Shown here: positions 1 through 58,885 of the stretch, in pieces
Numbering within the stretch: position 1 is the first letter of the stretch
Layout: the number at the start of each line of letters is the position of its first letter
NCBI GenBank assembly: GCA_964576705.1
Contig: CAZNVI010000002.1
Span: 1-58,885 of the forward strand
From: an uncultured Gammaproteobacteria bacterium
GTDB taxonomy: Bacteria > Patescibacteriota > Microgenomatia > Levybacterales > UBA12049
Length of the DNA: 58,885 nt
Direction of reading: 5' to 3'
The notes under the pieces: generated by a model
Database searches by the model: none
The model's input: the letters and a program-made list of their open reading frames with translations, nothing else
Told to the model about the DNA's origin: nothing
Position numbers and translations under genes: made by a program

Positions 1-341
1 ATTTACCACAAAAAGACGTCCATGAGCAAGCAGTAGTGGATGGAAAAGTCGGATATTTAAAAGAACCGCTTGTGCATATCGCAGATCCCGAGTTTAAACG
101 TTACCTTAAAAGGTTTTCCAGATATACAAATCTCATGGCAGAACAGATGCGAGAAAGTAATCTCGGAAATAATCCTGCAATTGTCTTTAAATATTTATTG
201 TTATCCCCGGTTTATTGGTTTTTATTAACTTATGGAAGGCATAAGGGATTCATGGATGGATGGCAAGGTTTTATTTTCTCGCTATTTTCATCAATGCGTT
301 TTCCTGTATCATACTTAAAGTATATAAGAAAAATTATATGA
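1..341 (+). CDS. Family-2 glycosyltransferase, C-terminal fragment (5' end upstream of window)
   Basis: The frame (phase of nt 3) is open from the window edge to TGA 339-341. The tail HEQAVVDGKVGYLKEPLVHIADPEFKRYLKRFSRYTNLMAEQ...GFMDGWQGFIFSLFSS resembles the conserved C-terminal region of LPS-core-type GT2 enzymes (KdtX/WaaE-like) as I recall it. Confidence 0.6.
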   Translation, partial: LPQKDVHEQAVVDGKVGYLKEPLVHIADPEFKRYLKRFSRYTNLMAEQMRESNLGNNPAIVFKYLLLSPVYWFLLTYGRHKGFMDGWQGFIFSLFSSMRFPVSYLKYIRKII

Positions 342-1336
342 AAAATATTCTGGTAACCGGTGGAGCAGGGTATATAGGTAGTTTTATGACTAGACGCTTA
401 ATCGATGAAGGGTTTGGAGTAACTGTAGTTGATAATTTAGAACGTGGACATAAAGAAGTCGTCGATAACCGGGCTAAGTTTAAAATCGGAGATTTAATGG
501 ATCCAGCTTTCATGAATGATGTATTTTCTTCTGAAGATTTTGACGGAGTTATACATTTTGCCGGGCTGATATCAGTAGGAGAGTCTGTGGGAAAACCGGA
601 TGAGTATTTCAGGATCAACACTGTAGGGAGTCTTTTGCTTTTAGAACAAATGCGTATGAAAAAAGTAAATAAAATTATTTTTTCATCCACTGCAGGGATT
701 TACGGTAACCCTACTAAAATTCCTATACCTGAAGATCATCCTAAAAATCCGGAAAGTCCGTACGGGATGAGTAAGTTATTAGTAGAAAACGGGTTAAGTT
801 GGTATAGTAATTCATTTGGAATAAACTCCGTATCTCTTCGTTACTTTAATGCTGCCGGAGCCTCGCTTGACGGGAGTATTGGAGAGAATCATAAATTTGA
901 AACGCACATAATCCCTAATATTATTTATTCTATATTGCATAATAAGGAGTTTACTTTGTTTGGAGAGGATTATTCAACTACAGACGGGACATGTATTAGA
1001 GATTACATACACGTACTTGATCTTGTGGAAGCTCATTTGTCTGCATTAAAAAAAGTTGAAAGCGAAAATGGAAGTTTTGCGTATAACGTGGGTACGGGTA
1101 TAGGTTACAGTAATAAAGAAGTTATTTCATCAGTAGAAAAAATTACCGGAAAGAAGGTTAACCTTTCGATTAAGCCAAAAAGAAAAGGTGATGCTGAAGT
1201 TTTGATAGCTGATAATTCAAAAATTAAAAAAGAACTTAATTTTTCTCCAAAATATTCTGACCTTTCAAATATCATTGAAACAGCCTGGAAATGGCACAGT
1301 ACCAGTTCAGAATTCAAGATATCGAATTCAGAATGA
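338..1336 (+). CDS. galE: UDP-glucose 4-epimerase
   Basis: Start moved to ATG 338, which puts MKNILVTGGAGYIGS at the N-terminus and gives an ATGA overlap with the upstream stop. Motifs: SPYGMSKLLVE (YxxxK), SLRYFNAAGA, ETHIIP. Confidence 0.85.
   Translation: MKNILVTGGAGYIGSFMTRRLIDEGFGVTVVDNLERGHKEVVDNRAKFKIGDLMDPAFMNDVFSSEDFDGVIHFAGLISVGESVGKPDEYFRINTVGSLLLLEQMRMKKVNKIIFSSTAGIYGNPTKIPIPEDHPKNPESPYGMSKLLVENGLSWYSNSFGINSVSLRYFNAAGASLDGSIGENHKFETHIIPNIIYSILHNKEFTLFGEDYSTTDGTCIRDYIHVLDLVEAHLSALKKVESENGSFAYNVGTGIGYSNKEVISSVEKITGKKVNLSIKPKRKGDAEVLIADNSKIKKELNFSPKYSDLSNIIETAWKWHSTSSEFKISNSE
1306..1333 (+). repeat. Imperfect heptanucleotide tandem array (TTCARAA-like x4) at the galE 3' end / next-gene start
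   Basis: TTCAGAA TTCAAGA TATCGAA TTCAGAA, immediately followed by the overlapping ATGA stop/start. Encodes SEFKISNSE. Confidence 0.8.
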
Positions 1337-1857
1337 AACATCTACTCACTTTTTTCCTCTTATCAATGTTCGTCTTATTTTTACCGGTATCAATTGTATC
1401 TGCTCAATCAGAATATGTTTTACCTTACCCTTCAGCTATGCCCGGAAGCGTTTGGTATAAGATGGATTTAATATTTGAGCAAATTCAGAAATACTGGTAC
1501 TTCGGAGCTATATCGCAGTTTAAATATAACCTGAAACAAGCGGATAAGTATTTGGTAGAGGCGAAAACTCTTTTTGAATACAAACAATACTTATTAGCTT
1601 ATGAGGCCTTGGTTAAGTCAGATAAACATTTTAAATTTGCATCTGAGAATATTATTACGGCTGCAAAAGAAAAAAAAGACATTTCTAGCATAAAAACAGT
1701 ACTCCGAAATGCGTCTTTAAAGCATATTTCAGTTTTAGAAGAGCTTACAAAAATTACTCCCGTGACTTTTACATGGAGGCCTGAAAAAGGTTCTGCTACA
1801 AAAATCATGATTTATAAATCGTTGGATAAATCAATTGGAATTAGAAAAAACTTATGA
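1333..1857 (+). CDS. Secreted hypothetical protein (signal peptide; DUF5667-like helical domain)
   Basis: Start moved to ATG 1333 (ATGA overlap with the galE stop). MKHLLTFFLLSMFVLFLPVSIVSAQS looks like a signal peptide. LPYPSAMPGSVWYKMDLIFEQIQ resembles CPR DUF5667 N-termini from memory. Confidence 0.5.
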   Translation: MKHLLTFFLLSMFVLFLPVSIVSAQSEYVLPYPSAMPGSVWYKMDLIFEQIQKYWYFGAISQFKYNLKQADKYLVEAKTLFEYKQYLLAYEALVKSDKHFKFASENIITAAKEKKDISSIKTVLRNASLKHISVLEELTKITPVTFTWRPEKGSATKIMIYKSLDKSIGIRKNL

Positions 1858-3002
1858 AAAAAATAGTTTTTAGGTTATATGTCCTTACCGTATTTATTTT
1901 TAGTGTTTTTTCATATGTTTTTATAGATAAAAACTTAATTTACCTAAATGTTTTTTATACTGGCTTATATTCGGTATATAGGAATTATGTCGGTACTATT
2001 TATTTGACTTTATTGGTAATGCTTCATATTTTATATCTGGTACTTATTAGATTATATCTAAAAAAAATAATAGGGTATAAAGAAATTATCTTTTTAATTA
2101 CGATAACTATTATTTTACTTTTTTTTAGTTATCCGACAATTCTCTCTTACGATATTTTTAATTATATAGCCACAGCTAAAGTCGCGTTTCTCTATGGTGA
2201 AAATCCGTATGTCGTTATGCCAATAGAATTTATAAATGATCCGATTTTATTATTTATGCACGCGGCAAATAAGACTGCTCTTTATGGACCTGTATGGATT
2301 GGGCTTACTTTATTTCCGCACATTTTAGGCTTTGGCAATTTTTTACTTACTTTATTCAGTTTCAAATTAGTCATAGCAGGTTTCTATATTTTATCCAATA
2401 TATTGATTTACAAATTAGTTAAAAACTGGTTTTCTGTAATTATATTTGCTCTTCATCCTCTCGTAATAATTGAAACTTTAATAAGTGGCCATAATGACAT
2501 AGTCATGATCGGTTTAGTACTGATTGCATATCTTTTACTTAAAAAGAAGAGAATTTTATTTGCTGCGATTTTTTTATTTCTTTCGATAGGGATTAAATTC
2601 GCAACAATTTTTTTGTTACCGGTTTTTATATACGTATCAATAAATACTGTCAGAAATAAGATTGTTAATTGGTCTAAAGTTTATTATTTGTCTTCATTGG
2701 CGATGTTTATTGTATTTCTTATATCGCCATTTCGTGAAGAGATGTATCCCTGGTATTCTATATGGTTTTTTGTTTTTATTTGTCTTTCGATACCAAGTAA
2801 AAACTTGCTTGTGGTAACGTCGTTATTTCTGTTTGGGTTAATGCTTAGATATATACCTTTTTTATTTTTTGGTATTTATAGTCCTTTAGTTATACAACTT
2901 AGGACTGCAATTATGTTTTTGCCGTTATTGATTTATTTTTTAATACTTATGTTAAATAAAATTTTAAAGATAAGCTACAGTTTCATTATGGGTAAGAGTT
3001 GA
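1854..3002 (+). CDS. Polytopic membrane protein, GT-C-like (GT87/DUF2029-like)
   Basis: About 10 hydrophobic helices. Acidic first loop SYDIFNY and ISGHNDIVMIGL motif as in PimE/DUF2029-type enzymes. ATGA overlap with the upstream gene. Confidence 0.5.
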   Translation: MKKIVFRLYVLTVFIFSVFSYVFIDKNLIYLNVFYTGLYSVYRNYVGTIYLTLLVMLHILYLVLIRLYLKKIIGYKEIIFLITITIILLFFSYPTILSYDIFNYIATAKVAFLYGENPYVVMPIEFINDPILLFMHAANKTALYGPVWIGLTLFPHILGFGNFLLTLFSFKLVIAGFYILSNILIYKLVKNWFSVIIFALHPLVIIETLISGHNDIVMIGLVLIAYLLLKKKRILFAAIFLFLSIGIKFATIFLLPVFIYVSINTVRNKIVNWSKVYYLSSLAMFIVFLISPFREEMYPWYSIWFFVFICLSIPSKNLLVVTSLFLFGLMLRYIPFLFFGIYSPLVIQLRTAIMFLPLLIYFLILMLNKILKISYSFIMGKS

Positions 3003-3005
3003 ATT

Positions 3006-4667
3006 ATGCAAAAAACATTAAATATAATTTTGGAATACAAGTATATTTTTTTAGTTATTTTACTCACAATACCGGGAATCATTCCATTACTTCATCCAGG
3101 CTTACCACCAACTCATGATGGAGAGTATCATGTGATTAGATTTCATCAATTTTATAAAACTCTTTCTTCAGGAATTTTATATCCAAGATGGGCAATGGAT
3201 TTAAATAATGGCTTAGGAATTCCTTTATTTAACTATGTATATCCGCTTCCGAATTATGTGTCAGCGTTTCTATATTTTCTGGGTTTCAGTTTCATCGATA
3301 CATTTAAGCTAAATTTGTTTTTTGGAACATTGATCGGATCAGCATTCATGTACATATTATCGAAGCATTATTGGGGAGAACTGGGTGGTGTAGTTTCTGC
3401 TATAAGCTATGCTTATGTACCTTATAGATTTGTTGATATTTACATACGCGGGTCAGTAGGGGAGATTTGGGCAATTGCGTTTTTTCCGGCGTTTATTTGG
3501 TCGATTACGAAGTTAGTTGAAAAAAACACACCGAAATTTATTATTTCTTCCAGTATTTTTCTTACCCTTATAATTTTTTCTCATAATATTTTAGCAGTCA
3601 TGTTTACGCTTTTTGCGTCTTCATATTGTTTATTTTTATTATCTAGAATAGGCTGGAAAAAGCAAATCGTAAAATCAATGATTCTATCTATTCTGTTAGG
3701 AATTTGTTTACCTGCTGTCTTTTGGCTCCCAGCACTAGTCGAAAATAAACTTGTCAGAGGACTACAGATTTATTCTATAAATGATAATTTTCCTGAGTTT
3801 TACCAGCTTATTATTCCGTCATGGGGATCAGGTTTTTCTGGAAGTAATTTACTAAACCAAATGTCTTTTCAAATAGGCTTAGTACCGATAGTAATTATAA
3901 TATTAAGTATTTTGATTCTTTTTAAACATAAGCTGAACAGCCCTAAAACGTCTCATGTGTTATTATTTTTTCTGGCGTGGTTTTTTATAAGTGTAATATT
4001 CATGCTCAGATTATCTTACCCGCTTTGGATTAATATACCTTTATTAAGTTACTTTCAGTTTCCTTGGAGGTTTTTGAGCTTGACCATGGTCGTTACATCT
4101 TTTATTAGCGGCGGTATAGTTTATTCCATTTTTTCGCCTAAGTTGCAATTTGCATCCGCTGTAGTAATTATTACTCTTACAATCCTAGCAACGATTAGCT
4201 ACACAAAACCTGCCTATTATCATTACAGGGATGACAGATATTATTTAACAAAACCTAATTTTATTAATGGTACAAATAGTCCAGGAGATTTATTTAATAC
4301 TATATGGATTAAAGATACAGATCTACATAGTAAAGGTATAAAATATATGACAGGCTTTGGAAAAATTAGTAATACCGTAAATAATCCTAACTATAAAGAA
4401 TACATGATTGATTCAGGCATTAATAGTGAGGTAGAGGTTGGATTAGCCTACTTCCCAGGTTGGATTGTGCGTCAGGACGGAAAAACGATTGCGTTAAAAA
4501 AAATGGAAAATGGTTTAATCGGATTTGGAATATCGGAAGGAAAACACAACATTGAATTAATATTTCTTGATACAATAACAAGGCGTGTTGCAAGTGCTAT
4601 AACGCTTATGTCTGGTTTAGTAATCCTGAGTATATCAATCATAAGTCGTAAATTAAAACTATTATGA
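3006..4667 (+). CDS. Polytopic membrane protein, PTPS-related/GT-C-like, with ecto-domain and C-terminal anchor
   Basis: HPGLPPTHDGEYHVIRFHQFYKTL...YPRWAMDLNNGLGIPLFNYVYPLPNY matches the '6-pyruvoyl-tetrahydropterin-synthase-related' membrane family as recalled. It has more than 10 TM helices, a soluble beta-rich tail and a terminal TM (VASAITLMSGLVILSISII). Confidence 0.55.
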   Translation: MQKTLNIILEYKYIFLVILLTIPGIIPLLHPGLPPTHDGEYHVIRFHQFYKTLSSGILYPRWAMDLNNGLGIPLFNYVYPLPNYVSAFLYFLGFSFIDTFKLNLFFGTLIGSAFMYILSKHYWGELGGVVSAISYAYVPYRFVDIYIRGSVGEIWAIAFFPAFIWSITKLVEKNTPKFIISSSIFLTLIIFSHNILAVMFTLFASSYCLFLLSRIGWKKQIVKSMILSILLGICLPAVFWLPALVENKLVRGLQIYSINDNFPEFYQLIIPSWGSGFSGSNLLNQMSFQIGLVPIVIIILSILILFKHKLNSPKTSHVLLFFLAWFFISVIFMLRLSYPLWINIPLLSYFQFPWRFLSLTMVVTSFISGGIVYSIFSPKLQFASAVVIITLTILATISYTKPAYYHYRDDRYYLTKPNFINGTNSPGDLFNTIWIKDTDLHSKGIKYMTGFGKISNTVNNPNYKEYMIDSGINSEVEVGLAYFPGWIVRQDGKTIALKKMENGLIGFGISEGKHNIELIFLDTITRRVASAITLMSGLVILSISIISRKLKLL

Positions 4668-5719
4668 GGATAGCCTTAAATATTTCACCTTTATTCAGCG
4701 GACATAAAGTTCGCGGAGCAGGTTTTTATGTCGAAAGATTAAAAGAAGCGTATCTTAAATATTATTCTAAACATGAGTATGTTTTTTTTACCCGGATATC
4801 CGAACTAAATGGTAAGTTTGACGTGGTTCACTATCCGTTTTTCGATCCGTTTTTTTTAACTGCCCCTGTTTTTAAAAGATCACCCTTGGTAGTAACAATT
4901 CACGATTTAATTCCGTTAATATTTCCCCAACATTTTCCAGCAGGAATCAAAGGTAAGATAAAATGGCAAATTCAAAAAATACTATTATCCCGAACGGATG
5001 CAGTTATAACTGATTCTATTTCATCCAAGAAAGATATAAGCAGAGTTGCAGATATACACGAAGATAAAACTCATGTAATATACCTGTCTGCGGGCGAGGA
5101 GTTCAGGCAGCTTAAAAATTCAAAAAACAAATCTGATGAAATCAGAAGAAAATACAATTTGCCAAGTAAATTTGTGTTGTATGTAGGTGATGCCACTTGG
5201 AATAAAAACTTGGTTAATTTAATTAAGGCTATAGAAAAAACAGATATCCAGTTAGTTATGGTAGGAAAAGCCTTAGTAGATAAGAATATCGATGGTCATA
5301 ATATATGGAATAAAGATCTTATCGAGTCAAAGAATTTGATTCATAACAAAATTCAGTTTATAACACTAGGATTTCTGCCCACTGAAGATTTAGTCGCAAT
5401 TTATAATTGCGCCACTGTTGCGATCTTGCCTTCTTTTTATGAAGGATTCGGTTTACCGATTGTTGAAGCGATGAAATCCGGCTGTCCGGTAATCGCTTCC
5501 GATAGAGGGTCAATTCCGGAAGTAGCAGGTGACGCAGTTTTATATATAGATCCATATAATATAAATAATATTTCTGAGACGATAAACCGGTTATGTAAAG
5601 ACGCAGAACTTCGCCGAAGGTTAATTAGAAAAGGATTTATTCAAGCGGATAAGTTTTCATGGAAAAAAACAGCTGAAAATACGATAGCTTTATATGAAAA
5701 AATTAAAAAGAATTACTAA
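4664..5719 (+). CDS. Family-4 (GT-B) glycosyltransferase
   Basis: EX7E region YEGFGLPIVEAMKSGCPVIASDRGSIPEVAGD. N-domain MRIALNISPL...VTIHDLIP. ATGA overlap with the upstream gene. Confidence 0.8.
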   Translation: MRIALNISPLFSGHKVRGAGFYVERLKEAYLKYYSKHEYVFFTRISELNGKFDVVHYPFFDPFFLTAPVFKRSPLVVTIHDLIPLIFPQHFPAGIKGKIKWQIQKILLSRTDAVITDSISSKKDISRVADIHEDKTHVIYLSAGEEFRQLKNSKNKSDEIRRKYNLPSKFVLYVGDATWNKNLVNLIKAIEKTDIQLVMVGKALVDKNIDGHNIWNKDLIESKNLIHNKIQFITLGFLPTEDLVAIYNCATVAILPSFYEGFGLPIVEAMKSGCPVIASDRGSIPEVAGDAVLYIDPYNINNISETINRLCKDAELRRRLIRKGFIQADKFSWKKTAENTIALYEKIKKNY

Positions 5720-6956
5720 TAATCCTCTAATTTCAGGAAGCATTATCATTTTCAGCGGTACATTTTTAGCTAATGTCTTTAACGCTGTTTTTAATTTTTT
5801 TGCCGTTGGTCACCTAAGTGTAGTAGATTACGGAATTGTTGCAAGCTTAATTTCATTAATTTCACTTCCAGCTTATGCTGCAAATTCTATCATCCCGGCC
5901 GTGGTGCAATTCGGCGGTAAATACTTTGCCTCAAATAATTTGGCCGCCGTAGTGAGGTTGTATAGAAAAGCCGGGATATTCGTTTTATTCATAGCAGTCG
6001 TCATATTTTTATTCTTTTTAGTTTTTATTCAGCAAATCAGCGAATTTCTAAAAATTTATGATTTGACATTATTGCTTTTAACAAGTGTTATTATCTTTGT
6101 TGGCTTTTTCACCTATTTAAATTTAGGTATGCTTCAGGCTAAATTGGCATTCGTTTCTATTTCGGCTTTTAGTCTTATAGGTTCATTAACTAAGTTAACA
6201 TTAGGTGCGCTATTTATAATTTTGGCTTTTGAAGTTCGGGGTGTAATGTCTGCTATTTTATTATCAACTGTAATTCCACTATTTTTATCATTAATTCCTC
6301 TTAAGTTTATTTTTAGTAAACACATAAATAAAACCGGGACAGAAACTTCTACGAAAGAATTGATATATTACGGTACTCCATCTGCTATCGGTTTGATATC
6401 ACTTACCTCTCTCATAACTTCTGATATTCTTTTAGTTAAGCATTTTTTTAACGGGGATATTGCAGGATTGTACGGTGGATTATCATTAGCAGGTAGGGTG
6501 ATTTTTTATTTTACTGCCCCTATTGTTACTGTAATGTTTCCGCTTATTGTGAGAAAGAAAAACAATAACGAAAATTATAATACTACCTTTGCGCTTGCCG
6601 TGTTTTTAGTTCTAATTGCATCCCTTTTTATTACAGTAATTTATATGTTAATCCCGAATTTTGTTATTTTAACTTTATTAAATAAAAAAGAATATCTGTC
6701 TATCTCAAGTCAATTAGTGTTATTCGCTATAAATATTACACTTTATTCAGTAATATCGGTATTCGTGAATTTCTATTTATCTATTAAGGCGACCAGGATT
6801 TTCATTCCTGTATCTATTGCAGCAATAATTCAAATAGTTCTTATTTGTTATTTTCATAATTCTTTTTATGAAATAATCTACATAACTATAATAGTTCTAA
6901 TTGTGTTACTAATAGCTCTTTTGTTATACTATCCCTATGCGACAAAGAAAAAATGA
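5694..6956 (+). CDS. Wzx-like oligosaccharide flippase (MOP superfamily)
   Basis: 420 aa with about 12 TM helices and a basic N-terminus (MKKLKRITNNPLISGS). Typical size and topology for a polysaccharide-locus flippase, and sits in a glycan-locus context. Confidence 0.65.
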   Translation: MKKLKRITNNPLISGSIIIFSGTFLANVFNAVFNFFAVGHLSVVDYGIVASLISLISLPAYAANSIIPAVVQFGGKYFASNNLAAVVRLYRKAGIFVLFIAVVIFLFFLVFIQQISEFLKIYDLTLLLLTSVIIFVGFFTYLNLGMLQAKLAFVSISAFSLIGSLTKLTLGALFIILAFEVRGVMSAILLSTVIPLFLSLIPLKFIFSKHINKTGTETSTKELIYYGTPSAIGLISLTSLITSDILLVKHFFNGDIAGLYGGLSLAGRVIFYFTAPIVTVMFPLIVRKKNNNENYNTTFALAVFLVLIASLFITVIYMLIPNFVILTLLNKKEYLSISSQLVLFAINITLYSVISVFVNFYLSIKATRIFIPVSIAAIIQIVLICYFHNSFYEIIYITIIVLIVLLIALLLYYPYATKKK

Positions 6957-7755
6957 CTTTGGCGTTAATAAATTAATCTCCATAGTAATTCCCGCATACA
7001 ATCAGCAAAAAACAATTACACGCGATATAAAGAATATTGAGAAAATATTAAAACTCTTAGGCTATAAGTATGAAGTTATCATAGTAAATGACGGATCAAC
7101 AGATCACACATTAAAAAAAGCTAAAGTATTCCGTTCAGATAAAGTAAAAGTTTTGGGCTATTCTATAAACCAAGGAAAAGGACATGCTATACGCTTGGGC
7201 ATGCTTAAAGCCAAAGGAGATATAATCGGTTTTATAGATTCAGGGATGGATATTAACCCAAATGGCTTTGCGATGTTATTGAATCATATGGAGTGGTATA
7301 ACGCTGATGTTATAGTCGGTTCTAAATTACATCCTGTCTCTAAAGTGAAGTATCCATATCCCCGAAGAATCTTATCATGGGGATATAGATGGTTAACGAA
7401 AGTACTGTTCGGTTTTAAGATTCGAGATACCCAAGTAGGATTGAAATTTTTCAAACGTAAAGTGGTGAATGCCGTTATTCCAAGATTATTAGTTAAAAAA
7501 TATGCTTTTGATATTGAAATTCTTGCTGTTTCTCATAGATTAGGATATAAAAGAATATTTGAAGCTCCAGTCGAAATAAATTTTAAAACCAATACCATAA
7601 ATTCAGCCAATTTATGGAAAACAATTTTTAACATGCTTTGGGATACTTTCGCTGTCTTCTATCGCTTAAATATTCGTAATCACTATACTAAAAAATTTAA
7701 AAGAAGGAATATTTCAAGAAGAAGTTTTTTACCATTCACGTTTAATAATATATAA
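6937..7755 (+). CDS. Family-2 glycosyltransferase, polyprenyl-phosphate hexose synthase-like (DPM1/Alg5 type)
   Basis: ISIVIPAYNQ...VIIVNDGSTDHT...NQGKGHAIRLGMLKAKGDIIGFIDSGMD...FDIEILA. Confidence 0.65.
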   Translation: MRQRKNDFGVNKLISIVIPAYNQQKTITRDIKNIEKILKLLGYKYEVIIVNDGSTDHTLKKAKVFRSDKVKVLGYSINQGKGHAIRLGMLKAKGDIIGFIDSGMDINPNGFAMLLNHMEWYNADVIVGSKLHPVSKVKYPYPRRILSWGYRWLTKVLFGFKIRDTQVGLKFFKRKVVNAVIPRLLVKKYAFDIEILAVSHRLGYKRIFEAPVEINFKTNTINSANLWKTIFNMLWDTFAVFYRLNIRNHYTKKFKRRNISRRSFLPFTFNNI

Positions 7756-7778
7756 ACTATCATTTTAGATTAACCACT

Positions 7779-8807
7779 ATGCATATATTAATTACCGGAG
7801 GAGCAGGATTTATAGGCTCAAATGCTTCGAAATACTACCTTGAACGCGGAAATTCAGTAACGATAATAGATAATTTTTCACGAAAAAGCGGATACCATAA
7901 CACTCAATGGTTAAGCGGGTTATTCAAAAAAAAATATAAGATTATAAAAGCCGATGTGCGTTCAGATGTTTCAATCCTAAAAAAGGAAGTAAATAGAGCT
8001 GATTTTATAATTCATTTGGCTGGACAAGTCGCTGTAACAAATTCAATCATAAATCCCAGAGAAGATTTTGAAAGCAATACTGTCGGAACTTTTAATATGC
8101 TTGAGGCAGTTAGAATTTCAAAAAACAATCCTGCTTTAATTTATAGCTCTACGAATAAGGTTTATGGTGATCTAAATAAAATAAAAATAGAAGAAAGACC
8201 AACTAGAGTAGCATTTAAAAATATGCCTTATGGTGTATCAGAAGAGCAAAATTTAGACTTTCATTCTCCTTACGGTTGCAGCAAAGGTGCTGCAGATCAG
8301 TATGTCCGGGATTACGCTAGAGTTTATGGATTGCGAACTGTAGTTTTCCGGCAGTCATGTATTTATGGGCCAAGGCAATTCGGGATTGAAGATCAAGGGT
8401 GGCTTGCGTGGTTTATGATAGCTATATCTCAAAATAAACCAATCACAATTTACGGCACCGGGAAACAGGTGCGGGATGTATTATATATTGATGATTTAAT
8501 TGCAGCATATGATAAAGCGTTTGAGCATATTAAAATGACATCAGGTCAAGTTTATAACATAGGAGGTGGTCGGACGCGAGCACTATCTGTTTGGTACGAT
8601 TTGAAGCCGATCTTAGAAAGATTATTTAAAAAAGATATAAATATTCTATTTGAAAAACAGAGAATCGGAGATCAGTCAATTTATATATCAGATATAAGGA
8701 AAGCTAAGTCAGAATTTAACTGGGAACCTAGAATTTCAAATAATGAAGGAATTAATAACTTGTATAATTGGATTATCTCTAATAAATCTTACTTTAAAGG
8801 ATTGTAA
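7779..8807 (+). CDS. NDP-sugar epimerase, CDP-paratose 2-epimerase-like SDR
   Basis: MHILITGGAGFIGSN, SSTNKVYGDL, LDFHSPYGCSKGAADQY, VVFRQSCIYGPRQFGIEDQGWLAWF and GKQVRDVLYIDD line up closely with the Salmonella RfbE/Tyv-type epimerase as I remember it. Confidence 0.7.
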   Translation: MHILITGGAGFIGSNASKYYLERGNSVTIIDNFSRKSGYHNTQWLSGLFKKKYKIIKADVRSDVSILKKEVNRADFIIHLAGQVAVTNSIINPREDFESNTVGTFNMLEAVRISKNNPALIYSSTNKVYGDLNKIKIEERPTRVAFKNMPYGVSEEQNLDFHSPYGCSKGAADQYVRDYARVYGLRTVVFRQSCIYGPRQFGIEDQGWLAWFMIAISQNKPITIYGTGKQVRDVLYIDDLIAAYDKAFEHIKMTSGQVYNIGGGRTRALSVWYDLKPILERLFKKDINILFEKQRIGDQSIYISDIRKAKSEFNWEPRISNNEGINNLYNWIISNKSYFKGL

Positions 8808-8819
8808 TTTAAGAACCGA

Positions 8820-8849
8820 TTGACGTCTTAGCGTTTATATATATATAAT
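8820..8849 (+). promoter_or_regulatory. Sigma70-like promoter (TTGACG-18 nt-TATAAT) in the only sizeable gap of the first gene block
   Basis: TTGACG at 8820-8825 and TATAAT at 8844-8849, inside the 129-nt gap 8808-8936. AT-rich genomes produce chance matches. Confidence 0.5.
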
Positions 8850-8936
8850 CGGAACGTGTTTAATTTAATTCAGACATCTTACGAATACAGTATAAAACGG
8901 TTAACTTTTACCTTTATTCTGCCTTATTTTCCCTAG

Positions 8937-10058
8937 ATGAATATCCTCATTCTAAATTGGCGTGATGTAAAAAATCCCTTATCTGGTGGTGCTGAAATTC
9001 TTACCCATGAATTAGCGAAGCAGTGGATAAAAGCCGGACATAGCGTTACGCTTTTTACGTCTATTTTTCCGAATGCTAATAAAAAAGAAATAATTGATAA
9101 AGTTACAGTTATTCGCGAAGGACATCCTGACTTACGAACTCTGTTTAGTTCCGTACAGTTTAAAGCATATAGATATTATAAAAAAAATATAGGTAAATTT
9201 GACGTCATCATAGATGAAGTTCATGGTGTTCCGTTTTTTACACCATTATATGTCAAGGAGCCGGTCATATCTCTAATATGCGAGGTGGCTAATGATATTT
9301 GGGATGTTATGTTTTCTTTCCCTTGGAGCTTTATCGGTAAAAATCTGGAGAAAGCCTTTTTCCGGCTATATACAAAGAATTCAGTTTTTACAATTTCTAA
9401 TTCTACTAAATCTGATCTTATTTCTTATGGTTTTAAATCGGATAAGATATTCGTATTGCCTATGGGAATTACCAGATTCGCGGTCAATAATATTAAAAAA
9501 GAGGCGAAATCAACAATAATTTTTGTCGCACGTTTGAACAAGATGAAGGGTATCGAGGATGCGATCATAGCGGTTGCATTATTGAAAAGAAAAATAGAAA
9601 AACTTTCTTTTTGGATAATAGGTCGGGGTGAAGAGGGGTACGTAGATAAATTAAAAAAACTAACTAAAAATAATGATTTATCTGAGAACGTTAAATTTTT
9701 CGGATTTGTATCGCAAAGAAAAAAATTTGAGCTAATGGCAAGATCACATTTGATCGTAGTGCCTTCTGTGCGTGAAGGCTTCGGAATGATTGTTCCTGAG
9801 GCGGGGTCTGTAGGCACGCCTGCTGTGGTATATGACTCACATGGATTACGCGATACTATAGATAATAATTTTAACGGAATAATAGTTGATAGAAGTCCAC
9901 AGGCACTTGCAGATGGACTGCATAAAATTATAAAAGGCAAAAGGTTATACGAAAAAATTTGTAAAAATGCGAAAGAAGAAAGTAAGAAATATCGGTGGGA
10001 AAGAACGGGAAAAGAATCAATTAAAATATTAAAGAAAGCGCTTTCTTTTAAAAATTGA
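8937..10058 (+). CDS. Family-4 glycosyltransferase
   Basis: MNILILNWRD...GGAEILTHELAK N-domain. EX7E region REGFGMIVPEAGSVGTPAVVYDSHGLRDTI. Confidence 0.8.
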   Translation: MNILILNWRDVKNPLSGGAEILTHELAKQWIKAGHSVTLFTSIFPNANKKEIIDKVTVIREGHPDLRTLFSSVQFKAYRYYKKNIGKFDVIIDEVHGVPFFTPLYVKEPVISLICEVANDIWDVMFSFPWSFIGKNLEKAFFRLYTKNSVFTISNSTKSDLISYGFKSDKIFVLPMGITRFAVNNIKKEAKSTIIFVARLNKMKGIEDAIIAVALLKRKIEKLSFWIIGRGEEGYVDKLKKLTKNNDLSENVKFFGFVSQRKKFELMARSHLIVVPSVREGFGMIVPEAGSVGTPAVVYDSHGLRDTIDNNFNGIIVDRSPQALADGLHKIIKGKRLYEKICKNAKEESKKYRWERTGKESIKILKKALSFKN

Positions 10059-10084
10059 ATGTGTTATTGTACTAATAATTTTAT

Positions 10085-11968
10085 ATGAAGTCAGGAATGA
10101 AGTTTATCCATTTCACACAGCCTCTTTTCGGTACGGAAGAAAAAAAGGAAGTACTTAATACTCTTGATTCAGGATGGATAACTCTTGGTCCTAAGACGAA
10201 GCAATTTGAGGATAATTTTGCGGAGTATGTAGGCGTGAAGCACGCGGTTGCTGTTAGCTCTAACACAGCTGGTATGCATTTAGCTCTTATAGCGTTAGGA
10301 ATTAAACCGGGCGATGAAGTTATAACAACACCGTTTACTTTTGTCGCTACAGTTAATGTAATAGTGCATGTAGGTGCCGTACCGATACTTGTCGATGTTG
10401 ATCCTAAAACATTTAATATTGACCCGACAAAAATTGAAGAAAAAATTACAAAGCGTACAAAAGCAATTATGCCTGTTCATTATGGTGGACTCGCGTGTGA
10501 TATGGATGAGGTAATTAAAATCGCAAAAAAACATGACTTACTTATTATCGAAGACGCTGCACATGCAAGTGGAGCAAGTTATAAAAATAAAAGGATAGGA
10601 GCTCATGGTGATGTAGCTATATTTTCTTTTCATCCTGTAAAAAATATTTCAACCGGAGATGGGGGAATGGTAACTACAGATAACGCACATCTTGCTAATA
10701 AAATTTCTACATTACGTCTTCACGGAATGAGTAAAGAAGCATGGAAGCGTCATAGTGCAAGCGGATCCTGGAAATACGACGTTGAATTACCGGGTTTTAA
10801 ATATAACATGACAGATATTTCGGCTTCCCTTGGTATTCACCAGCTTAAAAAACTTGGCGGGTTTATCAAGAAGAGAAAAGAATATGCCGATTTTTTTAAT
10901 AAATCTTTTGAAAATATTCCGGAGATCTCAACTCCCTATGTGCCGATTAATGAAGAACATATCTATAGTTTATATACGATTAAGATTGATGTAGACAAGT
11001 TAAAGATCGACAGAGATGAAATAGTTGAGCTTTTGAAAGAAGCAAATATAGGCGCTACAGTCTATTTTATTCCAGTGCATCATTTTACTCTTTACAAAAA
11101 CAGTTTCGGTTTTTCTGAAGAAGATTTTCCGGTAACTGAAAAAATATTTAAATCAATTTTATCGTTACCTTTATACCCGAGGATGAGTATTGAAGATGTC
11201 AAATATGTTGCAGATACATTGCGCAGAATTATAGAAAATAATAGAAAGGAATATGTATGGTCTATAGATAATTTTGATAGTGAAATATTCGGGTTTAAAA
11301 CGGCAAAAATTAAACATCTTTATTCAAACGGTGATGCCAAAAAGCTTCAGAAAACGATTAATACATTAAAAAAAGATATGGTTGAAAACGAGGTAGAATA
11401 CGCGATATATAGAGCGCCTGCGGATAATTATTCACTTATCCAAGTTCTTGAAAACAACAATTTCACTATTGTTGATGGGCTGGTTAGTTTGTCAAACGAT
11501 GAGATGGATATTGTCCATAACATAAATTCCAAAATTCGAAAGGCTAAGATAACAGATTTAAAGCAACTAAAGAATATAGCATCAACTTCGTTTGAGCGAA
11601 CTAGAATATATAACGATGCGATATTGGATAAGAAAAAGGCCGGTAAAATGTATGCAAGATGGATTGAGAATTCTTTAACACAAAAAGTAGCAGACGAGGT
11701 GTTTGTTTGGGAAGAAAACGGAGAAATTTTGGGTTTTATTACATTGCAAAAAAGTGGTCATATCCCGCTTATTGCAGTAATGCACAAGGCGCGCGGGAAA
11801 GGAATTGCGAAAGAATTAATAAAAGCTGTTTTATATCAATGTAAAGAATGGGGCATCACAAGGTCAGAAATAGAAACACAGATGGCGAATATTCCAGCAC
11901 TTCGTGCATACCAATCCTGTGGATTTAAAATTATAGATTCGTCTTTAACTTTTAGATGGATGAAATAG
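10085..11968 (+). CDS. Bifunctional NDP-4-keto-6-deoxyhexose aminotransferase (DegT/WecE-like) fused to GNAT N-acetyltransferase (WecD-like)
   Basis: Residues 1-~385 carry DegT/DnrJ/EryC1 motifs (GWITLGPKTKQFEDNFAEY, IIEDAAHA, SFHPVKNISTGDGGMV with the PLP lysine). Residues ~395-627 match E. coli WecD as recalled (YARWIENSLTQ vs YAQWIENAVRG; ETQMANIPALRAYQSCGFKIIDSSLTFRWMK vs [29 protein letters not shown]). ATG 10097 is an alternative start. Confidence 0.8.
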   Translation: MKSGMKFIHFTQPLFGTEEKKEVLNTLDSGWITLGPKTKQFEDNFAEYVGVKHAVAVSSNTAGMHLALIALGIKPGDEVITTPFTFVATVNVIVHVGAVPILVDVDPKTFNIDPTKIEEKITKRTKAIMPVHYGGLACDMDEVIKIAKKHDLLIIEDAAHASGASYKNKRIGAHGDVAIFSFHPVKNISTGDGGMVTTDNAHLANKISTLRLHGMSKEAWKRHSASGSWKYDVELPGFKYNMTDISASLGIHQLKKLGGFIKKRKEYADFFNKSFENIPEISTPYVPINEEHIYSLYTIKIDVDKLKIDRDEIVELLKEANIGATVYFIPVHHFTLYKNSFGFSEEDFPVTEKIFKSILSLPLYPRMSIEDVKYVADTLRRIIENNRKEYVWSIDNFDSEIFGFKTAKIKHLYSNGDAKKLQKTINTLKKDMVENEVEYAIYRAPADNYSLIQVLENNNFTIVDGLVSLSNDEMDIVHNINSKIRKAKITDLKQLKNIASTSFERTRIYNDAILDKKKAGKMYARWIENSLTQKVADEVFVWEENGEILGFITLQKSGHIPLIAVMHKARGKGIAKELIKAVLYQCKEWGITRSEIETQMANIPALRAYQSCGFKIIDSSLTFRWMK

Positions 11969-11969
11969 T

Positions 11970-13466
11970 TTAATTGAAAGACACCAGTTTTACGTCTCCA
12001 GATTCGAAAACCGTTTTTTTATTTATAAGTTTCAACTCTTTTTTGGTAGCAAAACTTTCTTTAATTAGTGCATGAGTTAGCTTATATTTTTTGACGAGTG
12101 TTTTTATGGGAATTTTTAAAACTGGATATACTCCTTGAATTCTCATGAGGCCTGGGTTGTCTGCGTTTACGAAAACTGCAGCTTTTGTGTGATAAACCGT
12201 CATTGTGGTGTTTTGGTGAGGAATGCAAATAATCCTTAAAGAATGTTTTTGCTTATTTATATATCTAAATACCTTAACCAGGTCTGTTGTTATGCTTCTG
12301 TTGCGGTCTTTGATCACTCCTTTTAATTGGATAAAAAGTATGAGTGAAAGGTTGACCAATAGAATAATTGCGAGTATGAGTACAGTCCAAATTTGATAAG
12401 GTGTTTTAAGAAGTTCGAAAAACAAATATGCAGAAAGAATCGCTGACGGAACTGTCGCCATCTCCATATATCTTTGTCCCTCACCTATAGGCATTAGAGA
12501 TTTTACTTTTAGTACCAATACTCCGAAGAAGTAGAAAAAGATAATCCATGCTGCGAACATTTGAAGTAGCAGAGAAGTATTCAGCCAGCCTAAATAGTTT
12601 GCGATAAGTATTAAAAACCCGCTTAGGGCCCATGGGTTAAGCCCGAACACAGCTATAGGCGAAAAAGCTGATAAAAATTTGTAAATATTACCTACCCAAT
12701 CTGTCTGCGAAGTTTTCTTTATATTACCCCTAATCTGGTGTGCAAACCGGTAATCAAGATTATTAATCCAGAAGTAAATGTTATAGAGATGGCCTTTAAG
12801 AACACGTATATAATAACCTCTGGTTATAAGTATAGCTAATCCAAATCCTATAAGAAAACTCTGCATAAAAACTGCTGTGTTTAGATAAAATGTAAAAAAT
12901 ATTGTAAGAAATAAAAAAGATTGGATTGCGAAGCGGTGGGTTAAAAATAAAAATGTTACAAAAAATATTCCAACTAGAAAAAACCATATACTCCCATTTA
13001 GAATAAACAGAAGCAAAGGAAGTGTAGCCAAGCTAAAATTTAAGTAACCTAAAGAACGGGGCGTTAGATAGCTGTTCTCGATTGCAATCATAGGGGTTAA
13101 CATATACATAATTTGAGCCAGTAACGCAAAGTATATGTTTCCTGAAAGATAAAATCCGACGAAATATATTAACACAACCTGTATTGAATCGAAAAAAGGG
13201 GCGATGAATCCTTGTAGTATAAGCAATTGTTTTTTAGGAATATACGATAATAATAGTGGAAAAACTGGAGGGTAATCGAAATACCCTCCTATGATAAATT
13301 GGTCAGCTAACTTATGATTCGGGACTTTATGATTATTTTTTCGGAGATGATCAGTCTCAATAAGACGGGTCCAAACGTCAACTCCAAATAATTTATTAAT
13401 AAATCTAGGATATGATTGAAGAAAGAAATTTATCAGAGGAATTATTAGTGGAAATAAGTAGCCCAT
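11970..13466 (-). CDS. Uncharacterised polytopic membrane protein (GT-C-like?), paralogue A
   Basis: 498 aa and more than 10 TM helices. Shares blocks with the facing gene: SYPRFINKLFGVDVWT, YFDYPPVFPLLL, THRFAIQSF, YYIRVLKGHLYNIYFW..YRFAHQIRG, GEGQRYMEMATVPSA, CIPHQNTTMTVYHT..VFVNAD. It is the only minus-strand gene in the glycan locus. Confidence 0.7.
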   Translation of the reverse strand: MGYLFPLIIPLINFFLQSYPRFINKLFGVDVWTRLIETDHLRKNNHKVPNHKLADQFIIGGYFDYPPVFPLLLSYIPKKQLLILQGFIAPFFDSIQVVLIYFVGFYLSGNIYFALLAQIMYMLTPMIAIENSYLTPRSLGYLNFSLATLPLLLFILNGSIWFFLVGIFFVTFLFLTHRFAIQSFLFLTIFFTFYLNTAVFMQSFLIGFGLAILITRGYYIRVLKGHLYNIYFWINNLDYRFAHQIRGNIKKTSQTDWVGNIYKFLSAFSPIAVFGLNPWALSGFLILIANYLGWLNTSLLLQMFAAWIIFFYFFGVLVLKVKSLMPIGEGQRYMEMATVPSAILSAYLFFELLKTPYQIWTVLILAIILLVNLSLILFIQLKGVIKDRNRSITTDLVKVFRYINKQKHSLRIICIPHQNTTMTVYHTKAAVFVNADNPGLMRIQGVYPVLKIPIKTLVKKYKLTHALIKESFATKKELKLINKKTVFESGDVKLVSFN

Positions 13467-13473
13467 GGTCGAG

Positions 13474-13502
13474 ATTATAGAACGATTTTATTGTCTATGC
13501 AA
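13474..13502 (-). promoter_or_regulatory. Putative promoter for the minus-strand paralogue (TTGCAT-17 nt-TATAAT), -10 box only 7 nt from the ATG
   Basis: On the minus strand, TTGCAT is the complement of 13497-13502 and TATAAT the complement of 13474-13479. The start codon is the complement of 13464-13466. Confidence 0.4.
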
Positions 13503-13546
13503 GGTGTTTGTTATCAAGTATAATCATTATTAAGTTTCTTTCTTCT

Positions 13547-15025
13547 ATGTATTTTTTTGGATTATTGTTACCGGTAATTGCTTTTTTATTTGAATCATAT
13601 CCCAGGATTTTAAATCGTAAATTTGGCGTAGATGTATGGACGCATCTTTTATATCTAAAAGAGTTTCACCGCCAAAAAGGTATCCCCAAGCGCATTAAAA
13701 AAGGCTTTTTAGTCCCGGGTGTTTATGACTATCCGCCGATTTTTATAATGATTTTATCTAAATTTCCGTTCAAGTGGGTTGAGAAGTACGAATTTTTTTT
13801 CTCTCCTTTTTTTGACGCATTACATCTGATACTTATTTACTTTATTGTATATCAGATGACAGGAAGTGTTCCTGTGTCTTTAGTAACACAATTATTATAT
13901 ATATTAACACCTATTATAGTTTTAGAAAATTCAAGCGCTACTCCTAGGTCTTTAGGGTATTTACTGTTTACATGTACCTTTATGTTAATTTTTGCTTTCA
14001 TTCAATTACAATCACTATGGTTTATCTTGCTGGCTATATTATTAGGTTCATTTGTCTTTCTTTCGCATAGATTTACAGCTCAGGGTTTTTTATTTTATTC
14101 ATTATTTTTTTCAATTTATGACAGAAACTTGATTTATTTTTTAGTTTTTGTGCTCTCTTTTATAATCGCAGTTATTATATCAAAAGGTTTTTATATCACC
14201 GTTTTGAAGGGACATTTAGGTAATTTGAAATTTTGGTATAAAAATATAAAATATAGATACGCACATCAGATTAAAGGTACTTATAAAGAACATAAAACTA
14301 AAGACGTAGTGTTTAAGTTTTATAATCAATTCTTAAAATTTCCACCTTTTGTTTTGACCATAACTAATCCTTGGACTCTTCCGGTTTTTTTCATGTTATT
14401 TTTTTCTTATCCGACTAACGTTCTTTATCAGCACCTACTTTGGTGGGTAATATTTTCTTATATATTGGCACTTGTTACGACATGTATACCTTCTCTACGT
14501 TTCCTAGGAGAAGGACAGCGCTATCTTGAGCTTTCAGCTTTCCCCACGGCGTTTATTGGCACAATGCAATTATTTATATTTGTCGACAATTCTAAATTTA
14601 TTTATGTGCTTAATTTGTATATTTTAACGGGAGTCGCGGCTTTATTTACAATTTTAGTAATTCAAAGAAAAGCGATAGTAAAAGAAGAAGTGAGAACTAT
14701 AACTAGTGGGATGCAAGAGATGTTTGATTATTTACGGATGCTTAAGAAAAAACCAAGATTGTTGTGTATTCCTCATCAAATTACTACGAATACTATTTAT
14801 CATACGGATTGTCCGGTTTTCGTGAATGCTGATTATGCAACGATAGATAAAATTTCCGATGTTTACCCTTATTTCAAAAAACCTATCAGAAGTATTATGA
14901 TGAGGCATAAATTGGATATGATATTGCTTAATCAAAATTATGCAAGAATTGCCGACTTAAGACTTAAAAAATTTAAGATTATTAAAAAGTTTCGGGAGTA
15001 TGTTTTAATTAAGCCAATCTTATGA
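13547..15025 (+). CDS. Uncharacterised polytopic membrane protein (GT-C-like?), paralogue B
   Basis: Start moved from TTG 13508 to ATG 13547, so the N-terminus (MYFFGLLLPVIAFLFESYPRILNRKFGVDVWT) aligns with paralogue A (MGYLFPLIIPLINFFLQSYPRFINKLFGVDVWT). A TATAAT box lies at 13519-13524. Same conserved blocks as paralogue A. Confidence 0.7.
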   Translation: MYFFGLLLPVIAFLFESYPRILNRKFGVDVWTHLLYLKEFHRQKGIPKRIKKGFLVPGVYDYPPIFIMILSKFPFKWVEKYEFFFSPFFDALHLILIYFIVYQMTGSVPVSLVTQLLYILTPIIVLENSSATPRSLGYLLFTCTFMLIFAFIQLQSLWFILLAILLGSFVFLSHRFTAQGFLFYSLFFSIYDRNLIYFLVFVLSFIIAVIISKGFYITVLKGHLGNLKFWYKNIKYRYAHQIKGTYKEHKTKDVVFKFYNQFLKFPPFVLTITNPWTLPVFFMLFFSYPTNVLYQHLLWWVIFSYILALVTTCIPSLRFLGEGQRYLELSAFPTAFIGTMQLFIFVDNSKFIYVLNLYILTGVAALFTILVIQRKAIVKEEVRTITSGMQEMFDYLRMLKKKPRLLCIPHQITTNTIYHTDCPVFVNADYATIDKISDVYPYFKKPIRSIMMRHKLDMILLNQNYARIADLRLKKFKIIKKFREYVLIKPIL

Positions 15026-16377
15026 AAAAAAATAAAAAGCTTAAAAGACATACCAGAAGTATTTTAAATTTAAGGAATTTTTTTATTATTATTTCTTTAA
15101 TTTTCATTATTTTTTTCGGATTTTTATTACGCAGACATGATTTCACTACTAATCCCAGACATGGGGCTACATTTGATGAATTCGCATGGACTTGGCTTGG
15201 TATAAATTTAATCCAGAACAGAATGCCTGAATCATGGTCTCCTCATCCCCAGTATAAAGTAAGAAAACATCTTACATATCAAGGAGCATCTTTTTGGCTT
15301 GTAAAACCATACCTTGAACATCCCCCGTTATTCGGTTTAGTAGCAGGAGTTTTCGCGCTTTCAAATGATACAAAAAACATGTATGACGTCACTCTTAGTA
15401 AAATACGTCCACTTGCATTAATTATGGGTATTGCATCTGTAGTTTTAATGTATTTATTTATTTCTGAAACATATGGTCGTTTAACAGGTTTATTGTCCGC
15501 TGCTTTATACGCAACGATTCCATCAATTGTAGTCGGTTCGCGACTTGTCCAAAACGAGAATTTTTTGATCCCTTGTTGGCTTTTAGCTTTATACTTTATT
15601 ACTAAATACCTAAAGTCCGACAAAAAAAGATTTAGAAATCTTGCGTCAATTTTAGCCGGTATCCTTTCACTTGCCAAAGTTCCATGGCTTTGTGTTGGGT
15701 TATCTTTGGCTTTAATTTTGTCTTATAGACAAAAATTTAAGGATGCGTTTGTGGTCATCGGAGTTGTAGTAGGGATTTTTATTATTTACTTTGTATACGG
15801 ATTTTATTTAGACAAGTCATTATTTATAGATCTAATGCGATTGCAGACAGCTCGTTATGATATTACTTATCAAGGCTTATTATCAATTTTTACCAAACCA
15901 ATCCTGATTGATTGGTATTATATCGACGGTTGGATATTATTTGCATGGTTTACCGTATTTACACTCCTTAGTACAATAAAAAAGAATTTTTTAATTATTA
16001 TACCGTTTATTGTTTATTTAACTATGTATGCTTTTGCTATACCTGATGAGCCGGGTCATGGATGGTACAGATATCCGTTTAGCCCATTTCTTATCGGCTC
16101 TTTAGCTATATTTTTAGTAGATGAATTTAAAAACATTACTTTTCGTTATATTTTTTTCCTTTATATAGTCGGTTTTTCGCTTTTGCAAAATGGCGTAATG
16201 GAAATATTAGGTTTCTCTTTTTTGGTATATCGAACTTTTATATTTTTTTCTGCAGTTCCGGTAATTTTTTTTCTATGGTTTGATAAGTATTCTCGTTATA
16301 GTCGTTACTTTATTTTATTGACATTAATTATATTTACTTTTTTTAATGTCCTTGCAATTTTTAATGTAAGAACATAA
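15022..16377 (+). CDS. GT-C glycosyltransferase, ArnT/PMT-like (GT39/83-like)
   Basis: First-loop motif HGATFDEFAWTWLGINL, then YLEHPPLFGLVAG. About 11 TM helices. ATGA overlap with the upstream gene. Confidence 0.65.
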   Translation: MKKNKKLKRHTRSILNLRNFFIIISLIFIIFFGFLLRRHDFTTNPRHGATFDEFAWTWLGINLIQNRMPESWSPHPQYKVRKHLTYQGASFWLVKPYLEHPPLFGLVAGVFALSNDTKNMYDVTLSKIRPLALIMGIASVVLMYLFISETYGRLTGLLSAALYATIPSIVVGSRLVQNENFLIPCWLLALYFITKYLKSDKKRFRNLASILAGILSLAKVPWLCVGLSLALILSYRQKFKDAFVVIGVVVGIFIIYFVYGFYLDKSLFIDLMRLQTARYDITYQGLLSIFTKPILIDWYYIDGWILFAWFTVFTLLSTIKKNFLIIIPFIVYLTMYAFAIPDEPGHGWYRYPFSPFLIGSLAIFLVDEFKNITFRYIFFLYIVGFSLLQNGVMEILGFSFLVYRTFIFFSAVPVIFFLWFDKYSRYSRYFILLTLIIFTFFNVLAIFNVRT

Positions 16378-16389
16378 AATCTTTTGATA

Positions 16390-17376
16390 ATGAAATATAT
16401 CGATAATAAAACAATTCTTGTAACCGGCGGAACAGGCTCATGGGGGCAAGAATTAATTACCCAGCTTTTGTCTCTTCCTAATGGACCAAGAGAAATTAGA
16501 GTTTATTCCCGAAATGAACATAAACAGGTAGAGATGCGATCAAATTTTCCCAGCAGAAGATTAAAATTTATAATTGGCGATGTCAGGGATAAAAATATTT
16601 TAAACTTTGCCATGAAAGATGTACACACTGTATTTCATCTGGCAGCGTTGAAACATGTACCGGTTTGCGAAGATAATCCATGGGAGACAGTCTTAACAAA
16701 TATATATGGCACACAAAATATTATTGAAACTGCAATATCAAATGAGGTTGAAGTTGTTGTAGACGTTTCAACCGATAAAGCAGTAGAGCCATATAATCAT
16801 TATGGTGTTACAAAGGCATGCGGTGAAAAATTAATGGTGAATGCCAACAAGCTTATCAGCAATACAAGATTTATATGTATTCGGGGTGGTAATGTGATAG
16901 GAACCAATGGCAGCGTGATCCCTTTATTTAAAAAACAAATTTCAGAAAGTAATGAAATAACGATTACTAATCCTAAAATGACACGTTTTTTAATGAGCAC
17001 AAGTAATGCTATCGGTTTACTGTTCAGAGCTATCCAGAAGCATACAGGTGGAGAAATATTTGTCTTAAATATGCCTGCAGCAAAAGTTGAAACGATTGCT
17101 GATGCGATGATTCAGTTATTCGGTAATAAAAAAACAAAAATTAAGTTAATAGGTGTGAGACAAGGGGAGAAGATTCATGAAATACTGGTATCCAGAAATG
17201 AAATTCCTTACACTGAAGATACTTCTGACAATTATTTCACAATTCATCCCCTATTTAGTGAAATAACGGTTTCAAAACCTTTAAAAGTGCAGGAATTTAC
17301 GTCGCAAACTACGAAACAGTTAAATACCCAAGATTTGGTAGCTCTGTTGAGAAAAGAAGAGTGGCTCTTTAAATAA
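16390..17376 (+). CDS. UDP-N-acetylglucosamine 4,6-dehydratase family (CapD short form; PseB/CapE/WbjB-like)
   Basis: KTILVTGGTGSWGQEL, VSTDKAVEPYNHYGVTKACGEKL, IRGGNVIGTNGSVIPLFKKQ. Start taken at ATG 16390 rather than TTG 16384. Confidence 0.8.
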   Translation: MKYIDNKTILVTGGTGSWGQELITQLLSLPNGPREIRVYSRNEHKQVEMRSNFPSRRLKFIIGDVRDKNILNFAMKDVHTVFHLAALKHVPVCEDNPWETVLTNIYGTQNIIETAISNEVEVVVDVSTDKAVEPYNHYGVTKACGEKLMVNANKLISNTRFICIRGGNVIGTNGSVIPLFKKQISESNEITITNPKMTRFLMSTSNAIGLLFRAIQKHTGGEIFVLNMPAAKVETIADAMIQLFGNKKTKIKLIGVRQGEKIHEILVSRNEIPYTEDTSDNYFTIHPLFSEITVSKPLKVQEFTSQTTKQLNTQDLVALLRKEEWLFK

Positions 17377-17377
17377 A

Positions 17378-18514
17378 ATGCTTAAGCGACTTATTATAAC
17401 ATCACATGTTGTCTATGTAGGAAAACAGGATGTCTTCGGACCTGGACATGCAGTAAGCAACTATCTTAAAAAGAACCAGATGCCACACATTTATCTCAGA
17501 CATTCCTTAATGGATCTTCGTCCTTCCGAAATTATTAAAGTTAAAAATACAAAAGATACGCGAGAATTACTTAAATTGCCCGGCTTTAGAATCGGTTTAC
17601 TTCGTTATCCTGTAGAGATGTATTACTCATATCGTTTTTATAAAAGATACAAACCTCAGATTTGTATCGCGATTGATCCTGTAAATGCGTTCAGCGCAAT
17701 TTTGGCGCGAAAATCCGGATTTATAAAAACTGTAATCTTTTATACAGCTGATTATGCAATTAAAAGGTTTGAAAATCCTGTGTTAAATTTAATCTATCAT
17801 TCGCTTGATAAATTTGGGATAAGAAATGCTGATTTGGTTTGGAATGTCTCTTCCAGAATTCAAAAACGGCGTTTGAAGCAAGGTGTAAAGCCCTCCAGGA
17901 ATCTTCTTATTCCGAATACCCCACTTGTAGGTCTTTTCAGTCATAAAGAGGTGAAAAACAAAATAAAACATAGTATGGTTCTAATGGCGAACTTTACTCC
18001 AGCTATAGATTATCCGAAAATTATTTCTGTAATTTCTGAGCTGAGAAGTAAATTTAAAGACATCCATATAGCCTTTATAGGAAAAGGAGGGATGGAGGAG
18101 GAAGTGCGAGAAATGGTAAAAACACTAGATCTTGAAAAGAATGTGACGTTTCATGGATTTATGCAACATGATGATGCATTAAAGACAGCGGCTGCATATG
18201 AAATAGGACTTGCACCATACGCGAACATTCAATCATGGACTGAATTCGGTGATTCTTTAAAGGCAAGGGAATATATGGCTCTTGGTTTGCCTGTAATTAT
18301 AACCAATAATGTTTCTACGTCTGATGATATAGTTAAGTATAATGCAGGATTTTCGATTTCTATGAATAAAAAGGAGCTTAAAGAGTCGCTTGAAAAACTG
18401 ATCTCCGATAAAAAACTGTATGAATCTATGCGTAAAAACGCTTTGAAGCTTGCAGAGGACTATGATCTGGAGAAAATACTTGATAAAGAGTTAAAAAATA
18501 AATTTTTACAATGA
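17378..18514 (+). CDS. GT-B glycosyltransferase (GT4-like, divergent)
   Basis: C-terminal domain IAFIGKGGMEEEVREMV...GLAPY...FGDSLKAREYMALGLPVIITNNVSTSDDIV. The N-domain is non-canonical. Confidence 0.55.
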   Translation: MLKRLIITSHVVYVGKQDVFGPGHAVSNYLKKNQMPHIYLRHSLMDLRPSEIIKVKNTKDTRELLKLPGFRIGLLRYPVEMYYSYRFYKRYKPQICIAIDPVNAFSAILARKSGFIKTVIFYTADYAIKRFENPVLNLIYHSLDKFGIRNADLVWNVSSRIQKRRLKQGVKPSRNLLIPNTPLVGLFSHKEVKNKIKHSMVLMANFTPAIDYPKIISVISELRSKFKDIHIAFIGKGGMEEEVREMVKTLDLEKNVTFHGFMQHDDALKTAAAYEIGLAPYANIQSWTEFGDSLKAREYMALGLPVIITNNVSTSDDIVKYNAGFSISMNKKELKESLEKLISDKKLYESMRKNALKLAEDYDLEKILDKELKNKFLQ

Positions 18515-19428
18515 AAGTATATATTACAGGAGGGACAGGTTTATTAGGCAGCAGCTTATTGCGTACTGTTCCTAAAAAGTTTACCCTTTTCTCAAACTAT
18601 CACATAAATAAGCTCATCCCAGATATACCGATAGCTGACTTTTCTTATTTAGATATTACCAATAAAAAGCAAGTAGAAACTGTTTTTTCAAAAATAAGAC
18701 CGCACTATATTATCCATACAGCAGCAAAATCTAGTCCGGATTTTTGTGAAGATAATCCCCAGGAGGCATACAGAGTAAATATTGAAGGGACGAGAAATGT
18801 CCTTTTTTTCGGTAATAAATTCGGATCTAAAGTAATAATTATGTCGACTAATCAGGTTTTTTCAGGTATTAATCCACCATATACTGAAGAATCGGAACGT
18901 GACCCCGTAAATGTATACGGGAAAACGAAGGTGCAGAATGAAGATGAGATTCTTACTGGAAAATATAAAGGTACTGTTATTAGGCTCATGACGTTATATG
19001 GATGGGGTAATCCTCATGGCCAAAAGAATTCAGCTATGTGGGTTATAGACATGTTATCGAAAAATCAAAAAATAAAAGTTGTGGACGATATTTATAATAA
19101 TTTTTTATGGGTGGAAGACGCAAGTAATGCAATATGGAAAATGATTTTGACCGATAAAGAGCTTAAGTTAATTCAAATAGCCGGAGAAGAAACGACAAAC
19201 AGGTATCTTTTAGCTAAAATGATTGCAAATGTTTTTAAATTGGATGATACATTAATCACCCCCGTTAAAAAGAGTTATTTTAAGGATGAAGCCCCAAGAC
19301 CTCTTAATACAGTGTATGACATCGGGTGTCTCAAAAAAAAACTTAAGTTTTACCCGCTCATGCTTAAAGAAGGAATTATAGAGATGAAAAGAGCATCCAA
19401 ATCTGTAAAGTGGAAAAAAATTGCATGA
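18511..19428 (+). CDS. RmlD-like NAD(P)-dependent sugar-nucleotide reductase
   Basis: MKVYITGGTGLLGSSL, IIHTAAKSSPDFCEDNPQEAYRVNIEGTRNV, STNQVFSG, VNVYGKTKVQNE. This matches the RmlD substrate-binding-domain layout. Confidence 0.65.
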   Translation: MKVYITGGTGLLGSSLLRTVPKKFTLFSNYHINKLIPDIPIADFSYLDITNKKQVETVFSKIRPHYIIHTAAKSSPDFCEDNPQEAYRVNIEGTRNVLFFGNKFGSKVIIMSTNQVFSGINPPYTEESERDPVNVYGKTKVQNEDEILTGKYKGTVIRLMTLYGWGNPHGQKNSAMWVIDMLSKNQKIKVVDDIYNNFLWVEDASNAIWKMILTDKELKLIQIAGEETTNRYLLAKMIANVFKLDDTLITPVKKSYFKDEAPRPLNTVYDIGCLKKKLKFYPLMLKEGIIEMKRASKSVKWKKIA

Positions 19429-20702
19429 AAAAACTTCTATTTCCACTTCTTATTTTAATTTTTATAGCGTTTTTACTTCATCATTATTTTCGAGTATTCG
19501 ATTTGCCTGAAATCATTACACCTTCAAAATCACTTTCGTACGAGCCTGCAATTTATGAGAGTGGTAATTTAGTTGCTGATGAAGTCGGGTATGTAGCAAA
19601 TGTATTTTCCTGGGGTTATAACAGACATATTTGTTATGATAATGAATTTAAAAATTGGTGGATATTTTATTATGGTGACTTAAGTAATGATCCGGATAAG
19701 CCTAATAGGAATATTCAGTATAGATATAGTAAAAATGATGGAAATACGTGGAGTGGGTCGCGACAGTTTAAGAGTAACGTAGTTGTATCTGCTGATTTTA
19801 CTATATATTGTGAAGCAGAAAATATAAGCATCGCTTATGGCGATATACATCAAAAAAATGTTTATTGGCAAAAGGGCAAGATGCAAGTCGATGATGTAGA
19901 ATGGTATTCCAAAAGTGTTCCGATTAAATCGGATGTTGGATATGCCAGTGTCGCTCCATCTATTGTCTATTATAATAATTTACCGGTCTTAGCTGTAAGA
20001 GATCAAAGTGAGGAAAGTAAAAAAAGCGGTGAAAAGAGAACATTTGTTGCAATTGCTAAAGATGAACATGGAAATTCGTGGGAAAAGAATGTAAAGATTC
20101 ATAGCAGTATAATACGAACTCCGTTTGATAAATACGCATCGCCATCATTAGAAATAGTTAATGGAGAATTATTTGCAATTATCAATACTGGATATGATAT
20201 GCGTATTGTAAATTATCTATTAAATAATGAATGGGGAGAGGATAGATTGATAAGTGGCTTTAAGTATAGCGGAGCCAATTTAGATTGGACCACCGTAACA
20301 GACTCATCAGGCACGTTACATATTTTTTACCCTGAAAAAGACACATCGTTTGCCAGACATGCGACGTTTGATGGATCAATCTGGAATTTTGAAACTATTA
20401 CTGACTATCCAATCAGTTCTAATCGCCATTTATCAGGGGCAATTGATGATAATGACACACTGTATTTTATAGGAAATGAACTCGCTCTTTACTATAAAAC
20501 TAATAATATTTGGCATGTAGACAAAAGACTTGTTTCCAAGCTTGGATTGGGAATGAGGTTTATTACTGCTTCGCAGAAGTTAGTCGATAACAAATTAGGT
20601 ATAGCTTGGATTGAAGGTGATGAGTTTACACCAGTTATCCGCTTCTTATGCTTACAGAAAATTGAAAAGAGAAATACTATTTCTTTTAAGAAATGTCAAT
20701 AA
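19425..20702 (+). CDS. Membrane-anchored extracytoplasmic protein with Asp-box (BNR/sialidase-like propeller?)
   Basis: Start moved to ATG 19425 (ATGA overlap). N-terminal TM KLLFPLLILIFIAFLL. YSKNDGNTWSGS is a near-canonical Asp-box (SxDxGxTW), and AKDEHGNSWEK is a degenerate one. Beta-rich composition. Confidence 0.45.
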   Translation: MKKLLFPLLILIFIAFLLHHYFRVFDLPEIITPSKSLSYEPAIYESGNLVADEVGYVANVFSWGYNRHICYDNEFKNWWIFYYGDLSNDPDKPNRNIQYRYSKNDGNTWSGSRQFKSNVVVSADFTIYCEAENISIAYGDIHQKNVYWQKGKMQVDDVEWYSKSVPIKSDVGYASVAPSIVYYNNLPVLAVRDQSEESKKSGEKRTFVAIAKDEHGNSWEKNVKIHSSIIRTPFDKYASPSLEIVNGELFAIINTGYDMRIVNYLLNNEWGEDRLISGFKYSGANLDWTTVTDSSGTLHIFYPEKDTSFARHATFDGSIWNFETITDYPISSNRHLSGAIDDNDTLYFIGNELALYYKTNNIWHVDKRLVSKLGLGMRFITASQKLVDNKLGIAWIEGDEFTPVIRFLCLQKIEKRNTISFKKCQ

Positions 20703-21745
20703 ACATGGGATCAGAAAATTATCCTCAGGTATCAATAATAATAGTCAATTGGAACGGTTACGAAAACATCAAAGAATGTCTAATCTCAATCTTGAAGTGT
20801 TCATATCCGAATTTTGAAATTATAATCGTCGATAATGGATCAGTCGATCGATCAGTCTCCTATATAAAAAATATGGCAGTAAAATATGGAAATATTCGAT
20901 TGATTGAAAATAAAAAAAATGTCGGGTATGCAGAAGGCAATAACTTAGGGTTTAAACGTGCAAAGGGTAAAATGATTCTCTTTCTTAATAATGATACCCT
21001 CGTAGATAAAGATTTTTTGAATATATTAGTTAATAAGCTTATCTCTGATAAGTCAATAGGAGCAGTGCAGCCAAAAATATTAAATTATCCCAAATCAAAT
21101 ATTATCGATTCAGTAGGATCCTATTTTCTTAATACAGGTTTTTTATATCATTTTGGACATAATAAGACAGATCATAAACGGTACCAGGCGATGTCAGAGA
21201 TTTTTTCGATGAAAGGAGCTTGTATGCTTTTTAATAAATCTGTTATCGATAAGATTGGTTTATTTGAAAAAAATTATTTCGCATACTTTGAAGAGACTGA
21301 CCTTTGTCATAGAGCTATTCTTGCAGGATACACAATTTACTATGTGCCATCTGCGGTAATTTATCATAAAGGCGGAGGAACCGCATCTAAGTTGCCAAGT
21401 GAATTCATTCAATTCCATTCTTATAAAAATAGAATATATACTTACCTAAAGAATTTTGAATTATTAACGATAATTAAAATTTTACCCATACATATAACAT
21501 ATTGTTTATTAATAAGCTCAGTATACTTTTTTACTTTTAAATTTTCTTTATCGTATGCAATTTTGAAAGCAATCGGTTGGAATATTATAAATTTAAAAAT
21601 GATTAAAAAAAAGAGAAAGGAAATTCAAAGATTGAGAAAAAGTAACGATAATATTTATTTATCCAGATTAACAAGAAAAGTTGGTTTTAATTATTATTAC
21701 CATCTGTTTGCGACAAGCCTTGCTGGCTATAGAGACAAATCCTGA
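20693..21745 (+). CDS. Family-2 glycosyltransferase (WbbL/rhamnosyltransferase-like subgroup)
   Basis: VSIIIVNWNG...IIVDNGSVDRS...NVGYAEGNNLGF...LFLNNDT...FAYFEETDLCHRA. ATG 20705 is an alternative start. Confidence 0.8.
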   Translation: MSINMGSENYPQVSIIIVNWNGYENIKECLISILKCSYPNFEIIIVDNGSVDRSVSYIKNMAVKYGNIRLIENKKNVGYAEGNNLGFKRAKGKMILFLNNDTLVDKDFLNILVNKLISDKSIGAVQPKILNYPKSNIIDSVGSYFLNTGFLYHFGHNKTDHKRYQAMSEIFSMKGACMLFNKSVIDKIGLFEKNYFAYFEETDLCHRAILAGYTIYYVPSAVIYHKGGGTASKLPSEFIQFHSYKNRIYTYLKNFELLTIIKILPIHITYCLLISSVYFFTFKFSLSYAILKAIGWNIINLKMIKKKRKEIQRLRKSNDNIYLSRLTRKVGFNYYYHLFATSLAGYRDKS

Positions 21746-21756
21746 CTATCAAATAT

Positions 21757-24051
21757 ATGAAAAAAATTCAAAAAATTAATATTGATAATAAGCTTCATGT
21801 GTTTTTGTTATTGGCAACCTTTGTAGTTATTTTTTATTCGCGAAGTATTTTCGCTTTTTTTCAAGCTGATGAGTGGTTTTATTTCACGCAATTCCTTCCG
21901 TTAACGGGAAAATGGTACGGGGTGTTTAGTTCCATATATAAGAGTGTATTTGAATCTCACGCTGTTTCAGGCGGAGGTCATATGGCCCCAATTATGAACA
22001 TAAGCTGGTATTTTAATAATTTATTGTTTGGATTAAATTTCATCCCGTATATACTCTTAAGTCTTTTTTTTCATGTTTTGAATGCTTTTTTTATATATTT
22101 AATCTTGAAACGATTAAATAACCTGCCGAGAGTCGGTTTTATCGCTGCGGTATTTTTTGGTCTTTCCTATGTACATCAACAAGCGGTCACTTGGGTGATT
22201 GCTTTCTCAACTACACTTTCTGTAACCCTCATCTTGAGTGCAATTCTTTGTTTATTACAAATTACACGTGAAAATGAAAAAGATAATATTAGAAATATCA
22301 GAATCGCTTTTATATTGTTTCTTAGCTCTATCCTAACAAAAGAAATTTCAGTCGTACTTTTTATAATATTTCCTTTTATTTGGTTTACTATTTTGAAAAA
22401 GTCATTAAAGAAGAGATTCATAAAATATTATGCAATTCTTAGTGCGTTTTACATTTTTTTTCGGGCAGGTATTCCTTATTTATTTTTTTGGGCAGATAAA
22501 CAAATCGCATTAAACGCAAAAAGTGAAAACTTTTTTGATATCCCTTTGTTAATCTTCAGGGCGATAACCTATCCTTTGAGATTAATAGTTGAAGTATTCG
22601 TCCCCGCTGAGTTAATCTTGTGGTTTGTTGAAGCCCTTACTTCTTATGCATATCCCCATTATGCTCTTGAAAAATCCGTCCGGGGTACCAATTACCTTAC
22701 TTTTATTCAAAGTGCCGGAAGCGATATGTTTATTTTTTTCTTCTCAGGAATTATTCTAATTATGTTTTTTTTGTATATATTTAAGTTACGAAAAAAACAG
22801 AAGAATAAGTTTTATACAGCAAATATTGCGATTTTAATAATTACATTCTCTGCTTTGCCGTTAATAATGATCGCAACTTATGCTCCTTGGTGGGGATATG
22901 TTACTTTCATCGACTCACGTCATTTGTATATAGCATCTGTGGGTGCTTCTTTTCTTTTTGCATTAATAATTGAAGACATAGGTTTATATTTTAATAAATT
23001 TTTTTTAAAGCACAGGTTTTTAAAAATGAACCCATTTAGGATCAGTATGGTGATTGTGATCTTGTGGGCATTCACTCAATTTGTTTTATTACAAGGAGAA
23101 CTTATTAAGCAAGTTAAAACCGGCAGTGAGCGAAAGAAAATATTATCGGAAGTTTTAAACCAAACGCTTCCCCGTGATAAAACTGTATTTTTAATAAAAA
23201 GCAATACAGGATATTACGGATTTGGACCTATTCCTCCGTTTCAAACAAATCTAGGACAGATATTATCAATATATTATTATAAAAATAGAGGACTTCCGGA
23301 GTATTTTATCCGAAATAACTTTCTCGTAAAAGGAGGTATAGCAGGTGAAGGATATGTAGAATTTAACGGTAAGGGGTTTGGGTACTATATAAACGAAGAC
23401 ACGCTCTTTTCAGATATTAAAGAAGGTAAGTTGGAGCCTGGAAATATCTCAGCATATAATTGGAACGGAGAAGATGGCACCATTTCTAACATTACGGATG
23501 AAGTGCGAAAGGAAGCTAGAAGATACTTAGGTTACTTAAATACTTTTAGTGGATGGAAAGAATTTTATGATCCCGAAGGATATTTTCATTTTAAGTTCCC
23601 TCAAGATTTTGCATTAGAAGATATTACCAATTCAGATAAATCTACTGACTCAAGTGTTATAAGGAGTGTTATAATCTCTGACGTATCGGGCTCTGGATCT
23701 ATTCATAAGATAAATATAAAATTAAAGAGTAAACAGGAATTGATACCTTTTTCTGAGCATGTATCTTTGCAGTCGAATAGTGAGGGAAAGATAATCGCTA
23801 AAGATTTCACATTCAGAAATATCAACATGGCCAATAGAAACGCGATTACAACTATTTATTCTACCAATACTTATTATCCTAACTATTATATTCCATATGA
23901 TAAAAATAATATGTATTTTGATATAAAAGTAAGCGGGGAGAGATTTCGAAGGCAATTTATCTATGCACCGGTCGGGCAAATAGAAAAATATAATAGCGAG
24001 GTTGAAAAAATTTTATCTACTTTAGACTATGAAAAACCAGAAAGTAAATAA
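21757..24051 (+). CDS. Large GT-C-like membrane protein (PMT/TMTC-like N-terminal half) with ~300-aa extracytoplasmic C-terminal domain
   Basis: First-loop FFQADEWFYFTQF followed by FHVLNAFFIYLILKRL. About 12 TM helices to residue ~450, then a soluble domain of unknown family. Confidence 0.5.
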   Translation: MKKIQKINIDNKLHVFLLLATFVVIFYSRSIFAFFQADEWFYFTQFLPLTGKWYGVFSSIYKSVFESHAVSGGGHMAPIMNISWYFNNLLFGLNFIPYILLSLFFHVLNAFFIYLILKRLNNLPRVGFIAAVFFGLSYVHQQAVTWVIAFSTTLSVTLILSAILCLLQITRENEKDNIRNIRIAFILFLSSILTKEISVVLFIIFPFIWFTILKKSLKKRFIKYYAILSAFYIFFRAGIPYLFFWADKQIALNAKSENFFDIPLLIFRAITYPLRLIVEVFVPAELILWFVEALTSYAYPHYALEKSVRGTNYLTFIQSAGSDMFIFFFSGIILIMFFLYIFKLRKKQKNKFYTANIAILIITFSALPLIMIATYAPWWGYVTFIDSRHLYIASVGASFLFALIIEDIGLYFNKFFLKHRFLKMNPFRISMVIVILWAFTQFVLLQGELIKQVKTGSERKKILSEVLNQTLPRDKTVFLIKSNTGYYGFGPIPPFQTNLGQILSIYYYKNRGLPEYFIRNNFLVKGGIAGEGYVEFNGKGFGYYINEDTLFSDIKEGKLEPGNISAYNWNGEDGTISNITDEVRKEARRYLGYLNTFSGWKEFYDPEGYFHFKFPQDFALEDITNSDKSTDSSVIRSVIISDVSGSGSIHKINIKLKSKQELIPFSEHVSLQSNSEGKIIAKDFTFRNINMANRNAITTIYSTNTYYPNYYIPYDKNNMYFDIKVSGERFRRQFIYAPVGQIEKYNSEVEKILSTLDYEKPESK
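23653..23676 (+). repeat. 12-nt in-frame tandem duplication (AGTGTTATAAGG / AGTGTTATAATC)
   Basis: Read directly from the sequence. It encodes SVIR-SVII in the C-terminal domain of the 764-aa protein. Confidence 0.8.
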
Positions 24052-24718
24052 AAAATTTGAAGTTAAATACTTTGAAGGATATTTTAAAGGAGCTGTAGGT
24101 GAATTTTCTAAAAAGGATCTCGAGTTATCCCGAAATTGGTTTTCGGCTTGGCTTAGTGTAATAAGTACATTGCTTAATATTTCGGATGGTCGGGGAGTGA
24201 AAGTACTTGAGATCGGATGCTCCATAGGCGGTATGTCAAGTCTGTTGGCAGATCGCGGATTTGAAGTATGGGCTTCAGATGTCTCAGAATTGGCAGTTAA
24301 GAAGGCGTCCTCTCTGGATTCCCGTGTAAAGTTTTCAGTTATTGATGTTCAGAAAGAAATACCACTACGCCAAAAGTTCGATTTCGTAATCGCAACAGAA
24401 GTAGTTGAGCATCTTGAGTTCCCTAAAGAAGCTTTAAAAAATATATATTCCGTTTTAAAGTCGGGCGGTAAAGTAATCATTTCTTCACCATATCCATATA
24501 TGTGGAATATGAAAGATCCTACTCATATTAATGTAAAGTTTCCTCATGAATGGATGAATTTGCTTCGGCAAGTCGGTTTTCAAAAAATAACTTATAAGCG
24601 TTTTTCGTTATTGCCTTTTTTTTACAGATTTGGAAGAAGATTTCACATTATTTTTCCATTTACTATCCCATTGCCGAATATCAATAGCCCGATTATTTTT
24701 TTAGGGGAAAAACCATGA
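24029..24718 (+). CDS. Class I SAM-dependent methyltransferase
   Basis: Motif I VLEIGCSIGGMSSLLADRGFEVWASDVS, post-I/II FDFVIATEVVEHL, SGGKVIISSP. Confidence 0.75.
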   Translation: MKNQKVNKKFEVKYFEGYFKGAVGEFSKKDLELSRNWFSAWLSVISTLLNISDGRGVKVLEIGCSIGGMSSLLADRGFEVWASDVSELAVKKASSLDSRVKFSVIDVQKEIPLRQKFDFVIATEVVEHLEFPKEALKNIYSVLKSGGKVIISSPYPYMWNMKDPTHINVKFPHEWMNLLRQVGFQKITYKRFSLLPFFYRFGRRFHIIFPFTIPLPNINSPIIFLGEKP

Positions 24719-27700
24719 AGCGAATATCACAAAAACGAATAATCGAACTTTTGACAATAATAATTTTAGGATTAGTTCCTTTATTATGGTTTAAAGGAAA
24801 TAATGTAGTTTTAGGTCATGATGCTGGTTTACCTATTTCTCCCATAGAGCATTTTATTGACAGATTTTATCTCTGGACCAATCGGTATGGAATAGGACAT
24901 GATCAGACGTATGCTCTTCCCGGATTGTTCATACATGGCATAGAAGCAATGATTAGTTATTTTGGTTTGTCATTACAGTGGAATCAAAAAATTACTTTCG
25001 TTTTTTGGTTTATGCTGCCTGGGCTAACCATGTATTATTTAACTTCAAGGCTTGAGAGTAAAACCGGCTTGAAATTTCTTGCTTTGCCATCGTCCATGCT
25101 TTATATGATGAACCATTATTTAATGCAGGGATGGTTTATCGCTGAACGCACTAAATTTTCTTTATATGCAGCTTTGCCATTACTTTTAGCGTTTTTGATA
25201 GATTGGCAGGAAAAAAAACTCACCACACTAAAAACAGGTATATTGATTTCTCTTACTCTATTTTTTTTAAACGGGATGGCAAGTCTCCCTTTATTCGGAG
25301 CAATTATTATTGCTTTAGTTGTTTTCCTCGGCTTTTATTTTTATTGGGATAAATCACGAAAAGAATTTTTAAGGTTAGTCAAATTAATCCTAGTCACTAT
25401 TATTACGAGTTTGGCTTTGCAGTCTTACTGGTTATTGGCATATATACATTATGTTAGAAACTCGTACAGTGAAGTGGTAGGACAGGCAGGAGGAGTTTCT
25501 GGTGTTTTAGGTTGGATAGCTTATATAAGCAAAGACACTTCATTAATAAATTTGATGCGGTTGCAGGGTATTCCTGAATGGTATCAAAATCCTGATCATG
25601 CATATGCAAATGTGTTTTTACATAATCCGGTGTTTATTCTAATAAGTTTTTTACTGCCATTTGTAGCATTTTGTTCGTTGTTTTATATTAAAGATCAAAA
25701 GAAACGTAAATACATACTATTTTTCAATTTTCTGGCATTATTTTCAATGATATTTACTGCAGGCTCCCATCCTCCTTTTGGTGGCATTTATAACTTACTT
25801 GTTCAACTAATCCCGGGATTTATAGCCTTCCGGACACCTTTCTATAAATTTGCACCTGCTTTATGGCTTTCGATGTCGATCTTGATCGGATTTACGATTA
25901 GCAGTTTCATTCAAGAGCGTTTTGTGAAACCTAATTATAAGTTTTTTTTAATTTTTTCAATTTTGTTATCTATTGGTTTACTGTTTTACAACTTTCCTTT
26001 TCTCGATGGCCGGTTTTTTGATTATATTAAAAACCAAAGAAGTATGAGAGTTAACATTCCTTCATATGTTTTGGATTTCGGCAGATGGAGTAGTAGTGTA
26101 GCGAAGGACGGAAAAATACTTCCTTTACCTCCTGCAGCAGAAAGTGTTGAATCGTTTTCGTGGGGTTATTGGAGTTTAACGCCTGTAACTAGTTTATTGA
26201 CGAACGCATCTATTATTAATCCTAACGGTATGACAGTTCATCAAAAAGAAATACTAACTGAAATGTTTTCGAAGATGAAAAAAAAAGATAGTGATTGGTT
26301 AAAGGTAGCGAAAGTGTTAGGAATTCGTTATTTCTTAGTGCGCAAAGATTTTATTTGGAATTCACCTTCGTCTATGACTGACAATCCAAAAATATATGAA
26401 GAAGTTTTGAATAATACTTCGGGAATCGTATTTTTTAGGAAATTTGGTGAATGGTCAATTTATACAATAGAAGATTTAAGTGATGAGATTGTGGTGTATA
26501 AAGAAGGATCACTTTCTTATATAGAAGGAGCTGCTAAAGATTTGCCTGTAGTGATATCGATTCCGGGAGTAAATACAGAATCGGTTTACTATGTGTCCGG
26601 AACTTATGGAGAAAAACAAGATGTGTTACTTAATAATTCAAAGAATATTTTCGTAATTCCTCAGTGCGTGATGTGTTTTTTGCAACCCCAGATCTTAAAC
26701 GAAGGGGCATTTGTTCCGAGTATCACAGCTGATTCAATTCTTTTTCCTATTATTAAAACCCGTGAATCCCAAAAAGAGAAAGCCGCTCTAGTTTCTCCCG
26801 AGCAATCCGTAGAATATTACCTAGAATTATCATTACGAAGACAAAAAGGGTTAGAAAGGGCAGCAGACGAAAAGAAATTAACAGAAGCTCTCGATATAAA
26901 TGCCGATTCATATTTAGAAGCACTTCAAAAATTGAGACACAGTCTCGTAAGGTTAATTAATATAAGAAAACTAGAAAACAATGAACTATTAATGAAAGGA
27001 TATACATATTTATATATCCAATCAAATAATGTTATTGCTAAGTCATCACTACTGGCTAATGCAGTCGATAAGCAATTGTTAAATCAGGTCTTTAGTGAAC
27101 TAGATAAAACATTAACTTTAATTAAAAATAGCGCCTGGTATACAGAAAATTTAAGGTCGAAGAAATATATATTTACAGTACCGAAGGATGGAGATTATAC
27201 AGCATATTTGAATAATGATACATTGTCTGAAAATGAAATAATTATAAACAGACCTATAAATTTATCGATTGATGACAAGGCTTACTCAGTAACTGCAAGT
27301 GAAGAGAATAGTTGGTTCAGTTTGGTAGATATATTTTTAACGAAGGGCAGACATACTCTATTGCTTGAAGATGTTCCTCTTAAAAATTTATACCCAAACC
27401 CCTCTCAAATTATATCAGTGATAGATGAAGATAGAGAAAGTTTTGCCTGTTTTAAATCTGTGCTTATTCCGACTGAATCAGGTGGAACTTATGACATTAA
27501 TATTCAATACAGACAACTTCGAGGTAGCGGTGTTTTTTATTTCCATCCTTTGGGACGTGATGAAATACTTCCTGCATTATCAAAGCCCGGAATCGATTTA
27601 AAAAATAGCAGTAACTGGGAGCAGTTAAGAATGGATTTCCAGTCCAGTAATAATAACGGATTTTATTTTTATATATGTACACGCCCTCATCTTCGTGAGA

Positions 27701-28110
27701 ATCGACGTGAGTCAGTACTTGAAGTAAGAAGTGTCACGATTCAAAAAATCACAGAGCCGAAAATTGTTTTTTGGCATAAACCATTGGAAGATGGGGAAGG
27801 TGTATCTAGAATCAATGCAGATCTTCAAAATCAAACCAGTTACAAGTTTTCTACCACTGAAGATTTATTAAATCGAACTGCTGTATTAAATCAAGCGTTT
27901 AATTATAATTGGGAGCTTGATAGGCTTTCGCACGTGAGATTTACGGCAAATGGGTATGCCAATGGCTGGTTTATAACAAGCAGCGGGAATTCAGGTATCA
28001 TTAAATATGCTCCGCAAAAATATGTTAAATGGGGTTTCATTATAAGTATTTGTTCGTTCTTAGTGGTTAATTTAGTAATGATAATTAAACGAAATGAAAA
28101 AAAACACTAA
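24715..28110 (+). CDS. Very large GT-C-like membrane protein (AftD/DUF3367-like) with big ecto-domain and C-terminal anchor
   Basis: 1131 aa. N-terminus LWFKGNNVVLGHDAGLPISPIEHFIDRFYLWTNRYGIGHDQTYALPGLF resembles arabinofuranosyltransferase-AftD-family N-termini as recalled. About 13 TM helices, a ~650-aa soluble region, then YAPQKYVKWGFIISICSFLVVNLVMII. Confidence 0.5.
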   Translation: MKRISQKRIIELLTIIILGLVPLLWFKGNNVVLGHDAGLPISPIEHFIDRFYLWTNRYGIGHDQTYALPGLFIHGIEAMISYFGLSLQWNQKITFVFWFMLPGLTMYYLTSRLESKTGLKFLALPSSMLYMMNHYLMQGWFIAERTKFSLYAALPLLLAFLIDWQEKKLTTLKTGILISLTLFFLNGMASLPLFGAIIIALVVFLGFYFYWDKSRKEFLRLVKLILVTIITSLALQSYWLLAYIHYVRNSYSEVVGQAGGVSGVLGWIAYISKDTSLINLMRLQGIPEWYQNPDHAYANVFLHNPVFILISFLLPFVAFCSLFYIKDQKKRKYILFFNFLALFSMIFTAGSHPPFGGIYNLLVQLIPGFIAFRTPFYKFAPALWLSMSILIGFTISSFIQERFVKPNYKFFLIFSILLSIGLLFYNFPFLDGRFFDYIKNQRSMRVNIPSYVLDFGRWSSSVAKDGKILPLPPAAESVESFSWGYWSLTPVTSLLTNASIINPNGMTVHQKEILTEMFSKMKKKDSDWLKVAKVLGIRYFLVRKDFIWNSPSSMTDNPKIYEEVLNNTSGIVFFRKFGEWSIYTIEDLSDEIVVYKEGSLSYIEGAAKDLPVVISIPGVNTESVYYVSGTYGEKQDVLLNNSKNIFVIPQCVMCFLQPQILNEGAFVPSITADSILFPIIKTRESQKEKAALVSPEQSVEYYLELSLRRQKGLERAADEKKLTEALDINADSYLEALQKLRHSLVRLINIRKLENNELLMKGYTYLYIQSNNVIAKSSLLANAVDKQLLNQVFSELDKTLTLIKNSAWYTENLRSKKYIFTVPKDGDYTAYLNNDTLSENEIIINRPINLSIDDKAYSVTASEENSWFSLVDIFLTKGRHTLLLEDVPLKNLYPNPSQIISVIDEDRESFACFKSVLIPTESGGTYDINIQYRQLRGSGVFYFHPLGRDEILPALSKPGIDLKNSSNWEQLRMDFQSSNNNGFYFYICTRPHLRENRRESVLEVRSVTIQKITEPKIVFWHKPLEDGEGVSRINADLQNQTSYKFSTTEDLLNRTAVLNQAFNYNWELDRLSHVRFTANGYANGWFITSSGNSGIIKYAPQKYVKWGFIISICSFLVVNLVMIIKRNEKKH

Positions 28111-28456
28111 TTCAATAAAATCCAATATAGAGAAATATTATATGTGGTATGAGAAAAATCTTGCCAAACTTATGTTGATAATTATAATACATTTTATATC
28201 ATATTTTATTTCTAATCTTCCTTATATAAATATATTTACAGGTCGATACTTTCCATTCATAATGGATTGGATTTTTATACTAATCTTATTTTCTCCTCAG
28301 AAAAATATAGTCTTGCGATTCGGGCTTTTTTTAATTTTATTGGCCAGTATTTTTGGACTTTTGCGGCTTTATCCGGTGACAGAGATAATAGGTGAATTAA
28401 GTTTTGCAGCAATTGGGACTTATATCGTATTGATCCTAATAGATAACCATGTATGA
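28094..28456 (+). CDS. Small integral membrane protein (3-4 TM), unknown function
   Basis: 120 aa and hydrophobic. Overlaps both neighbours, which suggests translational coupling. Confidence 0.5.
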   Translation: MKKNTNSIKSNIEKYYMWYEKNLAKLMLIIIIHFISYFISNLPYINIFTGRYFPFIMDWIFILILFSPQKNIVLRFGLFLILLASIFGLLRLYPVTEIIGELSFAAIGTYIVLILIDNHV

Positions 28457-30366
28457 ATTTTTTAATGGGTGACGCACGTTTTTTTTGGCCTGAAAATATA
28501 AATTATTTTTCAGGCGTACCACAAGCATGGGATGCAAGCTTGAATACAGGCATCGGGCAATCAGGGGTAAGTACATTGTGGATTACTTCTTATCTCTACA
28601 TCACAAACGTACTTTCACATATAGGATTATCATGGATAACTTTGGTACTAGTATTTTGGATATTCCCGATTATATTACTTTCTTTTTTCTCATCAGTTTT
28701 ATTATTCCGTCATCTATTTATAACACCTATTAAACTAAGATTTATAGCGGGCATTATATATGCGCTAAACACATATTCGATAATGAATATTTTGGGGGGA
28801 CAGTTTGGCGTGATGCTTGCATACAGCATTCTACCTTTAGTTTTACTGTGTTTTATTAAAGTTTATGAGAATCCTGATCTTAAAAATTCATTAATCGCAG
28901 GACTAGCTATAAGTTTACAAGTGCTTTTTGATCCGCGGTTAGTTTATATTAGTATTCTAATTATCGGAGTATATTATTTATTTTCCGGATCATTAAAGAC
29001 TAATTTAAAGCTAAAACTGGTATATGTTTTTTTTATCCCGATAGTAATTATTTTTGTATTGCACAATTATTGGATTTTACCATTAATATACTTTACTACT
29101 CCATCGACTCCGTTTAACTATAATAGCCTGGGAGGATTTAAATTCTTCAGCTTCGCGGAATTTCCCTATGCAATTTCTTTACTTCATCCGAATTGGCCGG
29201 ATAATATATTCGGGAAGGTTAATTTTTATAAGCCTGAGTTTATGATTTTGCCGATAATCGGGTTTTCAGTGCTTAATTATTTAAAACTAACCGGGAGATC
29301 GAATGCTAAAGGAGAGAAAGAAAAACGATTGACATTATTTTTTGCATTCCTGCTACTTTATGGTGCCTTTCTTGCAAAAGGGGTAAATGAGCCGCTTGGC
29401 GCAGGTAACATTTTTTTATTTAAATATATACCCGGTATGTCTCTGTTTCGAGATCCTACTAAATTTTATACGATTATCGCAGTGGCTTATTCAATGCTAA
29501 TTCCTTTGGCATTTTTGCATCTCATAGAGACACGACTCAAAAAAAATAAAAAATATTCCATTTATATATACATATTATTTACAGTTTCATATTTAGGGAT
29601 TTTATTTTCACAATTATATAACTCAAATCTGAAGTTTTTCGAAGAAAGAACAATCCCGCAAGAATATATTTCATTTAAAAATATGATTGTCAATGAAAAT
29701 GAATACTTTCGAACTTTATGGGTTCCCCAATGGCAGCGGTATGGATATTTTTCAGATCTTAATCCTGCGATAGGTAGAGGTGAAGTTATACCTTTTGCCT
29801 CACCTATCAGTATGGCAAAAGAATTGAAAGATGATAGAGTTATCCGTCAGCTCCAAGATTTAGGCGTTAAGTATATTGTCTTGCCTTATGACTCACTCGG
29901 TGAATTTTTTATTGATGACAGAAAATATGATGAAAAAACATATATTAAAACTAAATTAGAATTAGACACAAATACTAATCTTTCGAAGAAAACTAATTTT
30001 GGTAAAGTCTTTGTTTATGAATTAGACGGTTGGAAAGACAGGTTCCGGCTAATTTCAAATTCTGGTATTAGATGGAAGGCAAATTCTGCAACAGAGTATG
30101 AAATCGAGCTTGAAAATGATAAAATTGAAAGTAAGTTGATATTTTCTGACAGTTTCGATCCAAATTGGGTTGCCATATGGGGGGATCAAGTAGTTAACTC
30201 AAAAGCCTTTAATGATGTACTAAACAGTTTTGATATATCTAAAGGGGCAAAACATATAAAAATATATTATGCACCCCAAAAGTTAGTAAATATTGGGTTA
30301 ATATTGAGCGGAACGAGTCTTTTTTTAATATTAGCAGTAATAGCATATCTAGGTAAAGAGAAGTAA
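28453..30366 (+). CDS. GT-C-like membrane protein (AftD/YfhO-like) with ecto-domain and C-terminal anchor
   Basis: N-terminus GDARFFWPENINYFSGVPQAWDASLNTGIGQSG. More than 10 TM helices. The C-terminal IKIYYAPQKLVNIGLILSGTSLFLILAVIAY parallels the end of the 1131-aa protein. Confidence 0.45.
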   Translation: MNFLMGDARFFWPENINYFSGVPQAWDASLNTGIGQSGVSTLWITSYLYITNVLSHIGLSWITLVLVFWIFPIILLSFFSSVLLFRHLFITPIKLRFIAGIIYALNTYSIMNILGGQFGVMLAYSILPLVLLCFIKVYENPDLKNSLIAGLAISLQVLFDPRLVYISILIIGVYYLFSGSLKTNLKLKLVYVFFIPIVIIFVLHNYWILPLIYFTTPSTPFNYNSLGGFKFFSFAEFPYAISLLHPNWPDNIFGKVNFYKPEFMILPIIGFSVLNYLKLTGRSNAKGEKEKRLTLFFAFLLLYGAFLAKGVNEPLGAGNIFLFKYIPGMSLFRDPTKFYTIIAVAYSMLIPLAFLHLIETRLKKNKKYSIYIYILFTVSYLGILFSQLYNSNLKFFEERTIPQEYISFKNMIVNENEYFRTLWVPQWQRYGYFSDLNPAIGRGEVIPFASPISMAKELKDDRVIRQLQDLGVKYIVLPYDSLGEFFIDDRKYDEKTYIKTKLELDTNTNLSKKTNFGKVFVYELDGWKDRFRLISNSGIRWKANSATEYEIELENDKIESKLIFSDSFDPNWVAIWGDQVVNSKAFNDVLNSFDISKGAKHIKIYYAPQKLVNIGLILSGTSLFLILAVIAYLGKEK

Positions 30367-30371
30367 ACATT

Positions 30372-31241
30372 ATGAGAAAGATAATACTTTTAGGCAAAAA
30401 CGGTCAACTCGGTAGTGAATTCATTAGGCAAAATGATCAATTTAATTTTGATCTGTATGCTTTCGGGCGCGAGGACTTAGATGTAACAGCTTCATCAGAT
30501 CTCATTCATAAGACTATAGCAGATATCAGACCGGATATTCTCATAAATACAACGGCTTTCACAAATGTCTCAAGTTGTGAAACACTGTCGGATACAGCAT
30601 TTTCCGTTAATGCCACATCTTTAAAAAATTTAGCAGTTGAGTGTGATAAGTTTGGTATAAAATTTGTTACTTTCAGTACAGATTATGTGTTTGACGGCAA
30701 TAAGGGTAGTGGATATGTTGAAACTGATACCCCAAACCCCTTACAAATATATGGTTTGTCTAAATACGCGGGTGAATTGATCTCTAACTTATATTGTAGA
30801 AATGCATATATTATTAGAACAAACGGTGTTTACGGGGGTTTATCAGGAAGTAGAGCAAAAAGAGGCAATTTCGTATTGAATATTTTACAAAAATCTAAAG
30901 AAAAAGACGAAATAGAGGTGGTAGCTGATCAGACTGTAAGTCCAACATATGCTCCTGATTTAGCTAAAGCAACGTATAATCTAATTTTAAATGAAAATAT
31001 TAATTCTGGTATTTATCATCTAATAAACGAAGGTCATTGCTCCTGGGCGGAATTCGCTACAAGTATACTTGACTATGTAGGTTCAAAAACAAAAATTATT
31101 CCAGTTCAGTCAAAGTACATGACTACTGACTTTAAAAGGCCTCTTTATACAGCGTTATTGAACACAAGAGCACGAGGATATGACATAATCCTACCTGATT
31201 GGAAAGATGCAATAAAGAGGTATTTGGATTCTTTAAAATAA
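30372..31241 (+). CDS. rmlD: dTDP-4-dehydrorhamnose reductase
   Basis: MRKIILLGKNGQLGSEF, DILINTTAFTNVSSCE, FSTDYVFDG, YGLSKYAGE, QTVSPTYAPDLA. This is the canonical RfbD/RmlD layout. Confidence 0.8.
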   Translation: MRKIILLGKNGQLGSEFIRQNDQFNFDLYAFGREDLDVTASSDLIHKTIADIRPDILINTTAFTNVSSCETLSDTAFSVNATSLKNLAVECDKFGIKFVTFSTDYVFDGNKGSGYVETDTPNPLQIYGLSKYAGELISNLYCRNAYIIRTNGVYGGLSGSRAKRGNFVLNILQKSKEKDEIEVVADQTVSPTYAPDLAKATYNLILNENINSGIYHLINEGHCSWAEFATSILDYVGSKTKIIPVQSKYMTTDFKRPLYTALLNTRARGYDIILPDWKDAIKRYLDSLK

Positions 31242-31244
31242 ATT

Positions 31245-32168
31245 ATGTTAAGTGTCGTAGTACCAGTTTTTAATGAGGAAGAGTCTCTATCAACTTTTTA
31301 TAGTGAGATTAAGGTTGTTTTGGAAAAACTTGACGAAAAACACGAAATTATTTTTATAGACGATGGATCTACGGATAGTACTCTACAAAAATTAAAAGAT
31401 CTTTCCCGAAAAGATTCTAATATCAGGATTTTTTCACTTAGAAAAAATAGTGGTAAATCAGAAGGTTTAAGTGTAGGTTTCCAAAAAGCAAAAGGTGATT
31501 ATATATTTACAATAGATGTAGATCTTGAGGAGAAACCAAGTGAATTTCCCCGTTTACTTAAAATAATTGATGAAGGGTACGACATAGTTTCAGGATGGAG
31601 AAAAAACAGAAAGCATTCATTACCAAGGGTATATTCTTCAAAGATTGCTAATAGTATACTTTCGAAGCTATGGGGTTTGGAGTTGCATGATATAAATTGC
31701 GGCTTAAAGGTTTATACAAGAGATGCTGCGAAATCGTTACTTCTGTATGGAGGGTTATACAGATTCATACCTTTAATTGCTCACCTGAAAGGTTTTAGGG
31801 TTTCTGAAATAGTAGTAGATCATGAAAACAGGAAGTTCGGCAATGCTAAATATGGATTTCTGAAATTATGGAAAGATTTACCGGATGCATTTACAGTTTT
31901 ATTTTTAACTAAATACGCTGAAAAACCATTGCATTTCTTTGGTTTTATAGGTGGGTTAGTTTTTTCTCTGGGTTTTTTAATCTTTTTTTATTTAGGGATA
32001 ATTTGGCTATGGGGTGAATCAATAGGTAGAAGGCCATTGTTTTTTACAAGCATCTTTTTAATGCTAGGTGGAATTCAGATATTTTTCTCAGGCGTTCTTG
32101 CGGAGTTAATCAGAAATAATTCCCAAAGAGATTATACTCCTCAGATAAAGTATTCAAGTGATGTATAG
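31245..32168 (+). CDS. Polyprenyl-phosphate glycosyltransferase (GtrB/ArnC-like GT2 with two C-terminal TM helices)
   Basis: LSVVVPVFNEEESL...IIFIDDGSTDST...NSGKSEGLSVGFQKAKGDYIFTIDVDLEE, then TM helices FFGFIGGLVFSLGFLIFFYLGII and FTSIFLMLGGIQIFFSGVLAELI. Confidence 0.8.
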   Translation: MLSVVVPVFNEEESLSTFYSEIKVVLEKLDEKHEIIFIDDGSTDSTLQKLKDLSRKDSNIRIFSLRKNSGKSEGLSVGFQKAKGDYIFTIDVDLEEKPSEFPRLLKIIDEGYDIVSGWRKNRKHSLPRVYSSKIANSILSKLWGLELHDINCGLKVYTRDAAKSLLLYGGLYRFIPLIAHLKGFRVSEIVVDHENRKFGNAKYGFLKLWKDLPDAFTVLFLTKYAEKPLHFFGFIGGLVFSLGFLIFFYLGIIWLWGESIGRRPLFFTSIFLMLGGIQIFFSGVLAELIRNNSQRDYTPQIKYSSDV

Positions 32169-32173
32169 ATAAT

Positions 32174-32395
32174 ATGAAAATTCAGGATTTAGCATTTGTG
32201 ATAGCTTTGGCGTTTTTATTACACAAAAAAATAAGTCCTAATTTATTAGCTTTAATAGGCATAGTTTTATTGGCAATTTCGATTCCGCTATTTTCGAGTT
32301 GGATTTTTTTTACGGCTTACCGCTTGGTATATTTTGCTGCATTATTTTTTCTCCTTTCAATTCTTCTGCATTTATATTACGCTAGGAATAAGTAA
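32174..32395 (+). CDS. Small integral membrane protein (2-3 TM), unknown function
   Basis: 73 aa and hydrophobic. Tightly packed after the GtrB-like gene. Confidence 0.45.
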   Translation: MKIQDLAFVIALAFLLHKKISPNLLALIGIVLLAISIPLFSSWIFFTAYRLVYFAALFFLLSILLHLYYARNK

Positions 32396-32426
32396 TACAG
32401 ATTGAATCTGGAATTGGAAATTAGGT

Positions 32427-32966
32427 ATGAGAATAGCAATAGATATTTCACAGACAGCACATGAAAATACAGGCGTTGCGAACTTTCTCGAAAAGTTAGT
32501 TGATGGTTTGTTAGTAGCTGATGATGGCAATGAGTATATTTTATTTGGTTCTTCATTACGCAATAATACTAAGTATAAAGTATTAAGTACTAAGTATAAA
32601 AATAAGACAAAACTAACATTTAAGTTCTTTAGATTGCCACCTACATTTCTTGATTTACTGTGGAATAGGTTACATATATTATCAATTGAGAGTTTAATAG
32701 GAAAAGTTGATGTATTTATTTCATCTGATTGGATTCAGCCTCCGACTAAATCAGCAAAGAAGGTGACGATCTTATACGACTTAATAGTTTATAAATACCC
32801 TGCAGAAACTCATAAGAAAATAGTTAATACGCAAAAAAGAAGGCTAAATTGGGTAAAAAAAGAATGCGATTCAGTAATTTGTATTTCTGAGGCGACGAAA
32901 AAAGATGCGATAGATATCTTGGAAATTGACGAGAAAAAAATAAGCGTAGTTTATCCCGGAATATAA
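32427..32966 (+). pseudogene. GT4 glycosyltransferase N-terminal domain only (truncated copy or split-enzyme half)
   Basis: MRIAIDISQTAHENTGVANF...VTILYDLIVYKYP...SVICISEATKKDAIDILEIDEKKISVVYPGI then stop. The ORF ends exactly at the N/C-domain boundary (compare YVVHPGI in the next gene). No EX7E domain follows, because the next gene starts 5 nt later. Confidence 0.5.
32571..32598 (+). repeat. Imperfect heptanucleotide tandem array (AAGTATN)x4 inside the GT4 fragment
   Basis: AAGTATA AAGTATT AAGTACT AAGTATA with degenerate flanks. Encodes TKYKVLSTKYK. Confidence 0.85.
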
Positions 32967-32971
32967 ATCAT

Positions 32972-34093
32972 ATGTTAATAGGTATTGATGGAAATGAGGC
33001 AAATGTAGAAAAAAGGGTTGGTGTAAGTGAGTTCGCGTTTGAATTGTTATCACAATTCAAAAGGCATCAGGTATCCGATATCAAGTATCAAGTATATCTT
33101 AAAAGTCAGCTTAATGGTCAGCTGCCTGAACAATCGGAGGGTTTTAGGTATAGAATCTTTGGTCCGGGTAAAGCTTGGACGCAGTGGAGGCTTCCGTTAG
33201 ATTTATATATTCATCGTCCAAGGCCGGATGTATTTTTTACTCCTTCTCACTATTCTCCTCGTTTTTCACCAATTCCTACAGTTGTTTCAGTAATGGATTT
33301 ATCTTATATTTATTATCCGGAATTATTTAATAAATCCGATCTTTATCAGCTTAAAAATTGGACTAAGTATTCGGTAAGTATGGCAAGTGCAGTAATAACC
33401 ATTAGTCGATCATCTCAATTTGATATAATTAAAGAGTATAAGATACCTGAGGAAAAGGTATATGTGGTTCATCCTGGAATAAAGTTAATAAGCGACCTTG
33501 AGCCCCATGTTTATCCTATGAGCGAACTTAGTATAAAATATAGAATTTCTAACAGGTATATATTGTTTGTCGGAACATTGCAGCCTAGGAAGAACATAGA
33601 GCGGTTAATTGAGGGATTTAGCAAAATATCAAATATAGAAAAAGATTTACAGTTAGTTATCATCGGAAAAAAGGGTTGGCAGTTTGAATCTATTCTTCAA
33701 GCTCCTGAAAAATTCGGAGTTTTAGAAAAAGTAAAATTTCTTGATTTCGTGCCCGACGAAGATTTACCGCTTTTCTATAAAAATGCAATTTGTTTTGTAT
33801 TACCAAGTCTATATGAGGGGTTTGGTCTTCCTATACTTGAAGCAATGAAGCATAATTGTCCTGTAATAACGAGCAATGTCTCAAGTATGCCTGAGGCGGG
33901 AGAAAACGCTTGTTTGTACATAGATCCTGAAAATGTGGAGGATATCTCTAAGAATATAAAAAAATTAATCGAGGATGATAAGCTGAGAATAACTCTTATC
34001 AAAAAAGGAAAGGAACATATTAAGAAATTCAGTTGGGAAAAAACAGCAAAAGAAACATTGGCAATCTTAGAAAAAGTGGGAAATGAAAGTTAA
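32972..34093 (+). CDS. Family-4 glycosyltransferase
   Basis: MLIGIDGNEA N-domain. YEGFGLPILEAMKHNCPVITSNVSSMPEAGENA EX7E region. Confidence 0.8.
   Translation: MLIGIDGNEANVEKRVGVSEFAFELLSQFKRHQVSDIKYQVYLKSQLNGQLPEQSEGFRYRIFGPGKAWTQWRLPLDLYIHRPRPDVFFTPSHYSPRFSPIPTVVSVMDLSYIYYPELFNKSDLYQLKNWTKYSVSMASAVITISRSSQFDIIKEYKIPEEKVYVVHPGIKLISDLEPHVYPMSELSIKYRISNRYILFVGTLQPRKNIERLIEGFSKISNIEKDLQLVIIGKKGWQFESILQAPEKFGVLEKVKFLDFVPDEDLPLFYKNAICFVLPSLYEGFGLPILEAMKHNCPVITSNVSSMPEAGENACLYIDPENVEDISKNIKKLIEDDKLRITLIKKGKEHIKKFSWEKTAKETLAILEKVGNES
33062..33096 (+). repeat. Imperfect heptanucleotide tandem array (ARGTATC-like x5) in GT4 N-domain loop
   Basis: AGGCATC AGGTATC CGATATC AAGTATC AAGTATA. Encodes RHQVSDIKYQVY. 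Confidence 0.75.
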
Positions 34094-34095
34094 AT

Positions 34096-34689
34096 ATGAT
34101 AGATAGAACCGGAAAGCAGCTGTCAAATGGAGAGATTATAAATAAAGTCGGCTTGAGAGTTAGAACTATATGGAATGAGCTTATTGTGTTTATATTGCAT
34201 TTGGCAGGTTGCGTTCCTTTGCATAATTTCAGGCGTTTTATTTATAACATGGCAGGAATTCGTATCGGAAAAGGATCTGCGTTACATATGCATGCCAGGT
34301 TTTACCTTCCTTCTAATATTTCAATCGGAGAAGATACTGTTATAGGTGAAGGTGTAGTGTTAGACGGGCGGGATGATCTAAAAATAGGTAACCATGTTGA
34401 TATTGCGTCTAACGTCATGATTTATAATGCAGAACATGATATTCATAGTGAGGATTTCCATGCGGTTACATCGCCTGTTAATGTAGAAGATTACGTGTTT
34501 ATAGGACCTCGGGCAATTATTCTTCCCGGGGTTACACTGGGTAGAGGATCTGTGGTGGGAGCGGGCGCGGTCGTAACGAAATCAGTTCAAGAGTTTGAAG
34601 TAGTCGGCGGTGTTCCTGCTAAAGTTATAGGAGAAAGACAAAATAAAAATCCTCAATATAAGCTTGGAAGAGCTGCTTGGTTCAGGTAG
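34096..34689 (+). CDS. Hexapeptide-repeat (LbH) sugar O-acetyltransferase, WcaF/maltose-acetyltransferase-like
   Basis: IGEDTVIGEGVVLDGRDDLKIGNHVDIASNVMIY...VFIGPRAIILPGVTLGRGSVVGAGAVVTKSV...VGGVPAKVIGER. One N-terminal hydrophobic helix. Confidence 0.8.
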   Translation: MIDRTGKQLSNGEIINKVGLRVRTIWNELIVFILHLAGCVPLHNFRRFIYNMAGIRIGKGSALHMHARFYLPSNISIGEDTVIGEGVVLDGRDDLKIGNHVDIASNVMIYNAEHDIHSEDFHAVTSPVNVEDYVFIGPRAIILPGVTLGRGSVVGAGAVVTKSVQEFEVVGGVPAKVIGERQNKNPQYKLGRAAWFR

Positions 34690-34700
34690 TTTTTGGTACT

Positions 34701-35555
34701 ATGTTAAATCTTTCTATAATTATTCTAAGTTATAATACAAAAGAGTACCTTCGCGATTGTTTGCAGTCTATTTATAATAATTTGCCTAAAGGGTTTTTTG
34801 AAGTGATAGTTGTAGATAATGCTTCTATTGATAATAGTATTGAAATGGTACTTAAAGAATTTCCGAAAGTAAATGTATTTAAATCAGATAAAAACCTAGG
34901 TTTTGCCAAAGGTGTAAATATGGGCGCAAAAAAAGCTAAGGGTGAGCTTCTACTTTTTCTAAATTCTGACGCTGTTTTGCAAAATGATAAAGTCGTCGAG
35001 ATGACATCTTTCATCCGGAGAAATGAGGATGTGGGAATATTGGGCGGCTTGCTGGTTAACCAAGATTTAACCAGGCAGAGATCTTATGGTAAATTTTATA
35101 CTCTACCAGTCGCAGTTAAGATGTTAATCGGAGGCGATAGGATGGAGATTCGTGGCAAACGACTTGATAAGCCTGTTAGGGTGGATTGGGTTAGTGGCGG
35201 ATTCATGATGGTAAAGACATCGATTTTTACTAAGATTTCAGGCTTTGACGAAAACTATTTTATGTATATGGAAGATGTAGATTTGTGTTATAGAGCTAAA
35301 AATATGGGTTTTCTGACATTTATTTTTCCGGATAGTTATGCACTTCATTTAAGTCACGGAAGCTCTAATCGTACCTTTGCAATCGAAAATATCTATAAAG
35401 GGTTGTTATATTTTTATAAAAAACATAGACATGAATGGGAATATAATGTGTTGAAATTTATATTATTTACTAAAGCTTGGATACTTATGTCTACGGGCAT
35501 ATTAATTCGCAACCAGTATTTAAAGAATACTTATAGAAATGTAATTCGAGTCTAG
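34701..35555 (+). CDS. Family-2 glycosyltransferase (WbbL-like subgroup)
   Basis: First ATG is at 34701. LSIIILSYNT...VVDNASIDNS...NLGFAKGVNMGAKKAKGELLLFLNSD...YMEDVDLCYRA. Confidence 0.8.
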   Translation: MLNLSIIILSYNTKEYLRDCLQSIYNNLPKGFFEVIVVDNASIDNSIEMVLKEFPKVNVFKSDKNLGFAKGVNMGAKKAKGELLLFLNSDAVLQNDKVVEMTSFIRRNEDVGILGGLLVNQDLTRQRSYGKFYTLPVAVKMLIGGDRMEIRGKRLDKPVRVDWVSGGFMMVKTSIFTKISGFDENYFMYMEDVDLCYRAKNMGFLTFIFPDSYALHLSHGSSNRTFAIENIYKGLLYFYKKHRHEWEYNVLKFILFTKAWILMSTGILIRNQYLKNTYRNVIRV

Positions 35556-35580
35556 ATAGATCAGGATATTTAACATATAT

Positions 35581-38500
35581 ATGAAGATAATTAATTGGTT
35601 ATTTGAAAATATACTGCTTGTTATTACTCTTTTTCTTTTAATTTTTATTCCTTTATATCCTAAGATACCTTTATTTGATATACGTAATACATGGGTTTAT
35701 ATACGCTTGGACGATGTTGTAGTTGTTTCGTCTGTGTTGGTCTGGTCATTGCTTATCATCCGAAAAAAAGTTAGTTTGAAAACTCCATTGACCATGCCGA
35801 TTTTAATCTTTTGGATAATTGGTGCGATTGCCACTATTCATGGTGTCCTTTTGATATTTCCTACCCTAGCCAATGTTTTTCCGAACGTAGCATTCTTAAG
35901 TTATCTGCGAAGAATAGAATACTTAAGTTTATTTTTTGTAGCCTTCTCAGGAATAAAAGATAAGAAACACCTGCTTTATGTAGGCGTAGTACTTACTATC
36001 GCACTATTTGCAGTAGTCGGATATGGGGCTGGGCAAAGATATTTAGGTTTTCCGGCTTTTCTTACTATGAATGAAGAGTTTGCTAAGGGCGAACCGATCC
36101 GACTTTCTCAATTCTCAAGAGTTCCTTCTACATTCGCTGGACATTATGATTTGGCAGCTTATCTGGTTCTTGTTCTTCCAATTCTTACTAGCTTAGTATT
36201 TGGAGTTCGTAAATGGATTCCGAAGCTTATAATCATGGCAGGTGTAGTTTTAGGCTTTGTGCTTATGTTCATGACAGTGTCGCGAGTGTCTTTCTTCGTA
36301 TTATTTATCGCAATAGGAGCAGTATTAATTTTCCAAAAAAAGAAGATAGTGCTTTTTGTGCTGCCGGTCATAGCTTTACTGTCAGTTTTATTTTTGAGTC
36401 TCGCTCCTGCTCTTATAGATCGCTTCGGAAGTACTATAAAGCAAGTAGATGTTTTAGTTGATGCGACTACCGGTGAAGCAATAGGCAGTGCCAAGCTTGT
36501 TCCTTCAGATTATTTTAAGGATAAAATTATTATCCAGGATTATGTATTGAAAGATGATAAAGTAGATGGGTCATCGATATTTGAAGAAAGCGACGAGTTA
36601 TTTAATAAAAGCACTGATACTCTTTCTGCTATTACAGCAGGAATAAGTTCTCCATCTGCAGCTGTAGTTCCATATTATTTATTATCGGATCATGTGACAC
36701 TGCTCGTTCCGGCAAATGTTTCAACAGGAGAAAATCTCCCGCAAGGTACTGGATATATAAATCTCTCATTATCGCCTGTTACCAGAAAAATAGGAGAATA
36801 TTTTTATGAAAAGCAAGACGATTCAGGTAGTGGCAAATCGGCTGATGTAGTCATAATAAACGGTAATTTTCTGGTAAAAAAAGCATCCGCTTATGATCTT
36901 TCTTTTACTACACGTTTCCAGGGTGAATGGCCACATGCTATTAAGGCATTTATGAGAAATATATTTTTTGGGTCTGGATATGGCTCAATAAGTCTTGCAA
37001 TTGATAATAATTATTTCAGGATCCTCGGAGAGGTCGGTTTATTAGGTATTGTTTCATTTCTGATCATCTTCATAACCGGAGGTATTTACATCAAGAAAAC
37101 ATTACCCTATATTCAGTCACCTTTGATTAGAAGTTTTATTATAGGTTTTGTGGCGGGAGTATTCGGTTTGGCTCTTAATGCTGTGTTAATTGATGTCTTC
37201 GAAGCATCAAAAGTTGCATATGTATTGTGGCTATTAATGGGAGTAGTAATTGGAGTATTACATCTACATCAAAAAGAAAAATTTGATATTTTAAAGGAAT
37301 TGAAGAAATCTGCTTTTTCTACACCAGCAATAGTTATTTACTTATTAATTACCTCAATTTTTGTTTTCTCACCTATGCTCAGTAATTATTTCGTCGGTGA
37401 TGATTTTACTTGGTTTAGGTGGGCAGCTGAAAATAATAATTTTCTCAGTTTCTTTACTAAAGCAGATGGATTTTTCTATCGGCCGGGTACGAAATTATAT
37501 TTTTCTACAATGTATAAAATGTTTTGGTTAAACCAAACTGTTTACCATACTGTTTCTATGCTTATGCATTTTATTGTTACTGTGCTGGTATTTTTACTTT
37601 CCAAAAAGATCTTAAAAGATAATAGAATAGCTGCACTATCAGGATTTTTATTCCTTTTTTTAAGCGGGTATCATGAAGCTGTATTTTGGATCTCATCAAC
37701 AGGTTATCTTTTTACGGCTTTCTTCATGATATCAAGTCTTCTATTTTTTGTCAGGTGGATAGACTATAAAAAAATCGTTTATTTTTTTATGTCGTTATTA
37801 TTTCTTGTCCTGTCGTTATTATTTCATGAACTAGGAGTAGTCACGATACTATTATTATTGTTTTATTATTACATTTATGAAGCCAAACTAAATCCTACTA
37901 AATTATTAGATAAAAAAATTTATATGTTTATACTTTTTGTGCCTATGTTTATTTATGGTTTATTGCGGTTCATAGCGGATAGCCATTGGTTTTCGGGAGA
38001 CTATAATTATAATTTAATAAAACTTCCGGTTAATAGTATCGGGAATGTGATTGGCTATTTATTTCTTTCAATTTTAGGTCCTTTCTCGTTACCATTTTAT
38101 TCGATAATCAGAAACTTATTTAAAGAACAGTTTTTTATAGCATTAATTCTTGGAGCCATATTTTTGACAGTCTTAATATTTGTTTATCGATTTTTTAGGA
38201 ATATGACTTCAAAAGAAGATTCGCGAATAATACTCTTTTCAACAGGTTTATTTATCATCGGATTAATACCATTTTTAGGATTAGGAAATATAACTTCCCG
38301 ATATAGTTATGTCTCAAGTATAGGCTTCGTTATAATAGCCAGTTTTTCCATTAAAAAAATATATTCTTATTTATTAGACCAAGGTAAAGAGATTGCTCTA
38401 GCAGTAGCTGCTGTATTTATTACTCTATTTATGCTTTTTCACCTAATGCAGATACAGCAAATACATAGCGATTGGAACACTGCTGGTAAAAAGGCTGAGA

Positions 38501-38787
38501 GATTTTTGATAGCAATTAATGAGGCATATAATGATTACTGGGCAGTAACTCCAATGAAGTTTTATTTTGTAAATACACCGATTAAATCAGGTGACGCTTG
38601 GATTTTCCCTGTAGGATTGAAAGATGCACTTTGGTTCAGCTTCGGGAATTCTGATATTACTATAAACAATAGTCCTTCAGTTGAAGATGCATTAAAGCAA
38701 ATTTATGGAACAAGAGAAGAGAAAGTATTTGAATTTATCGATAGCGGGAAGATCATAGAACACAGAAAGCCTTCTTATAACAGATGA
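35581..38787 (+). CDS. Fusion protein: O-antigen ligase/polymerase-like (Wzy_C) domain + PMT/TMTC-like GT-C domain
   Basis: Residues 1-~560: multi-TM region with a large loop, then RFQGEWPHAIKAFMRNIFFGSGYGSISLAIDNNYFRILGEVGLLGI (Wzy_C signature). Residues ~570-1068: YFVGDDFTWFRWAAEN...FFYRPGTKLYFSTMYKMFWLNQTVYHTVSMLMHFIVTVLVF (PMT_2/DUF1736-type first-loop motif) followed by about 11 TM helices. Confidence 0.6.
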   Translation: MKIINWLFENILLVITLFLLIFIPLYPKIPLFDIRNTWVYIRLDDVVVVSSVLVWSLLIIRKKVSLKTPLTMPILIFWIIGAIATIHGVLLIFPTLANVFPNVAFLSYLRRIEYLSLFFVAFSGIKDKKHLLYVGVVLTIALFAVVGYGAGQRYLGFPAFLTMNEEFAKGEPIRLSQFSRVPSTFAGHYDLAAYLVLVLPILTSLVFGVRKWIPKLIIMAGVVLGFVLMFMTVSRVSFFVLFIAIGAVLIFQKKKIVLFVLPVIALLSVLFLSLAPALIDRFGSTIKQVDVLVDATTGEAIGSAKLVPSDYFKDKIIIQDYVLKDDKVDGSSIFEESDELFNKSTDTLSAITAGISSPSAAVVPYYLLSDHVTLLVPANVSTGENLPQGTGYINLSLSPVTRKIGEYFYEKQDDSGSGKSADVVIINGNFLVKKASAYDLSFTTRFQGEWPHAIKAFMRNIFFGSGYGSISLAIDNNYFRILGEVGLLGIVSFLIIFITGGIYIKKTLPYIQSPLIRSFIIGFVAGVFGLALNAVLIDVFEASKVAYVLWLLMGVVIGVLHLHQKEKFDILKELKKSAFSTPAIVIYLLITSIFVFSPMLSNYFVGDDFTWFRWAAENNNFLSFFTKADGFFYRPGTKLYFSTMYKMFWLNQTVYHTVSMLMHFIVTVLVFLLSKKILKDNRIAALSGFLFLFLSGYHEAVFWISSTGYLFTAFFMISSLLFFVRWIDYKKIVYFFMSLLFLVLSLLFHELGVVTILLLLFYYYIYEAKLNPTKLLDKKIYMFILFVPMFIYGLLRFIADSHWFSGDYNYNLIKLPVNSIGNVIGYLFLSILGPFSLPFYSIIRNLFKEQFFIALILGAIFLTVLIFVYRFFRNMTSKEDSRIILFSTGLFIIGLIPFLGLGNITSRYSYVSSIGFVIIASFSIKKIYSYLLDQGKEIALAVAAVFITLFMLFHLMQIQQIHSDWNTAGKKAERFLIAINEAYNDYWAVTPMKFYFVNTPIKSGDAWIFPVGLKDALWFSFGNSDITINNSPSVEDALKQIYGTREEKVFEFIDSGKIIEHRKPSYNR
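37790..37831 (+). repeat. 21-nt in-frame tandem duplication in a TM helix
   Basis: TGTCGTTATTATTTCTTGTCC / TGTCGTTATTATTTCATGAAC, with 15 nt identical. Encodes SLLFLVL-SLLFHEL. Confidence 0.85.
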
Positions 38788-40235
38788 AAAAAAATGAGTT
38801 AGTAATTTTATGTTTATTGTTCACAGTCGGCTTTTTAGCACGTCTGTATAAAGTTGAAAGTCCGTTAGCTGATTGGCATAGTTGGCGACAGGTGGATACA
38901 TCAGCAGTTTCAAGAAGTTTCATAAATCAGGGATTCGATATTCTTCACCCAAAATTTCATGATTTATCGAATGTTCCGTCAGGATTAGATAACCCCCAAG
39001 GATACAGGTTTGTAGAGTTTCCTCTCTATAATATGGCACAAGCAGGTCTAAGTTCGGCATTCGGGACTTTTAAACTTGAAATGTGGGGAAGACTGGTTTC
39101 GATTCTAGCTTCTCTATTTTCAGCTGTTTTTTTATACCTATTAGTAAAGAAACATAGCGATTCAGTATCAGCCTTTTTTTCTGTATTTTTCTTTCTTTTA
39201 ATGCCATTTAACATCTATTTTAATAGATCAGTTTTGCCGGAAACATCAATGGTTGCATGCATGCTGGCCGCAACATTTTTTATGGATTTATGGGTTGATA
39301 AGAAATCCAAAATGCACAATTTTCACTTTCTAGCATCATTAGTTCTTACTTCTGCCGCTTTACTACTTAAGCCTTACGCCATATTTTTTATACTTCCTAT
39401 GTTTTTTTTAACATGGAAAAAATTCGGGATAAAAATGTTTACAAACTGGCAGCTCTGGCTATTTGCCTTTCTCGCCATAATACCTTTAGTTCTTTGGCGG
39501 ATTTGGATGGTTCAATATCCCTCAGGAATTCCAGTCTCAGACTGGCTATTTAATGGTGGTGGTATACGTTTTAAAGGGGCTTTCTTTTACTGGCTATTCG
39601 CTGACCGTTTAGGGAGATTGATTTTAGGTTATTGGGGATTAGCTTTATTTATAATAGGAATATTAGTAAATTCCGGACGTGAGCATATGAAAAACAACGG
39701 CGGGATTTTTTATATGTTTTTGCTAAGCTCTATTTTATACATGACGGTTTTTGCGAGAGGCAATGTTCAGCATGATTATTATCAAATCTTAATAATACCT
39801 AGCGTTACTATATTTTTAGGGTTAGGTGCTAGAGCAATGCTGTTTCCGAACCCGGAGTATATAAATAAAACTATAAGTAGAATACTTCTTTTTATAGTTG
39901 TAATTTTTAGTTTAGGCTTCGGATGGTATTTTGTTCGGGATTTTTATAATATAAACAATGGATCTATTATAATTGCCGGAAATCAAGCAGATAAAATATT
40001 GCCAAAAGATGCCAGAGTAATAGCCCCATATGAAGGCGATACGACTTTCTTATATTATACGAATAGGAATGGATGGGCAAGCTTCCAAAATCCGCTTCCT
40101 GAGATGATTGAGAAAGGTGCAACGCACCTGATTTTAGTTAATCCTACCGAAAAAGATTATGATATCGGTAAGGAGTATAAAATAATATCACAGGCAAAAG
40201 AGTATTTGATATTTGACCTTCTAAGTACACAATGA
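38784..40235 (+). CDS. GT-C glycosyltransferase, ArnT/PMT_2-like (GT39/83-like)
   Basis: RLYKVESPLADWHSWRQVDTSAVSRSF first-loop motif. About 12 TM helices and a short soluble C-terminus. ATGA overlap. Confidence 0.65.
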   Translation: MKKNELVILCLLFTVGFLARLYKVESPLADWHSWRQVDTSAVSRSFINQGFDILHPKFHDLSNVPSGLDNPQGYRFVEFPLYNMAQAGLSSAFGTFKLEMWGRLVSILASLFSAVFLYLLVKKHSDSVSAFFSVFFFLLMPFNIYFNRSVLPETSMVACMLAATFFMDLWVDKKSKMHNFHFLASLVLTSAALLLKPYAIFFILPMFFLTWKKFGIKMFTNWQLWLFAFLAIIPLVLWRIWMVQYPSGIPVSDWLFNGGGIRFKGAFFYWLFADRLGRLILGYWGLALFIIGILVNSGREHMKNNGGIFYMFLLSSILYMTVFARGNVQHDYYQILIIPSVTIFLGLGARAMLFPNPEYINKTISRILLFIVVIFSLGFGWYFVRDFYNINNGSIIIAGNQADKILPKDARVIAPYEGDTTFLYYTNRNGWASFQNPLPEMIEKGATHLILVNPTEKDYDIGKEYKIISQAKEYLIFDLLSTQ

Positions 40236-41443
40236 ACATTTTATTAGTTTCTTCGTATCTACCGTACCCTTTATATAATGGCGGTAATATTAGATTATTT
40301 AACTTGATAAAACGGTTATCGAAAAAATACTACATAACACTGGTATGTGAAATACGACCATACCAAACTCGAAATGATGTAGCTGAGCTAAATAAGTATT
40401 GTAAAAAAGTTATAACGATACCGAGGGAAAAACAGTGGAGTATTAATAATATCATCCGTTCAGGGTTTTCAAAAAATTGTTTTCTAGTAACAGGTCATAC
40501 AAGCGATAAATTTAAGAAAATCATTAATGAACTACTTAAAGAAAAATTTGACATCATACACGCTGAAACTTTTTATATCATGCAAAATATTCCTCCGACC
40601 TCAATACCCATAGTGCTAGTGGAGCATAATATCGAATATTTAGTTTATAAACGCTTCGCAGATAGCTCCAATATTATCTTAAAGCCCTTTTTGTATGCAG
40701 ATATATTTAAAATGAAAAAAAACGAATCCAATAGCTGGAATAGAGTTTCAAGATTAGTGTCTGTATCTGATGAAGAAAGTAAAGTAATGAATAAAAAGGG
40801 TGTTGTAGTAGTCCCAAATGGTGTCGACCTGGAATCATTCACCATGAAAAAACCGGAAATTAAAGAATACATATCTGTAGCACGCCATTTAAGGCTTCCT
40901 GAAAAAGAGATTCTTTTTATAGGTGATTTTAAATGGTTGCAGAACGTAGATTCTGTTAAGTGGATTTTAAATGACATTTGGCCTTATCTTCTTCGTGCAG
41001 TTGAAAATGATGTAAAAATAAACCTAAGGATCGTTGGTAGAAGCATTCCTGATGAAATAAAATCACTTAATATTTATGACAGTGTTAATTTTGACGAAAA
41101 TACGACTTTGAGAACATCTGATATATTTAAACGTGCGGATATTCTGTTGGCTCCGATTAGAGTGGGTGGTGGAACGAGTTTTAAGATACTAGAAACAATG
41201 GCTTCCGGTACGCCTGTAGTTACAACTAGCTTAGGCATTAAAGGTCTTAATACAATTCCGGATAAGCATGTACTAGTGGGTGATGATACTCAATCAATTG
41301 TCGAAAAAACTACCAGTCTTTTGCGGGATAAAGAGTTATATTCAACAGTTGCGAATAATGCCAGAGAATTAATTCAGGAACAATACAATTGGGACATGAT
41401 ATCTAAGAAGCTTGATAAGATATATCAGTCTTTAAAGAAATAA
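40232..41443 (+). CDS. Family-4 glycosyltransferase
   Basis: MNILLVSSYLPYPLYNGGNIRLFNL N-domain. RVGGGTSFKILETMASGTPVVTTSLGIKGL C-domain. Confidence 0.75.
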   Translation: MNILLVSSYLPYPLYNGGNIRLFNLIKRLSKKYYITLVCEIRPYQTRNDVAELNKYCKKVITIPREKQWSINNIIRSGFSKNCFLVTGHTSDKFKKIINELLKEKFDIIHAETFYIMQNIPPTSIPIVLVEHNIEYLVYKRFADSSNIILKPFLYADIFKMKKNESNSWNRVSRLVSVSDEESKVMNKKGVVVVPNGVDLESFTMKKPEIKEYISVARHLRLPEKEILFIGDFKWLQNVDSVKWILNDIWPYLLRAVENDVKINLRIVGRSIPDEIKSLNIYDSVNFDENTTLRTSDIFKRADILLAPIRVGGGTSFKILETMASGTPVVTTSLGIKGLNTIPDKHVLVGDDTQSIVEKTTSLLRDKELYSTVANNARELIQEQYNWDMISKKLDKIYQSLKK

Positions 41444-41447
41444 GCTT

Positions 41448-42353
41448 ATGCTCGACTTATCAATCATAATAGTTTCATTTAATACAAAAGAATTCTTAAA
41501 AAGTTGTTTAGAATCGATAAAAAGTGTTATTAATTCAAATCTAACTTATGAGATTATCGTAGTAGATAACAATTCGACTGACGGAAGTATAGAGGAAGTA
41601 TTAAGTAGTAAATATAAAGTATTAAGTATAAGATTAATCAAAAACAATCAAAATGTAGGATTTGCAAAAGCTAACAATATAGGCATTAGAGAAGCTAAGG
41701 GAAAATATTTATTATTTCTTAATTCAGACACAAAGATTACCTACGAGCATACCTTTGACGAAATGGTTGCTTTTATGGATCATCATGCTAATGCCGGCGC
41801 TGCGACCTGTATCGTACAATTGGAAGATGGTACTTTAGATGATGCTTCGCATAGAGGTTTCCCGACGCCATGGAATGCTTTATGCCATTTTTCTGGCCTA
41901 GGAAAATTTTTCCCGAAAAGTAATTTTTTTAACGGATATCACAAAGGTTGGAAAGATTTAGATAGGGTTCATGAAATTGACTCACTCGCAGGTGCATTCA
42001 TGATAGTGAGACGTGAAGCAGGGGAGCAAATCGGATGGTGGGACGAAGATTATTTTTTTTATGGCGAAGATATAGACTTTTGTTATAATCTGAAACAAAA
42101 AAATTGGAAGATTTACTATGTGCCTACTGTAAAAATTCTTCATTATAAAGGTGTATCAAGCGGTATAAAAGATCATTCTAAGCACTTGGCGCGTATCGAT
42201 AGCGCTGCGCGGGTAATTAATCAAAAAGCCAGATTTGACGCTATGAGAATATTTTACAAGAAACACTATATCGATAAATACCCTGGATATGTAACAGATT
42301 TGATTTTAATTGGAATTAATCTGAAAGAATGGTTAACAAATAAAAAAAAATAG
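41448..42353 (+). CDS. Family-2 glycosyltransferase (WbbL-like subgroup)
   Basis: LSIIIVSFNT...VVDNNSTDGS...NVGFAKANNIGIREAKGKYLLFLNSDT...FFYGEDIDFCYN. Confidence 0.8.
   Translation: MLDLSIIIVSFNTKEFLKSCLESIKSVINSNLTYEIIVVDNNSTDGSIEEVLSSKYKVLSIRLIKNNQNVGFAKANNIGIREAKGKYLLFLNSDTKITYEHTFDEMVAFMDHHANAGAATCIVQLEDGTLDDASHRGFPTPWNALCHFSGLGKFFPKSNFFNGYHKGWKDLDRVHEIDSLAGAFMIVRREAGEQIGWWDEDYFFYGEDIDFCYNLKQKNWKIYYVPTVKILHYKGVSSGIKDHSKHLARIDSAARVINQKARFDAMRIFYKKHYIDKYPGYVTDLILIGINLKEWLTNKKK
41596..41630 (+). repeat. Imperfect heptanucleotide tandem array (AAGTATN)x5 inside a GT2 gene
   Basis: AAGTATT AAGTAGT AAATATA AAGTATT AAGTATA. Encodes EVLSSKYKVLSI. The 16-mer TATAAAGTATTAAGTA (41613-41628) is identical to 32574-32589. 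Confidence 0.85.
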
Positions 42354-42358
42354 TAAAA

Positions 42359-42646
42359 ATGTCAATAAATTGGAGAATTTTGTTTGTAACGTTATTAGTG
42401 TTTTTTATCTATCATGCGATCCGAGATATTTTTCAAATACTTAATATTAGAGGGAACATCGTCGCTGATTTATTCAGCACGAATCATTATTGGTGTAGAC
42501 CTGTTTGTGATTATGTAACTGTTCTTCCTGAAGTAATCGGAATTTCGGGAAGTGTAATTGTTTTAAAAAGAAACAAAATCGGATTATTGAGAATTGCAAC
42601 TATATTATCATTTATCTTTATATCTATAGGATTTTTATTGCCTTAA
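42359..42646 (+). CDS. Small integral membrane protein (3 TM), unknown function
   Basis: 95 aa and hydrophobic. Tightly packed between GT genes. Confidence 0.45.
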   Translation: MSINWRILFVTLLVFFIYHAIRDIFQILNIRGNIVADLFSTNHYWCRPVCDYVTVLPEVIGISGSVIVLKRNKIGLLRIATILSFIFISIGFLLP

Positions 42647-42651
42647 ATTAT

Positions 42652-43791
42652 ATGAAAATTGGAATCGATGTGAGACTTTGGAATGAGACCGGTGTAGGGC
42701 GATATATTAGAAATTTAGTAAAGCAAATTCAAATTGTTGATAAAAATAATGAGTATGTTCTCTTTGCTCGAAGTAGGGATGCTGAAAGTATCAAGGATCA
42801 AGTATCAAATATCAAATTTAAAATTGTAAAGACCGATATTAAGTGGCATAGCCTCAAAGAGCAACTGCTTTTTCCCCAGATTTTAAATACGGAAAACCTT
42901 GATCTTATGCATTTTACTTATTTTTCTTTACCTGCATTTTATAATCGGCCTTTCGTAGTCACTATTCATGATTTAATTATTAATCATTTTCCGACCGGGA
43001 GAGCATCGACATTGCCGTTACCTTTATACAAATTTAAGCATTTAGGTTACCGGATTATTTTAAATCTAGTGAGCAGAAAAGCGCGAAAAATAATCGTTCC
43101 TCTAATTTCTACAAAAGATGATTTGGTGAAAAGTTTAAAAATAACACCCGATAAAATTGTGGTTACATATGAAGGGGTAGACGAAGTTCTGGCAAAGGGC
43201 CCCACTTCGCTAAAGCTACGAGGGGCAAGCAAAGGGCAAAGGGTAAAGGGTTATGATGAATTTGGTAAGTATTTTTTGTATGTTGGGAATGCGTATCCTC
43301 ATAAAAATTTGGAAACATTGATTCAGGCATTTATGGGATTAGATAATGAGACTAAGTTACTTTTAGTCGGAAAAGAGGACTATTTCTATAAGCGTTTGGC
43401 ACTTAAAATACAGGATGCAAATGTTAAAAATATAGAAATATTACATAATGTCGATGATTCAAGTCTTCATGAGCTTTATAAAAATGCAATCGCTGTAGTA
43501 GCTCCCTCTCTAATGGAAGGATTTGGATTGGTGCCGCTTGAAGCAATGGCCAATAGATGCTTAGTTTTGGTTTCAGATATTCCATCACACAAAGAAGTAT
43601 GTAGCGATTGCGCACTATACTTCGATCCGAATAGTATTGATAGCTTAGCTAATCTGCTTGGAAAAGTTAGCGATATTAATTTTAAGCATAAGAGTAAATA
43701 CATAGATATGGGTATTAAGCGTATTAATGAATTTTCTTGGGAGAAAATGGCAGAAAGAACGCTTAAAATATATGAGCAATTTGCAAGCTAA
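42652..43791 (+). CDS. Family-4 glycosyltransferase
   Basis: MKIGIDVRLWNETGVGRYIRNL N-domain, VTIHDLII, MEGFGLVPLEAMANRCLVLVSDIPSHKEV. Confidence 0.8.
   Translation: MKIGIDVRLWNETGVGRYIRNLVKQIQIVDKNNEYVLFARSRDAESIKDQVSNIKFKIVKTDIKWHSLKEQLLFPQILNTENLDLMHFTYFSLPAFYNRPFVVTIHDLIINHFPTGRASTLPLPLYKFKHLGYRIILNLVSRKARKIIVPLISTKDDLVKSLKITPDKIVVTYEGVDEVLAKGPTSLKLRGASKGQRVKGYDEFGKYFLYVGNAYPHKNLETLIQAFMGLDNETKLLLVGKEDYFYKRLALKIQDANVKNIEILHNVDDSSLHELYKNAIAVVAPSLMEGFGLVPLEAMANRCLVLVSDIPSHKEVCSDCALYFDPNSIDSLANLLGKVSDINFKHKSKYIDMGIKRINEFSWEKMAERTLKIYEQFAS
42786..42820 (+). repeat. Imperfect heptanucleotide tandem array (AAGTATC-like x4-5) in GT4 N-domain loop
   Basis: AAGTATC AAGGATC AAGTATC AAATATC AAATTTA. 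Encodes SIKDQVSNIKFK. Confidence 0.85.
43229..43251 (+). repeat. Heptanucleotide tandem array (AAAGGGY)x3 in GC-rich linker of GT4
   Basis: GC AAAGGGC AAAGGGT AAAGGGT. Encodes SKGQRVKG within LRGASKGQRVKGYDEF. Confidence 0.85.
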
Positions 43792-44920
43792 GCGCATAGC
43801 ATTAGTTTATGATCGGGTAAATAAATGGGGTGGTGCTGAAAGAGTACTGCTGGCCTTGCATAAATTATTTCCAAATGCACCGTTGTATACCTCAGTTTAT
43901 AATAGTAAATTCGCTCGATGGGCAAATATATTTAACGTAAGAACTTCGTTTCTTCAAAAATTACCTTTGGCCTCGAACAATCATGAGTTCTTACCGCTTT
44001 TTACCCCTGTAGCATTCGAGGGGTTTTCTTTCGATAATTATGATTTAGTAATAAGTGTTACATCTGAGGCAGCTAAGGGAATAATTACGAAACCTACCAC
44101 AAAACATATTTGTTATTGCCTTACCCCCACAAGGTACCTGTGGAGCGGGTATGAGGAATATTTCAGAAATCCGGTATTAAGAAATATTAGTAAGCCTGCT
44201 GTGTCATATCTTAGAAGGTTGGATAAGATTGCTGCTCAACGTCCTGATGGATTTATAGCGATATCTGAAGAAGTCAAACAAAGAATAAAGAAATATTACA
44301 ACAGAGAATCGGAAGTAGTATATCCGCCAATAGGATTGGCAAATGGCAATCCATCAGCTCCGATTGAATCTGATCCAGCTGGCAAAAAAATGTCACATAT
44401 CAAAAGGAGAAACAGGGGTGGATATTTTTTGGTTGTATCGAGATTGGTTCCGTATAAAAAGATTGATATAGTGATTGAGGCATGTAATGAATTAAAGCTG
44501 CATCTGAAAATAATAGGGACAGGTAGCGACGAAAGAAGATTGCGTAGCTTAGCAGGTTCTGATGTGGAGTTTATCGGAACAGTTGACGATAATGAGTTAG
44601 CATCATATTATCTCTCCTGTAAAGCGTTGATATTTCCTGGAAATGAAGATTTCGGCCTGGTGATGGCAGAAGCACAAGCAGCAGGTAAGCCCGTTATTGC
44701 ATACCGTAGAGGTGGAGCCTTAGAAATAATTGCAGAAAATAAAACCGGTCTTTTTTTTGATGATCAAAATAAAATGTCTTTGATAAAAGCACTAACATCG
44801 TTTGATTCTGAATATTTTTCTTCTGACGAATGCAAGAAACAGGCAAGCAAATTTAGTATAAATAATTTTAATAAACAGTTTATTAAAACTGTAAACAGCA
44901 TAATGAATGATTTGAAATAA
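43772..44920 (+). CDS. Family-4 glycosyltransferase
   Basis: Start moved to ATG 43772 (MSNLQAKRIALVYDRVNKWGGAERVLLAL). NEDFGLVMAEAQAAGKPVIAYRRGGALEII. Confidence 0.75.
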   Translation: MSNLQAKRIALVYDRVNKWGGAERVLLALHKLFPNAPLYTSVYNSKFARWANIFNVRTSFLQKLPLASNNHEFLPLFTPVAFEGFSFDNYDLVISVTSEAAKGIITKPTTKHICYCLTPTRYLWSGYEEYFRNPVLRNISKPAVSYLRRLDKIAAQRPDGFIAISEEVKQRIKKYYNRESEVVYPPIGLANGNPSAPIESDPAGKKMSHIKRRNRGGYFLVVSRLVPYKKIDIVIEACNELKLHLKIIGTGSDERRLRSLAGSDVEFIGTVDDNELASYYLSCKALIFPGNEDFGLVMAEAQAAGKPVIAYRRGGALEIIAENKTGLFFDDQNKMSLIKALTSFDSEYFSSDECKKQASKFSINNFNKQFIKTVNSIMNDLK

Positions 44921-44941
44921 TAACTCAGCATAAGGTATAAT
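44912..44941 (+). promoter_or_regulatory. Possible internal promoter (TTGAAA-18 nt-TATAAT) ahead of manC
   Basis: TTGAAA at 44912-44917 and TATAAT at 44936-44941. The ATG is at 44955. Weak evidence in an AT-rich genome. Confidence 0.3.
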
Positions 44942-44954
44942 ATTTTTTACTGTT

Positions 44955-46040
44955 ATGAAAATTGTATTATTTGCAGGAGGTGTGGGTTCGAGATTATGGC
45001 CTCTGTCCAGGAAAAATAAGCCGAAGCAGTTTGGAAGAATTATAGCCAATCGCTCGATGCTTCAAATAGCTGTGCATAAGCTTTTTCCTGAATTTGCATG
45101 GGAAGATGTGTTTATCTCTACTGGTAAGGCATTTGCAGATACTGTAAGAGAGCAACTTCCGCAGCTTCCGAAAGATAACATAATTGTTGAGCCTGAGATG
45201 CGAGATGTCGGACCGGCTGTAGGACTTGTGATAGCGCAATTCATAAAGCGCTTTCCTAATGAACCTGTTGTTTTATTGTGGGGAAGTGATCACTTGATAA
45301 AAAAAGAAAGTTTATTTAGAAAGACTTTACGTGCTGCAGAAGGGATTATAGTGAATGATCCGAATAAAATAGTCTTTATTGGTCAAAAGCCTCGATTTGC
45401 CAATCAAAACGTAGGATATATCGAGTTCGGCGGTGAGCTTAAGGTAAAAAACGGTATTCAAGTTTATGCATTTAAGGATTTTCAATATGCACCGCCTTTA
45501 GATGTTGCTGAAGAATTTGCCAACGATAATCAACACGCATGGAATTTAGGGTATTTTGCGACATCTCCGGCTTTTCTTTGGGAACAGTTTGAAAAATTTG
45601 CACCTGATTTATTTTCTAAATTGAAAAAAATTAGCGATGCTTACGGAAGTGAAAATTACGAGTCAGTAATTAACGATGTATATCCAAGTATGGAAAAGAT
45701 CTCATTTGACCATGCAATCCTCGAGAAAATTGACCGGTCTTCAGGAATGGTATTATCTGTAGATTTAGGATGGAGTGACATAGGAGCATGGGAAGCTATG
45801 AAAGAAGCACTTTCGAAAACTGAAGCTGAGAATGTAACGAAAGGAAAAATAGTTCTGACTGATTGTAGAGACTCTATTTTGCATAATGAAACTTCTCAGC
45901 TAATTGTGGGAATAGATCTTGATGGCTTAGTGGTAGTTAACACTGAGGACGTGATTCTCGTTTGTCCGAAAGAATCAGTTCCAAAAATTAAAAAATTTGT
46001 AACCGGTTTGAAAGGTACGAAATACGAGTATCTCGCATGA
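44955..46040 (+). CDS. manC: Mannose-1-phosphate guanylyltransferase (nucleotidyltransferase domain only)
   Basis: MKIVLFAGGVGSRLWPLSRKNKPKQF, EPEMRDVGPAVG, LGWSDIGAWEA. Confidence 0.75.
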   Translation: MKIVLFAGGVGSRLWPLSRKNKPKQFGRIIANRSMLQIAVHKLFPEFAWEDVFISTGKAFADTVREQLPQLPKDNIIVEPEMRDVGPAVGLVIAQFIKRFPNEPVVLLWGSDHLIKKESLFRKTLRAAEGIIVNDPNKIVFIGQKPRFANQNVGYIEFGGELKVKNGIQVYAFKDFQYAPPLDVAEEFANDNQHAWNLGYFATSPAFLWEQFEKFAPDLFSKLKKISDAYGSENYESVINDVYPSMEKISFDHAILEKIDRSSGMVLSVDLGWSDIGAWEAMKEALSKTEAENVTKGKIVLTDCRDSILHNETSQLIVGIDLDGLVVVNTEDVILVCPKESVPKIKKFVTGLKGTKYEYLA

Positions 46041-46043
46041 AGC

Positions 46044-46709
46044 ATGCAGTATATCGAAATAAAAAAAAGTTTAGGTTATGAGGTATTGAAGCGGATATTA
46101 GATATCATTTCCTCGATCATACTTTTATTTTTTTTCTTACCCATAATGCTTGTTGTAGCTATTTCTATTAAGCTGGATTCTAGTGGTCCTATATTTGCAG
46201 ATACCCCCTCAAGAGTAGGAAAAAATGGTAAGCTTTTTAAAATGTACAAATTCCGTTCGATGATTAAGAATGCTCATGAACTGCTTCGGGAAGATCCTAA
46301 ATTTGCGAAACTTTATAATGATTATAAAATCGGAAGCTATAAACTGGTAAATGATCCCAGGATTACTAAGGTAGGTAGATTTATCAGAAAGCATTCACTT
46401 GATGAAGTGCCTCAGCTTGTTAATATCTTATTTGGTGATATGAGCTTGGTCGGCCCGCGGGCTTATTACCCTGATGAGATTAAAGAGCAGCAGCAAAAGT
46501 ATCCTGAAACTAAACAAGCGGTAAAAATTGTGTTATCCGTAAAACCCGGCTTGACTGGATTTTGGCAGGTTTCGGGGAGGTCTGAGGTGAATTTCGATAA
46601 GCGAATTCAGATGGATGCAGAATACGTAAAGAAAAGGTCGATTATGTATGATCTAAAAATAATTATGCTCACACCCTGGGCGATGATTTCAGGTAAGGGT
46701 GCTCGTTAA
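46044..46709 (+). CDS. Small monotopic polyprenyl-phosphate phosphoglycosyltransferase (PglC/WbaP-C-terminal type, initiating enzyme)
   Basis: KRILDIISSIILLFFFLPIMLVVAISIKLDSSGPIF, KMYKFRSM, DEVPQLVNILFGDMSLVGPR. These are the bacterial sugar-transferase signature motifs. Confidence 0.85.
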   Translation: MQYIEIKKSLGYEVLKRILDIISSIILLFFFLPIMLVVAISIKLDSSGPIFADTPSRVGKNGKLFKMYKFRSMIKNAHELLREDPKFAKLYNDYKIGSYKLVNDPRITKVGRFIRKHSLDEVPQLVNILFGDMSLVGPRAYYPDEIKEQQQKYPETKQAVKIVLSVKPGLTGFWQVSGRSEVNFDKRIQMDAEYVKKRSIMYDLKIIMLTPWAMISGKGAR

Positions 46710-46747
46710 TTTGACATGTCTATATCAAGTTGAGTATTATAGTTTAT

Positions 46748-48688
46748 ATGGCTAGCTTTGAAAAGATTGATTTGAATACTAAAAATACACTTGATAGCAA
46801 GATAGATCCTTCATTTATGAAATTAAAAAAACGTAAGAAAATAAAAACACCTTTTAAGTTGATTGGAGTAATATTAACTGTATTATTACTTTTGGGCATA
46901 TTGACTGCTATGCCTGCTTACGCTACATATAAATCCGCCAAAGCAACTTACAATCAGGCGAAGGCAATCTCTTCTGCGATGAAGCAACAAAATGTAGCAC
47001 TGGCATCAGAAGAGCTTGAAAAAACTAAACTAAGTCTCGCTGATACAAGAAAGAATTTTGACAGAATGTTTTTATTGCGTTTTATTCCAATAGTGCACTT
47101 TTATTATAACGATGCTGATCATAGCTTAAAAGCTGCTACTGAAGGCCTCAAGACTGCAACTATAGTGATTGATGCACTTAAGCCATATGCGGATGTTTTA
47201 GGATTAAAAGGTACAGGGAGTTTTTCATCCGGATCGGCTGAAGACCGTATTAAAACTGCTGTAATGACTATGGGCAAAATCACACCGCAAATTGATACAA
47301 TCGCTGATTCTCTTCTCATCGTCCAAAAAGAAATAGATGCAGTAAATCCAAATCATTACCCGGAGTTAATATTCGGTACGAAACCAAAAATGCAGCTTAC
47401 TCAGCTTAAAGACTTAACAGATCAGGGCGTTGATCTCGTAAATCAAGCGCGTCCGCTTATTAAAGTCTTACCGGTACTTCTAGGTGAGTCTGAAACTAAA
47501 AAATACCTGGTATTATTCCAGAATGATAAGGAGCTTCGTGCTACGGGTGGATTCATTACTGCATATTCTATTATAAATATCGATAAAGGTAAGTTATCAA
47601 TTGAGCGATCTGAAGATATATATGAACTAGACGAGACAGTAAGTAATAAACCTAAAGCACCCTCCCCTATACTTAAGTATCTACCCGGTGTTTCTCTTTT
47701 AAATTTGCGTGATTCAAATATTTCACCTGACTTCGTAACTTCGATGAAGACTTTTATGGAACTCTATGATGATGCAGGTCGTTCTGTTCCTGTGGACGGA
47801 ATAATAGCTATCGACACAGATGTACTAGTTTCAACCATTAAAATACTGGATGGGCAGATAACTGCGTCCGGAATCACTTTCACGACAGAAAATGATGAAA
47901 GATGTAATTGCCCTCAAGTCATTTATGTACTTGAAGACAGTATTTCAAAGCCGGTGCAATTTATAAGGGAAGACAGAAAGGGTTTAATCGGATCTTTAAT
48001 GAAAGCTATTATGGATAAAGCTTTGTCATCTTCACCGAAGCAATATTGGGGTCCACTTTTTCAGACTATGTTAGCACAAACCAACCAGAAGCATATACTC
48101 TTTTATCTCTTCGATACCGAAGCGCAAAAAGGGATTGAAGCTGTAAATGCTGCCGGGAGAATAGATCCTTTCGAAGGTGATTACTTGCATATCAATGACA
48201 CAAATTTCGGCGGACAAAAGTCAAATCTTTTCACATCGCATGCAATCGAAAACGAATATACAATCGAGAAAGACGGCAGTATTAAAAAGACAGTAACGAT
48301 AACTTATAAAAATGACTTTCCTCCATCTAATTGTAACTTGGAAGCAGGCCAGCTATGTCTTAATGCAGTTCTTAGGAACTATCTCCGCTTATATGTTCCG
48401 AAAGGAAGTGAATTAATTGACAGTAAGGGATCGCAGGTAAAAATGGTTACATATACTGATTTAGACAAGACAGTATTTGAAGGATTTTTGACGGTACGTC
48501 CATTAGGTCAGTCCAAATTCACCGTAACTTATAAACTTCCGTTCAAATTGTCTAAAAATTCACCTTTACCTGTACTTATCCAAAAACAACCCGGTACATT
48601 CGGACATGAAATGAAGGTGATATTAAACGGTAAGACTGTTGAGGAATTCAAATTATTTTCAGATAAGAAAATGCAATTGGAAGTATAA
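46748..48688 (+). CDS. DUF4012-domain membrane-anchored protein
   Basis: First ATG is at 46748. One N-terminal TM helix. YLVLFQNDKELRATGGFITAYSIINIDKGKL matches the DUF4012 core motif (N.aElR.tGG) as recalled. The adjacency to a sugar transferase is typical. Confidence 0.7.
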   Translation: MASFEKIDLNTKNTLDSKIDPSFMKLKKRKKIKTPFKLIGVILTVLLLLGILTAMPAYATYKSAKATYNQAKAISSAMKQQNVALASEELEKTKLSLADTRKNFDRMFLLRFIPIVHFYYNDADHSLKAATEGLKTATIVIDALKPYADVLGLKGTGSFSSGSAEDRIKTAVMTMGKITPQIDTIADSLLIVQKEIDAVNPNHYPELIFGTKPKMQLTQLKDLTDQGVDLVNQARPLIKVLPVLLGESETKKYLVLFQNDKELRATGGFITAYSIINIDKGKLSIERSEDIYELDETVSNKPKAPSPILKYLPGVSLLNLRDSNISPDFVTSMKTFMELYDDAGRSVPVDGIIAIDTDVLVSTIKILDGQITASGITFTTENDERCNCPQVIYVLEDSISKPVQFIREDRKGLIGSLMKAIMDKALSSSPKQYWGPLFQTMLAQTNQKHILFYLFDTEAQKGIEAVNAAGRIDPFEGDYLHINDTNFGGQKSNLFTSHAIENEYTIEKDGSIKKTVTITYKNDFPPSNCNLEAGQLCLNAVLRNYLRLYVPKGSELIDSKGSQVKMVTYTDLDKTVFEGFLTVRPLGQSKFTVTYKLPFKLSKNSPLPVLIQKQPGTFGHEMKVILNGKTVEEFKLFSDKKMQLEV

Positions 48689-48691
48689 GCT

Positions 48692-49237
48692 ATGCGGAGC
48701 TTTAAAACTGAAGGAATCGTAATCAGAAGAAGAAATTTTGGTGAGTCAGACAGACTTGTAACTATATTAAGCTTAGAGCATGGAAAGATGGTTCTTAAAG
48801 CTAAAGGAGTTCGCAAGATTACAAGTAAACGATCATCACATGTCGAGCTATTGAATCATTCAACTATTACTGCATATACAGCCAAGGCACTTCCTTTATT
48901 AATTGAAGCCTCCATGATAGATGACTATTCAAGTATAAAAACTGATCTTGTGAAAATAGGAGCAGCATATCATATGTGTGAGTTAATTGACAGTTTATGT
49001 CCGGAATGGGTAGAGTATGATTCGGTATTCGAGCTTCTCAAGAGTTCATTAGTAAAACTTGCGAATTATGATTATACTACGGTTATCACGCATGATTTTG
49101 AGATATCTTTATTAAGTATACTAGGTTATTGGCATGGTAGTATTGAGTTGGCTAAACAGTTGGATACGGAAAGATTCGTCGAAAATATAATTGAACGAAA
49201 ATTAAAAAGTAAACAAGTTTTCGCCAAAATACAATAG
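48692..49237 (+). CDS. recO: DNA repair protein RecO (short form)
   Basis: MRSFKTEGIVIRRRNFGESDRLVTILSLEHGKMVLKAKGVRK is the OB-fold N-terminus typical of RecO. At 181 aa it has no zinc-finger region. Confidence 0.7.
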   Translation: MRSFKTEGIVIRRRNFGESDRLVTILSLEHGKMVLKAKGVRKITSKRSSHVELLNHSTITAYTAKALPLLIEASMIDDYSSIKTDLVKIGAAYHMCELIDSLCPEWVEYDSVFELLKSSLVKLANYDYTTVITHDFEISLLSILGYWHGSIELAKQLDTERFVENIIERKLKSKQVFAKIQ

Positions 49238-49278
49238 CCTCACTTTTATTAGCTTCATTTTTCTGATATTATACAGTC

Positions 49279-50748
49279 ATGGAAAATAAATCTAGTCCGA
49301 TTAAATCTGATTTTATGGATAAAATTGTTTCATTGGCAAAGCGCCGCGGATTTATATATCCAGGATCTGATTTATATGGTGGTCTGGCAAATACATATGA
49401 TTATGGTCCAGCGGGAGCCGAGCTATTAAGAAATATTAAGAATTTATGGTGGAAAAAATTTGTGAATCTGAGAGACGATATAGTAGGGATTGACGCGAAT
49501 ATTATTTCCCCAAAAATTGTATGGGATGCGTCAGGGCATACATCCGGGTTCTCTGATGCTTTAATTGACTGTAAATCCTGTAAAAACAGAATTAGAGCGG
49601 ATCATTTGATTGAAGATTGGCTTGAGAATAACTCACCGCACATTTTAGACAGAAAAAACACTAAAAATATCACAAGTCAGGAATTTAAAAAGGCCGTGGA
49701 AATTAAAAAAGTCGAAGGTTGGTCTGAAATAAAAATGGATGAATTCATTTCAGAATTTAAAATTCTATGTCCGAAATGTAAAAAGTTTGACTGGACAAAC
49801 GTTCGTAAATTCAATCTTCTTTTTCCAGTTAAGCTGGGAATTATAGAAGGTGACCAGAGCCTTGTTTATCTGCGAGGGGAAACCGCTCAAGGCATGTTTA
49901 TCAATTTCAAAAATGTAGTTGATTCTACTCGCGTACGTCTGCCGTTTGGTATAGCCCAAGTTGGAAAAAGTTTTCGAAATGAAATAACTTTAGGTAATTC
50001 TATATTTAGAACTATTGAGTTTGAGCAGGGAGAGATAGAATACTTTTTCGACCCTGAAAAATCCGACTGGGAACAATTATTCGCGAATTGGAAAGAACAA
50101 ATGTGGAGTTTTATTGTGAAGGATTTAGGCATTAATACAGATAATTTAAGGTGGAGAGTCCATACAGATGAAGAAAGATCTTTTTATAGCTCAAAGACTG
50201 AAGATTTGGAATATAATTTTCCTTTTGGCTTCAAGGAATTGTGGGGATTAGGTTATCGTACAGATTATGACTTAAAGCAACATATGCAGTATTCAGGCAA
50301 AGATCTTTCTATAACAGATCCTTATTCTGGTAAAAAAGTAATTCCGCATGTTATAGAGCCAGCGGTCGGGATTAACCGCTTGATGCTGATGGTGCTCTGT
50401 GACGCTTATTCAGAAGAAGATCATAGAATTGTTTTGAAGCTGCATCCGAAAATTGCTCCATACAAGATTGCTGTATTTCCGCTTTTGGCGAATAAAATTG
50501 ATTTAGTAGGTAAAGCAAGAGAGGTTTATTCATTATTAAATCCTGAATTTTCGGTAACCTGGGATGATAGAGGAAATATAGGAAAAAGATATTTATATCA
50601 AGATGAAATCGGTACTCCCTGGTGTGTGACTGTAGATTTCCAAACTCTTGAGGATGGTACGGTGACGGTAAGAGATAGAGATACAACAAAACAGGAAAGA
50701 ATTAAATTCGAAAGTCTAGAGCAGTACTTTAACCAACTGCTAAAATAA
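49279..50748 (+). CDS. glyQS: Glycine--tRNA ligase (dimeric GlyQS type)
   Basis: KRRGFIYPGSDLYGGLANTYDYGPAGAELLRNIKNLWWKKF, FNLLF, LRGETAQGMFINF, GKSFRNEI, RYLYQDEIGTPWCVTVD. ATG 49315 is an alternative start. Confidence 0.9.
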   Translation: MENKSSPIKSDFMDKIVSLAKRRGFIYPGSDLYGGLANTYDYGPAGAELLRNIKNLWWKKFVNLRDDIVGIDANIISPKIVWDASGHTSGFSDALIDCKSCKNRIRADHLIEDWLENNSPHILDRKNTKNITSQEFKKAVEIKKVEGWSEIKMDEFISEFKILCPKCKKFDWTNVRKFNLLFPVKLGIIEGDQSLVYLRGETAQGMFINFKNVVDSTRVRLPFGIAQVGKSFRNEITLGNSIFRTIEFEQGEIEYFFDPEKSDWEQLFANWKEQMWSFIVKDLGINTDNLRWRVHTDEERSFYSSKTEDLEYNFPFGFKELWGLGYRTDYDLKQHMQYSGKDLSITDPYSGKKVIPHVIEPAVGINRLMLMVLCDAYSEEDHRIVLKLHPKIAPYKIAVFPLLANKIDLVGKAREVYSLLNPEFSVTWDDRGNIGKRYLYQDEIGTPWCVTVDFQTLEDGTVTVRDRDTTKQERIKFESLEQYFNQLLK

Positions 50749-50756
50749 TTTTTTAT

Positions 50757-50784
50757 TTGCATATCTGAGTTCTAATAATATAAT
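50757..50784 (+). promoter_or_regulatory. Sigma70-like promoter (TTGCAT-16 nt-TATAAT)
   Basis: TTGCAT at 50757-50762 and TATAAT at 50779-50784, 15 nt upstream of ATG 50799. Confidence 0.45.
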
Positions 50785-50798
50785 ATATATTTATCCTC

Positions 50799-51305
50799 AT
50801 GAATAATAAAAAATTACTACTTATTATCGGCGGAATTGTCCTTCTGCTTTTTATAATTGGTGGGGTTCTCGTATTTTCTACCCGTTCAAGTAACGATAGC
50901 GACAGTAATAATAGTAATGTGACTACTGGTGAAAATATTGGCACGCTTAAACCTTCTGATATAGGCTTAAAGCTAGTTTTAAGTAGTAATAATCAAAAAG
51001 TAAGGGTGGTTGTGGATGATATTAGTAATATAAAGTCACTTGAGTATGATATTTCTTACGATGCGGATATTCCAGCCTCAGAACTTGCTCCAGGTGAAAC
51101 AGGAGGAAAGGTAGAGCGTGGATTTAGCGATGAAGCGAAAATTACATCATCTCAGAGTCGATACGAATCTAAGGATTTTGATTTAGGATCATGCTCAAGA
51201 AATGTCTGCAGATACGATACAGGAGTTGAGGAAGTTCGGATTATAATGAAGGTTATTAAAAAAGACGGTAAGGTATACGAAGTAAAAGACTCAGTAGAAG
51301 TTTAA
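50799..51305 (+). CDS. Membrane-anchored hypothetical protein
   Basis: N-terminal TM LLLIIGGIVLLLFIIGGVLVF, an S/N-rich linker, then a ~110-aa beta-rich domain. I recognise no family. Confidence 0.5.
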   Translation: MNNKKLLLIIGGIVLLLFIIGGVLVFSTRSSNDSDSNNSNVTTGENIGTLKPSDIGLKLVLSSNNQKVRVVVDDISNIKSLEYDISYDADIPASELAPGETGGKVERGFSDEAKITSSQSRYESKDFDLGSCSRNVCRYDTGVEEVRIIMKVIKKDGKVYEVKDSVEV

Positions 51306-51383
51306 TCCCCCTTTTCTTACATTTATTATCACTACCCCTTGTGTGTTTAATATTTTTTAACACTAATTTAGTAAATATATACA

Positions 51384-51438
51384 TTGACAGCTCATGTATT
51401 TTATTGTTAAATACATGAGTACTGGTGATTTCTGGTGA
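51384..51438 (+). promoter_or_regulatory. mraZ promoter/operator region
   Basis: TTGACA at 51384-51389, then 17 nt, then TTAAAT at 51407-51412. A perfect 11-bp inverted repeat CTCATGTATTT/AAATACATGAG (51391-51401 / 51409-51419) covers the spacer and -10 box. Direct repeats CTGGTGA lie at 51422-51428 and 51432-51438, 10 bp apart. Confidence 0.5.
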
Positions 51439-51448
51439 ATGATGATTT

Positions 51449-51895
51449 ATGTTTCAAGGGCAGGTCGCAGCGAATGTGGGAGCGTTTTTCCGAATAGCGT
51501 TTCCAAAAGATTACCGGGAGAAACTAGGAGAAAGAATAATATTAACTTACGGTTTTGAAAATTCACTTATAGCGACTAATGAGCAGAGATGGGAAGAGTT
51601 ATTTAACCTTGAGCTTAAAGATAAATCATTCTTTTCAGAGAAGGTAAGAGAAATAAAGAGAGTATTTTTAGGAGGGATCACAAGTATAGAATTTGACCAA
51701 CAAGGAAGATTTATAGTTCCAGAATATTTACGAAATTACGCAAAAATAACAGTAAAATCAGAAGCAGTATTTGTTTGGCAAAAAGATTACATAGAAATTT
51801 GGGATAAAGTGACTTGGACTGAGCGACAAAGTGTAGCATTAAAAAACTTAACACTTATAGGTGAGAATCTGTCCAGAAGGGGAGTCGATGAGTGA
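51449..51895 (+). CDS. mraZ: Division/cell-wall cluster transcriptional regulator MraZ
   Basis: Two SpoVT/AbrB-like halves. The second has the canonical FDQQGRFIVPEYLRNYA...IEIWDK. The first is degenerate (FFRIAFPKDYREKLG). Confidence 0.8.
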   Translation: MFQGQVAANVGAFFRIAFPKDYREKLGERIILTYGFENSLIATNEQRWEELFNLELKDKSFFSEKVREIKRVFLGGITSIEFDQQGRFIVPEYLRNYAKITVKSEAVFVWQKDYIEIWDKVTWTERQSVALKNLTLIGENLSRRGVDE

Positions 51896-52784
51896 TTATC
51901 ATAAAAGTGTACTTTTACAACAAGTTTTAGATTATTTAAGAATAACAGATGGGAAAAAGTATATTGATGCGACTCTGGGAGGAGGAGGACATACATTTGC
52001 TATTTTGAGACAAGGTGGTAAGGTTTTTGGTTTGGACGTAGATGAAGAGGCGTTAGAGTACGTTAAAGAAGAATTCAAAATTCAAAATCCAAAATTCAAA
52101 ATCGATAAAACGCAATTAACAATAGCAAAAGGAAACTTTCGGGATATCGACGAGTTGGCAAGAGAAAACGGATTTGGGAAGGTAGCGGGAATACTTTTCG
52201 ATTTAGGAGTTTCGAGTCATCAGCTCGACACTCCAGGGCGAGGGTTTAGCTTTAAATTTGACGCTACTTTAGACATGAGGATGGATCGCGATCTTTCGGT
52301 TAAAGCACTGGATCTGCTTAGAGTACTAACGAAAGGAGAATTATATGAGCTTTTTAAAAATTTTGGTGAAGAAAGTAATGCCCTACGGATTGCTTCAAAT
52401 ATTGTTGAGTCCCGTAGAATAAGTCCGATTGAGAATACATTACAGCTTGGAGCAATTATACAAAGAAGTGTCCGAATAAAAGATCAAAAGACAAATCCGG
52501 CGACACGAGTGTTTCAAGCATTGCGAATAGCAGTTAACGACGAGTTGGGAAGTATCAAAGAAGCATTACCTAAAGCGCTGTCGTTACTCGAGACTGATGG
52601 AAGGGTTGTAGTTATTTCCTTTCATTCCTTAGAAGACAGGATTGTGAAGCATACATTTATAGATTGGAAGAAAAAAGGAATGGGAAGAATTATTACTAAA
52701 GATCCAATCATACCAAGCGAAGCTGAAATAACTTCAAATATAAGAAGCAGAAGTGCAAAGATGAGAGTTTTTGAAAAGATTTAG
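51888..52784 (+). CDS. rsmH: 16S rRNA (cytosine1402-N4)-methyltransferase
   Basis: Start moved to ATG 51888 (MSDYHKSVLLQQVLDYL). IDATLGGGGHT, FDLGVSSHQLD, RGFSF, ISFHSLEDRIVK. Confidence 0.9.
   Translation: MSDYHKSVLLQQVLDYLRITDGKKYIDATLGGGGHTFAILRQGGKVFGLDVDEEALEYVKEEFKIQNPKFKIDKTQLTIAKGNFRDIDELARENGFGKVAGILFDLGVSSHQLDTPGRGFSFKFDATLDMRMDRDLSVKALDLLRVLTKGELYELFKNFGEESNALRIASNIVESRRISPIENTLQLGAIIQRSVRIKDQKTNPATRVFQALRIAVNDELGSIKEALPKALSLLETDGRVVVISFHSLEDRIVKHTFIDWKKKGMGRIITKDPIIPSEAEITSNIRSRSAKMRVFEKI
52074..52101 (+). repeat. Imperfect heptanucleotide tandem array (TTCAAAA)x4 inside rsmH
   Basis: TTCAAAA TTCAAAA TCCAAAA TTCAAAA (then TCGATAA). Encodes EFKIQNPKFKI. Confidence 0.85.
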
Positions 52785-52836
52785 TCACACAATTTTATCT
52801 ATTCATAAATAGGGTGGATCTTACTTATGAATAGAA

Positions 52837-53118
52837 ATGAAAAAATTAATAGTACTTACATTTCCACTTTTATTAGTAACTGTATTACTTTCAATTACGC
52901 ACGTTATAGTTTCCAACATGCTTTCAACTGCCGGTGTTGAGTTAGATCAGTTGCAAACTGATTTAGTAAAGTATGAAAAAGAAAACATAATTCTCCGTGA
53001 AAAAGTTTTAGCAGATACTTCATTACAAAATATTGCATCGATTGCAGCAGGGATGGGCTTCGTTGATTCAAAATCTACAATAAACTTGACACATAAGGAA
53101 CCTCTAACCAGAAGATAA
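52837..53118 (+). CDS. ftsL: FtsL-like cell-division protein
   Basis: 93 aa with a single N-terminal TM and a heptad-like segment (LDQLQTDLVKYEKENIILREKVL). Sits in the canonical position between rsmH and ftsI. Confidence 0.5.
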   Translation: MKKLIVLTFPLLLVTVLLSITHVIVSNMLSTAGVELDQLQTDLVKYEKENIILREKVLADTSLQNIASIAAGMGFVDSKSTINLTHKEPLTRR

Positions 53119-53122
53119 TATT

Positions 53123-54808
53123 ATGATATGGCGATATAGGATACTTCTAGTCTTTTTCTTCCTTGCTTTTTTGTTAATTTTAGGAAGGTTGTTTTATTGG
53201 CAGGTAGTTCGTGCAAAAGAGCTTATTTCGCTTGGTGATTCACAGTATGGAAAGTTTAAGAAAGAAATACCAATACGTGGTGAAATAAAAACCAGTGATG
53301 GTTTCCCCATAGCTACGAATAAAGTTACATATTTGGTTACGGCAAATCCTAAATTGATTGCTGATGAAGATAAAGAAAAAACAGCTAAATTATTATCGCC
53401 TTTTATAGAAGTCGATGAAGCAACGATAAGCGCACTTTTAAAACTAGATAAGTTCTGGGTACCGTTAAAAAACAATTCTGAAAATAACATAAAACAAAAA
53501 ATAGAAACGCTTAATTTAGATGGTCTTGGGTTTGAAGAACAACCGATCCGTTTTTATCCTGAAGCGTCTCTTGCAGCCAAATTAATAGGCTTCGTAGGTA
53601 AAGATGAAAATGGTAATAATAAAGGTTATTTCGGGATCGAAGGTTATTATGACCGTCAGTTAAGCGGTAAAGTAGGTCTAGCAAAAGAAATTAAAGATGC
53701 TCACGGGAGGCCGATACTCGCCGAAATTAATAATAATTCAGGAAAGATAGACGGAAGAAATCTGTTATTACATATTGACAGATTCGCGCAGTTTACTCTT
53801 GAGGAATCCCTCAAAAAGGGATTTTATAGATACGGTGCGCAAGGTGCATCAGGAATCATAATGGATCCGAAGACAGGTGGGATTATAGCTATGAGCGGTG
53901 TTCCTGATTTCGATCCTGGGAAATATAATGATTATAGCGATGACCTTTATTTAAACTCGATGATATCCGGCGGATATGAGCCAGGTTCTACTTTTAAGCC
54001 TCTTATTATGGCTGCAGCGATAGATAGCGGACTTGTGACACCTGAGACGCAGTGCTCAATTTGCGATAAGCCGGTGGAGATCGGAGGTTATTCTATAAAA
54101 ACATGGAATGATAAATATTCAAGAAATATTACAATGGCGAATGTAATACGTGATTCTGATAACACAGGTATGGTGTTCGTCGGTAATAAACTCGGAATTT
54201 CTAAGATGAATTTATATCTGACATCTTATGGTATGGGTAAATTAACAGGCATTGATTTACAAGGCGAAATGGCGCCTGAAGTGCGTGGAGTAGATTCATG
54301 GTATCCGATTGATGTAGCTACCGCCAGCTTCGGACAAGGAATTTCCGTGACTCCTATAGGGTTGATAACTGCATTTGCGAGTCTGGCAAATGATGGTAAG
54401 CGTATGGTGCCTCAGGTGGTAGATAAGGTGGAAACTGATACGGGAGAAATTATAGACATAGCACCAGTAGTCGCAGGCAAACCGGTATCAGCGCGTACAG
54501 CCTTAATCATGCGTGAAATGTTGGTAAATGCAGTCAAATCAGGGGAAGCCAAGTGGGCAGCGCCTAAGGGTTATAGAATAGCCGGGAAAACCGGTACAGC
54601 CCAGATACCCATAGAAGGCCATTATGATTCTAATAAAACTATTGCATCTTTTGTGGGTTTTGCGCCTGCAGATAATCCTAGGTTTATAATGCTTATTATC
54701 TATGACCGTCCATCGACATCTATTTATGGAGCGGAAACCGCAGCACCTACATTCTTCGAAGTAGCGAAAAAATTATTGAACTACTATAAAATTGCCCCAA
54801 GTGAATAA
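53123..54808 (+). CDS. ftsI: Peptidoglycan D,D-transpeptidase (class B PBP, FtsI/PBP2-like)
   Basis: N-terminal TM. STFK (GSTFKP), SDN (RDSDNTG) and KTGTA motifs in the correct order. Confidence 0.85.
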   Translation: MIWRYRILLVFFFLAFLLILGRLFYWQVVRAKELISLGDSQYGKFKKEIPIRGEIKTSDGFPIATNKVTYLVTANPKLIADEDKEKTAKLLSPFIEVDEATISALLKLDKFWVPLKNNSENNIKQKIETLNLDGLGFEEQPIRFYPEASLAAKLIGFVGKDENGNNKGYFGIEGYYDRQLSGKVGLAKEIKDAHGRPILAEINNNSGKIDGRNLLLHIDRFAQFTLEESLKKGFYRYGAQGASGIIMDPKTGGIIAMSGVPDFDPGKYNDYSDDLYLNSMISGGYEPGSTFKPLIMAAAIDSGLVTPETQCSICDKPVEIGGYSIKTWNDKYSRNITMANVIRDSDNTGMVFVGNKLGISKMNLYLTSYGMGKLTGIDLQGEMAPEVRGVDSWYPIDVATASFGQGISVTPIGLITAFASLANDGKRMVPQVVDKVETDTGEIIDIAPVVAGKPVSARTALIMREMLVNAVKSGEAKWAAPKGYRIAGKTGTAQIPIEGHYDSNKTIASFVGFAPADNPRFIMLIIYDRPSTSIYGAETAAPTFFEVAKKLLNYYKIAPSE

Positions 54809-54829
54809 ATGAAAAGATCTGATAAAAGA

Positions 54830-55063
54830 CTATTCCGTCCAGTGCTCCACGAAGACTAATCCGAAGCGTCTTGCTACTCGATCTGGTAGTTTTTCGTTTT
54901 CAATTCTTTCTCGTATTCCTGGTAAAACAAAGTTAGATACCTCAGCGTAAGTATCATAATCTTCGACTATAGTATTCTTAACCCTTAGCATTTCGTCTTC
55001 ATACAATAATTCAGAACGAAATTCTCCAGTGTCCGGATCATAATATTTTACTTCAGTAGTCAT
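54830..55063 (-). CDS. Small acidic hypothetical protein
   Basis: 77 aa. 4-nt ATGA overlap with the upstream minus-strand tRNA-binding gene. I recognise no family. Confidence 0.45.
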   Translation of the reverse strand: MTTEVKYYDPDTGEFRSELLYEDEMLRVKNTIVEDYDTYAEVSNFVLPGIRERIENEKLPDRVARRFGLVFVEHWTE

Positions 55064-55407
55064 TTTATGGTAGATCCGTTGGGTGTTTCTGATTGTGGCA
55101 TAAGCAATATAGGTTTATTTGATTCATCAGCTGACATAATGTCTGCTGCCAGAATCATACCTTCTGATTCTTCGCCCATCAGTTTTCGAGGTGCAAGGTT
55201 TATGATAAAAATAAATTGTTTGCCTTTAAGTTCTGACGGGTTATACCATTTCGCAATACCGCTTAAGATGTTTCTTGTTCCTTCTGTCCCAAAATCTACT
55301 GTTAATCTGAGTAGTTTTTCTGAACCTTCTTTATTCTCGCATCCAAGTATTGTACCTACGCGCAAATCTAGCTTCTGAAAATCCTCAAAATTTATAATTG
55401 GCTTCAT
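55060..55407 (-). CDS. csaA: tRNA-binding domain protein (CsaA/Trbp111-like)
   Basis: Start moved to the ATG at the complement of 55405-55407. MKPIINFEDFQKLDLRVGTILGCE...KLLRLTVDFG...ILSGIAKWYNPSELKGKQFIFIINLAPRKLMGEESEGMILAA is the classic EMAP/CsaA fold signature. Confidence 0.75.
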   Translation of the reverse strand: MKPIINFEDFQKLDLRVGTILGCENKEGSEKLLRLTVDFGTEGTRNILSGIAKWYNPSELKGKQFIFIINLAPRKLMGEESEGMILAADIMSADESNKPILLMPQSETPNGSTIK

Positions 55408-55426
55408 ATTCTGTATTTTAACACAA

Positions 55427-55465
55427 ACCACTTTATACTTTATAATTAATACTTTATACTTTATA
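55427..55465. repeat. Heptanucleotide tandem array (CTTTATA = complement of AAGTATN family) x5 in a divergent intergenic region
   Basis: CTTTATA CTTTATA ATTAATA CTTTATA CTTTATA at 55431-55465. Contains TATAAT at 55441-55446. Ends 2 nt before ATG 55468. Confidence 0.9.
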
Positions 55466-55467
55466 TT

Positions 55468-56043
55468 ATGACTGGACGGACACACGATCTTGCCGCCTTT
55501 ACAGCCTTAACTTACGTGATATCTTCACAGCCACTTGCGGTAATGACTCTCTCAACTGCTTTCGTCGCATTTAGTGCGAATATGATAGGCGGATTGGCTC
55601 CTGACATAGATCAACCGACAGCAGCTTTGTGGAGGAGAATTCGGGCGGGATCGATTATAGGTAGAATAATACACCCCTTACTTGGCGGACATAGGTATAT
55701 TTCACACTCTATAATAGGGATATTTATTTTCGGTTATGTGCTTTCTGTAATTCTCAGTCATCTAGGTAAAGTTTTACTTGTAGATATGGAAATAGTTTGG
55801 TGGGCGTTTATGGTGGGTTTTATTTCGCATCTGATTATGGATATTTTTACTAAAGAAGGAATACCGTTATTATTCCCTGTACCGATTAATTTCGGGCTTC
55901 CGCCTGTTCGTTTTATGAGGATAAAAACATCAGGGGTAGTAGAGAAATCGTTTGTTTTCCCGATGCTTCTATTTATCAATATTTATTTGATTTATACACA
56001 CTATGGTAAATTTTTAGATTTTTTTAAAAATTACTTAAAATAA
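55468..56043 (+). CDS. Membrane-bound metal-dependent hydrolase (YdjM/DUF457-like)
   Basis: MTGRTHDLAAFTAL N-terminus, GGLAPDIDQP, FISHLIMDIFTKEGIPLLFP. About 5 TM helices. Confidence 0.65.
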   Translation: MTGRTHDLAAFTALTYVISSQPLAVMTLSTAFVAFSANMIGGLAPDIDQPTAALWRRIRAGSIIGRIIHPLLGGHRYISHSIIGIFIFGYVLSVILSHLGKVLLVDMEIVWWAFMVGFISHLIMDIFTKEGIPLLFPVPINFGLPPVRFMRIKTSGVVEKSFVFPMLLFINIYLIYTHYGKFLDFFKNYLK

Positions 56044-56046
56044 CCC

Positions 56047-57309
56047 ATGTGGCAAAAAGCTAAAAATTATTATCATTTACTTCAAGCGTTGATAGCTAAT
56101 TCATATTACGGTTTTCCAGGTCGAAAATTAAAGGTAATAGGTGTTACAGGAACAAGCGGAAAAACTACGACTTCACTTTTAATTTATGAAATGCTAAAAG
56201 CTGCCGGACTTAAGGTCTCAGTTCTTTCGAGTATACAGGCGGTGATAGGCGGTAAAGAATACGATACAGGCTTTCACGTAACGACTCCTGATCCACATGT
56301 TTTACCTAAATTCCTTAAACAGGCTTTAAATCATGGTGATACTCATTTTGTGTTGGAGGTTTCTTCGCACGGATTGGATCAAAACAGAGTAGCTTTCGTA
56401 CCTTTTGAAATCGGTGTTTTATCTTCCTTAGCGCATGAGCATTTGGATTACCATAAAACCATGGTTAACTATGCAAAAGCGAAATTTAAGCTGATGCATC
56501 ATTCTAAAACAGCTGTAATACCTGTAAGTGTTTTAGATGAAACGTTGAACAAAGCTTTAAACTATGAAAAGCTTTCTGGTAAATTAGTTACTTTTGGTCT
56601 AAATACAGGAGATGTGACGCAAAAAAAATGGAATTTAAAATTGGAACTGCCCGGTGATTATAATCTAGTGAATGCGCTTGCTGCTGTATGTGTCGGAAAT
56701 AAGTTAGGCATTGATAATGTATTAATTAAAAAATCCCTAGAAAGTTTTAAAGGACTTCCCGGTAGGTTTGAAGAGATTGCTAATGATAGAGGATTAAAAA
56801 TTATTATAGATTTTGCTCATAAGCCGGACGCTTTAGAGTCGGTATTAAGTGTTGCAAATAGATTGGTTACTAAGAATAATAAAGTAATAGTTATGTATGG
56901 ATGCGCAAGCGAGAGGGATGTTTTAAAAAGACCGATTATGGGGGAAATAAGCGGAAGATTAGCAGATATAACTGTACTTACTGATGAGGATCCGAGGAGA
57001 GAGGATTCGATGAAGATTATAAATGAGATTGCAGCAGGATGTGCTTCTGCTGGGGCAGTGGAAAGGCATAGAGTAAGGGGCAATCCGCCAGCTGGCGGAC
57101 AAATATCAGAAAAAAAACATGTTTTTTATAAAATTCCCGATAGGCAGGAGGCGATAGGTTTTATAATTAATACACTTTCAAAAAGAGGAGACATAGTACT
57201 TCTGTGCGGTAAGGGGCATGAAAAATCTATGAATTATAACGGAACAGAGCGTCCATGGAGTGAGCATTCGGAAGTTAAGAAAGCTTTAAAAAATATTCAA
57301 AAAAAATGA
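56047..57309 (+). CDS. murE: Mur ligase, MurE-like (UDP-MurNAc-L-Ala-D-Glu:diamino-acid ligase), lacking the usual N-terminal domain
   Basis: P-loop VIGVTGTSGKTTT lies already at residues ~31-43. LEVSSHGLDQNRV, DFAHKPDAL, TDEDPRREDS (DNPR-like), CGKGHE. Confidence 0.8.
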   Translation: MWQKAKNYYHLLQALIANSYYGFPGRKLKVIGVTGTSGKTTTSLLIYEMLKAAGLKVSVLSSIQAVIGGKEYDTGFHVTTPDPHVLPKFLKQALNHGDTHFVLEVSSHGLDQNRVAFVPFEIGVLSSLAHEHLDYHKTMVNYAKAKFKLMHHSKTAVIPVSVLDETLNKALNYEKLSGKLVTFGLNTGDVTQKKWNLKLELPGDYNLVNALAAVCVGNKLGIDNVLIKKSLESFKGLPGRFEEIANDRGLKIIIDFAHKPDALESVLSVANRLVTKNNKVIVMYGCASERDVLKRPIMGEISGRLADITVLTDEDPRREDSMKIINEIAAGCASAGAVERHRVRGNPPAGGQISEKKHVFYKIPDRQEAIGFIINTLSKRGDIVLLCGKGHEKSMNYNGTERPWSEHSEVKKALKNIQKK

Positions 57310-58826
57310 CAATATCAAATATCCATTTCGTCGGAATTAAAGGTGTAGGTATGACATCTCTTGCAGTAATTTTGAAAGAGTCCGGAATGCGAGTAACCGG
57401 TTCAGATATTTCAGAGCAGTTTATTACAGATGTGACACTTAATAATGCAGGAATCACCATTTTTAACGGATTTTCAAAAGAAAACGTTAATAACGCTGAG
57501 TTAGTGATTTATACCGGTGCGCATGGAGGCTTAGAAAATGTTGAAGTGAAATCAGCGTATGAAAAAGGAATCAGAGTCATTAGTTTCGCAGAGGGTGTGG
57601 GAATGATGATGGACGGGACGCTTTTACAAAAAAAACTTAAAGGGATTTCTATAGCCGGAACCCATGGTAAAACCACCACTACTGCGATGATCGCGACGAT
57701 TTTATCCATGAACGATTTGGATCCGTCATATCTTATCGGCACAAGCGAAATTCCGTCTCTTGGTAATTCAGGTCACTATGGCAAGGGAGAGTATTTCGTG
57801 GTTGAAGCTGATGAATATGCCACAGATCCGAAGTTTGATAAGAGGCCGAAATTCATGTGGCATAAGCCGAGAGTAGTAGTTATCACGAATATCGAACACG
57901 ATCATCCTGATATTTTTCCGACCCTAAATAGCTTCATGGAGGCATTCAGGATTTTCTTAGTAAATTTACCTTCGGATTGTGTAGTTATATTAAATGGAGA
58001 CGATAAACAAGTGCGAAAATTATTACCTGAAGTGAAGAATAGAAAAATTACTTTTGGATTAAATCCGGAGAATGATGTAGTGATAAGCAATTGCCATACT
58101 GAGCTTGATTCAGTATTTACAGAGATCTCGAAACCGATTCGACAACCTCACAGTCAATTAGGTTCTGAGCATATCGGAGGACAAGTCCGGGATGACAGAA
58201 AAAGTTACATTTTTAACTTAAAAACATTCGGATCTAATATGGGTGAATTTAAGATAAATGTGCCTGGTGTTCACAATGTCTTTAATGCCACAGCGTCTGC
58301 AATTGCAAGTCTTGAGACTGGTTTATCAATAGAAGAAGTTAAAAAGGGTCTTGAAAAGTTTCTAGGCTCAAAAAGGAGATTAGAATTTAAAGGTAAAATA
58401 TATAAAGACGCCTTACTGTATGATGATTATGCGCACCACCCCACAGAAATACGAAAGACTCTTAAAGTATTAAAAGAGCTTTATCCTTCTAAAAAAATCA
58501 CTTGTATCTTCCAGCCGCATACATATTCCAGAACTAAAGCTTTGTTTAATGATTTCGCAAGCTCATTTATCGATGCTGACTATGTGATTCTTATTGATGT
58601 TTTTAGTTCTGCTAGAGAGCAGCCTGATTCCAATGTATCCTCCTATTTGCTCTCAGAGGAAATCCAGAAAACTCAAAAAAACGTTCAATTTTTTCCAAAT
58701 ACAGCTGATGTGGTAAAATATCTAACTGACTTTTCTCTAGGTAAAGATGATATTGTGATTACCATGGGAGCAGGAGATGTGTATAAGTTAGGTGAGAGGT
58801 TGCAAGTTCTAAGTTATAAGTTTTAA
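57306..58826 (+). CDS. murC: UDP-N-acetylmuramate--L-alanine ligase
   Basis: IHFVGIKGVGMTSLAVILKESGMRVTGSD, IAGTHGKTTTTAMI, EADEYA, NIEHDHPD, PGVHNVFNA, DDYAHHPTEI. ATGA overlap with murE. Confidence 0.9.
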   Translation: MTISNIHFVGIKGVGMTSLAVILKESGMRVTGSDISEQFITDVTLNNAGITIFNGFSKENVNNAELVIYTGAHGGLENVEVKSAYEKGIRVISFAEGVGMMMDGTLLQKKLKGISIAGTHGKTTTTAMIATILSMNDLDPSYLIGTSEIPSLGNSGHYGKGEYFVVEADEYATDPKFDKRPKFMWHKPRVVVITNIEHDHPDIFPTLNSFMEAFRIFLVNLPSDCVVILNGDDKQVRKLLPEVKNRKITFGLNPENDVVISNCHTELDSVFTEISKPIRQPHSQLGSEHIGGQVRDDRKSYIFNLKTFGSNMGEFKINVPGVHNVFNATASAIASLETGLSIEEVKKGLEKFLGSKRRLEFKGKIYKDALLYDDYAHHPTEIRKTLKVLKELYPSKKITCIFQPHTYSRTKALFNDFASSFIDADYVILIDVFSSAREQPDSNVSSYLLSEEIQKTQKNVQFFPNTADVVKYLTDFSLGKDDIVITMGAGDVYKLGERLQVLSYKF

Positions 58827-58831
58827 GTTGT

Positions 58832-58885
58832 ATGGAGAAATTAATCGTTACAGGAGGCAATAGGCTAAAAGGCACAGTTAGTGTT
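58832..58885 (+). CDS. murA: UDP-N-acetylglucosamine 1-carboxyvinyltransferase, N-terminal fragment (runs off the window)
   Basis: MEKLIVTGGNRLKGTVSV resembles the MurA N-terminus (M.k..v.GG..L.G.v.vsG). Only 18 codons are visible. Confidence 0.55.
   Translation, partial: MEKLIVTGGNRLKGTVSV

Follow-up and report, generated by a model that had tools for sequence, protein, structure and literature searches.

Does the gene-rich stretch at positions 1–48688 encode one system, and if so, what does that system build? The window (the whole 58,885-nucleotide stretch of DNA analyzed) had been proposed, from a sequence-only reading, to carry a ~47-kb surface-glycan locus of a probable reduced-genome (CPR) bacterium. 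Pfam and NCBIfam searches bore this out, placing about 40 sugar-handling genes in a ~48-kb (~47-kb) locus at 1–48688, and the named homologs all belonged to Candidatus Levybacteria/Levyibacteriota, Daviesbacteria or the "Patescibacteria group", in agreement with the proposed origin. We consider it rather probable (roughly 0.6) that the genes of the locus form a conserved set that assembles a complex glycoconjugate of the cell envelope in a Levybacteria-type (Microgenomates, CPR) bacterium. Directly observed are the families or folds of its parts and a gene order that is conserved across genomes.

Extent and conservation of the locus

A synteny comparison across CPR genomes showed that many Levybacteria MAGs share the gene order of the proximal half of the locus, that MAGs labelled Daviesbacteria share parts of it, and that the distal half was near one-to-one in two other genomes. 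Because homologs and a near one-to-one gene order recur in the MAGs of relatives, the locus is, as judged by sequence comparison, a conserved one of the lineage, and the variable-island reading was dropped. It also reaches upstream past the window start, which truncates the first gene:

3..341, +: GT2-like gene, C-terminal end (frame-3 translation; phmmer 3e-47 to 3e-33, to ~255–290-aa ORFs directly upstream of a GalE homolog in Levybacteria loci)

Downstream, 29 co-directional ORFs had been described from 13547 to 48688, with overlaps and gaps of at most about 40 nt. The number held only when two small membrane ORFs were counted; with both, the widest gap was 34 nt and 4-nt overlaps occurred at six junctions:

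32174..32395, +: conserved 73-aa membrane ORF (phmmer 5e-20 and 9e-14 to ORFs in equivalent position in the related loci L042 and L041)
42359..42646, +: putative 95-aa hydrophobic ORF (L041 and L042 yielded no counterpart)

Since the + strand run continued beyond 48688, through RecO and an aminoacyl-tRNA synthetase to the dcw cluster, and GC skew was positive over the entire window, co-directionality is not particular to the glycan locus. The run had also been suggested as one possible giant transcription unit; promoter and terminator scans gave matches at chance level.

The polytopic GT-C proteins

About ten polytopic proteins with acidic motifs in the first loop had been taken for GT-C-type enzymes. 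These proteins had 8–19 hydrophobic segments each:

1854..3002, +: GT-C, MptA/GT87-like (remote), 10 TM segments (NCBIfam MptA 3e-8, far under cut-off; Pfam GT87 16.5 bits, under the cut-off of 25; syntenic homolog in locus L002 with PF26314 MptA_B_family)
3006..4667, +: GT-C, PTPS_related/YfhO type (PF10131 54.2 bits, passing the cut-off of 26.4; C-terminus YfhO 7.7e-9 in Pfam and PgfM1 1.9e-7 in NCBIfam)
11970..13466, −: GT-C of a family without Pfam/NCBIfam model (38% identical to 13547; row of alignment A1)
13547..15025, +: GT-C of the same unmodelled family, STT3/PglB-like fold (AF2 and Foldseek)
15022..16377, +: GT-C, PMT_2 family (PF13231 57 bits, passing the cut-off of 26.1)
21757..24051, +: GT-C, PMT_2-remote, with a large predicted extracytoplasmic C-terminal part (invariant D38 and E39)
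24715..28110, +: 1131-aa GT-C, remote AftD/YfhO type (BLASTP 1.5e-11 to paralog 28453)
28453..30366, +: GT-C, YfhO/AftD-like, under cut-off (YfhO 3.6e-5, GT-C_AftD 3.6e-4)
35581..38787, +: two-domain enzyme, WaaL/Wzy_C-like half (residues about 1–560) and GT-C half (about 570–1068; invariant D607 and D608)
38784..40235, +: GT-C, PMT_2 family (PF13231 39.9 bits, passing the cut-off of 26.1)

In each of the ten, an acidic motif lay shortly past the first TM segment (for example FDEF in 15022, ADEW in 21757, GDDF at residue 607 in 35581, HDGE in 3006, HDAG in 24715, and GVDVW in 13547 and 11970), and profile or fold support was obtained for every one. The Pfam cut-offs were passed by three of the ten, 3006 (PTPS_related), 15022 and 38784 (both PMT_2); the calls for 1854, 21757, 24715 and 28453 came from remote matches under cut-off. 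PMT_2 was matched by 6 of 34 relatives of 21757 (best 1e-5), and hhalign paired the 21757 family with the C-terminal half of 35581 (probability 99.5) and with the 3006 family (85.8), and the latter with the 24715 family (96.8). The 24715 protein, which matched 2456 representative clusters at E ≤ 0.001, combines a predicted extracytoplasmic region of ~650 aa with a C-terminal TM segment. PF11847 GT-C_AftD was matched by six of the nine rows in the alignment of its family (A4, one row being paralog 28453; best 1.6e-7), and its homolog in L041 had a precomputed PF11847 match.

Pfam and NCBIfam searches with 13547 returned no match. The ORF start at 13508 was replaced by the ATG at 13547, since homologs are 490–495 aa long. 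The AF2 model of this protein (pLDDT 90.2, pTM 0.88) gave 33 top Foldseek matches in the PDB that were all GT-C enzymes (STT3, E 1e-6, TM 0.62). A transporter fold was rejected for this model, as transporters appeared solely at E > 0.4 with probability < 0.1. The confident AlphaFold model suggests that the pair 11970/13547 are GT-C enzymes with STT3/PglB as the best match. The 11970 type is the more widespread paralog, divergently oriented in every case and the sole copy in Daviesbacteria-labelled loci. For 35581, the AF2 model (pLDDT 73.6) likewise matched GT-C enzymes (STT3/PglB), as well as WaaL (7tpg_B, TMt 0.57). All ten proteins have some GT-C support, and the assignment of about ten as GT-C enzymes, not transporters, is supported.

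Lipid-linked units, donors and accessory proteins

The other parts named in the sequence-only reading, namely a Wzx-like flippase, a Wzy_C-like domain, a PglC-type initiating transferase, DUF4012, methyl- and acetyltransferases and seven nucleotide-sugar enzymes, were all recovered by Pfam or NCBIfam (the Wzy_C-like domain in relatives of 35581). The last three entries below are further membrane proteins of the locus:

46044..46709, +: small (PglC-type) polyprenyl-phosphate phosphoglycosyl transferase, the initiating enzyme (PF02397 3.2e-61; WbaP/EPS catalytic domain 9e-75; 221 aa, one TM segment)
5694..6956, +: Wzx-like flippase (PF13440 30.1 bits, passing the cut-off of 23; 14 hydrophobic segments)
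260..1336, +: UDP-glucose 4-epimerase GalE (NCBIfam TIGR01179 389 bits, passing the cut-off of 262)
7779..8807, +: SDR, NDP-hexose 4,6-dehydratase-like (TIGR01181 1e-54, under cut-off)
10085..11968, +: sugar 4-aminotransferase (PseC/ArnB-like) fused to a WecD-like GNAT N-acetyltransferase (PF01041 1e-133, PF00583 4e-17; NCBIfam PseC 2.5e-119, ArnB 8.7e-117, WecD 3.6e-28)
16384..17376, +: UDP-GlcNAc 4,6-dehydratase-like, PseB/FnlA type (PF02719 3.5e-95; PseB 3.8e-93)
18511..19428, +: RmlD-like 4-keto-sugar reductase (PF04321 1.7e-46)
30372..31241, +: dTDP-4-dehydrorhamnose reductase RmlD (TIGR01214 262 bits, passing the cut-off of 224)
44955..46040, +: mannose-1-phosphate guanylyltransferase ManC, GDP-mannose supply (PF00483 and ManC beta-helix; TIGR01479 2e-65)
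24029..24718, +: SAM-dependent methyltransferase (PF13489 4.8e-20)
34096..34689, +: hexapeptide-repeat acyltransferase (PF00132 7.6e-17)
46730..48688, +: membrane-anchored DUF4012 protein, conserved last gene of the locus, in equivalent position in L041 and L042 (PF13196 79 bits, passing the cut-off of 28)
1291..1857, +: membrane-anchored DUF5667 protein (Pfam PF18915 1.2e-8; one TM segment)
19410..20702, +: membrane-anchored BNR/Asp-box beta-propeller-like protein (one N-terminal TM; SKNDGNTW motif; BNR_2 in 3 of 5 family members, best 6e-6)
28094..28456, +: small membrane protein, 3–4 TM (no Pfam or NCBIfam match)

The DUF4012 family is reported to be enriched in CPR and linked to EPS clusters (PMC6744442). 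Relatives keep the DUF5667 gene beside the first GT-C gene (1854); the same domain also occurred within two of the nine rows of alignment A4. The position of 28094 between two AftD/YfhO-like genes is conserved, and we infer only that its product may be a flippase or an accessory subunit.

The GT2 and GT4 glycosyltransferases agreed in number with the earlier count of six GT2 genes, one partial (3–341), and seven intact GT4 genes plus a fragment:

6937..7755, +: GT2, possibly a polyprenyl-P-sugar synthase, PgfS/PpgS-like, weak (PF00535 1e-24; NCBIfam PgfS 3e-15, PpgS 5e-14; no TM segment)
20693..21745, +: GT2 with hydrophobic C-terminal anchor (PF00535 4.8e-28; hydrophobic stretch 254–292)
31245..32168, +: polyprenyl-phosphate sugar synthase, ArnC/PgfS/GtrB type GT2 (ArnC model 1e-49, full length; PgfS 6e-40; 2 C-terminal TM segments)
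34677..35555, +: GT2 (PF00535 2.5e-26)
41448..42353, +: GT2 (PF00535 2.4e-26)
4664..5719, +: GT4 (PF00534 1e-32)
8937..10058, +: GT4 (PF00534 8.6e-39)
17378..18514, +: GT4 (PF00534 6.5e-18)
32972..34093, +: GT4 (PF00534 1.5e-37)
40232..41443, +: GT4 (PF13692 5.6e-19)
42652..43791, +: GT4 (PF00534 3e-28)
43727..44920, +: GT4 (PF00534 4.8e-29)
32427..32966, +: stand-alone GT4 N-terminal half-domain protein, 179 aa (PF13439 5e-9)

The last is not a pseudogene fragment, since relatives keep 178–180-aa orthologs in the same position (3e-73, 4e-72). PF00535 was found in all five intact GT2 genes. Of the two GT2s read as polyprenyl-P-sugar synthases, 31245 was upheld and 6937 weakly so.

Proposed mechanism and comparison with known systems

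The product is most likely a complex cell-surface glycan that has not been described previously, and the best reading of the gene content is a pathway that builds repeat units on undecaprenyl-PP and includes Wzx and a WaaL/Wzy-like step, together with extensive extracytoplasmic glycosylation that draws on polyprenyl-P-sugars. We infer the order of steps, the donor sugars and the role of each GT-C as follows. Nucleotide sugars, probably UDP-Gal/Glc, GDP-Man, a dTDP-rhamnose-type sugar, a 4-acetamido-4,6-dideoxyhexose and a 2-acetamido-6-deoxyhexose, would be synthesized in the cytoplasm. An undecaprenyl-PP-linked unit would be begun by 46044, lengthened by the seven GT4 and several GT2 enzymes with O-methylation and acylation, and flipped across the membrane by 5694, after which the WaaL/Wzy-like half of 35581 would polymerize it or ligate it to an acceptor (candidates are a wall polymer, a lipid anchor and a protein). 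In parallel, 31245 would place single sugars on polyprenyl phosphate, as 6937 and the anchored 20693 may do; these lipid-P-sugars would be flipped and used outside the membrane by the ten GT-C enzymes to elongate and branch the polymer. The ArnC-like 31245 with its two TM segments, and the 20693 GT2 gene, which adjoins the 21757 GT-C homolog in nearly all related loci having both, count in favor of this donor supply.

Several findings count against this reading: only one GT2 is convincing as a lipid-P-sugar synthase, whereas there are ten GT-C enzymes; four of the GT-C calls (1854, 21757, 24715 and 28453) come from remote matches; and Pfam searches of the window did not turn up a chain-length regulator, an LCP-type wall ligase, an ABC exporter or a recognizable GtrA flippase. 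The WaaL/Wzy-like domain of 35581, whose relatives matched Wzy_C in 21 of 28 cases and PMT_2 in 3 of 28, is equally plausible as a protein O-oligosaccharyltransferase. The contig did not prove to be that of an ordinary Firmicute or Actinobacterium with a known wall-polysaccharide cluster in the same gene order, nor were the polytopic proteins mostly of folds other than GT-C.

The likeness to actinobacterial arabinogalactan/LAM assembly suggested earlier holds as an analogy of mechanism and not as membership: the AftD-like and GT87-like matches of this locus are remote and under cut-off, and an Emb-type enzyme and the decaprenyl-P-arabinose pathway are absent from the window. With O-antigen and capsule loci it has in common Wzx, the WaaL/Wzy-like domain and the phosphoglycosyl transferase. 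An equally close comparator is the group of multi-component systems that glycosylate Gram-positive wall polymers, for which the scheme of GT-A C55-P-sugar synthase, flippase and GT-C is established (PMC8035078).

Gene content of the locus and its flanks

The Pfam scan covered all ORFs in the window that were 100 aa or longer, and selected sets of ORFs were compared with NCBIfam. The sequence-only reading had described positions 1–48688 as a surface-glycan locus, and its gene inventory proved right almost item for item; the locus itself was thereby confirmed as an observation, and its interpretation was supported with the caveats discussed below. Genes are named by their start coordinates.

Genes of the locus and of its downstream flank (coordinates, strand, assignment)
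3–341, plus (frame 3): C-terminal end of a GT2-like gene cut by the window start; matches the ORF directly upstream of the GalE homolog in relatives
6937, 20693, 31245, 34677, 41448, plus: five intact GT2 genes (Pfam/NCBIfam)
4664, 8937, 17378, 32972, 40232, 42652, 43727, plus: seven intact GT4 genes (Pfam)
32427–32966, plus: GT4 N-domain ORF, 179 aa (Pfam)
1854, 3006, 13547, 15022, 21757, 24715, 28453, 35581, 38784, plus: nine polytopic proteins, predicted GT-C enzymes
11970–13466, minus: tenth polytopic protein, paralog of 13547
5694, plus: Wzx-like flippase (Pfam)
46044, plus: small PglC-type phosphoglycosyl transferase (PGT), 221 aa (Pfam)
46730, plus: DUF4012 protein
1291–1857, plus: membrane-anchored, stand-alone DUF5667 protein, adjoining the first GT-C gene (1854)
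24029, plus: SAM methyltransferase
34096, plus: hexapeptide acyltransferase
260, plus: GalE, above the NCBIfam cut-off
30372, plus: RmlD, above the NCBIfam cut-off
7779, plus: dehydratase-like SDR
10085, plus: PseC/ArnB-like aminotransferase fused to a WecD-like GNAT
16384, plus: PseB/FnlA-like dehydratase
18511, plus: RmlD-like reductase
44955, plus: ManC
48692–58826, downstream of the locus: short RecO (181 aa), class II aminoacyl-tRNA synthetase, then the dcw cluster (MraZ, MraW, FtsL-like ORF 52837–53118, FtsI, YdjM and two Mur ligases)
55060–55485, minus: tRNA-binding-domain gene

The GC content was approximately 33% and flat over the locus and its flanks, and scans of the window for tRNA genes and Rfam families were empty. 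GC skew was positive in every 2-kb bin of the 58,885-bp window, and among the genes called from ORFs of at least 100 aa only two lay on the minus strand. Such a pattern agrees with a leading-strand position and makes co-directionality a weaker argument for a single operon. The RecO, synthetase and dcw genes followed directly downstream, so that the glycan locus abuts cell-wall and division genes. From 13547 to 48688 there were 27 ORFs of at least 100 aa and two small hydrophobic ORFs, with a largest gap of 34 nt and six 4-nt overlaps; the 29 co-directional ORFs counted previously were thus recovered if the small ORFs 32174–32395 and 42359–42646 are included, but the run continues beyond them into the housekeeping genes. 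The only long gaps that the run would otherwise show are occupied by these two ORFs. The former (73 aa) was kept in two related loci, L041 and L042, and the latter (95 aa), which had no counterpart in either, may not be a real gene. Tight gene packing is compatible with long transcripts, and scans for promoter and terminator consensus sequences gave counts equal to the shuffled expectation, which carry no information on operon structure.

None of the GT2 and GT4 genes, nor the DUF4012 gene, received an equivalog-level NCBIfam name. Judging from ManC and RmlD, mannose and rhamnose are likely donor sugars. The DUF5667 domain was also found in two of the nine rows of A4, the alignment of the AftD-like 24715 family; this occurrence and the position of the stand-alone copy beside a GT-C gene suggested an accessory role with GT-C enzymes. 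The product of 19410–20702, which was kept in several related loci, was membrane-anchored with an Asp-box (SKNDGNTW) and a BNR_2 match in three of five relatives, and could be an extracytoplasmic beta-propeller that binds or trims glycan. The GT4 N-half at 32427–32966 had been called a fragment; orthologs of 178–180 aa occupied the same position in other Levybacteria, directly preceding a complete GT4 gene, and gene debris or a pseudogene was rejected. Such a protein may represent one half of a split GT-B enzyme, or an accessory half, recalling an Alg13/Alg14-type division.

Evidence for the GT-C fold of the ten polytopic proteins

The proposal of about ten GT-C membrane enzymes held, in that all ten polytopic proteins matched GT-C families by fold or by profile, the weakest case being 1854; the evidence is tiered (Pfam, structure, remote profile) and supports a GT-C assignment for the set. 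Nine of the proteins had 8–10 hydrophobic segments, in keeping with the 8–14 transmembrane (TM) helices of GT-C enzymes, and the two-domain protein 35581 had 19. An Asp/Glu motif stood shortly after the first hydrophobic segment in all ten, as expected of the acidic first loop of GT-C enzymes, and this loop probably lies on the extracytoplasmic side. Among aligned relatives, D38 and E39 of 21757, D607 and D608 of 35581, and D61 of 13547 were invariant, and D29 of 13547 was near-invariant.

The Pfam comparison that the sequence-only reading had proposed gave matches above the family cut-offs for three proteins: 3006 with PTPS_related (54 bits, followed by a YfhO C-terminus), and 15022 and 38784 with PMT_2 (PF13231; 57.0 and 39.9 bits, respectively, against a cut-off of 26.1). 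The PMT_2 cut-off was not reached by 21757 or the C-terminal half of 35581 themselves, of whose relatives 6 of 34 and 3 of 28, respectively, matched. The 21757 and 3006 families were related with an hhalign probability of 85.8.

The paralogs 24715 and 28453 were related by BLASTP at 1.5e-11. Because 28453 is itself a row of A4, a 100% hhalign score between them was discarded, and only the BLASTP E-value of about 1e-11 counts for their kinship. In 28453, matches to YfhO and AftD (PF11847, 19 bits against 26) were below the cut-offs, and 24715 itself had no PF11847 match at E ≤ 0.01. The same model, GT-C_AftD, matched six of the nine rows of A4 (best, 1.6e-7), and the L041 ortholog of 24715 has a precomputed PF11847 match. 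The 24715 family search reached the AftD sequence in the PDB only at E = 2.5, and hhalign gave a probability of 96.8 with the PTPS_related family. These AftD-like enzymes of approximately 1100 aa formed a family of 2456 clusters at 50% identity (E ≤ 0.001). For 1854, GT87 (PF09594) gave 16.5 bits against a cut-off of 25, and MptA (TIGR03459) gave 3e-8 and 33 bits against a cut-off of 439; a syntenic homolog in the related locus L002 carried PF26314 (MptA_B_family). By these models 1854 would be a relative, not a member, of GT87/MptA-MptB.

Single-sequence or profile searches of the PDB with 24715, 1854, 15022, 38784, 3006, 19410 and the alignments A1 (the 13547/11970 family), A2, A4 and A5 found nothing meaningful. 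The hhalign comparisons of A2 with 15022 and of A1 with A2 were uninformative, and the local all-against-all comparison linked neither the 13547 family nor 1854 to other families.

The paralogs 13547 and 11970(-) were 38% identical, and the latter is assigned to GT-C through this identity only. Neither had a Pfam or NCBIfam match, and none of the 120 homologs listed had a precomputed Pfam domain. The mechanical ORF call had placed the start of 13547 at TTG 13508, which was rejected; ATG 13547 is the likely start, since the homologs were 490–495 aa in length. This start leaves a divergent intergenic region of 80 nt between 11970(-) and 13547(+). The AlphaFold model of 13547, based on A1 (29 sequences), had a pLDDT of 90.2 and a pTM of 0.88. 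Its 33 best PDB matches by Foldseek were all GT-C enzymes, with STT3 at the top (E = 1e-6, TM 0.62), followed by DPY19, AftA, PglB, AglB, ArnT, AftD, ALG9, Pmt4 and AftB; transporters appeared only at E > 0.4 and with probability below 0.1. In its best structural matches, to STT3/PglB/AglB (GT66; TM 0.55–0.62), the family resembles these enzymes in its polytopic core with an alpha/beta domain at the C-terminus and in the conserved Asp residues of the first loop. However, its C-terminal domain is only about 110 aa, ArnT, AftA and DPY19 matched nearly as well, and there was neither sequence-level similarity, as the A1 profile found no STT3, PglB or AglB sequence in the PDB, nor a WWDYG-type motif in the family consensus. 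The lack of a sequence match and of the motif indicated that the 13547 family does not belong to the STT3 family (GT66), the modelled resemblance being one of fold only.

Protein 35581 (1068 aa) had no Wzy_C (PF04932) match of its own at E ≤ 0.01, and Wzy_C was found in 21 of 28 relatives (best, 1e-6). Its AlphaFold model (pLDDT 73.6, with the C-half better) matched STT3/PglB-type GT-C enzymes and the O-antigen ligase WaaL by Foldseek. The match to WaaL (7tpg_B) had a probability of 1.0 and a TMt of 0.57, but an E-value of 0.06, and the N-half loops are modelled with low confidence. The C-half, with its invariant Asp pair, aligned with the 21757 family at an hhalign probability of 99.5 over 386 columns. 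The family scans of relatives and the model matches to WaaL and to STT3/PglB thus mark 35581 as a probable fusion of a WaaL/Wzy-like domain with a GT-C domain, which has more than 1300 database relatives. WaaL/Wzy-type enzymes have also been classed as GT-C fold by Meitil et al. (PMC10920833); on that view, 35581 would join a module using lipid-PP-oligosaccharide to one of the lipid-P-monosaccharide type. The Foldseek searches, which had been called for in the earlier reading, matched the 13547 and 35581 models to GT-C enzymes and contradicted the idea that the polytopic proteins are transporters; none of the ten was transporter-like.

Conservation of the locus in Levybacteria

Named homologs of 13547, 21757 and 35581 came from Candidatus Levybacteria/Levyibacteriota or "Patescibacteria group" MAGs. 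Scanning GTDB species representatives with A1 gave 35 loci, in Levybacteria-labelled MAGs and, with the 11970-type copy alone, in Daviesbacteria-labelled ones. The window also matched a Logan assembly of SRR8893623, and an identical 21757 protein is recorded on a 72.6-kb contig (sources, NCBI and Logan). Many TPA MAG records that carry the locus (L009, L011–L015, L017, L018, L020–L024 and others) bear the title "uncultured Gammaproteobacteria" or "Pseudomonadales". Their taxonomy is apparently either a placeholder or wrong, and the former title is uninformative because the records carry a Levybacteria/Daviesbacteria-type locus.

In a comparison across CPR genomes, the gene order recurred in Levybacteria-type loci.

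Gene order of the proximal part in related loci
First part: GT2, GalE, DUF5667, MptA-like, PTPS_related, GT4, Wzx, GT2, GT4
Second part: aminotransferase/GNAT, 13547-type, 11970-type (always on the opposite strand)
Third part: methyltransferase, GT2, 21757-type, methyltransferase, AftD-like, small membrane protein, YfhO-like

The distal half, from the AftD-like gene to the DUF4012 gene, was conserved nearly one-to-one in two further genomes, with both the membrane ORF of 73 aa and the separate GT4 N-half in place. Identity to relatives was 53–75% in the 13547 and 35581 families, and the 21757 and 24715 families were more divergent (approximately 29–46%). Relatives had extra GT-C genes or missed some, indicating that the GT-C complement varies around a conserved core. 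Absent from the window were a weakly Mannosyl_trans2-like protein (374 aa, 4278–5402) and a PMT_2 protein (583 aa, 11485–13236) of L002, and a 535-aa ORF of L042 (16774–18381, minus strand) with no Pfam match. Overall, the locus is lineage-conserved, not a hypervariable island. Méheust et al. noted that DUF4012 is enriched in CPR and associated with an EPS cluster, and that many membrane proteins of unknown function are enriched in Microgenomates (PMC6744442). In the literature on Patescibacteria, Levybacteria or Microgenomates, we found no description of the locus or of its GT-C content.

Proposed pathway, alternatives and known systems

We propose that the locus, whose parts fit both schemes, joins an Und-PP block pathway to multi-component transmembrane glycosylation, which is defined by a GT-A C55-P-sugar synthase, a flippase and a GT-C enzyme (PMC8035078). 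The block pathway would consist of the small PGT 46044, the GT4 and GT2 enzymes, Wzx 5694 and the WaaL/Wzy-like half of 35581. In the multi-component branch, a GT-A enzyme would make the C55-P-sugar, a flippase would move the sugar lipid, and a GT-C enzyme would transfer the sugar outside. The GT2 protein 31245, with a full-length ArnC match (1e-49), a PgfS match (6e-40) and two C-terminal TM segments, probably fills the role of the membrane-linked synthase, and this ArnC-like context suggests a polyprenyl-phosphate-linked sugar as GT-C donor. Two other GT2 genes may be added: 6937, which was weakly PgfS/PpgS-like by NCBIfam, and 20693, whose C-terminally anchored product nearly always adjoins the GT-C gene 21757 in relatives. 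A flippase candidate, Wzx-like 5694, is present, but it may serve the Und-PP unit; the small protein 28094, with 3–4 TM segments, had no GtrA match. Among the window ORFs there was no match to Wzz/PCP, an LCP ligase, an ABC exporter or GtrA. The conserved neighbourhood of Wzx, GT2 6937, GT4, SDR 7779, the aminotransferase/N-acetyltransferase 10085 and the GT-C genes 13547/11970 hints at a possible Arn-like sub-module, in which a 4-acetamido-4,6-dideoxyhexose would be carried on polyprenyl phosphate to a GT-C enzyme.

A far-reaching form of this proposal, which we regard as tentative and rather doubtful, is that the product is a lineage-defining core envelope polymer of Levybacteria, and more widely of Microgenomates, for which some ten GT-C enzymes would carry out most of the assembly outside the membrane in the manner of mycobacterial arabinogalactan/LAM. 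In it, the highly conserved 13547/11970 family would be a new kind of STT3-like transferase that moves the completed glycan in one piece onto the wall or onto an S-layer or pilin protein, and the WaaL/Wzy-GT-C fusion would couple ligation or polymerisation to extracytoplasmic glycosylation.

It is possible, though on balance unlikely, that the locus serves general protein glycosylation, in which an Und-PP-linked glycan is moved en bloc to an S-layer protein or to type IV pilins, through the WaaL/Wzy_C-like domain of 35581 or the STT3-like 13547/11970, and PMT_2-type GT-C enzymes then add more sugars. CPR cells have S-layers and abundant pili, PglL/PilO-type O-oligosaccharyltransferases belong to the same family as WaaL/Wzy_C, and in Gram-positive bacteria the clusters for S-layer glycosylation bring together a WbaP-like initiator, rhamnosyltransferases, a methyltransferase and a transferase of Wzy_C type. 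The top Foldseek matches of 13547 to the oligosaccharyltransferases STT3, PglB and AglB, the WaaL and Wzy_C family matches of 35581 and the presence of PMT_2 enzymes all agree with such a role. However, the WWDYG-type motif is missing from the A1 consensus and the profile does not retrieve STT3/PglB from the PDB, and the likeness may reflect only the common GT-C(A) architecture, since ArnT, AftA, AftD and DPY19 were matched as well. Moreover, ten GT-C, seven GT4 and five or six GT2 genes far exceed known protein-glycosylation loci, and no target protein gene was evident in the locus.

With still less probability, the product would be a membrane-anchored lipoglycan of the lipomannan/LAM type, not linked to the wall, made by extending a glycolipid primer outside the membrane with polyprenyl-P-mannose-dependent GT-C enzymes (MptA-, PMT_2- and AftD-like). 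The supply of GDP-Man by ManC, the ArnC/Ppm-like synthase, the MptA/GT87-like 1854, the AftD-like 24715 and 28453, and the lack of an LCP ligase among the window ORFs are consistent with it, but the actinobacterial-type matches are all remote and below cut-off, neither a PimA/PimB-type primer pathway nor an Emb-type enzyme was identified among the window ORFs, and a block pathway with an Und-PP-linked unit is what the PGT, Wzx and the WaaL/Wzy-like part indicate. An ordinary strain-variable O-antigen/capsule island, its polytopic proteins mostly transporters or unrelated membrane proteins, is highly improbable and already contradicted: such islands do typically contain a PGT, Wzx, a Wzy_C-like domain and many GT2/GT4 genes, and several polytopic proteins lack a Pfam match of their own, but gene order and 53–75% identity (13547 and 35581 families) are kept over many species-level genomes, structure and profiles indicate GT-C enzymes with transporters at a probability below 0.1, and GC is flat across locus and flanks.

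Loci for envelope glycan biosynthesis that include extracytoplasmic GT-C steps are already known as a type of system. New here are the scale, with ten GT-C enzymes encoded in a single conserved block of a small genome, a GT-C family that no profile model covers, the widespread WaaL/Wzy-GT-C fusion, and the occurrence in a CPR host. The CPR/Patescibacteria form a very large share of bacterial diversity and are attached to or dependent on other cells, and to our knowledge their surface chemistry is essentially unknown. If the genome has the typical CPR size of about 1 Mb, approximately 5% of it is devoted to one conserved glycan locus, and an investment of this size suggests that the product has a central role in the cell envelope and probably also in contact with a host or partner. 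The 13547/11970 family, which no existing model covers, offers a structure predicted with confidence and clear candidates for the catalytic residues, and many proteins of this locus type are currently annotated as "hypothetical protein".

Compared with Wzx/Wzy-dependent O-antigen, capsule and SCWPS loci and Gram-positive S-layer glycosylation (slg) clusters, the locus shares an initiating PGT, a GT2/GT4 set, Wzx, a Wzy_C-family enzyme (Wzy-like at the family level only), nucleotide-sugar genes, a methyltransferase and acetyltransferases. It differs in that the Wzy_C-like and GT-C domains are joined in one protein, no window ORF encodes a Wzz/PCP chain-length regulator, its GT-C content is extreme, and it is conserved, not hypervariable.

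Where many GT-C enzymes build most of a polymer on the outer side of the membrane, mycobacterial arabinogalactan/LAM assembly is the closest analogue. Mycobacterial and corynebacterial arabinogalactan and LM/LAM synthesis (Emb, AftA-D, MptA/B, PimE) likewise uses many GT-C enzymes and few lipid-P-sugar donors, and the locus has remote AftD-like and MptA-like members and is conserved across its lineage, as expected of a core envelope component. The resemblance to this type of assembly noted by the sequence-only reading thus stands as an analogy of mechanism and fails as actinobacterial membership: the window holds neither an Emb/AftA/AftB match nor a decaprenyl-P-arabinose pathway, the AftD and MptA matches are below the family cut-offs, and the actinobacterial pathway has no counterpart of the Wzx, the WaaL/Wzy-like domain and the small PGT of the locus.

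The closest working analogues are Gram-positive multi-component glycosylation and rhamnose-rich wall polysaccharide loci (PMC8035078, PMC10821137), among them CsbB/GtcA/YfhO, GacI-L, and the lactococcal Csd and Rha-CWPS systems (PMC8035078, PMC10821137, PMC11127046). As in these systems, the locus has a GT-A/GT2 enzyme with C-terminal TM segments for the C55-P-sugar (31245), a flippase candidate, neighbouring GT2 and GT-C genes (20693/21757), PMT_2-, YfhO- and PTPS_related-type GT-C enzymes predicted to act outside the membrane, and GT-C steps combined with a cytoplasmically built polymer. Whereas the Gram-positive comparators have one to three GT-C enzymes, acting as decorators (PMC8035078, PMC10821137), the present locus, which lacks a GtrA-family match in the window and belongs to a CPR host, encodes ten within a single conserved block, and the predicted extracytoplasmic domains of several of them are very large.

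Follow-up and report, generated by a model that had tools for sequence, protein, structure and literature searches.

Two genes for membrane proteins of about 500 residues lie head to head in the window, by which we mean the whole stretch of 58,885 nucleotides analyzed here. We refer to them as paralogues A and B, and to their family as famX (Table 1). The preliminary description of this DNA had seen in them a pair of paralogues forming the only strand switch of the locus, and this view holds: both open reading frames are present, and A is the sole real minus-strand gene of the window, the one other minus-strand frame of at least 150 residues being an antisense frame inside a GT4 gene. The stop codon of A lies 1 bp from that of the DegT–GNAT fusion gene, and the stop codon of B overlaps the ATG of the gene that follows it (ATGA). 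The frame of B extends upstream to an alternative TTG at 13508, but its alignment with the N-terminus of A starts at the ATG.

Table 1. Features of the A/B locus and related genes in the window (positions are those of the window).
Feature	Position	Strand	Length	Remarks
Wzx-type flippase (MOP superfamily)	5694-6956	plus		Pfam Polysacc_synt_3 and Polysacc_synt; first gene of the conserved operon
GT2a, small soluble GT2	6937-7755	plus		resembles polyprenyl-phosphate sugar synthases; no TM helix
NDP-hexose 4,6-dehydratase-like SDR	7779-8807	plus		Pfam Epimerase, GDP_Man_Dehyd; NCBIfam dTDP-glucose 4,6-dehydratase, 1e-54
GT4b, glycosyltransferase of the conserved operon	8937-10058	plus		Pfam Glycos_transf_1, Glyco_transf_4
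DegT sugar aminotransferase fused to WecD-like GNAT N-acetyltransferase	10085-11968	plus		Pfam DegT_DnrJ_EryC1 (1e-133), Acetyltransf_1
Paralogue A	11970-13466	minus	498 aa	famX; unclassified family with predicted GT-C(A) fold
A, C-terminal alpha/beta domain (residues 386-498)	11973-12311	minus		site of the conserved motifs CIPHQxTT and VNAD
A, GEGQRY	12468-12485			
A, long first loop (residues 24-87)	13206-13397			
A, candidate catalytic Asp30	13377-13379			
Divergent spacer between A and B	13467-13546		80 bp	one perfect TATAAT per strand
TATAAT, for A	13474-13479	minus		
TATAAT, for B	13519-13524	plus		
Paralogue B	13547-15025	plus	492 aa	famX; length counted from the ATG
B, candidate catalytic Asp29	13631-13633			
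B, C-terminal domain	14681-15022			
Ordinary PMT_2-type GT-C	15022-16377	plus		Pfam PMT_2, 3.5e-15; translationally coupled to B
PglC-like PGT	46044-46709			

The two proteins are 38% identical (61% positives) over 478 residues with 6 gaps in a pairwise BLASTP alignment (E 1e-118), a comparison that the preliminary description had proposed, and every sequence block it had quoted as common to both is located in A and in B: GVDVW at residues 28 and 27, DYPP at 64 and 61, HRF at 177 and 174, GEGQRY at 328 and 321, CIPHQ at 414 and 407, and VFVNAD at 431 and 424, respectively. The identity at the first, second, and third codon positions is 0.50, 0.68, and 0.34, with 0.29 expected by chance at the third, and it reaches only 0.44 at the third positions of codons for identical residues. 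Third positions thus differ for the most part, as had been noticed, and their near-chance identity, with synonymous sites saturated, implies that the duplication is old. In a phylogenetic tree, A and B each belong to a monophyletic orthologue group of their own. The two clades have 67 conserved positions in common, among them all candidate catalytic residues, and B retains all 67. These results establish A and B as anciently diverged paralogues kept under selection.

The spacer had been regarded as a divergent promoter region of about 80 bp shared by the two genes. The length is correct, and both TATAAT elements can be read directly from the sequence, but a consensus scan for promoters and terminators around the pair gave no more sites than in shuffled sequence, and we only infer a promoter function. 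No tRNA and no Rfam family was found in the window.

The DegT–GNAT fusion matches the NCBIfam models for PseC, ArnB (390 bits for the DegT part), WecE, and WecD, and its product should be an NDP-4-acetamido-4,6-dideoxyhexose. In the PDB, the sequence closest to GT2a is that of the Dol-P-Man synthase 5mlz (5e-14), with GtrB and ArnC next. Its full-length NCBIfam matches are to PpgS and AglJ, both weak, and to a Dol-P-hexose transferase, whereas other GT2 models cover the N-terminal half only. The PMT_2-type GT-C downstream of B also adjoins famX in 7 other loci and, unlike famX, has a K/R-rich N-tail.

Fold and conserved residues of famX

The preliminary description could not place A and B in any family, and neither could profile searches: no Pfam or NCBIfam model matched the two proteins at E ≤ 1, and among 98 diverse famX members Pfam returned only 3 weak PMT_2 matches (best 1.7e-4) and none to STT3, Wzy_C, or EpsG. 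A PDB sequence-profile search with famX gave two chance matches, to a TetR regulator and a HIT protein, and no oligosaccharyltransferase (OST). A homologue search with a diverse alignment retrieved mainly close relatives, with no informative names, and the clusters of ten distant members were likewise nameless. We found no published description of famX in the literature on CPR bacteria with GT-C or OST, or among CAZy families GT137-GT141.

The AlphaFold (AF2) model of A (pLDDT 88.6, pTM 0.89) contains 11 TM helices and was compared with the PDB using Foldseek. All 22 matches with E ≤ 1e-3 are GT-C(A) enzymes (TMq ≤ 0.62). STT3/PglB/AglB match best (E 3e-7 to 6e-4, TMq 0.53–0.61 for the whole protein), and DPY19, ArnT, ALG9, and AftA are also among the matches. 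ArnT (E 6e-4) and Pmt4 (E 2e-3) are found further down, and the top 50 matches include no structure of WaaL, RodA, FtsW, or Wzy. The earlier suggestion of a GT-C-like enzyme is therefore borne out, in that the model shows a GT-C(A) fold for famX and a single invariant Asp follows TM1. This residue, Asp30 of the GVDVW block, is the only invariant column in an alignment of 115 diverse sequences of 20–50% identity, and equally in the set of 98. It belongs to a first loop modeled with two short helices. At least 90% conservation is seen for Y65, P66, P67, R137, H177, Q182, G328, and Y333, and all conserved polar residues of famX map to loops that share one face in the model. The C-terminal part, which had been taken for a small soluble module, does form an alpha/beta domain (residues ~386-498). 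When modeled alone (115 aa, pLDDT 84.3), it best matches the C-terminal globular domain of AglB-S2 (3vu0, TMq 0.63), marginally at E 7e-3, followed by the C-domains of STT3 (TMq 0.45–0.49) and ArnT (0.42–0.45).

The catalytic subunits of OSTs (GT66) are thus the best structural match to the whole of A and, marginally, the first for its C-domain. The order of parts is also common to both, with TM1 followed by a long first loop that bears an acidic residue, then a core of several TM helices, and a C-terminal alpha/beta domain. By its place in the sequence order strand, motif, helix, CIPHQxTT would correspond to the WWDYG of OSTs such as PglB. Overall, famX appears as a reduced version of the OST catalytic-subunit architecture. 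The differences are nevertheless considerable, as famX has no detectable sequence similarity to OSTs, one Asp where OSTs have DxD, no WWDYG and no DK/MI motif (a regular-expression search for WWD and D.D found neither in A or B), 11 TM helices where OSTs have 13, a C-domain of only ~115 residues, and an atypical charge distribution. STT3, PglB, and AglB do head the Foldseek ranking of the full-length model, as AglB-S2 and STT3 head that of the C-domain. The missing WWD and DxD, the 11 TM helices, and the short C-domain, together with the lack of a match to Pfam STT3 (PF02516) at E ≤ 1 and of any PDB sequence-profile match to an OST, make it hardly credible, and already disfavored, that A and B are orthodox N-oligosaccharyltransferases orthologous to PglB/AglB.

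PIG-U, which reuses the GT-C fold in the GPI transamidase, is also found among the fold matches (9ub7_B, E 1.2e-2), and famX might by analogy be a transporter or a lipid-binding scaffold instead of an enzyme. This is very unlikely, because an invariant first-loop Asp combined with a cluster of Arg, His, and Glu on one face is the pattern of an active GT-C, and MFS and MurJ transporters reach TM scores of at most 0.13 against the A model.

A membership of famX in the EpsG/GT122 group of Wzy proteins (clan GT-C3) was also considered and, by comparison with one GT122 member, rejected. This member, E. coli O104 Wzy (PMC10920833, Suppl. Data 2), matches Pfam EpsG at 1e-43, and hhalign assigned a probability of only 0.7% to its comparison with the famX profile. 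The absence of OST hallmark motifs, the marginal C-domain match (E 7e-3), and the absence from the top 50 fold matches of Wzy and WaaL, whose characterized representatives fall in other classes of GT-C, count against oligosaccharide transfer at the outer face.

Gene neighborhoods across the family

The family comprises 1276 clusters at 50% identity, and the GC content of its loci ranges from 0.30 to 0.72. Two traits that the preliminary description had raised for the family did not generalize: famX is not restricted to CPR bacteria, and the divergent pairing is not a family feature, since all 13 other loci with both A and B are convergent and most famX loci carry A alone. Among these loci, only the window has the two genes head to head.

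Related loci were collected with an alignment of closer famX members. In the CPR clade, an operon of the order Wzx-GT2a-GT4b-DegT-GNAT ends at or converges on famX, with DegT/GNAT genes no more than 6 kb from famX in 35 of 41 related loci and GT4b in 22 of the 41. For distant members (22–38% identity), we took a census of 92 neighbors in 18 loci. The most frequent families are GT4, methyltransferases, Polysacc_synt (11 of the 92 neighbors), radical SAM, and AsnB, and PGT, GT2, and Wzy_C are absent from the 25 most frequent. Of 17 distant loci, 9 have Wzx as the gene immediately upstream of famX in the same orientation and 4 more have it a few genes away, and Wzx and famX are usually the sole polytopic proteins there. 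Two candidates were discarded along the way. A 487-residue protein without Pfam match in a Daviesbacteria locus (L003), considered as a B paralogue, is unrelated by BLASTP, and an apparent 989-residue fusion (L097) is an artefact of a spurious upstream open frame in DNA of 72% GC.

The polymerase/ligase class can be recognized by its place beside Wzx where no rival candidate is present, and this is the gene context of famX, which occupies the slot usual for a Wzy polymerase next to Wzx, GT4, and N-acyl-amino-sugar genes. Pairs of wzx and wzy are the hallmark of Wzx/Wzy clusters, and the ECA cluster brings together WecE, WecD, WzxE, and WzyE (PMC10920833, PMC11127046). The CPR famX operon mirrors the WecD/WecE/WzxE/WzyE block, and the strong conservation of the A clade (50–73% identity) resembles that of ECA-Pol. 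The likeness to Wzy/WzyE and WaaL (GT119-GT135; EpsG, Wzy_C, the latter PF04932 of GT-C(B)) is one of gene position, beside wzx among GT4 and sugar-modification genes, but not of sequence, famX having no Wzy_C or EpsG match.

Donor, acceptor, and side of the membrane

We tentatively favor the reading that famX is a new GT-C(A) family which transfers a Wzx-flipped, lipid-linked glycan at the outer face. The GT2 and GT4 enzymes of the operon would assemble, with polyprenyl phosphate as carrier, a glycan unit that includes the N-acetylated 4-amino-4,6-dideoxyhexose from DegT–GNAT. Wzx would flip this unit, and famX would then use it as the donor for transfer en bloc. Asp30 would activate the acceptor, and the conserved Arg and His residues would hold the carrier phosphate(s). 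The acceptor could be another unit, as for a Wzy-like polymerase, or the final acceptor, as for a ligase or an OST. Where both paralogues are present, A and B probably divide polymerase and ligase roles or make two different linkages. OSTs and famX would then share, besides their layout, a tie to a flippase-dependent lipid-linked glycan pathway with 4-amino-4,6-dideoxy sugars. The genes of the locus that bear on a polyprenyl-phosphate-linked donor are those for Wzx, the DPMS-like GT2, and the PglC-like PGT. The donor is a point against outer-face oligosaccharide transfer: GT66 stands alone among the known GT-C(A) families in using a lipid-PP-oligosaccharide, and the rest use lipid-P-monosaccharides (PMC10920833, Table 1).

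The latter donors are central to an alternative, possible but doubtful, in which famX belongs to a three-component system like those of ArnT, Gtr, or GT136. GT2a would load the N-acetylated 4-amino-4,6-dideoxyhexose on polyprenyl monophosphate, the Wzx-like protein would flip it, and A and B would each transfer this one sugar, on the outer side of the membrane, to a glycan already present at the surface. The nearest solved relative of GT2a, its matches to GtrB and ArnC, and its full-length matches to polyprenyl-P-sugar synthases all agree with this, and the DPMS/PpgS-like GT2 of the CPR operon fits a single-sugar system equally well. The partnership of aminotransferase, N-acyltransferase, DPMS-like GT2, flippase, and GT-C mirrors the Arn pathway, down to the ArnB match of DegT, and flippases of the MOP/MATE type do serve three-component systems (PMC11127046). 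ArnT, PMT_2, Gtr, and GT136 proteins also have the GT-C(A) fold and similar first-loop motifs in common with famX: the FGVDVWTRL and DYPP segments can be aligned to FDEFAWTWL and EHPP in the neighboring PMT_2-type GT-C. However, A and B have no match to PMT_2 (PF13231) or PMT (PF02366), the profiles of the ArnT and PMT families GT83/GT39, hhalign gives probabilities of 10–35% for famX against PMT_2 orthologues, the association with GT2 is confined to the CPR clade while Wzx and GT4 dominate at the 18 distant loci, GT4b is left without a role, and the fold ranking puts OSTs above ArnT/PMT for both the whole protein and the C-domain.

Transfer at the outer face, in either form, would be excluded if the conserved face, with GVDVW and GEGQRY, were cytoplasmic, and this is the orientation predicted by the charge distribution and by one natural fusion. 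Family-wide, the famX N-tail has ~5 residues and 0.14 K/R, with 90% of members lacking any K/R there. The flank after TM1 carries 2.8 K/R, and that after the last TM helix 2.6, compared to 0.4 before it. The loops of the conserved face carry 8.8, 1.2, 1.0, 9.5, and 2.6 K/R, and those of the other face ~2.4 in total. In the ordinary GT-C proteins of the window, the N-tails and the inner loops are rich in K/R. In the fusion (P0250, locus L049), a PglF-linker-like Rossmann domain (3nkl, E 2.4e-3) and an extra TM helix precede the usual start of famX; the helix would be needed only if the famX N-terminus were outside, which would place the conserved face in the cytoplasm. With the conserved face and the C-domain on that side, famX would act before Wzx, for instance as the otherwise missing transferase that initiates on polyprenyl phosphate or as a membrane-embedded elongase for the lipid-linked unit, and no PGT gene is found near famX in the conserved operon or at the distant loci.

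We consider this inverted orientation unlikely. The active sites of characterized GT-C enzymes are all known to lie outside the cytoplasm. OSTs are matched by the TM core as well as by the C-domain, and this implies that the protein is homologous to them throughout. Of the K/R residues in the short loops of the conserved face, three (R137, R178, and R332) are functional invariants, and the positive-inside rule applies only in part to long loops. Moreover, the fusion is known from a single metagenomic contig, and PGT genes often lie elsewhere in the genome, this window having one itself (Table 1). A more specific version, which we hold to be quite unlikely, would make famX the first cytoplasm-facing GT-C and would add a third structural class to the initiating polyprenyl-phosphate glycosyl(phospho)transferases, its C-domain binding the nucleotide sugar; such an initiating role would explain the lack of a PGT in the conserved operon and near distant members.

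A recognizable polymerase or ligase is often missing from Wzx-dependent glycan clusters. In a CAZy survey, only 150 of 363 known polymerases could be placed in families (PMC10920833). If famX does fill the polymerase/ligase slot, it would represent a structurally new way of dealing with flipped lipid-linked glycans. The family could also provide glycoengineering with a compact scaffold of the OST type. Should the topology signals prove true instead, work outside the cytoplasm would no longer be a general rule for GT-C enzymes. For CPR/Microgenomates, the favored outer-face reading, if true, would mean a conserved, ECA-like envelope glycan pathway that is open to testing.

The divergent gene pair and its orthologues

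A preliminary description made from the sequence alone had singled out two head-to-head genes, here called A and B, as diverged paralogues encoding GT-C-like membrane proteins of unplaced family, and this interpretation is supported overall by our analysis. Both open reading frames (ORFs) are real and lie where they had been located (see table); the reading frame of B extends back to a TTG at 13508, but the N-termini of the two proteins align from the ATG. All six conserved blocks quoted as shared are found in both proteins, which are homologous over 478 residues with 38% identity, 61% positives and six gaps (BLASTP, E 1e-118). Their identity per codon position is 0.50/0.68/0.34, compared to a random third-position expectation of 0.29, and at codons for identical residues the third positions match in only 44% of cases. 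The synonymous sites are therefore saturated and the duplication is old, as had been proposed. When ORFs of 150 aa or longer are considered, no real gene other than A lies on the minus strand of the 58.9 kb.

Each strand of the 80-bp spacer between the genes has a single perfect TATAAT, that for A at 13474-13479 and that for B at 13519-13524. A consensus promoter scan of the spacer region was not above chance, so the shared divergent promoter is a putative one. The stop codons of A and of the convergent DegT-GNAT gene are 1 bp apart, and the stop codon of B overlaps the ATG of the next gene (PMT_2).

We examined 41 loci of species-representative genomes, with named sources in Levybacteria, Daviesbacteria, Roizmanbacteria and 'Patescibacteria group'. 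HMM and BLAST comparisons and a neighbour-joining tree together resolve two monophyletic orthologue groups, A-type and B-type, the Daviesbacteria singletons nesting within the A clade. The idea that the genes are always paired and divergent does not hold: the B-type gene is present in only 14 of the 41 loci, and all 13 loci carrying both genes have them in convergent orientation. The head-to-head layout in the window is therefore a local rearrangement. In seven of the convergent pairs the 3' ends abut or overlap; the other six pairs are spaced by 0.8-3.4 kb. The overlap amounts to 4 to 33 bp in six pairs (L006, L018, L020, L022, L023 and L024), and in L035 the genes are separated by a 2-bp gap; the packing in these loci is very tight, with no space left for terminators.

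The A and B clades have 67 conserved positions in common, and 15 clade-specific positions set them apart, including several in the first loop (e.g., R34 to H and E37 to Y). This pattern suggests that A and B are probably both active, with different specificity. In L017, L019, L021, L029, L044 and L045, the A-type gene is preceded on its own strand by a second SDR dehydratase/epimerase gene and a second DegT gene (product 36-41% identical to the window's DegT), so A may draw on a sugar supply separate from B's.

Fold and conservation of the family

No Pfam or NCBIfam model matches A or B at E ≤ 1, in keeping with their unplaced status, and no solved structure was found by sequence with a 41-sequence profile of the family, which we call famX. 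An AlphaFold2 model of A, based on the 41-sequence alignment (pLDDT 88.6, pTM 0.89), has eleven TM helices, a 64-residue loop with short helices after TM1, a partly disordered loop at residues 215-268 and, from residue ~386, a compact alpha/beta domain that matches the small C-terminal module anticipated earlier. The GT-C-like character is borne out by Foldseek, since all 22 PDB matches to the model at E ≤ 1e-3 are GT-C(A) glycosyltransferases: STT3 from the yeast and human oligosaccharyltransferase (OST; E 3e-7 to 8e-6, TMq 0.54-0.61), PglB (E 1.5e-5 to 6e-5, TMq 0.53-0.56), AglB (E 1.4e-4 to 5.6e-4, TMq 0.56-0.58) and DPY19 (E 2e-4 to 1e-3, TMq 0.58-0.62), as well as ArnT and ALG9. AftA, Pmt4, AftD and ALG12 come next (E 1e-3 to 9e-3). 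Transporters reach a TM of at most 0.13, and the top 50 matches include no WaaL, RodA or Wzy structure. When the C-terminal 116 residues of A were modelled in isolation (pLDDT 84.3), the first fold match was the C-terminal globular domain of the archaeal OST AglB-S2 (3vu0; TMq 0.63, E 7e-3), followed by STT3 C-domains (0.45-0.49) and ArnT (0.42-0.45), a ranking that agrees with the whole-protein search, though at marginal E-values. The OST hallmarks WWD and DxD are absent from both A and B. The two proteins fall into a large GT-C(A) family that is unclassified and whose architecture is a reduced, OST-like one.

Searched against 1.84 billion representative proteins, the famX profile retrieves 1276 clusters at E ≤ 1e-3, of which 788 remain at E ≤ 1e-10 and 265 at E ≤ 1e-30; almost every match is full-length and ~500 aa. 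The famX loci have GC contents between 0.30 and 0.72. The family is therefore not confined to CPR, a possibility that the preliminary description had raised. In alignments of 115 and 98 diverse members with 20-50% identity, Asp30, two residues into the loop after TM1, is the sole column invariant in both, while L35, P49, Y65, P66, P67, R137, H177, Q182, H226, G328, Y333, P340, P416 and P448 are at least 90% conserved. Conservation is one-sided, and the pattern is the one typical of active GT-C enzymes. Weak Pfam PMT_2 matches occur in 3 of the 98 diverse members, and when the profiles of famX and of the adjacent PMT_2 protein's orthologues were compared, a weak match (E 3e-3) paired FGVDVWTRL with FDEFAWTWL and FDYPPVF with LEHPPLF.

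Membrane orientation

If famX were oriented as every known GT-C enzyme, its cytoplasmic side would be almost devoid of positive charge. The N-tail (mean 4.8 residues) has 0.14 K/R and the five inner loops 0.2-0.6 each, compared to 8.8, 1.2, 1.0, 9.5 and 2.6 on the conserved face; the flanks have 2.8 K/R after TM1 and 2.6 after the last TM helix. The window's other GT-C proteins, unlike famX, have K/R-rich N-tails and inner loops. On the question of whether GVDVW and GEGQRY face outward, the charge counts thus predict a cytoplasmic conserved face, although long loops are partly exempt from the positive-inside rule. An inverted topology would also explain P0250, a 647-aa famX member (L049, 4001-5944) in which the famX start is preceded by an additional TM helix and a Rossmann-like domain akin to the linker domain of PglF/WbpM (3nkl, E 2.4e-3), since this natural fusion makes sense only with the famX N-terminus outside. 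However, it is known from a single contig, both famX domains look OST-homologous, and three of the outer-loop charges are functional invariants. We consider an inverted, cytoplasm-facing topology unlikely, though its probability is not negligible. The P0250 ORF begins right after the stop codon of the upstream gene and overlaps a downstream formyltransferase gene.

Genomic context and proposed function

In the CPR clade, B is the last gene of a recurrent operon, Wzx-GT2a-GT4b-DegT-GNAT, on which A converges; in Daviesbacteria, A follows the operon on the same strand. In 35 of the 41 loci, famX has DegT/GNAT genes no more than 6 kb away. The window's DegT-GNAT fusion matches PseC, ArnB and WecE and, separately, WecD, whereas DegT and GNAT are separate ORFs (~385 and 240-320 aa) in the related loci examined. 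The product of DegT-GNAT together with a 4,6-dehydratase should be an NDP-4-acetamido-4,6-dideoxyhexose.

Overall, the window is a ~48-kb glycan locus with many GT4 and GT2 genes. It encodes eight or more membrane proteins of GT-C-like type (MptA-like, PTPS_related/YfhO, two PMT_2, two AftD/YfhO-like, A and B), which by analogy suggests extensive extracytoplasmic glycan assembly, like mycobacterial arabinan/mannan synthesis. The PglC-like and DUF4012 genes mark the far end of this supercluster, 30 kb from the famX pair. The 764-, 1131-, 1068- and 430-aa proteins have no Pfam match; those of 764 and 1131 aa recur, along with a methyltransferase and GT2b, as a block adjoining A in many related loci. 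An ORF holding only an N-terminal GT4 domain precedes a complete GT4 gene by 5 bp, and the two may represent a split or truncated duplicate. The stretch after the glycan locus is the start of the dcw cell-wall cluster. No tRNA or Rfam family was found in the whole window. Many TPA MAG records with clear Microgenomates-type loci (L005-L043) are titled 'uncultured Gammaproteobacteria bacterium', and 'Candidatus Woesearchaeota archaeon' is the title of a 3-kb contig (L042) that carries a fragment with 60% identity to A; these titles are probably placeholder labels or the result of mis-binning.

Features of the window
Feature	Position	Strand	Remarks
GT-C-like protein	1854-3002
GT-C-like protein	3006-4667
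DegT-GNAT	10085-11968		DegT aminotransferase fused to WecD-like GNAT acetyltransferase, 627 aa
A	11970-13466	minus	498 aa ORF
B	13547-15025	plus	492 aa counted from ATG
GT-C-like protein	15022-16377
430-aa protein	19410-20702
764-aa protein	21757-24051
GT-C-like protein	24715-28110		1131 aa
GT-C-like protein	28453-30366
GT4 N-terminal domain	32427-32966		179 aa, Glyco_transf_4
Complete GT4	32972-34093
1068-aa protein	35581-38787
GT-C-like protein	38784-40235
Small PglC-like monotopic phosphoglycosyl transferase	46044-46709		Bac_transf, 3e-61
PglC-like and DUF4012 genes together	46044-48688		DUF4012 protein (652 aa) comes second
Start of dcw cluster	48692-58826		recO, class II aminoacyl-tRNA synthetase, mraW, PBP transpeptidase, two Mur ligases

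As to the function of famX, the main rival reading is a three-component system of the ArnT/Gtr/GT136 kind that transfers a single sugar (PMC11127046). It is supported by GT2a, which is DPMS-like: it has no TM helix, its closest solved relatives are Dol-P-Man synthase, GtrB and ArnC, and its full-length NCBIfam matches are polyprenyl-P-sugar synthases. Moreover, most GT-C(A) families use lipid-P-monosaccharide donors (PMC10920833, Table 1). This reading is weakened by distant famX loci, where GT2 is absent from the 25 most common neighbour families. Three such loci, reached via relatives of the member P0184, are clusters with Wzx, DegT, formyltransferase, GT4, asparagine synthase and radical SAM genes, and a metagenome scan added 70 famX loci. 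In 9 of 17 representative loci, a ~500-aa protein with 12-14 TM helices is encoded immediately upstream of famX on the same strand, and in 4 further ones it lies a few genes away; the two are usually the sole polytopic proteins. When 92 proteins encoded next to famX were assigned to Pfam families, GT4/GT1 came first with 15, ahead of methyltransferases (14), Polysacc_synt (11), radical SAM (10) and asparagine synthase (7); the 25 commonest families do not include PGT, GT2 or Wzy_C. This is the classical wzx-wzy arrangement.

In the Wzy enzymes of CAZy clan GT-C3 (GT122-124), the N-terminal loop is long and Asp, Arg and His residues are conserved (PMC10920833). These traits recall those of famX, so membership of famX in GT122 was tested with the O104 Wzy of E. 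coli 2011C-3493, classed as GT122 (PMC10920833, Supplementary Data 2), as the representative. This protein belongs to Pfam EpsG (E 1e-43), which matches neither A nor B nor any of the 98 diverse members, and hhalign gives the famX profile a probability of 0.7% against it; famX therefore lies outside GT122, the one GT-C3 family compared.

Given the wzx-wzy-like context of the distant loci, we favour famX as an en bloc transferase of a Wzx-flipped glycan unit. It would take the polyprenyl-phosphate-linked unit after flipping by Wzx and transfer it en bloc, as a polymerase or a ligase-/OST-like transferase. Our data show the fold, the invariant Asp, the one-sided conservation and the synteny, while the donor, the acceptor and the division of labour between A and B are what we infer here. 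The closest functional analogy is the ECA block WecD/WecE/WzxE/WzyE, and the A/B family occupies the Wzy/ligase position in Wzx-dependent clusters.
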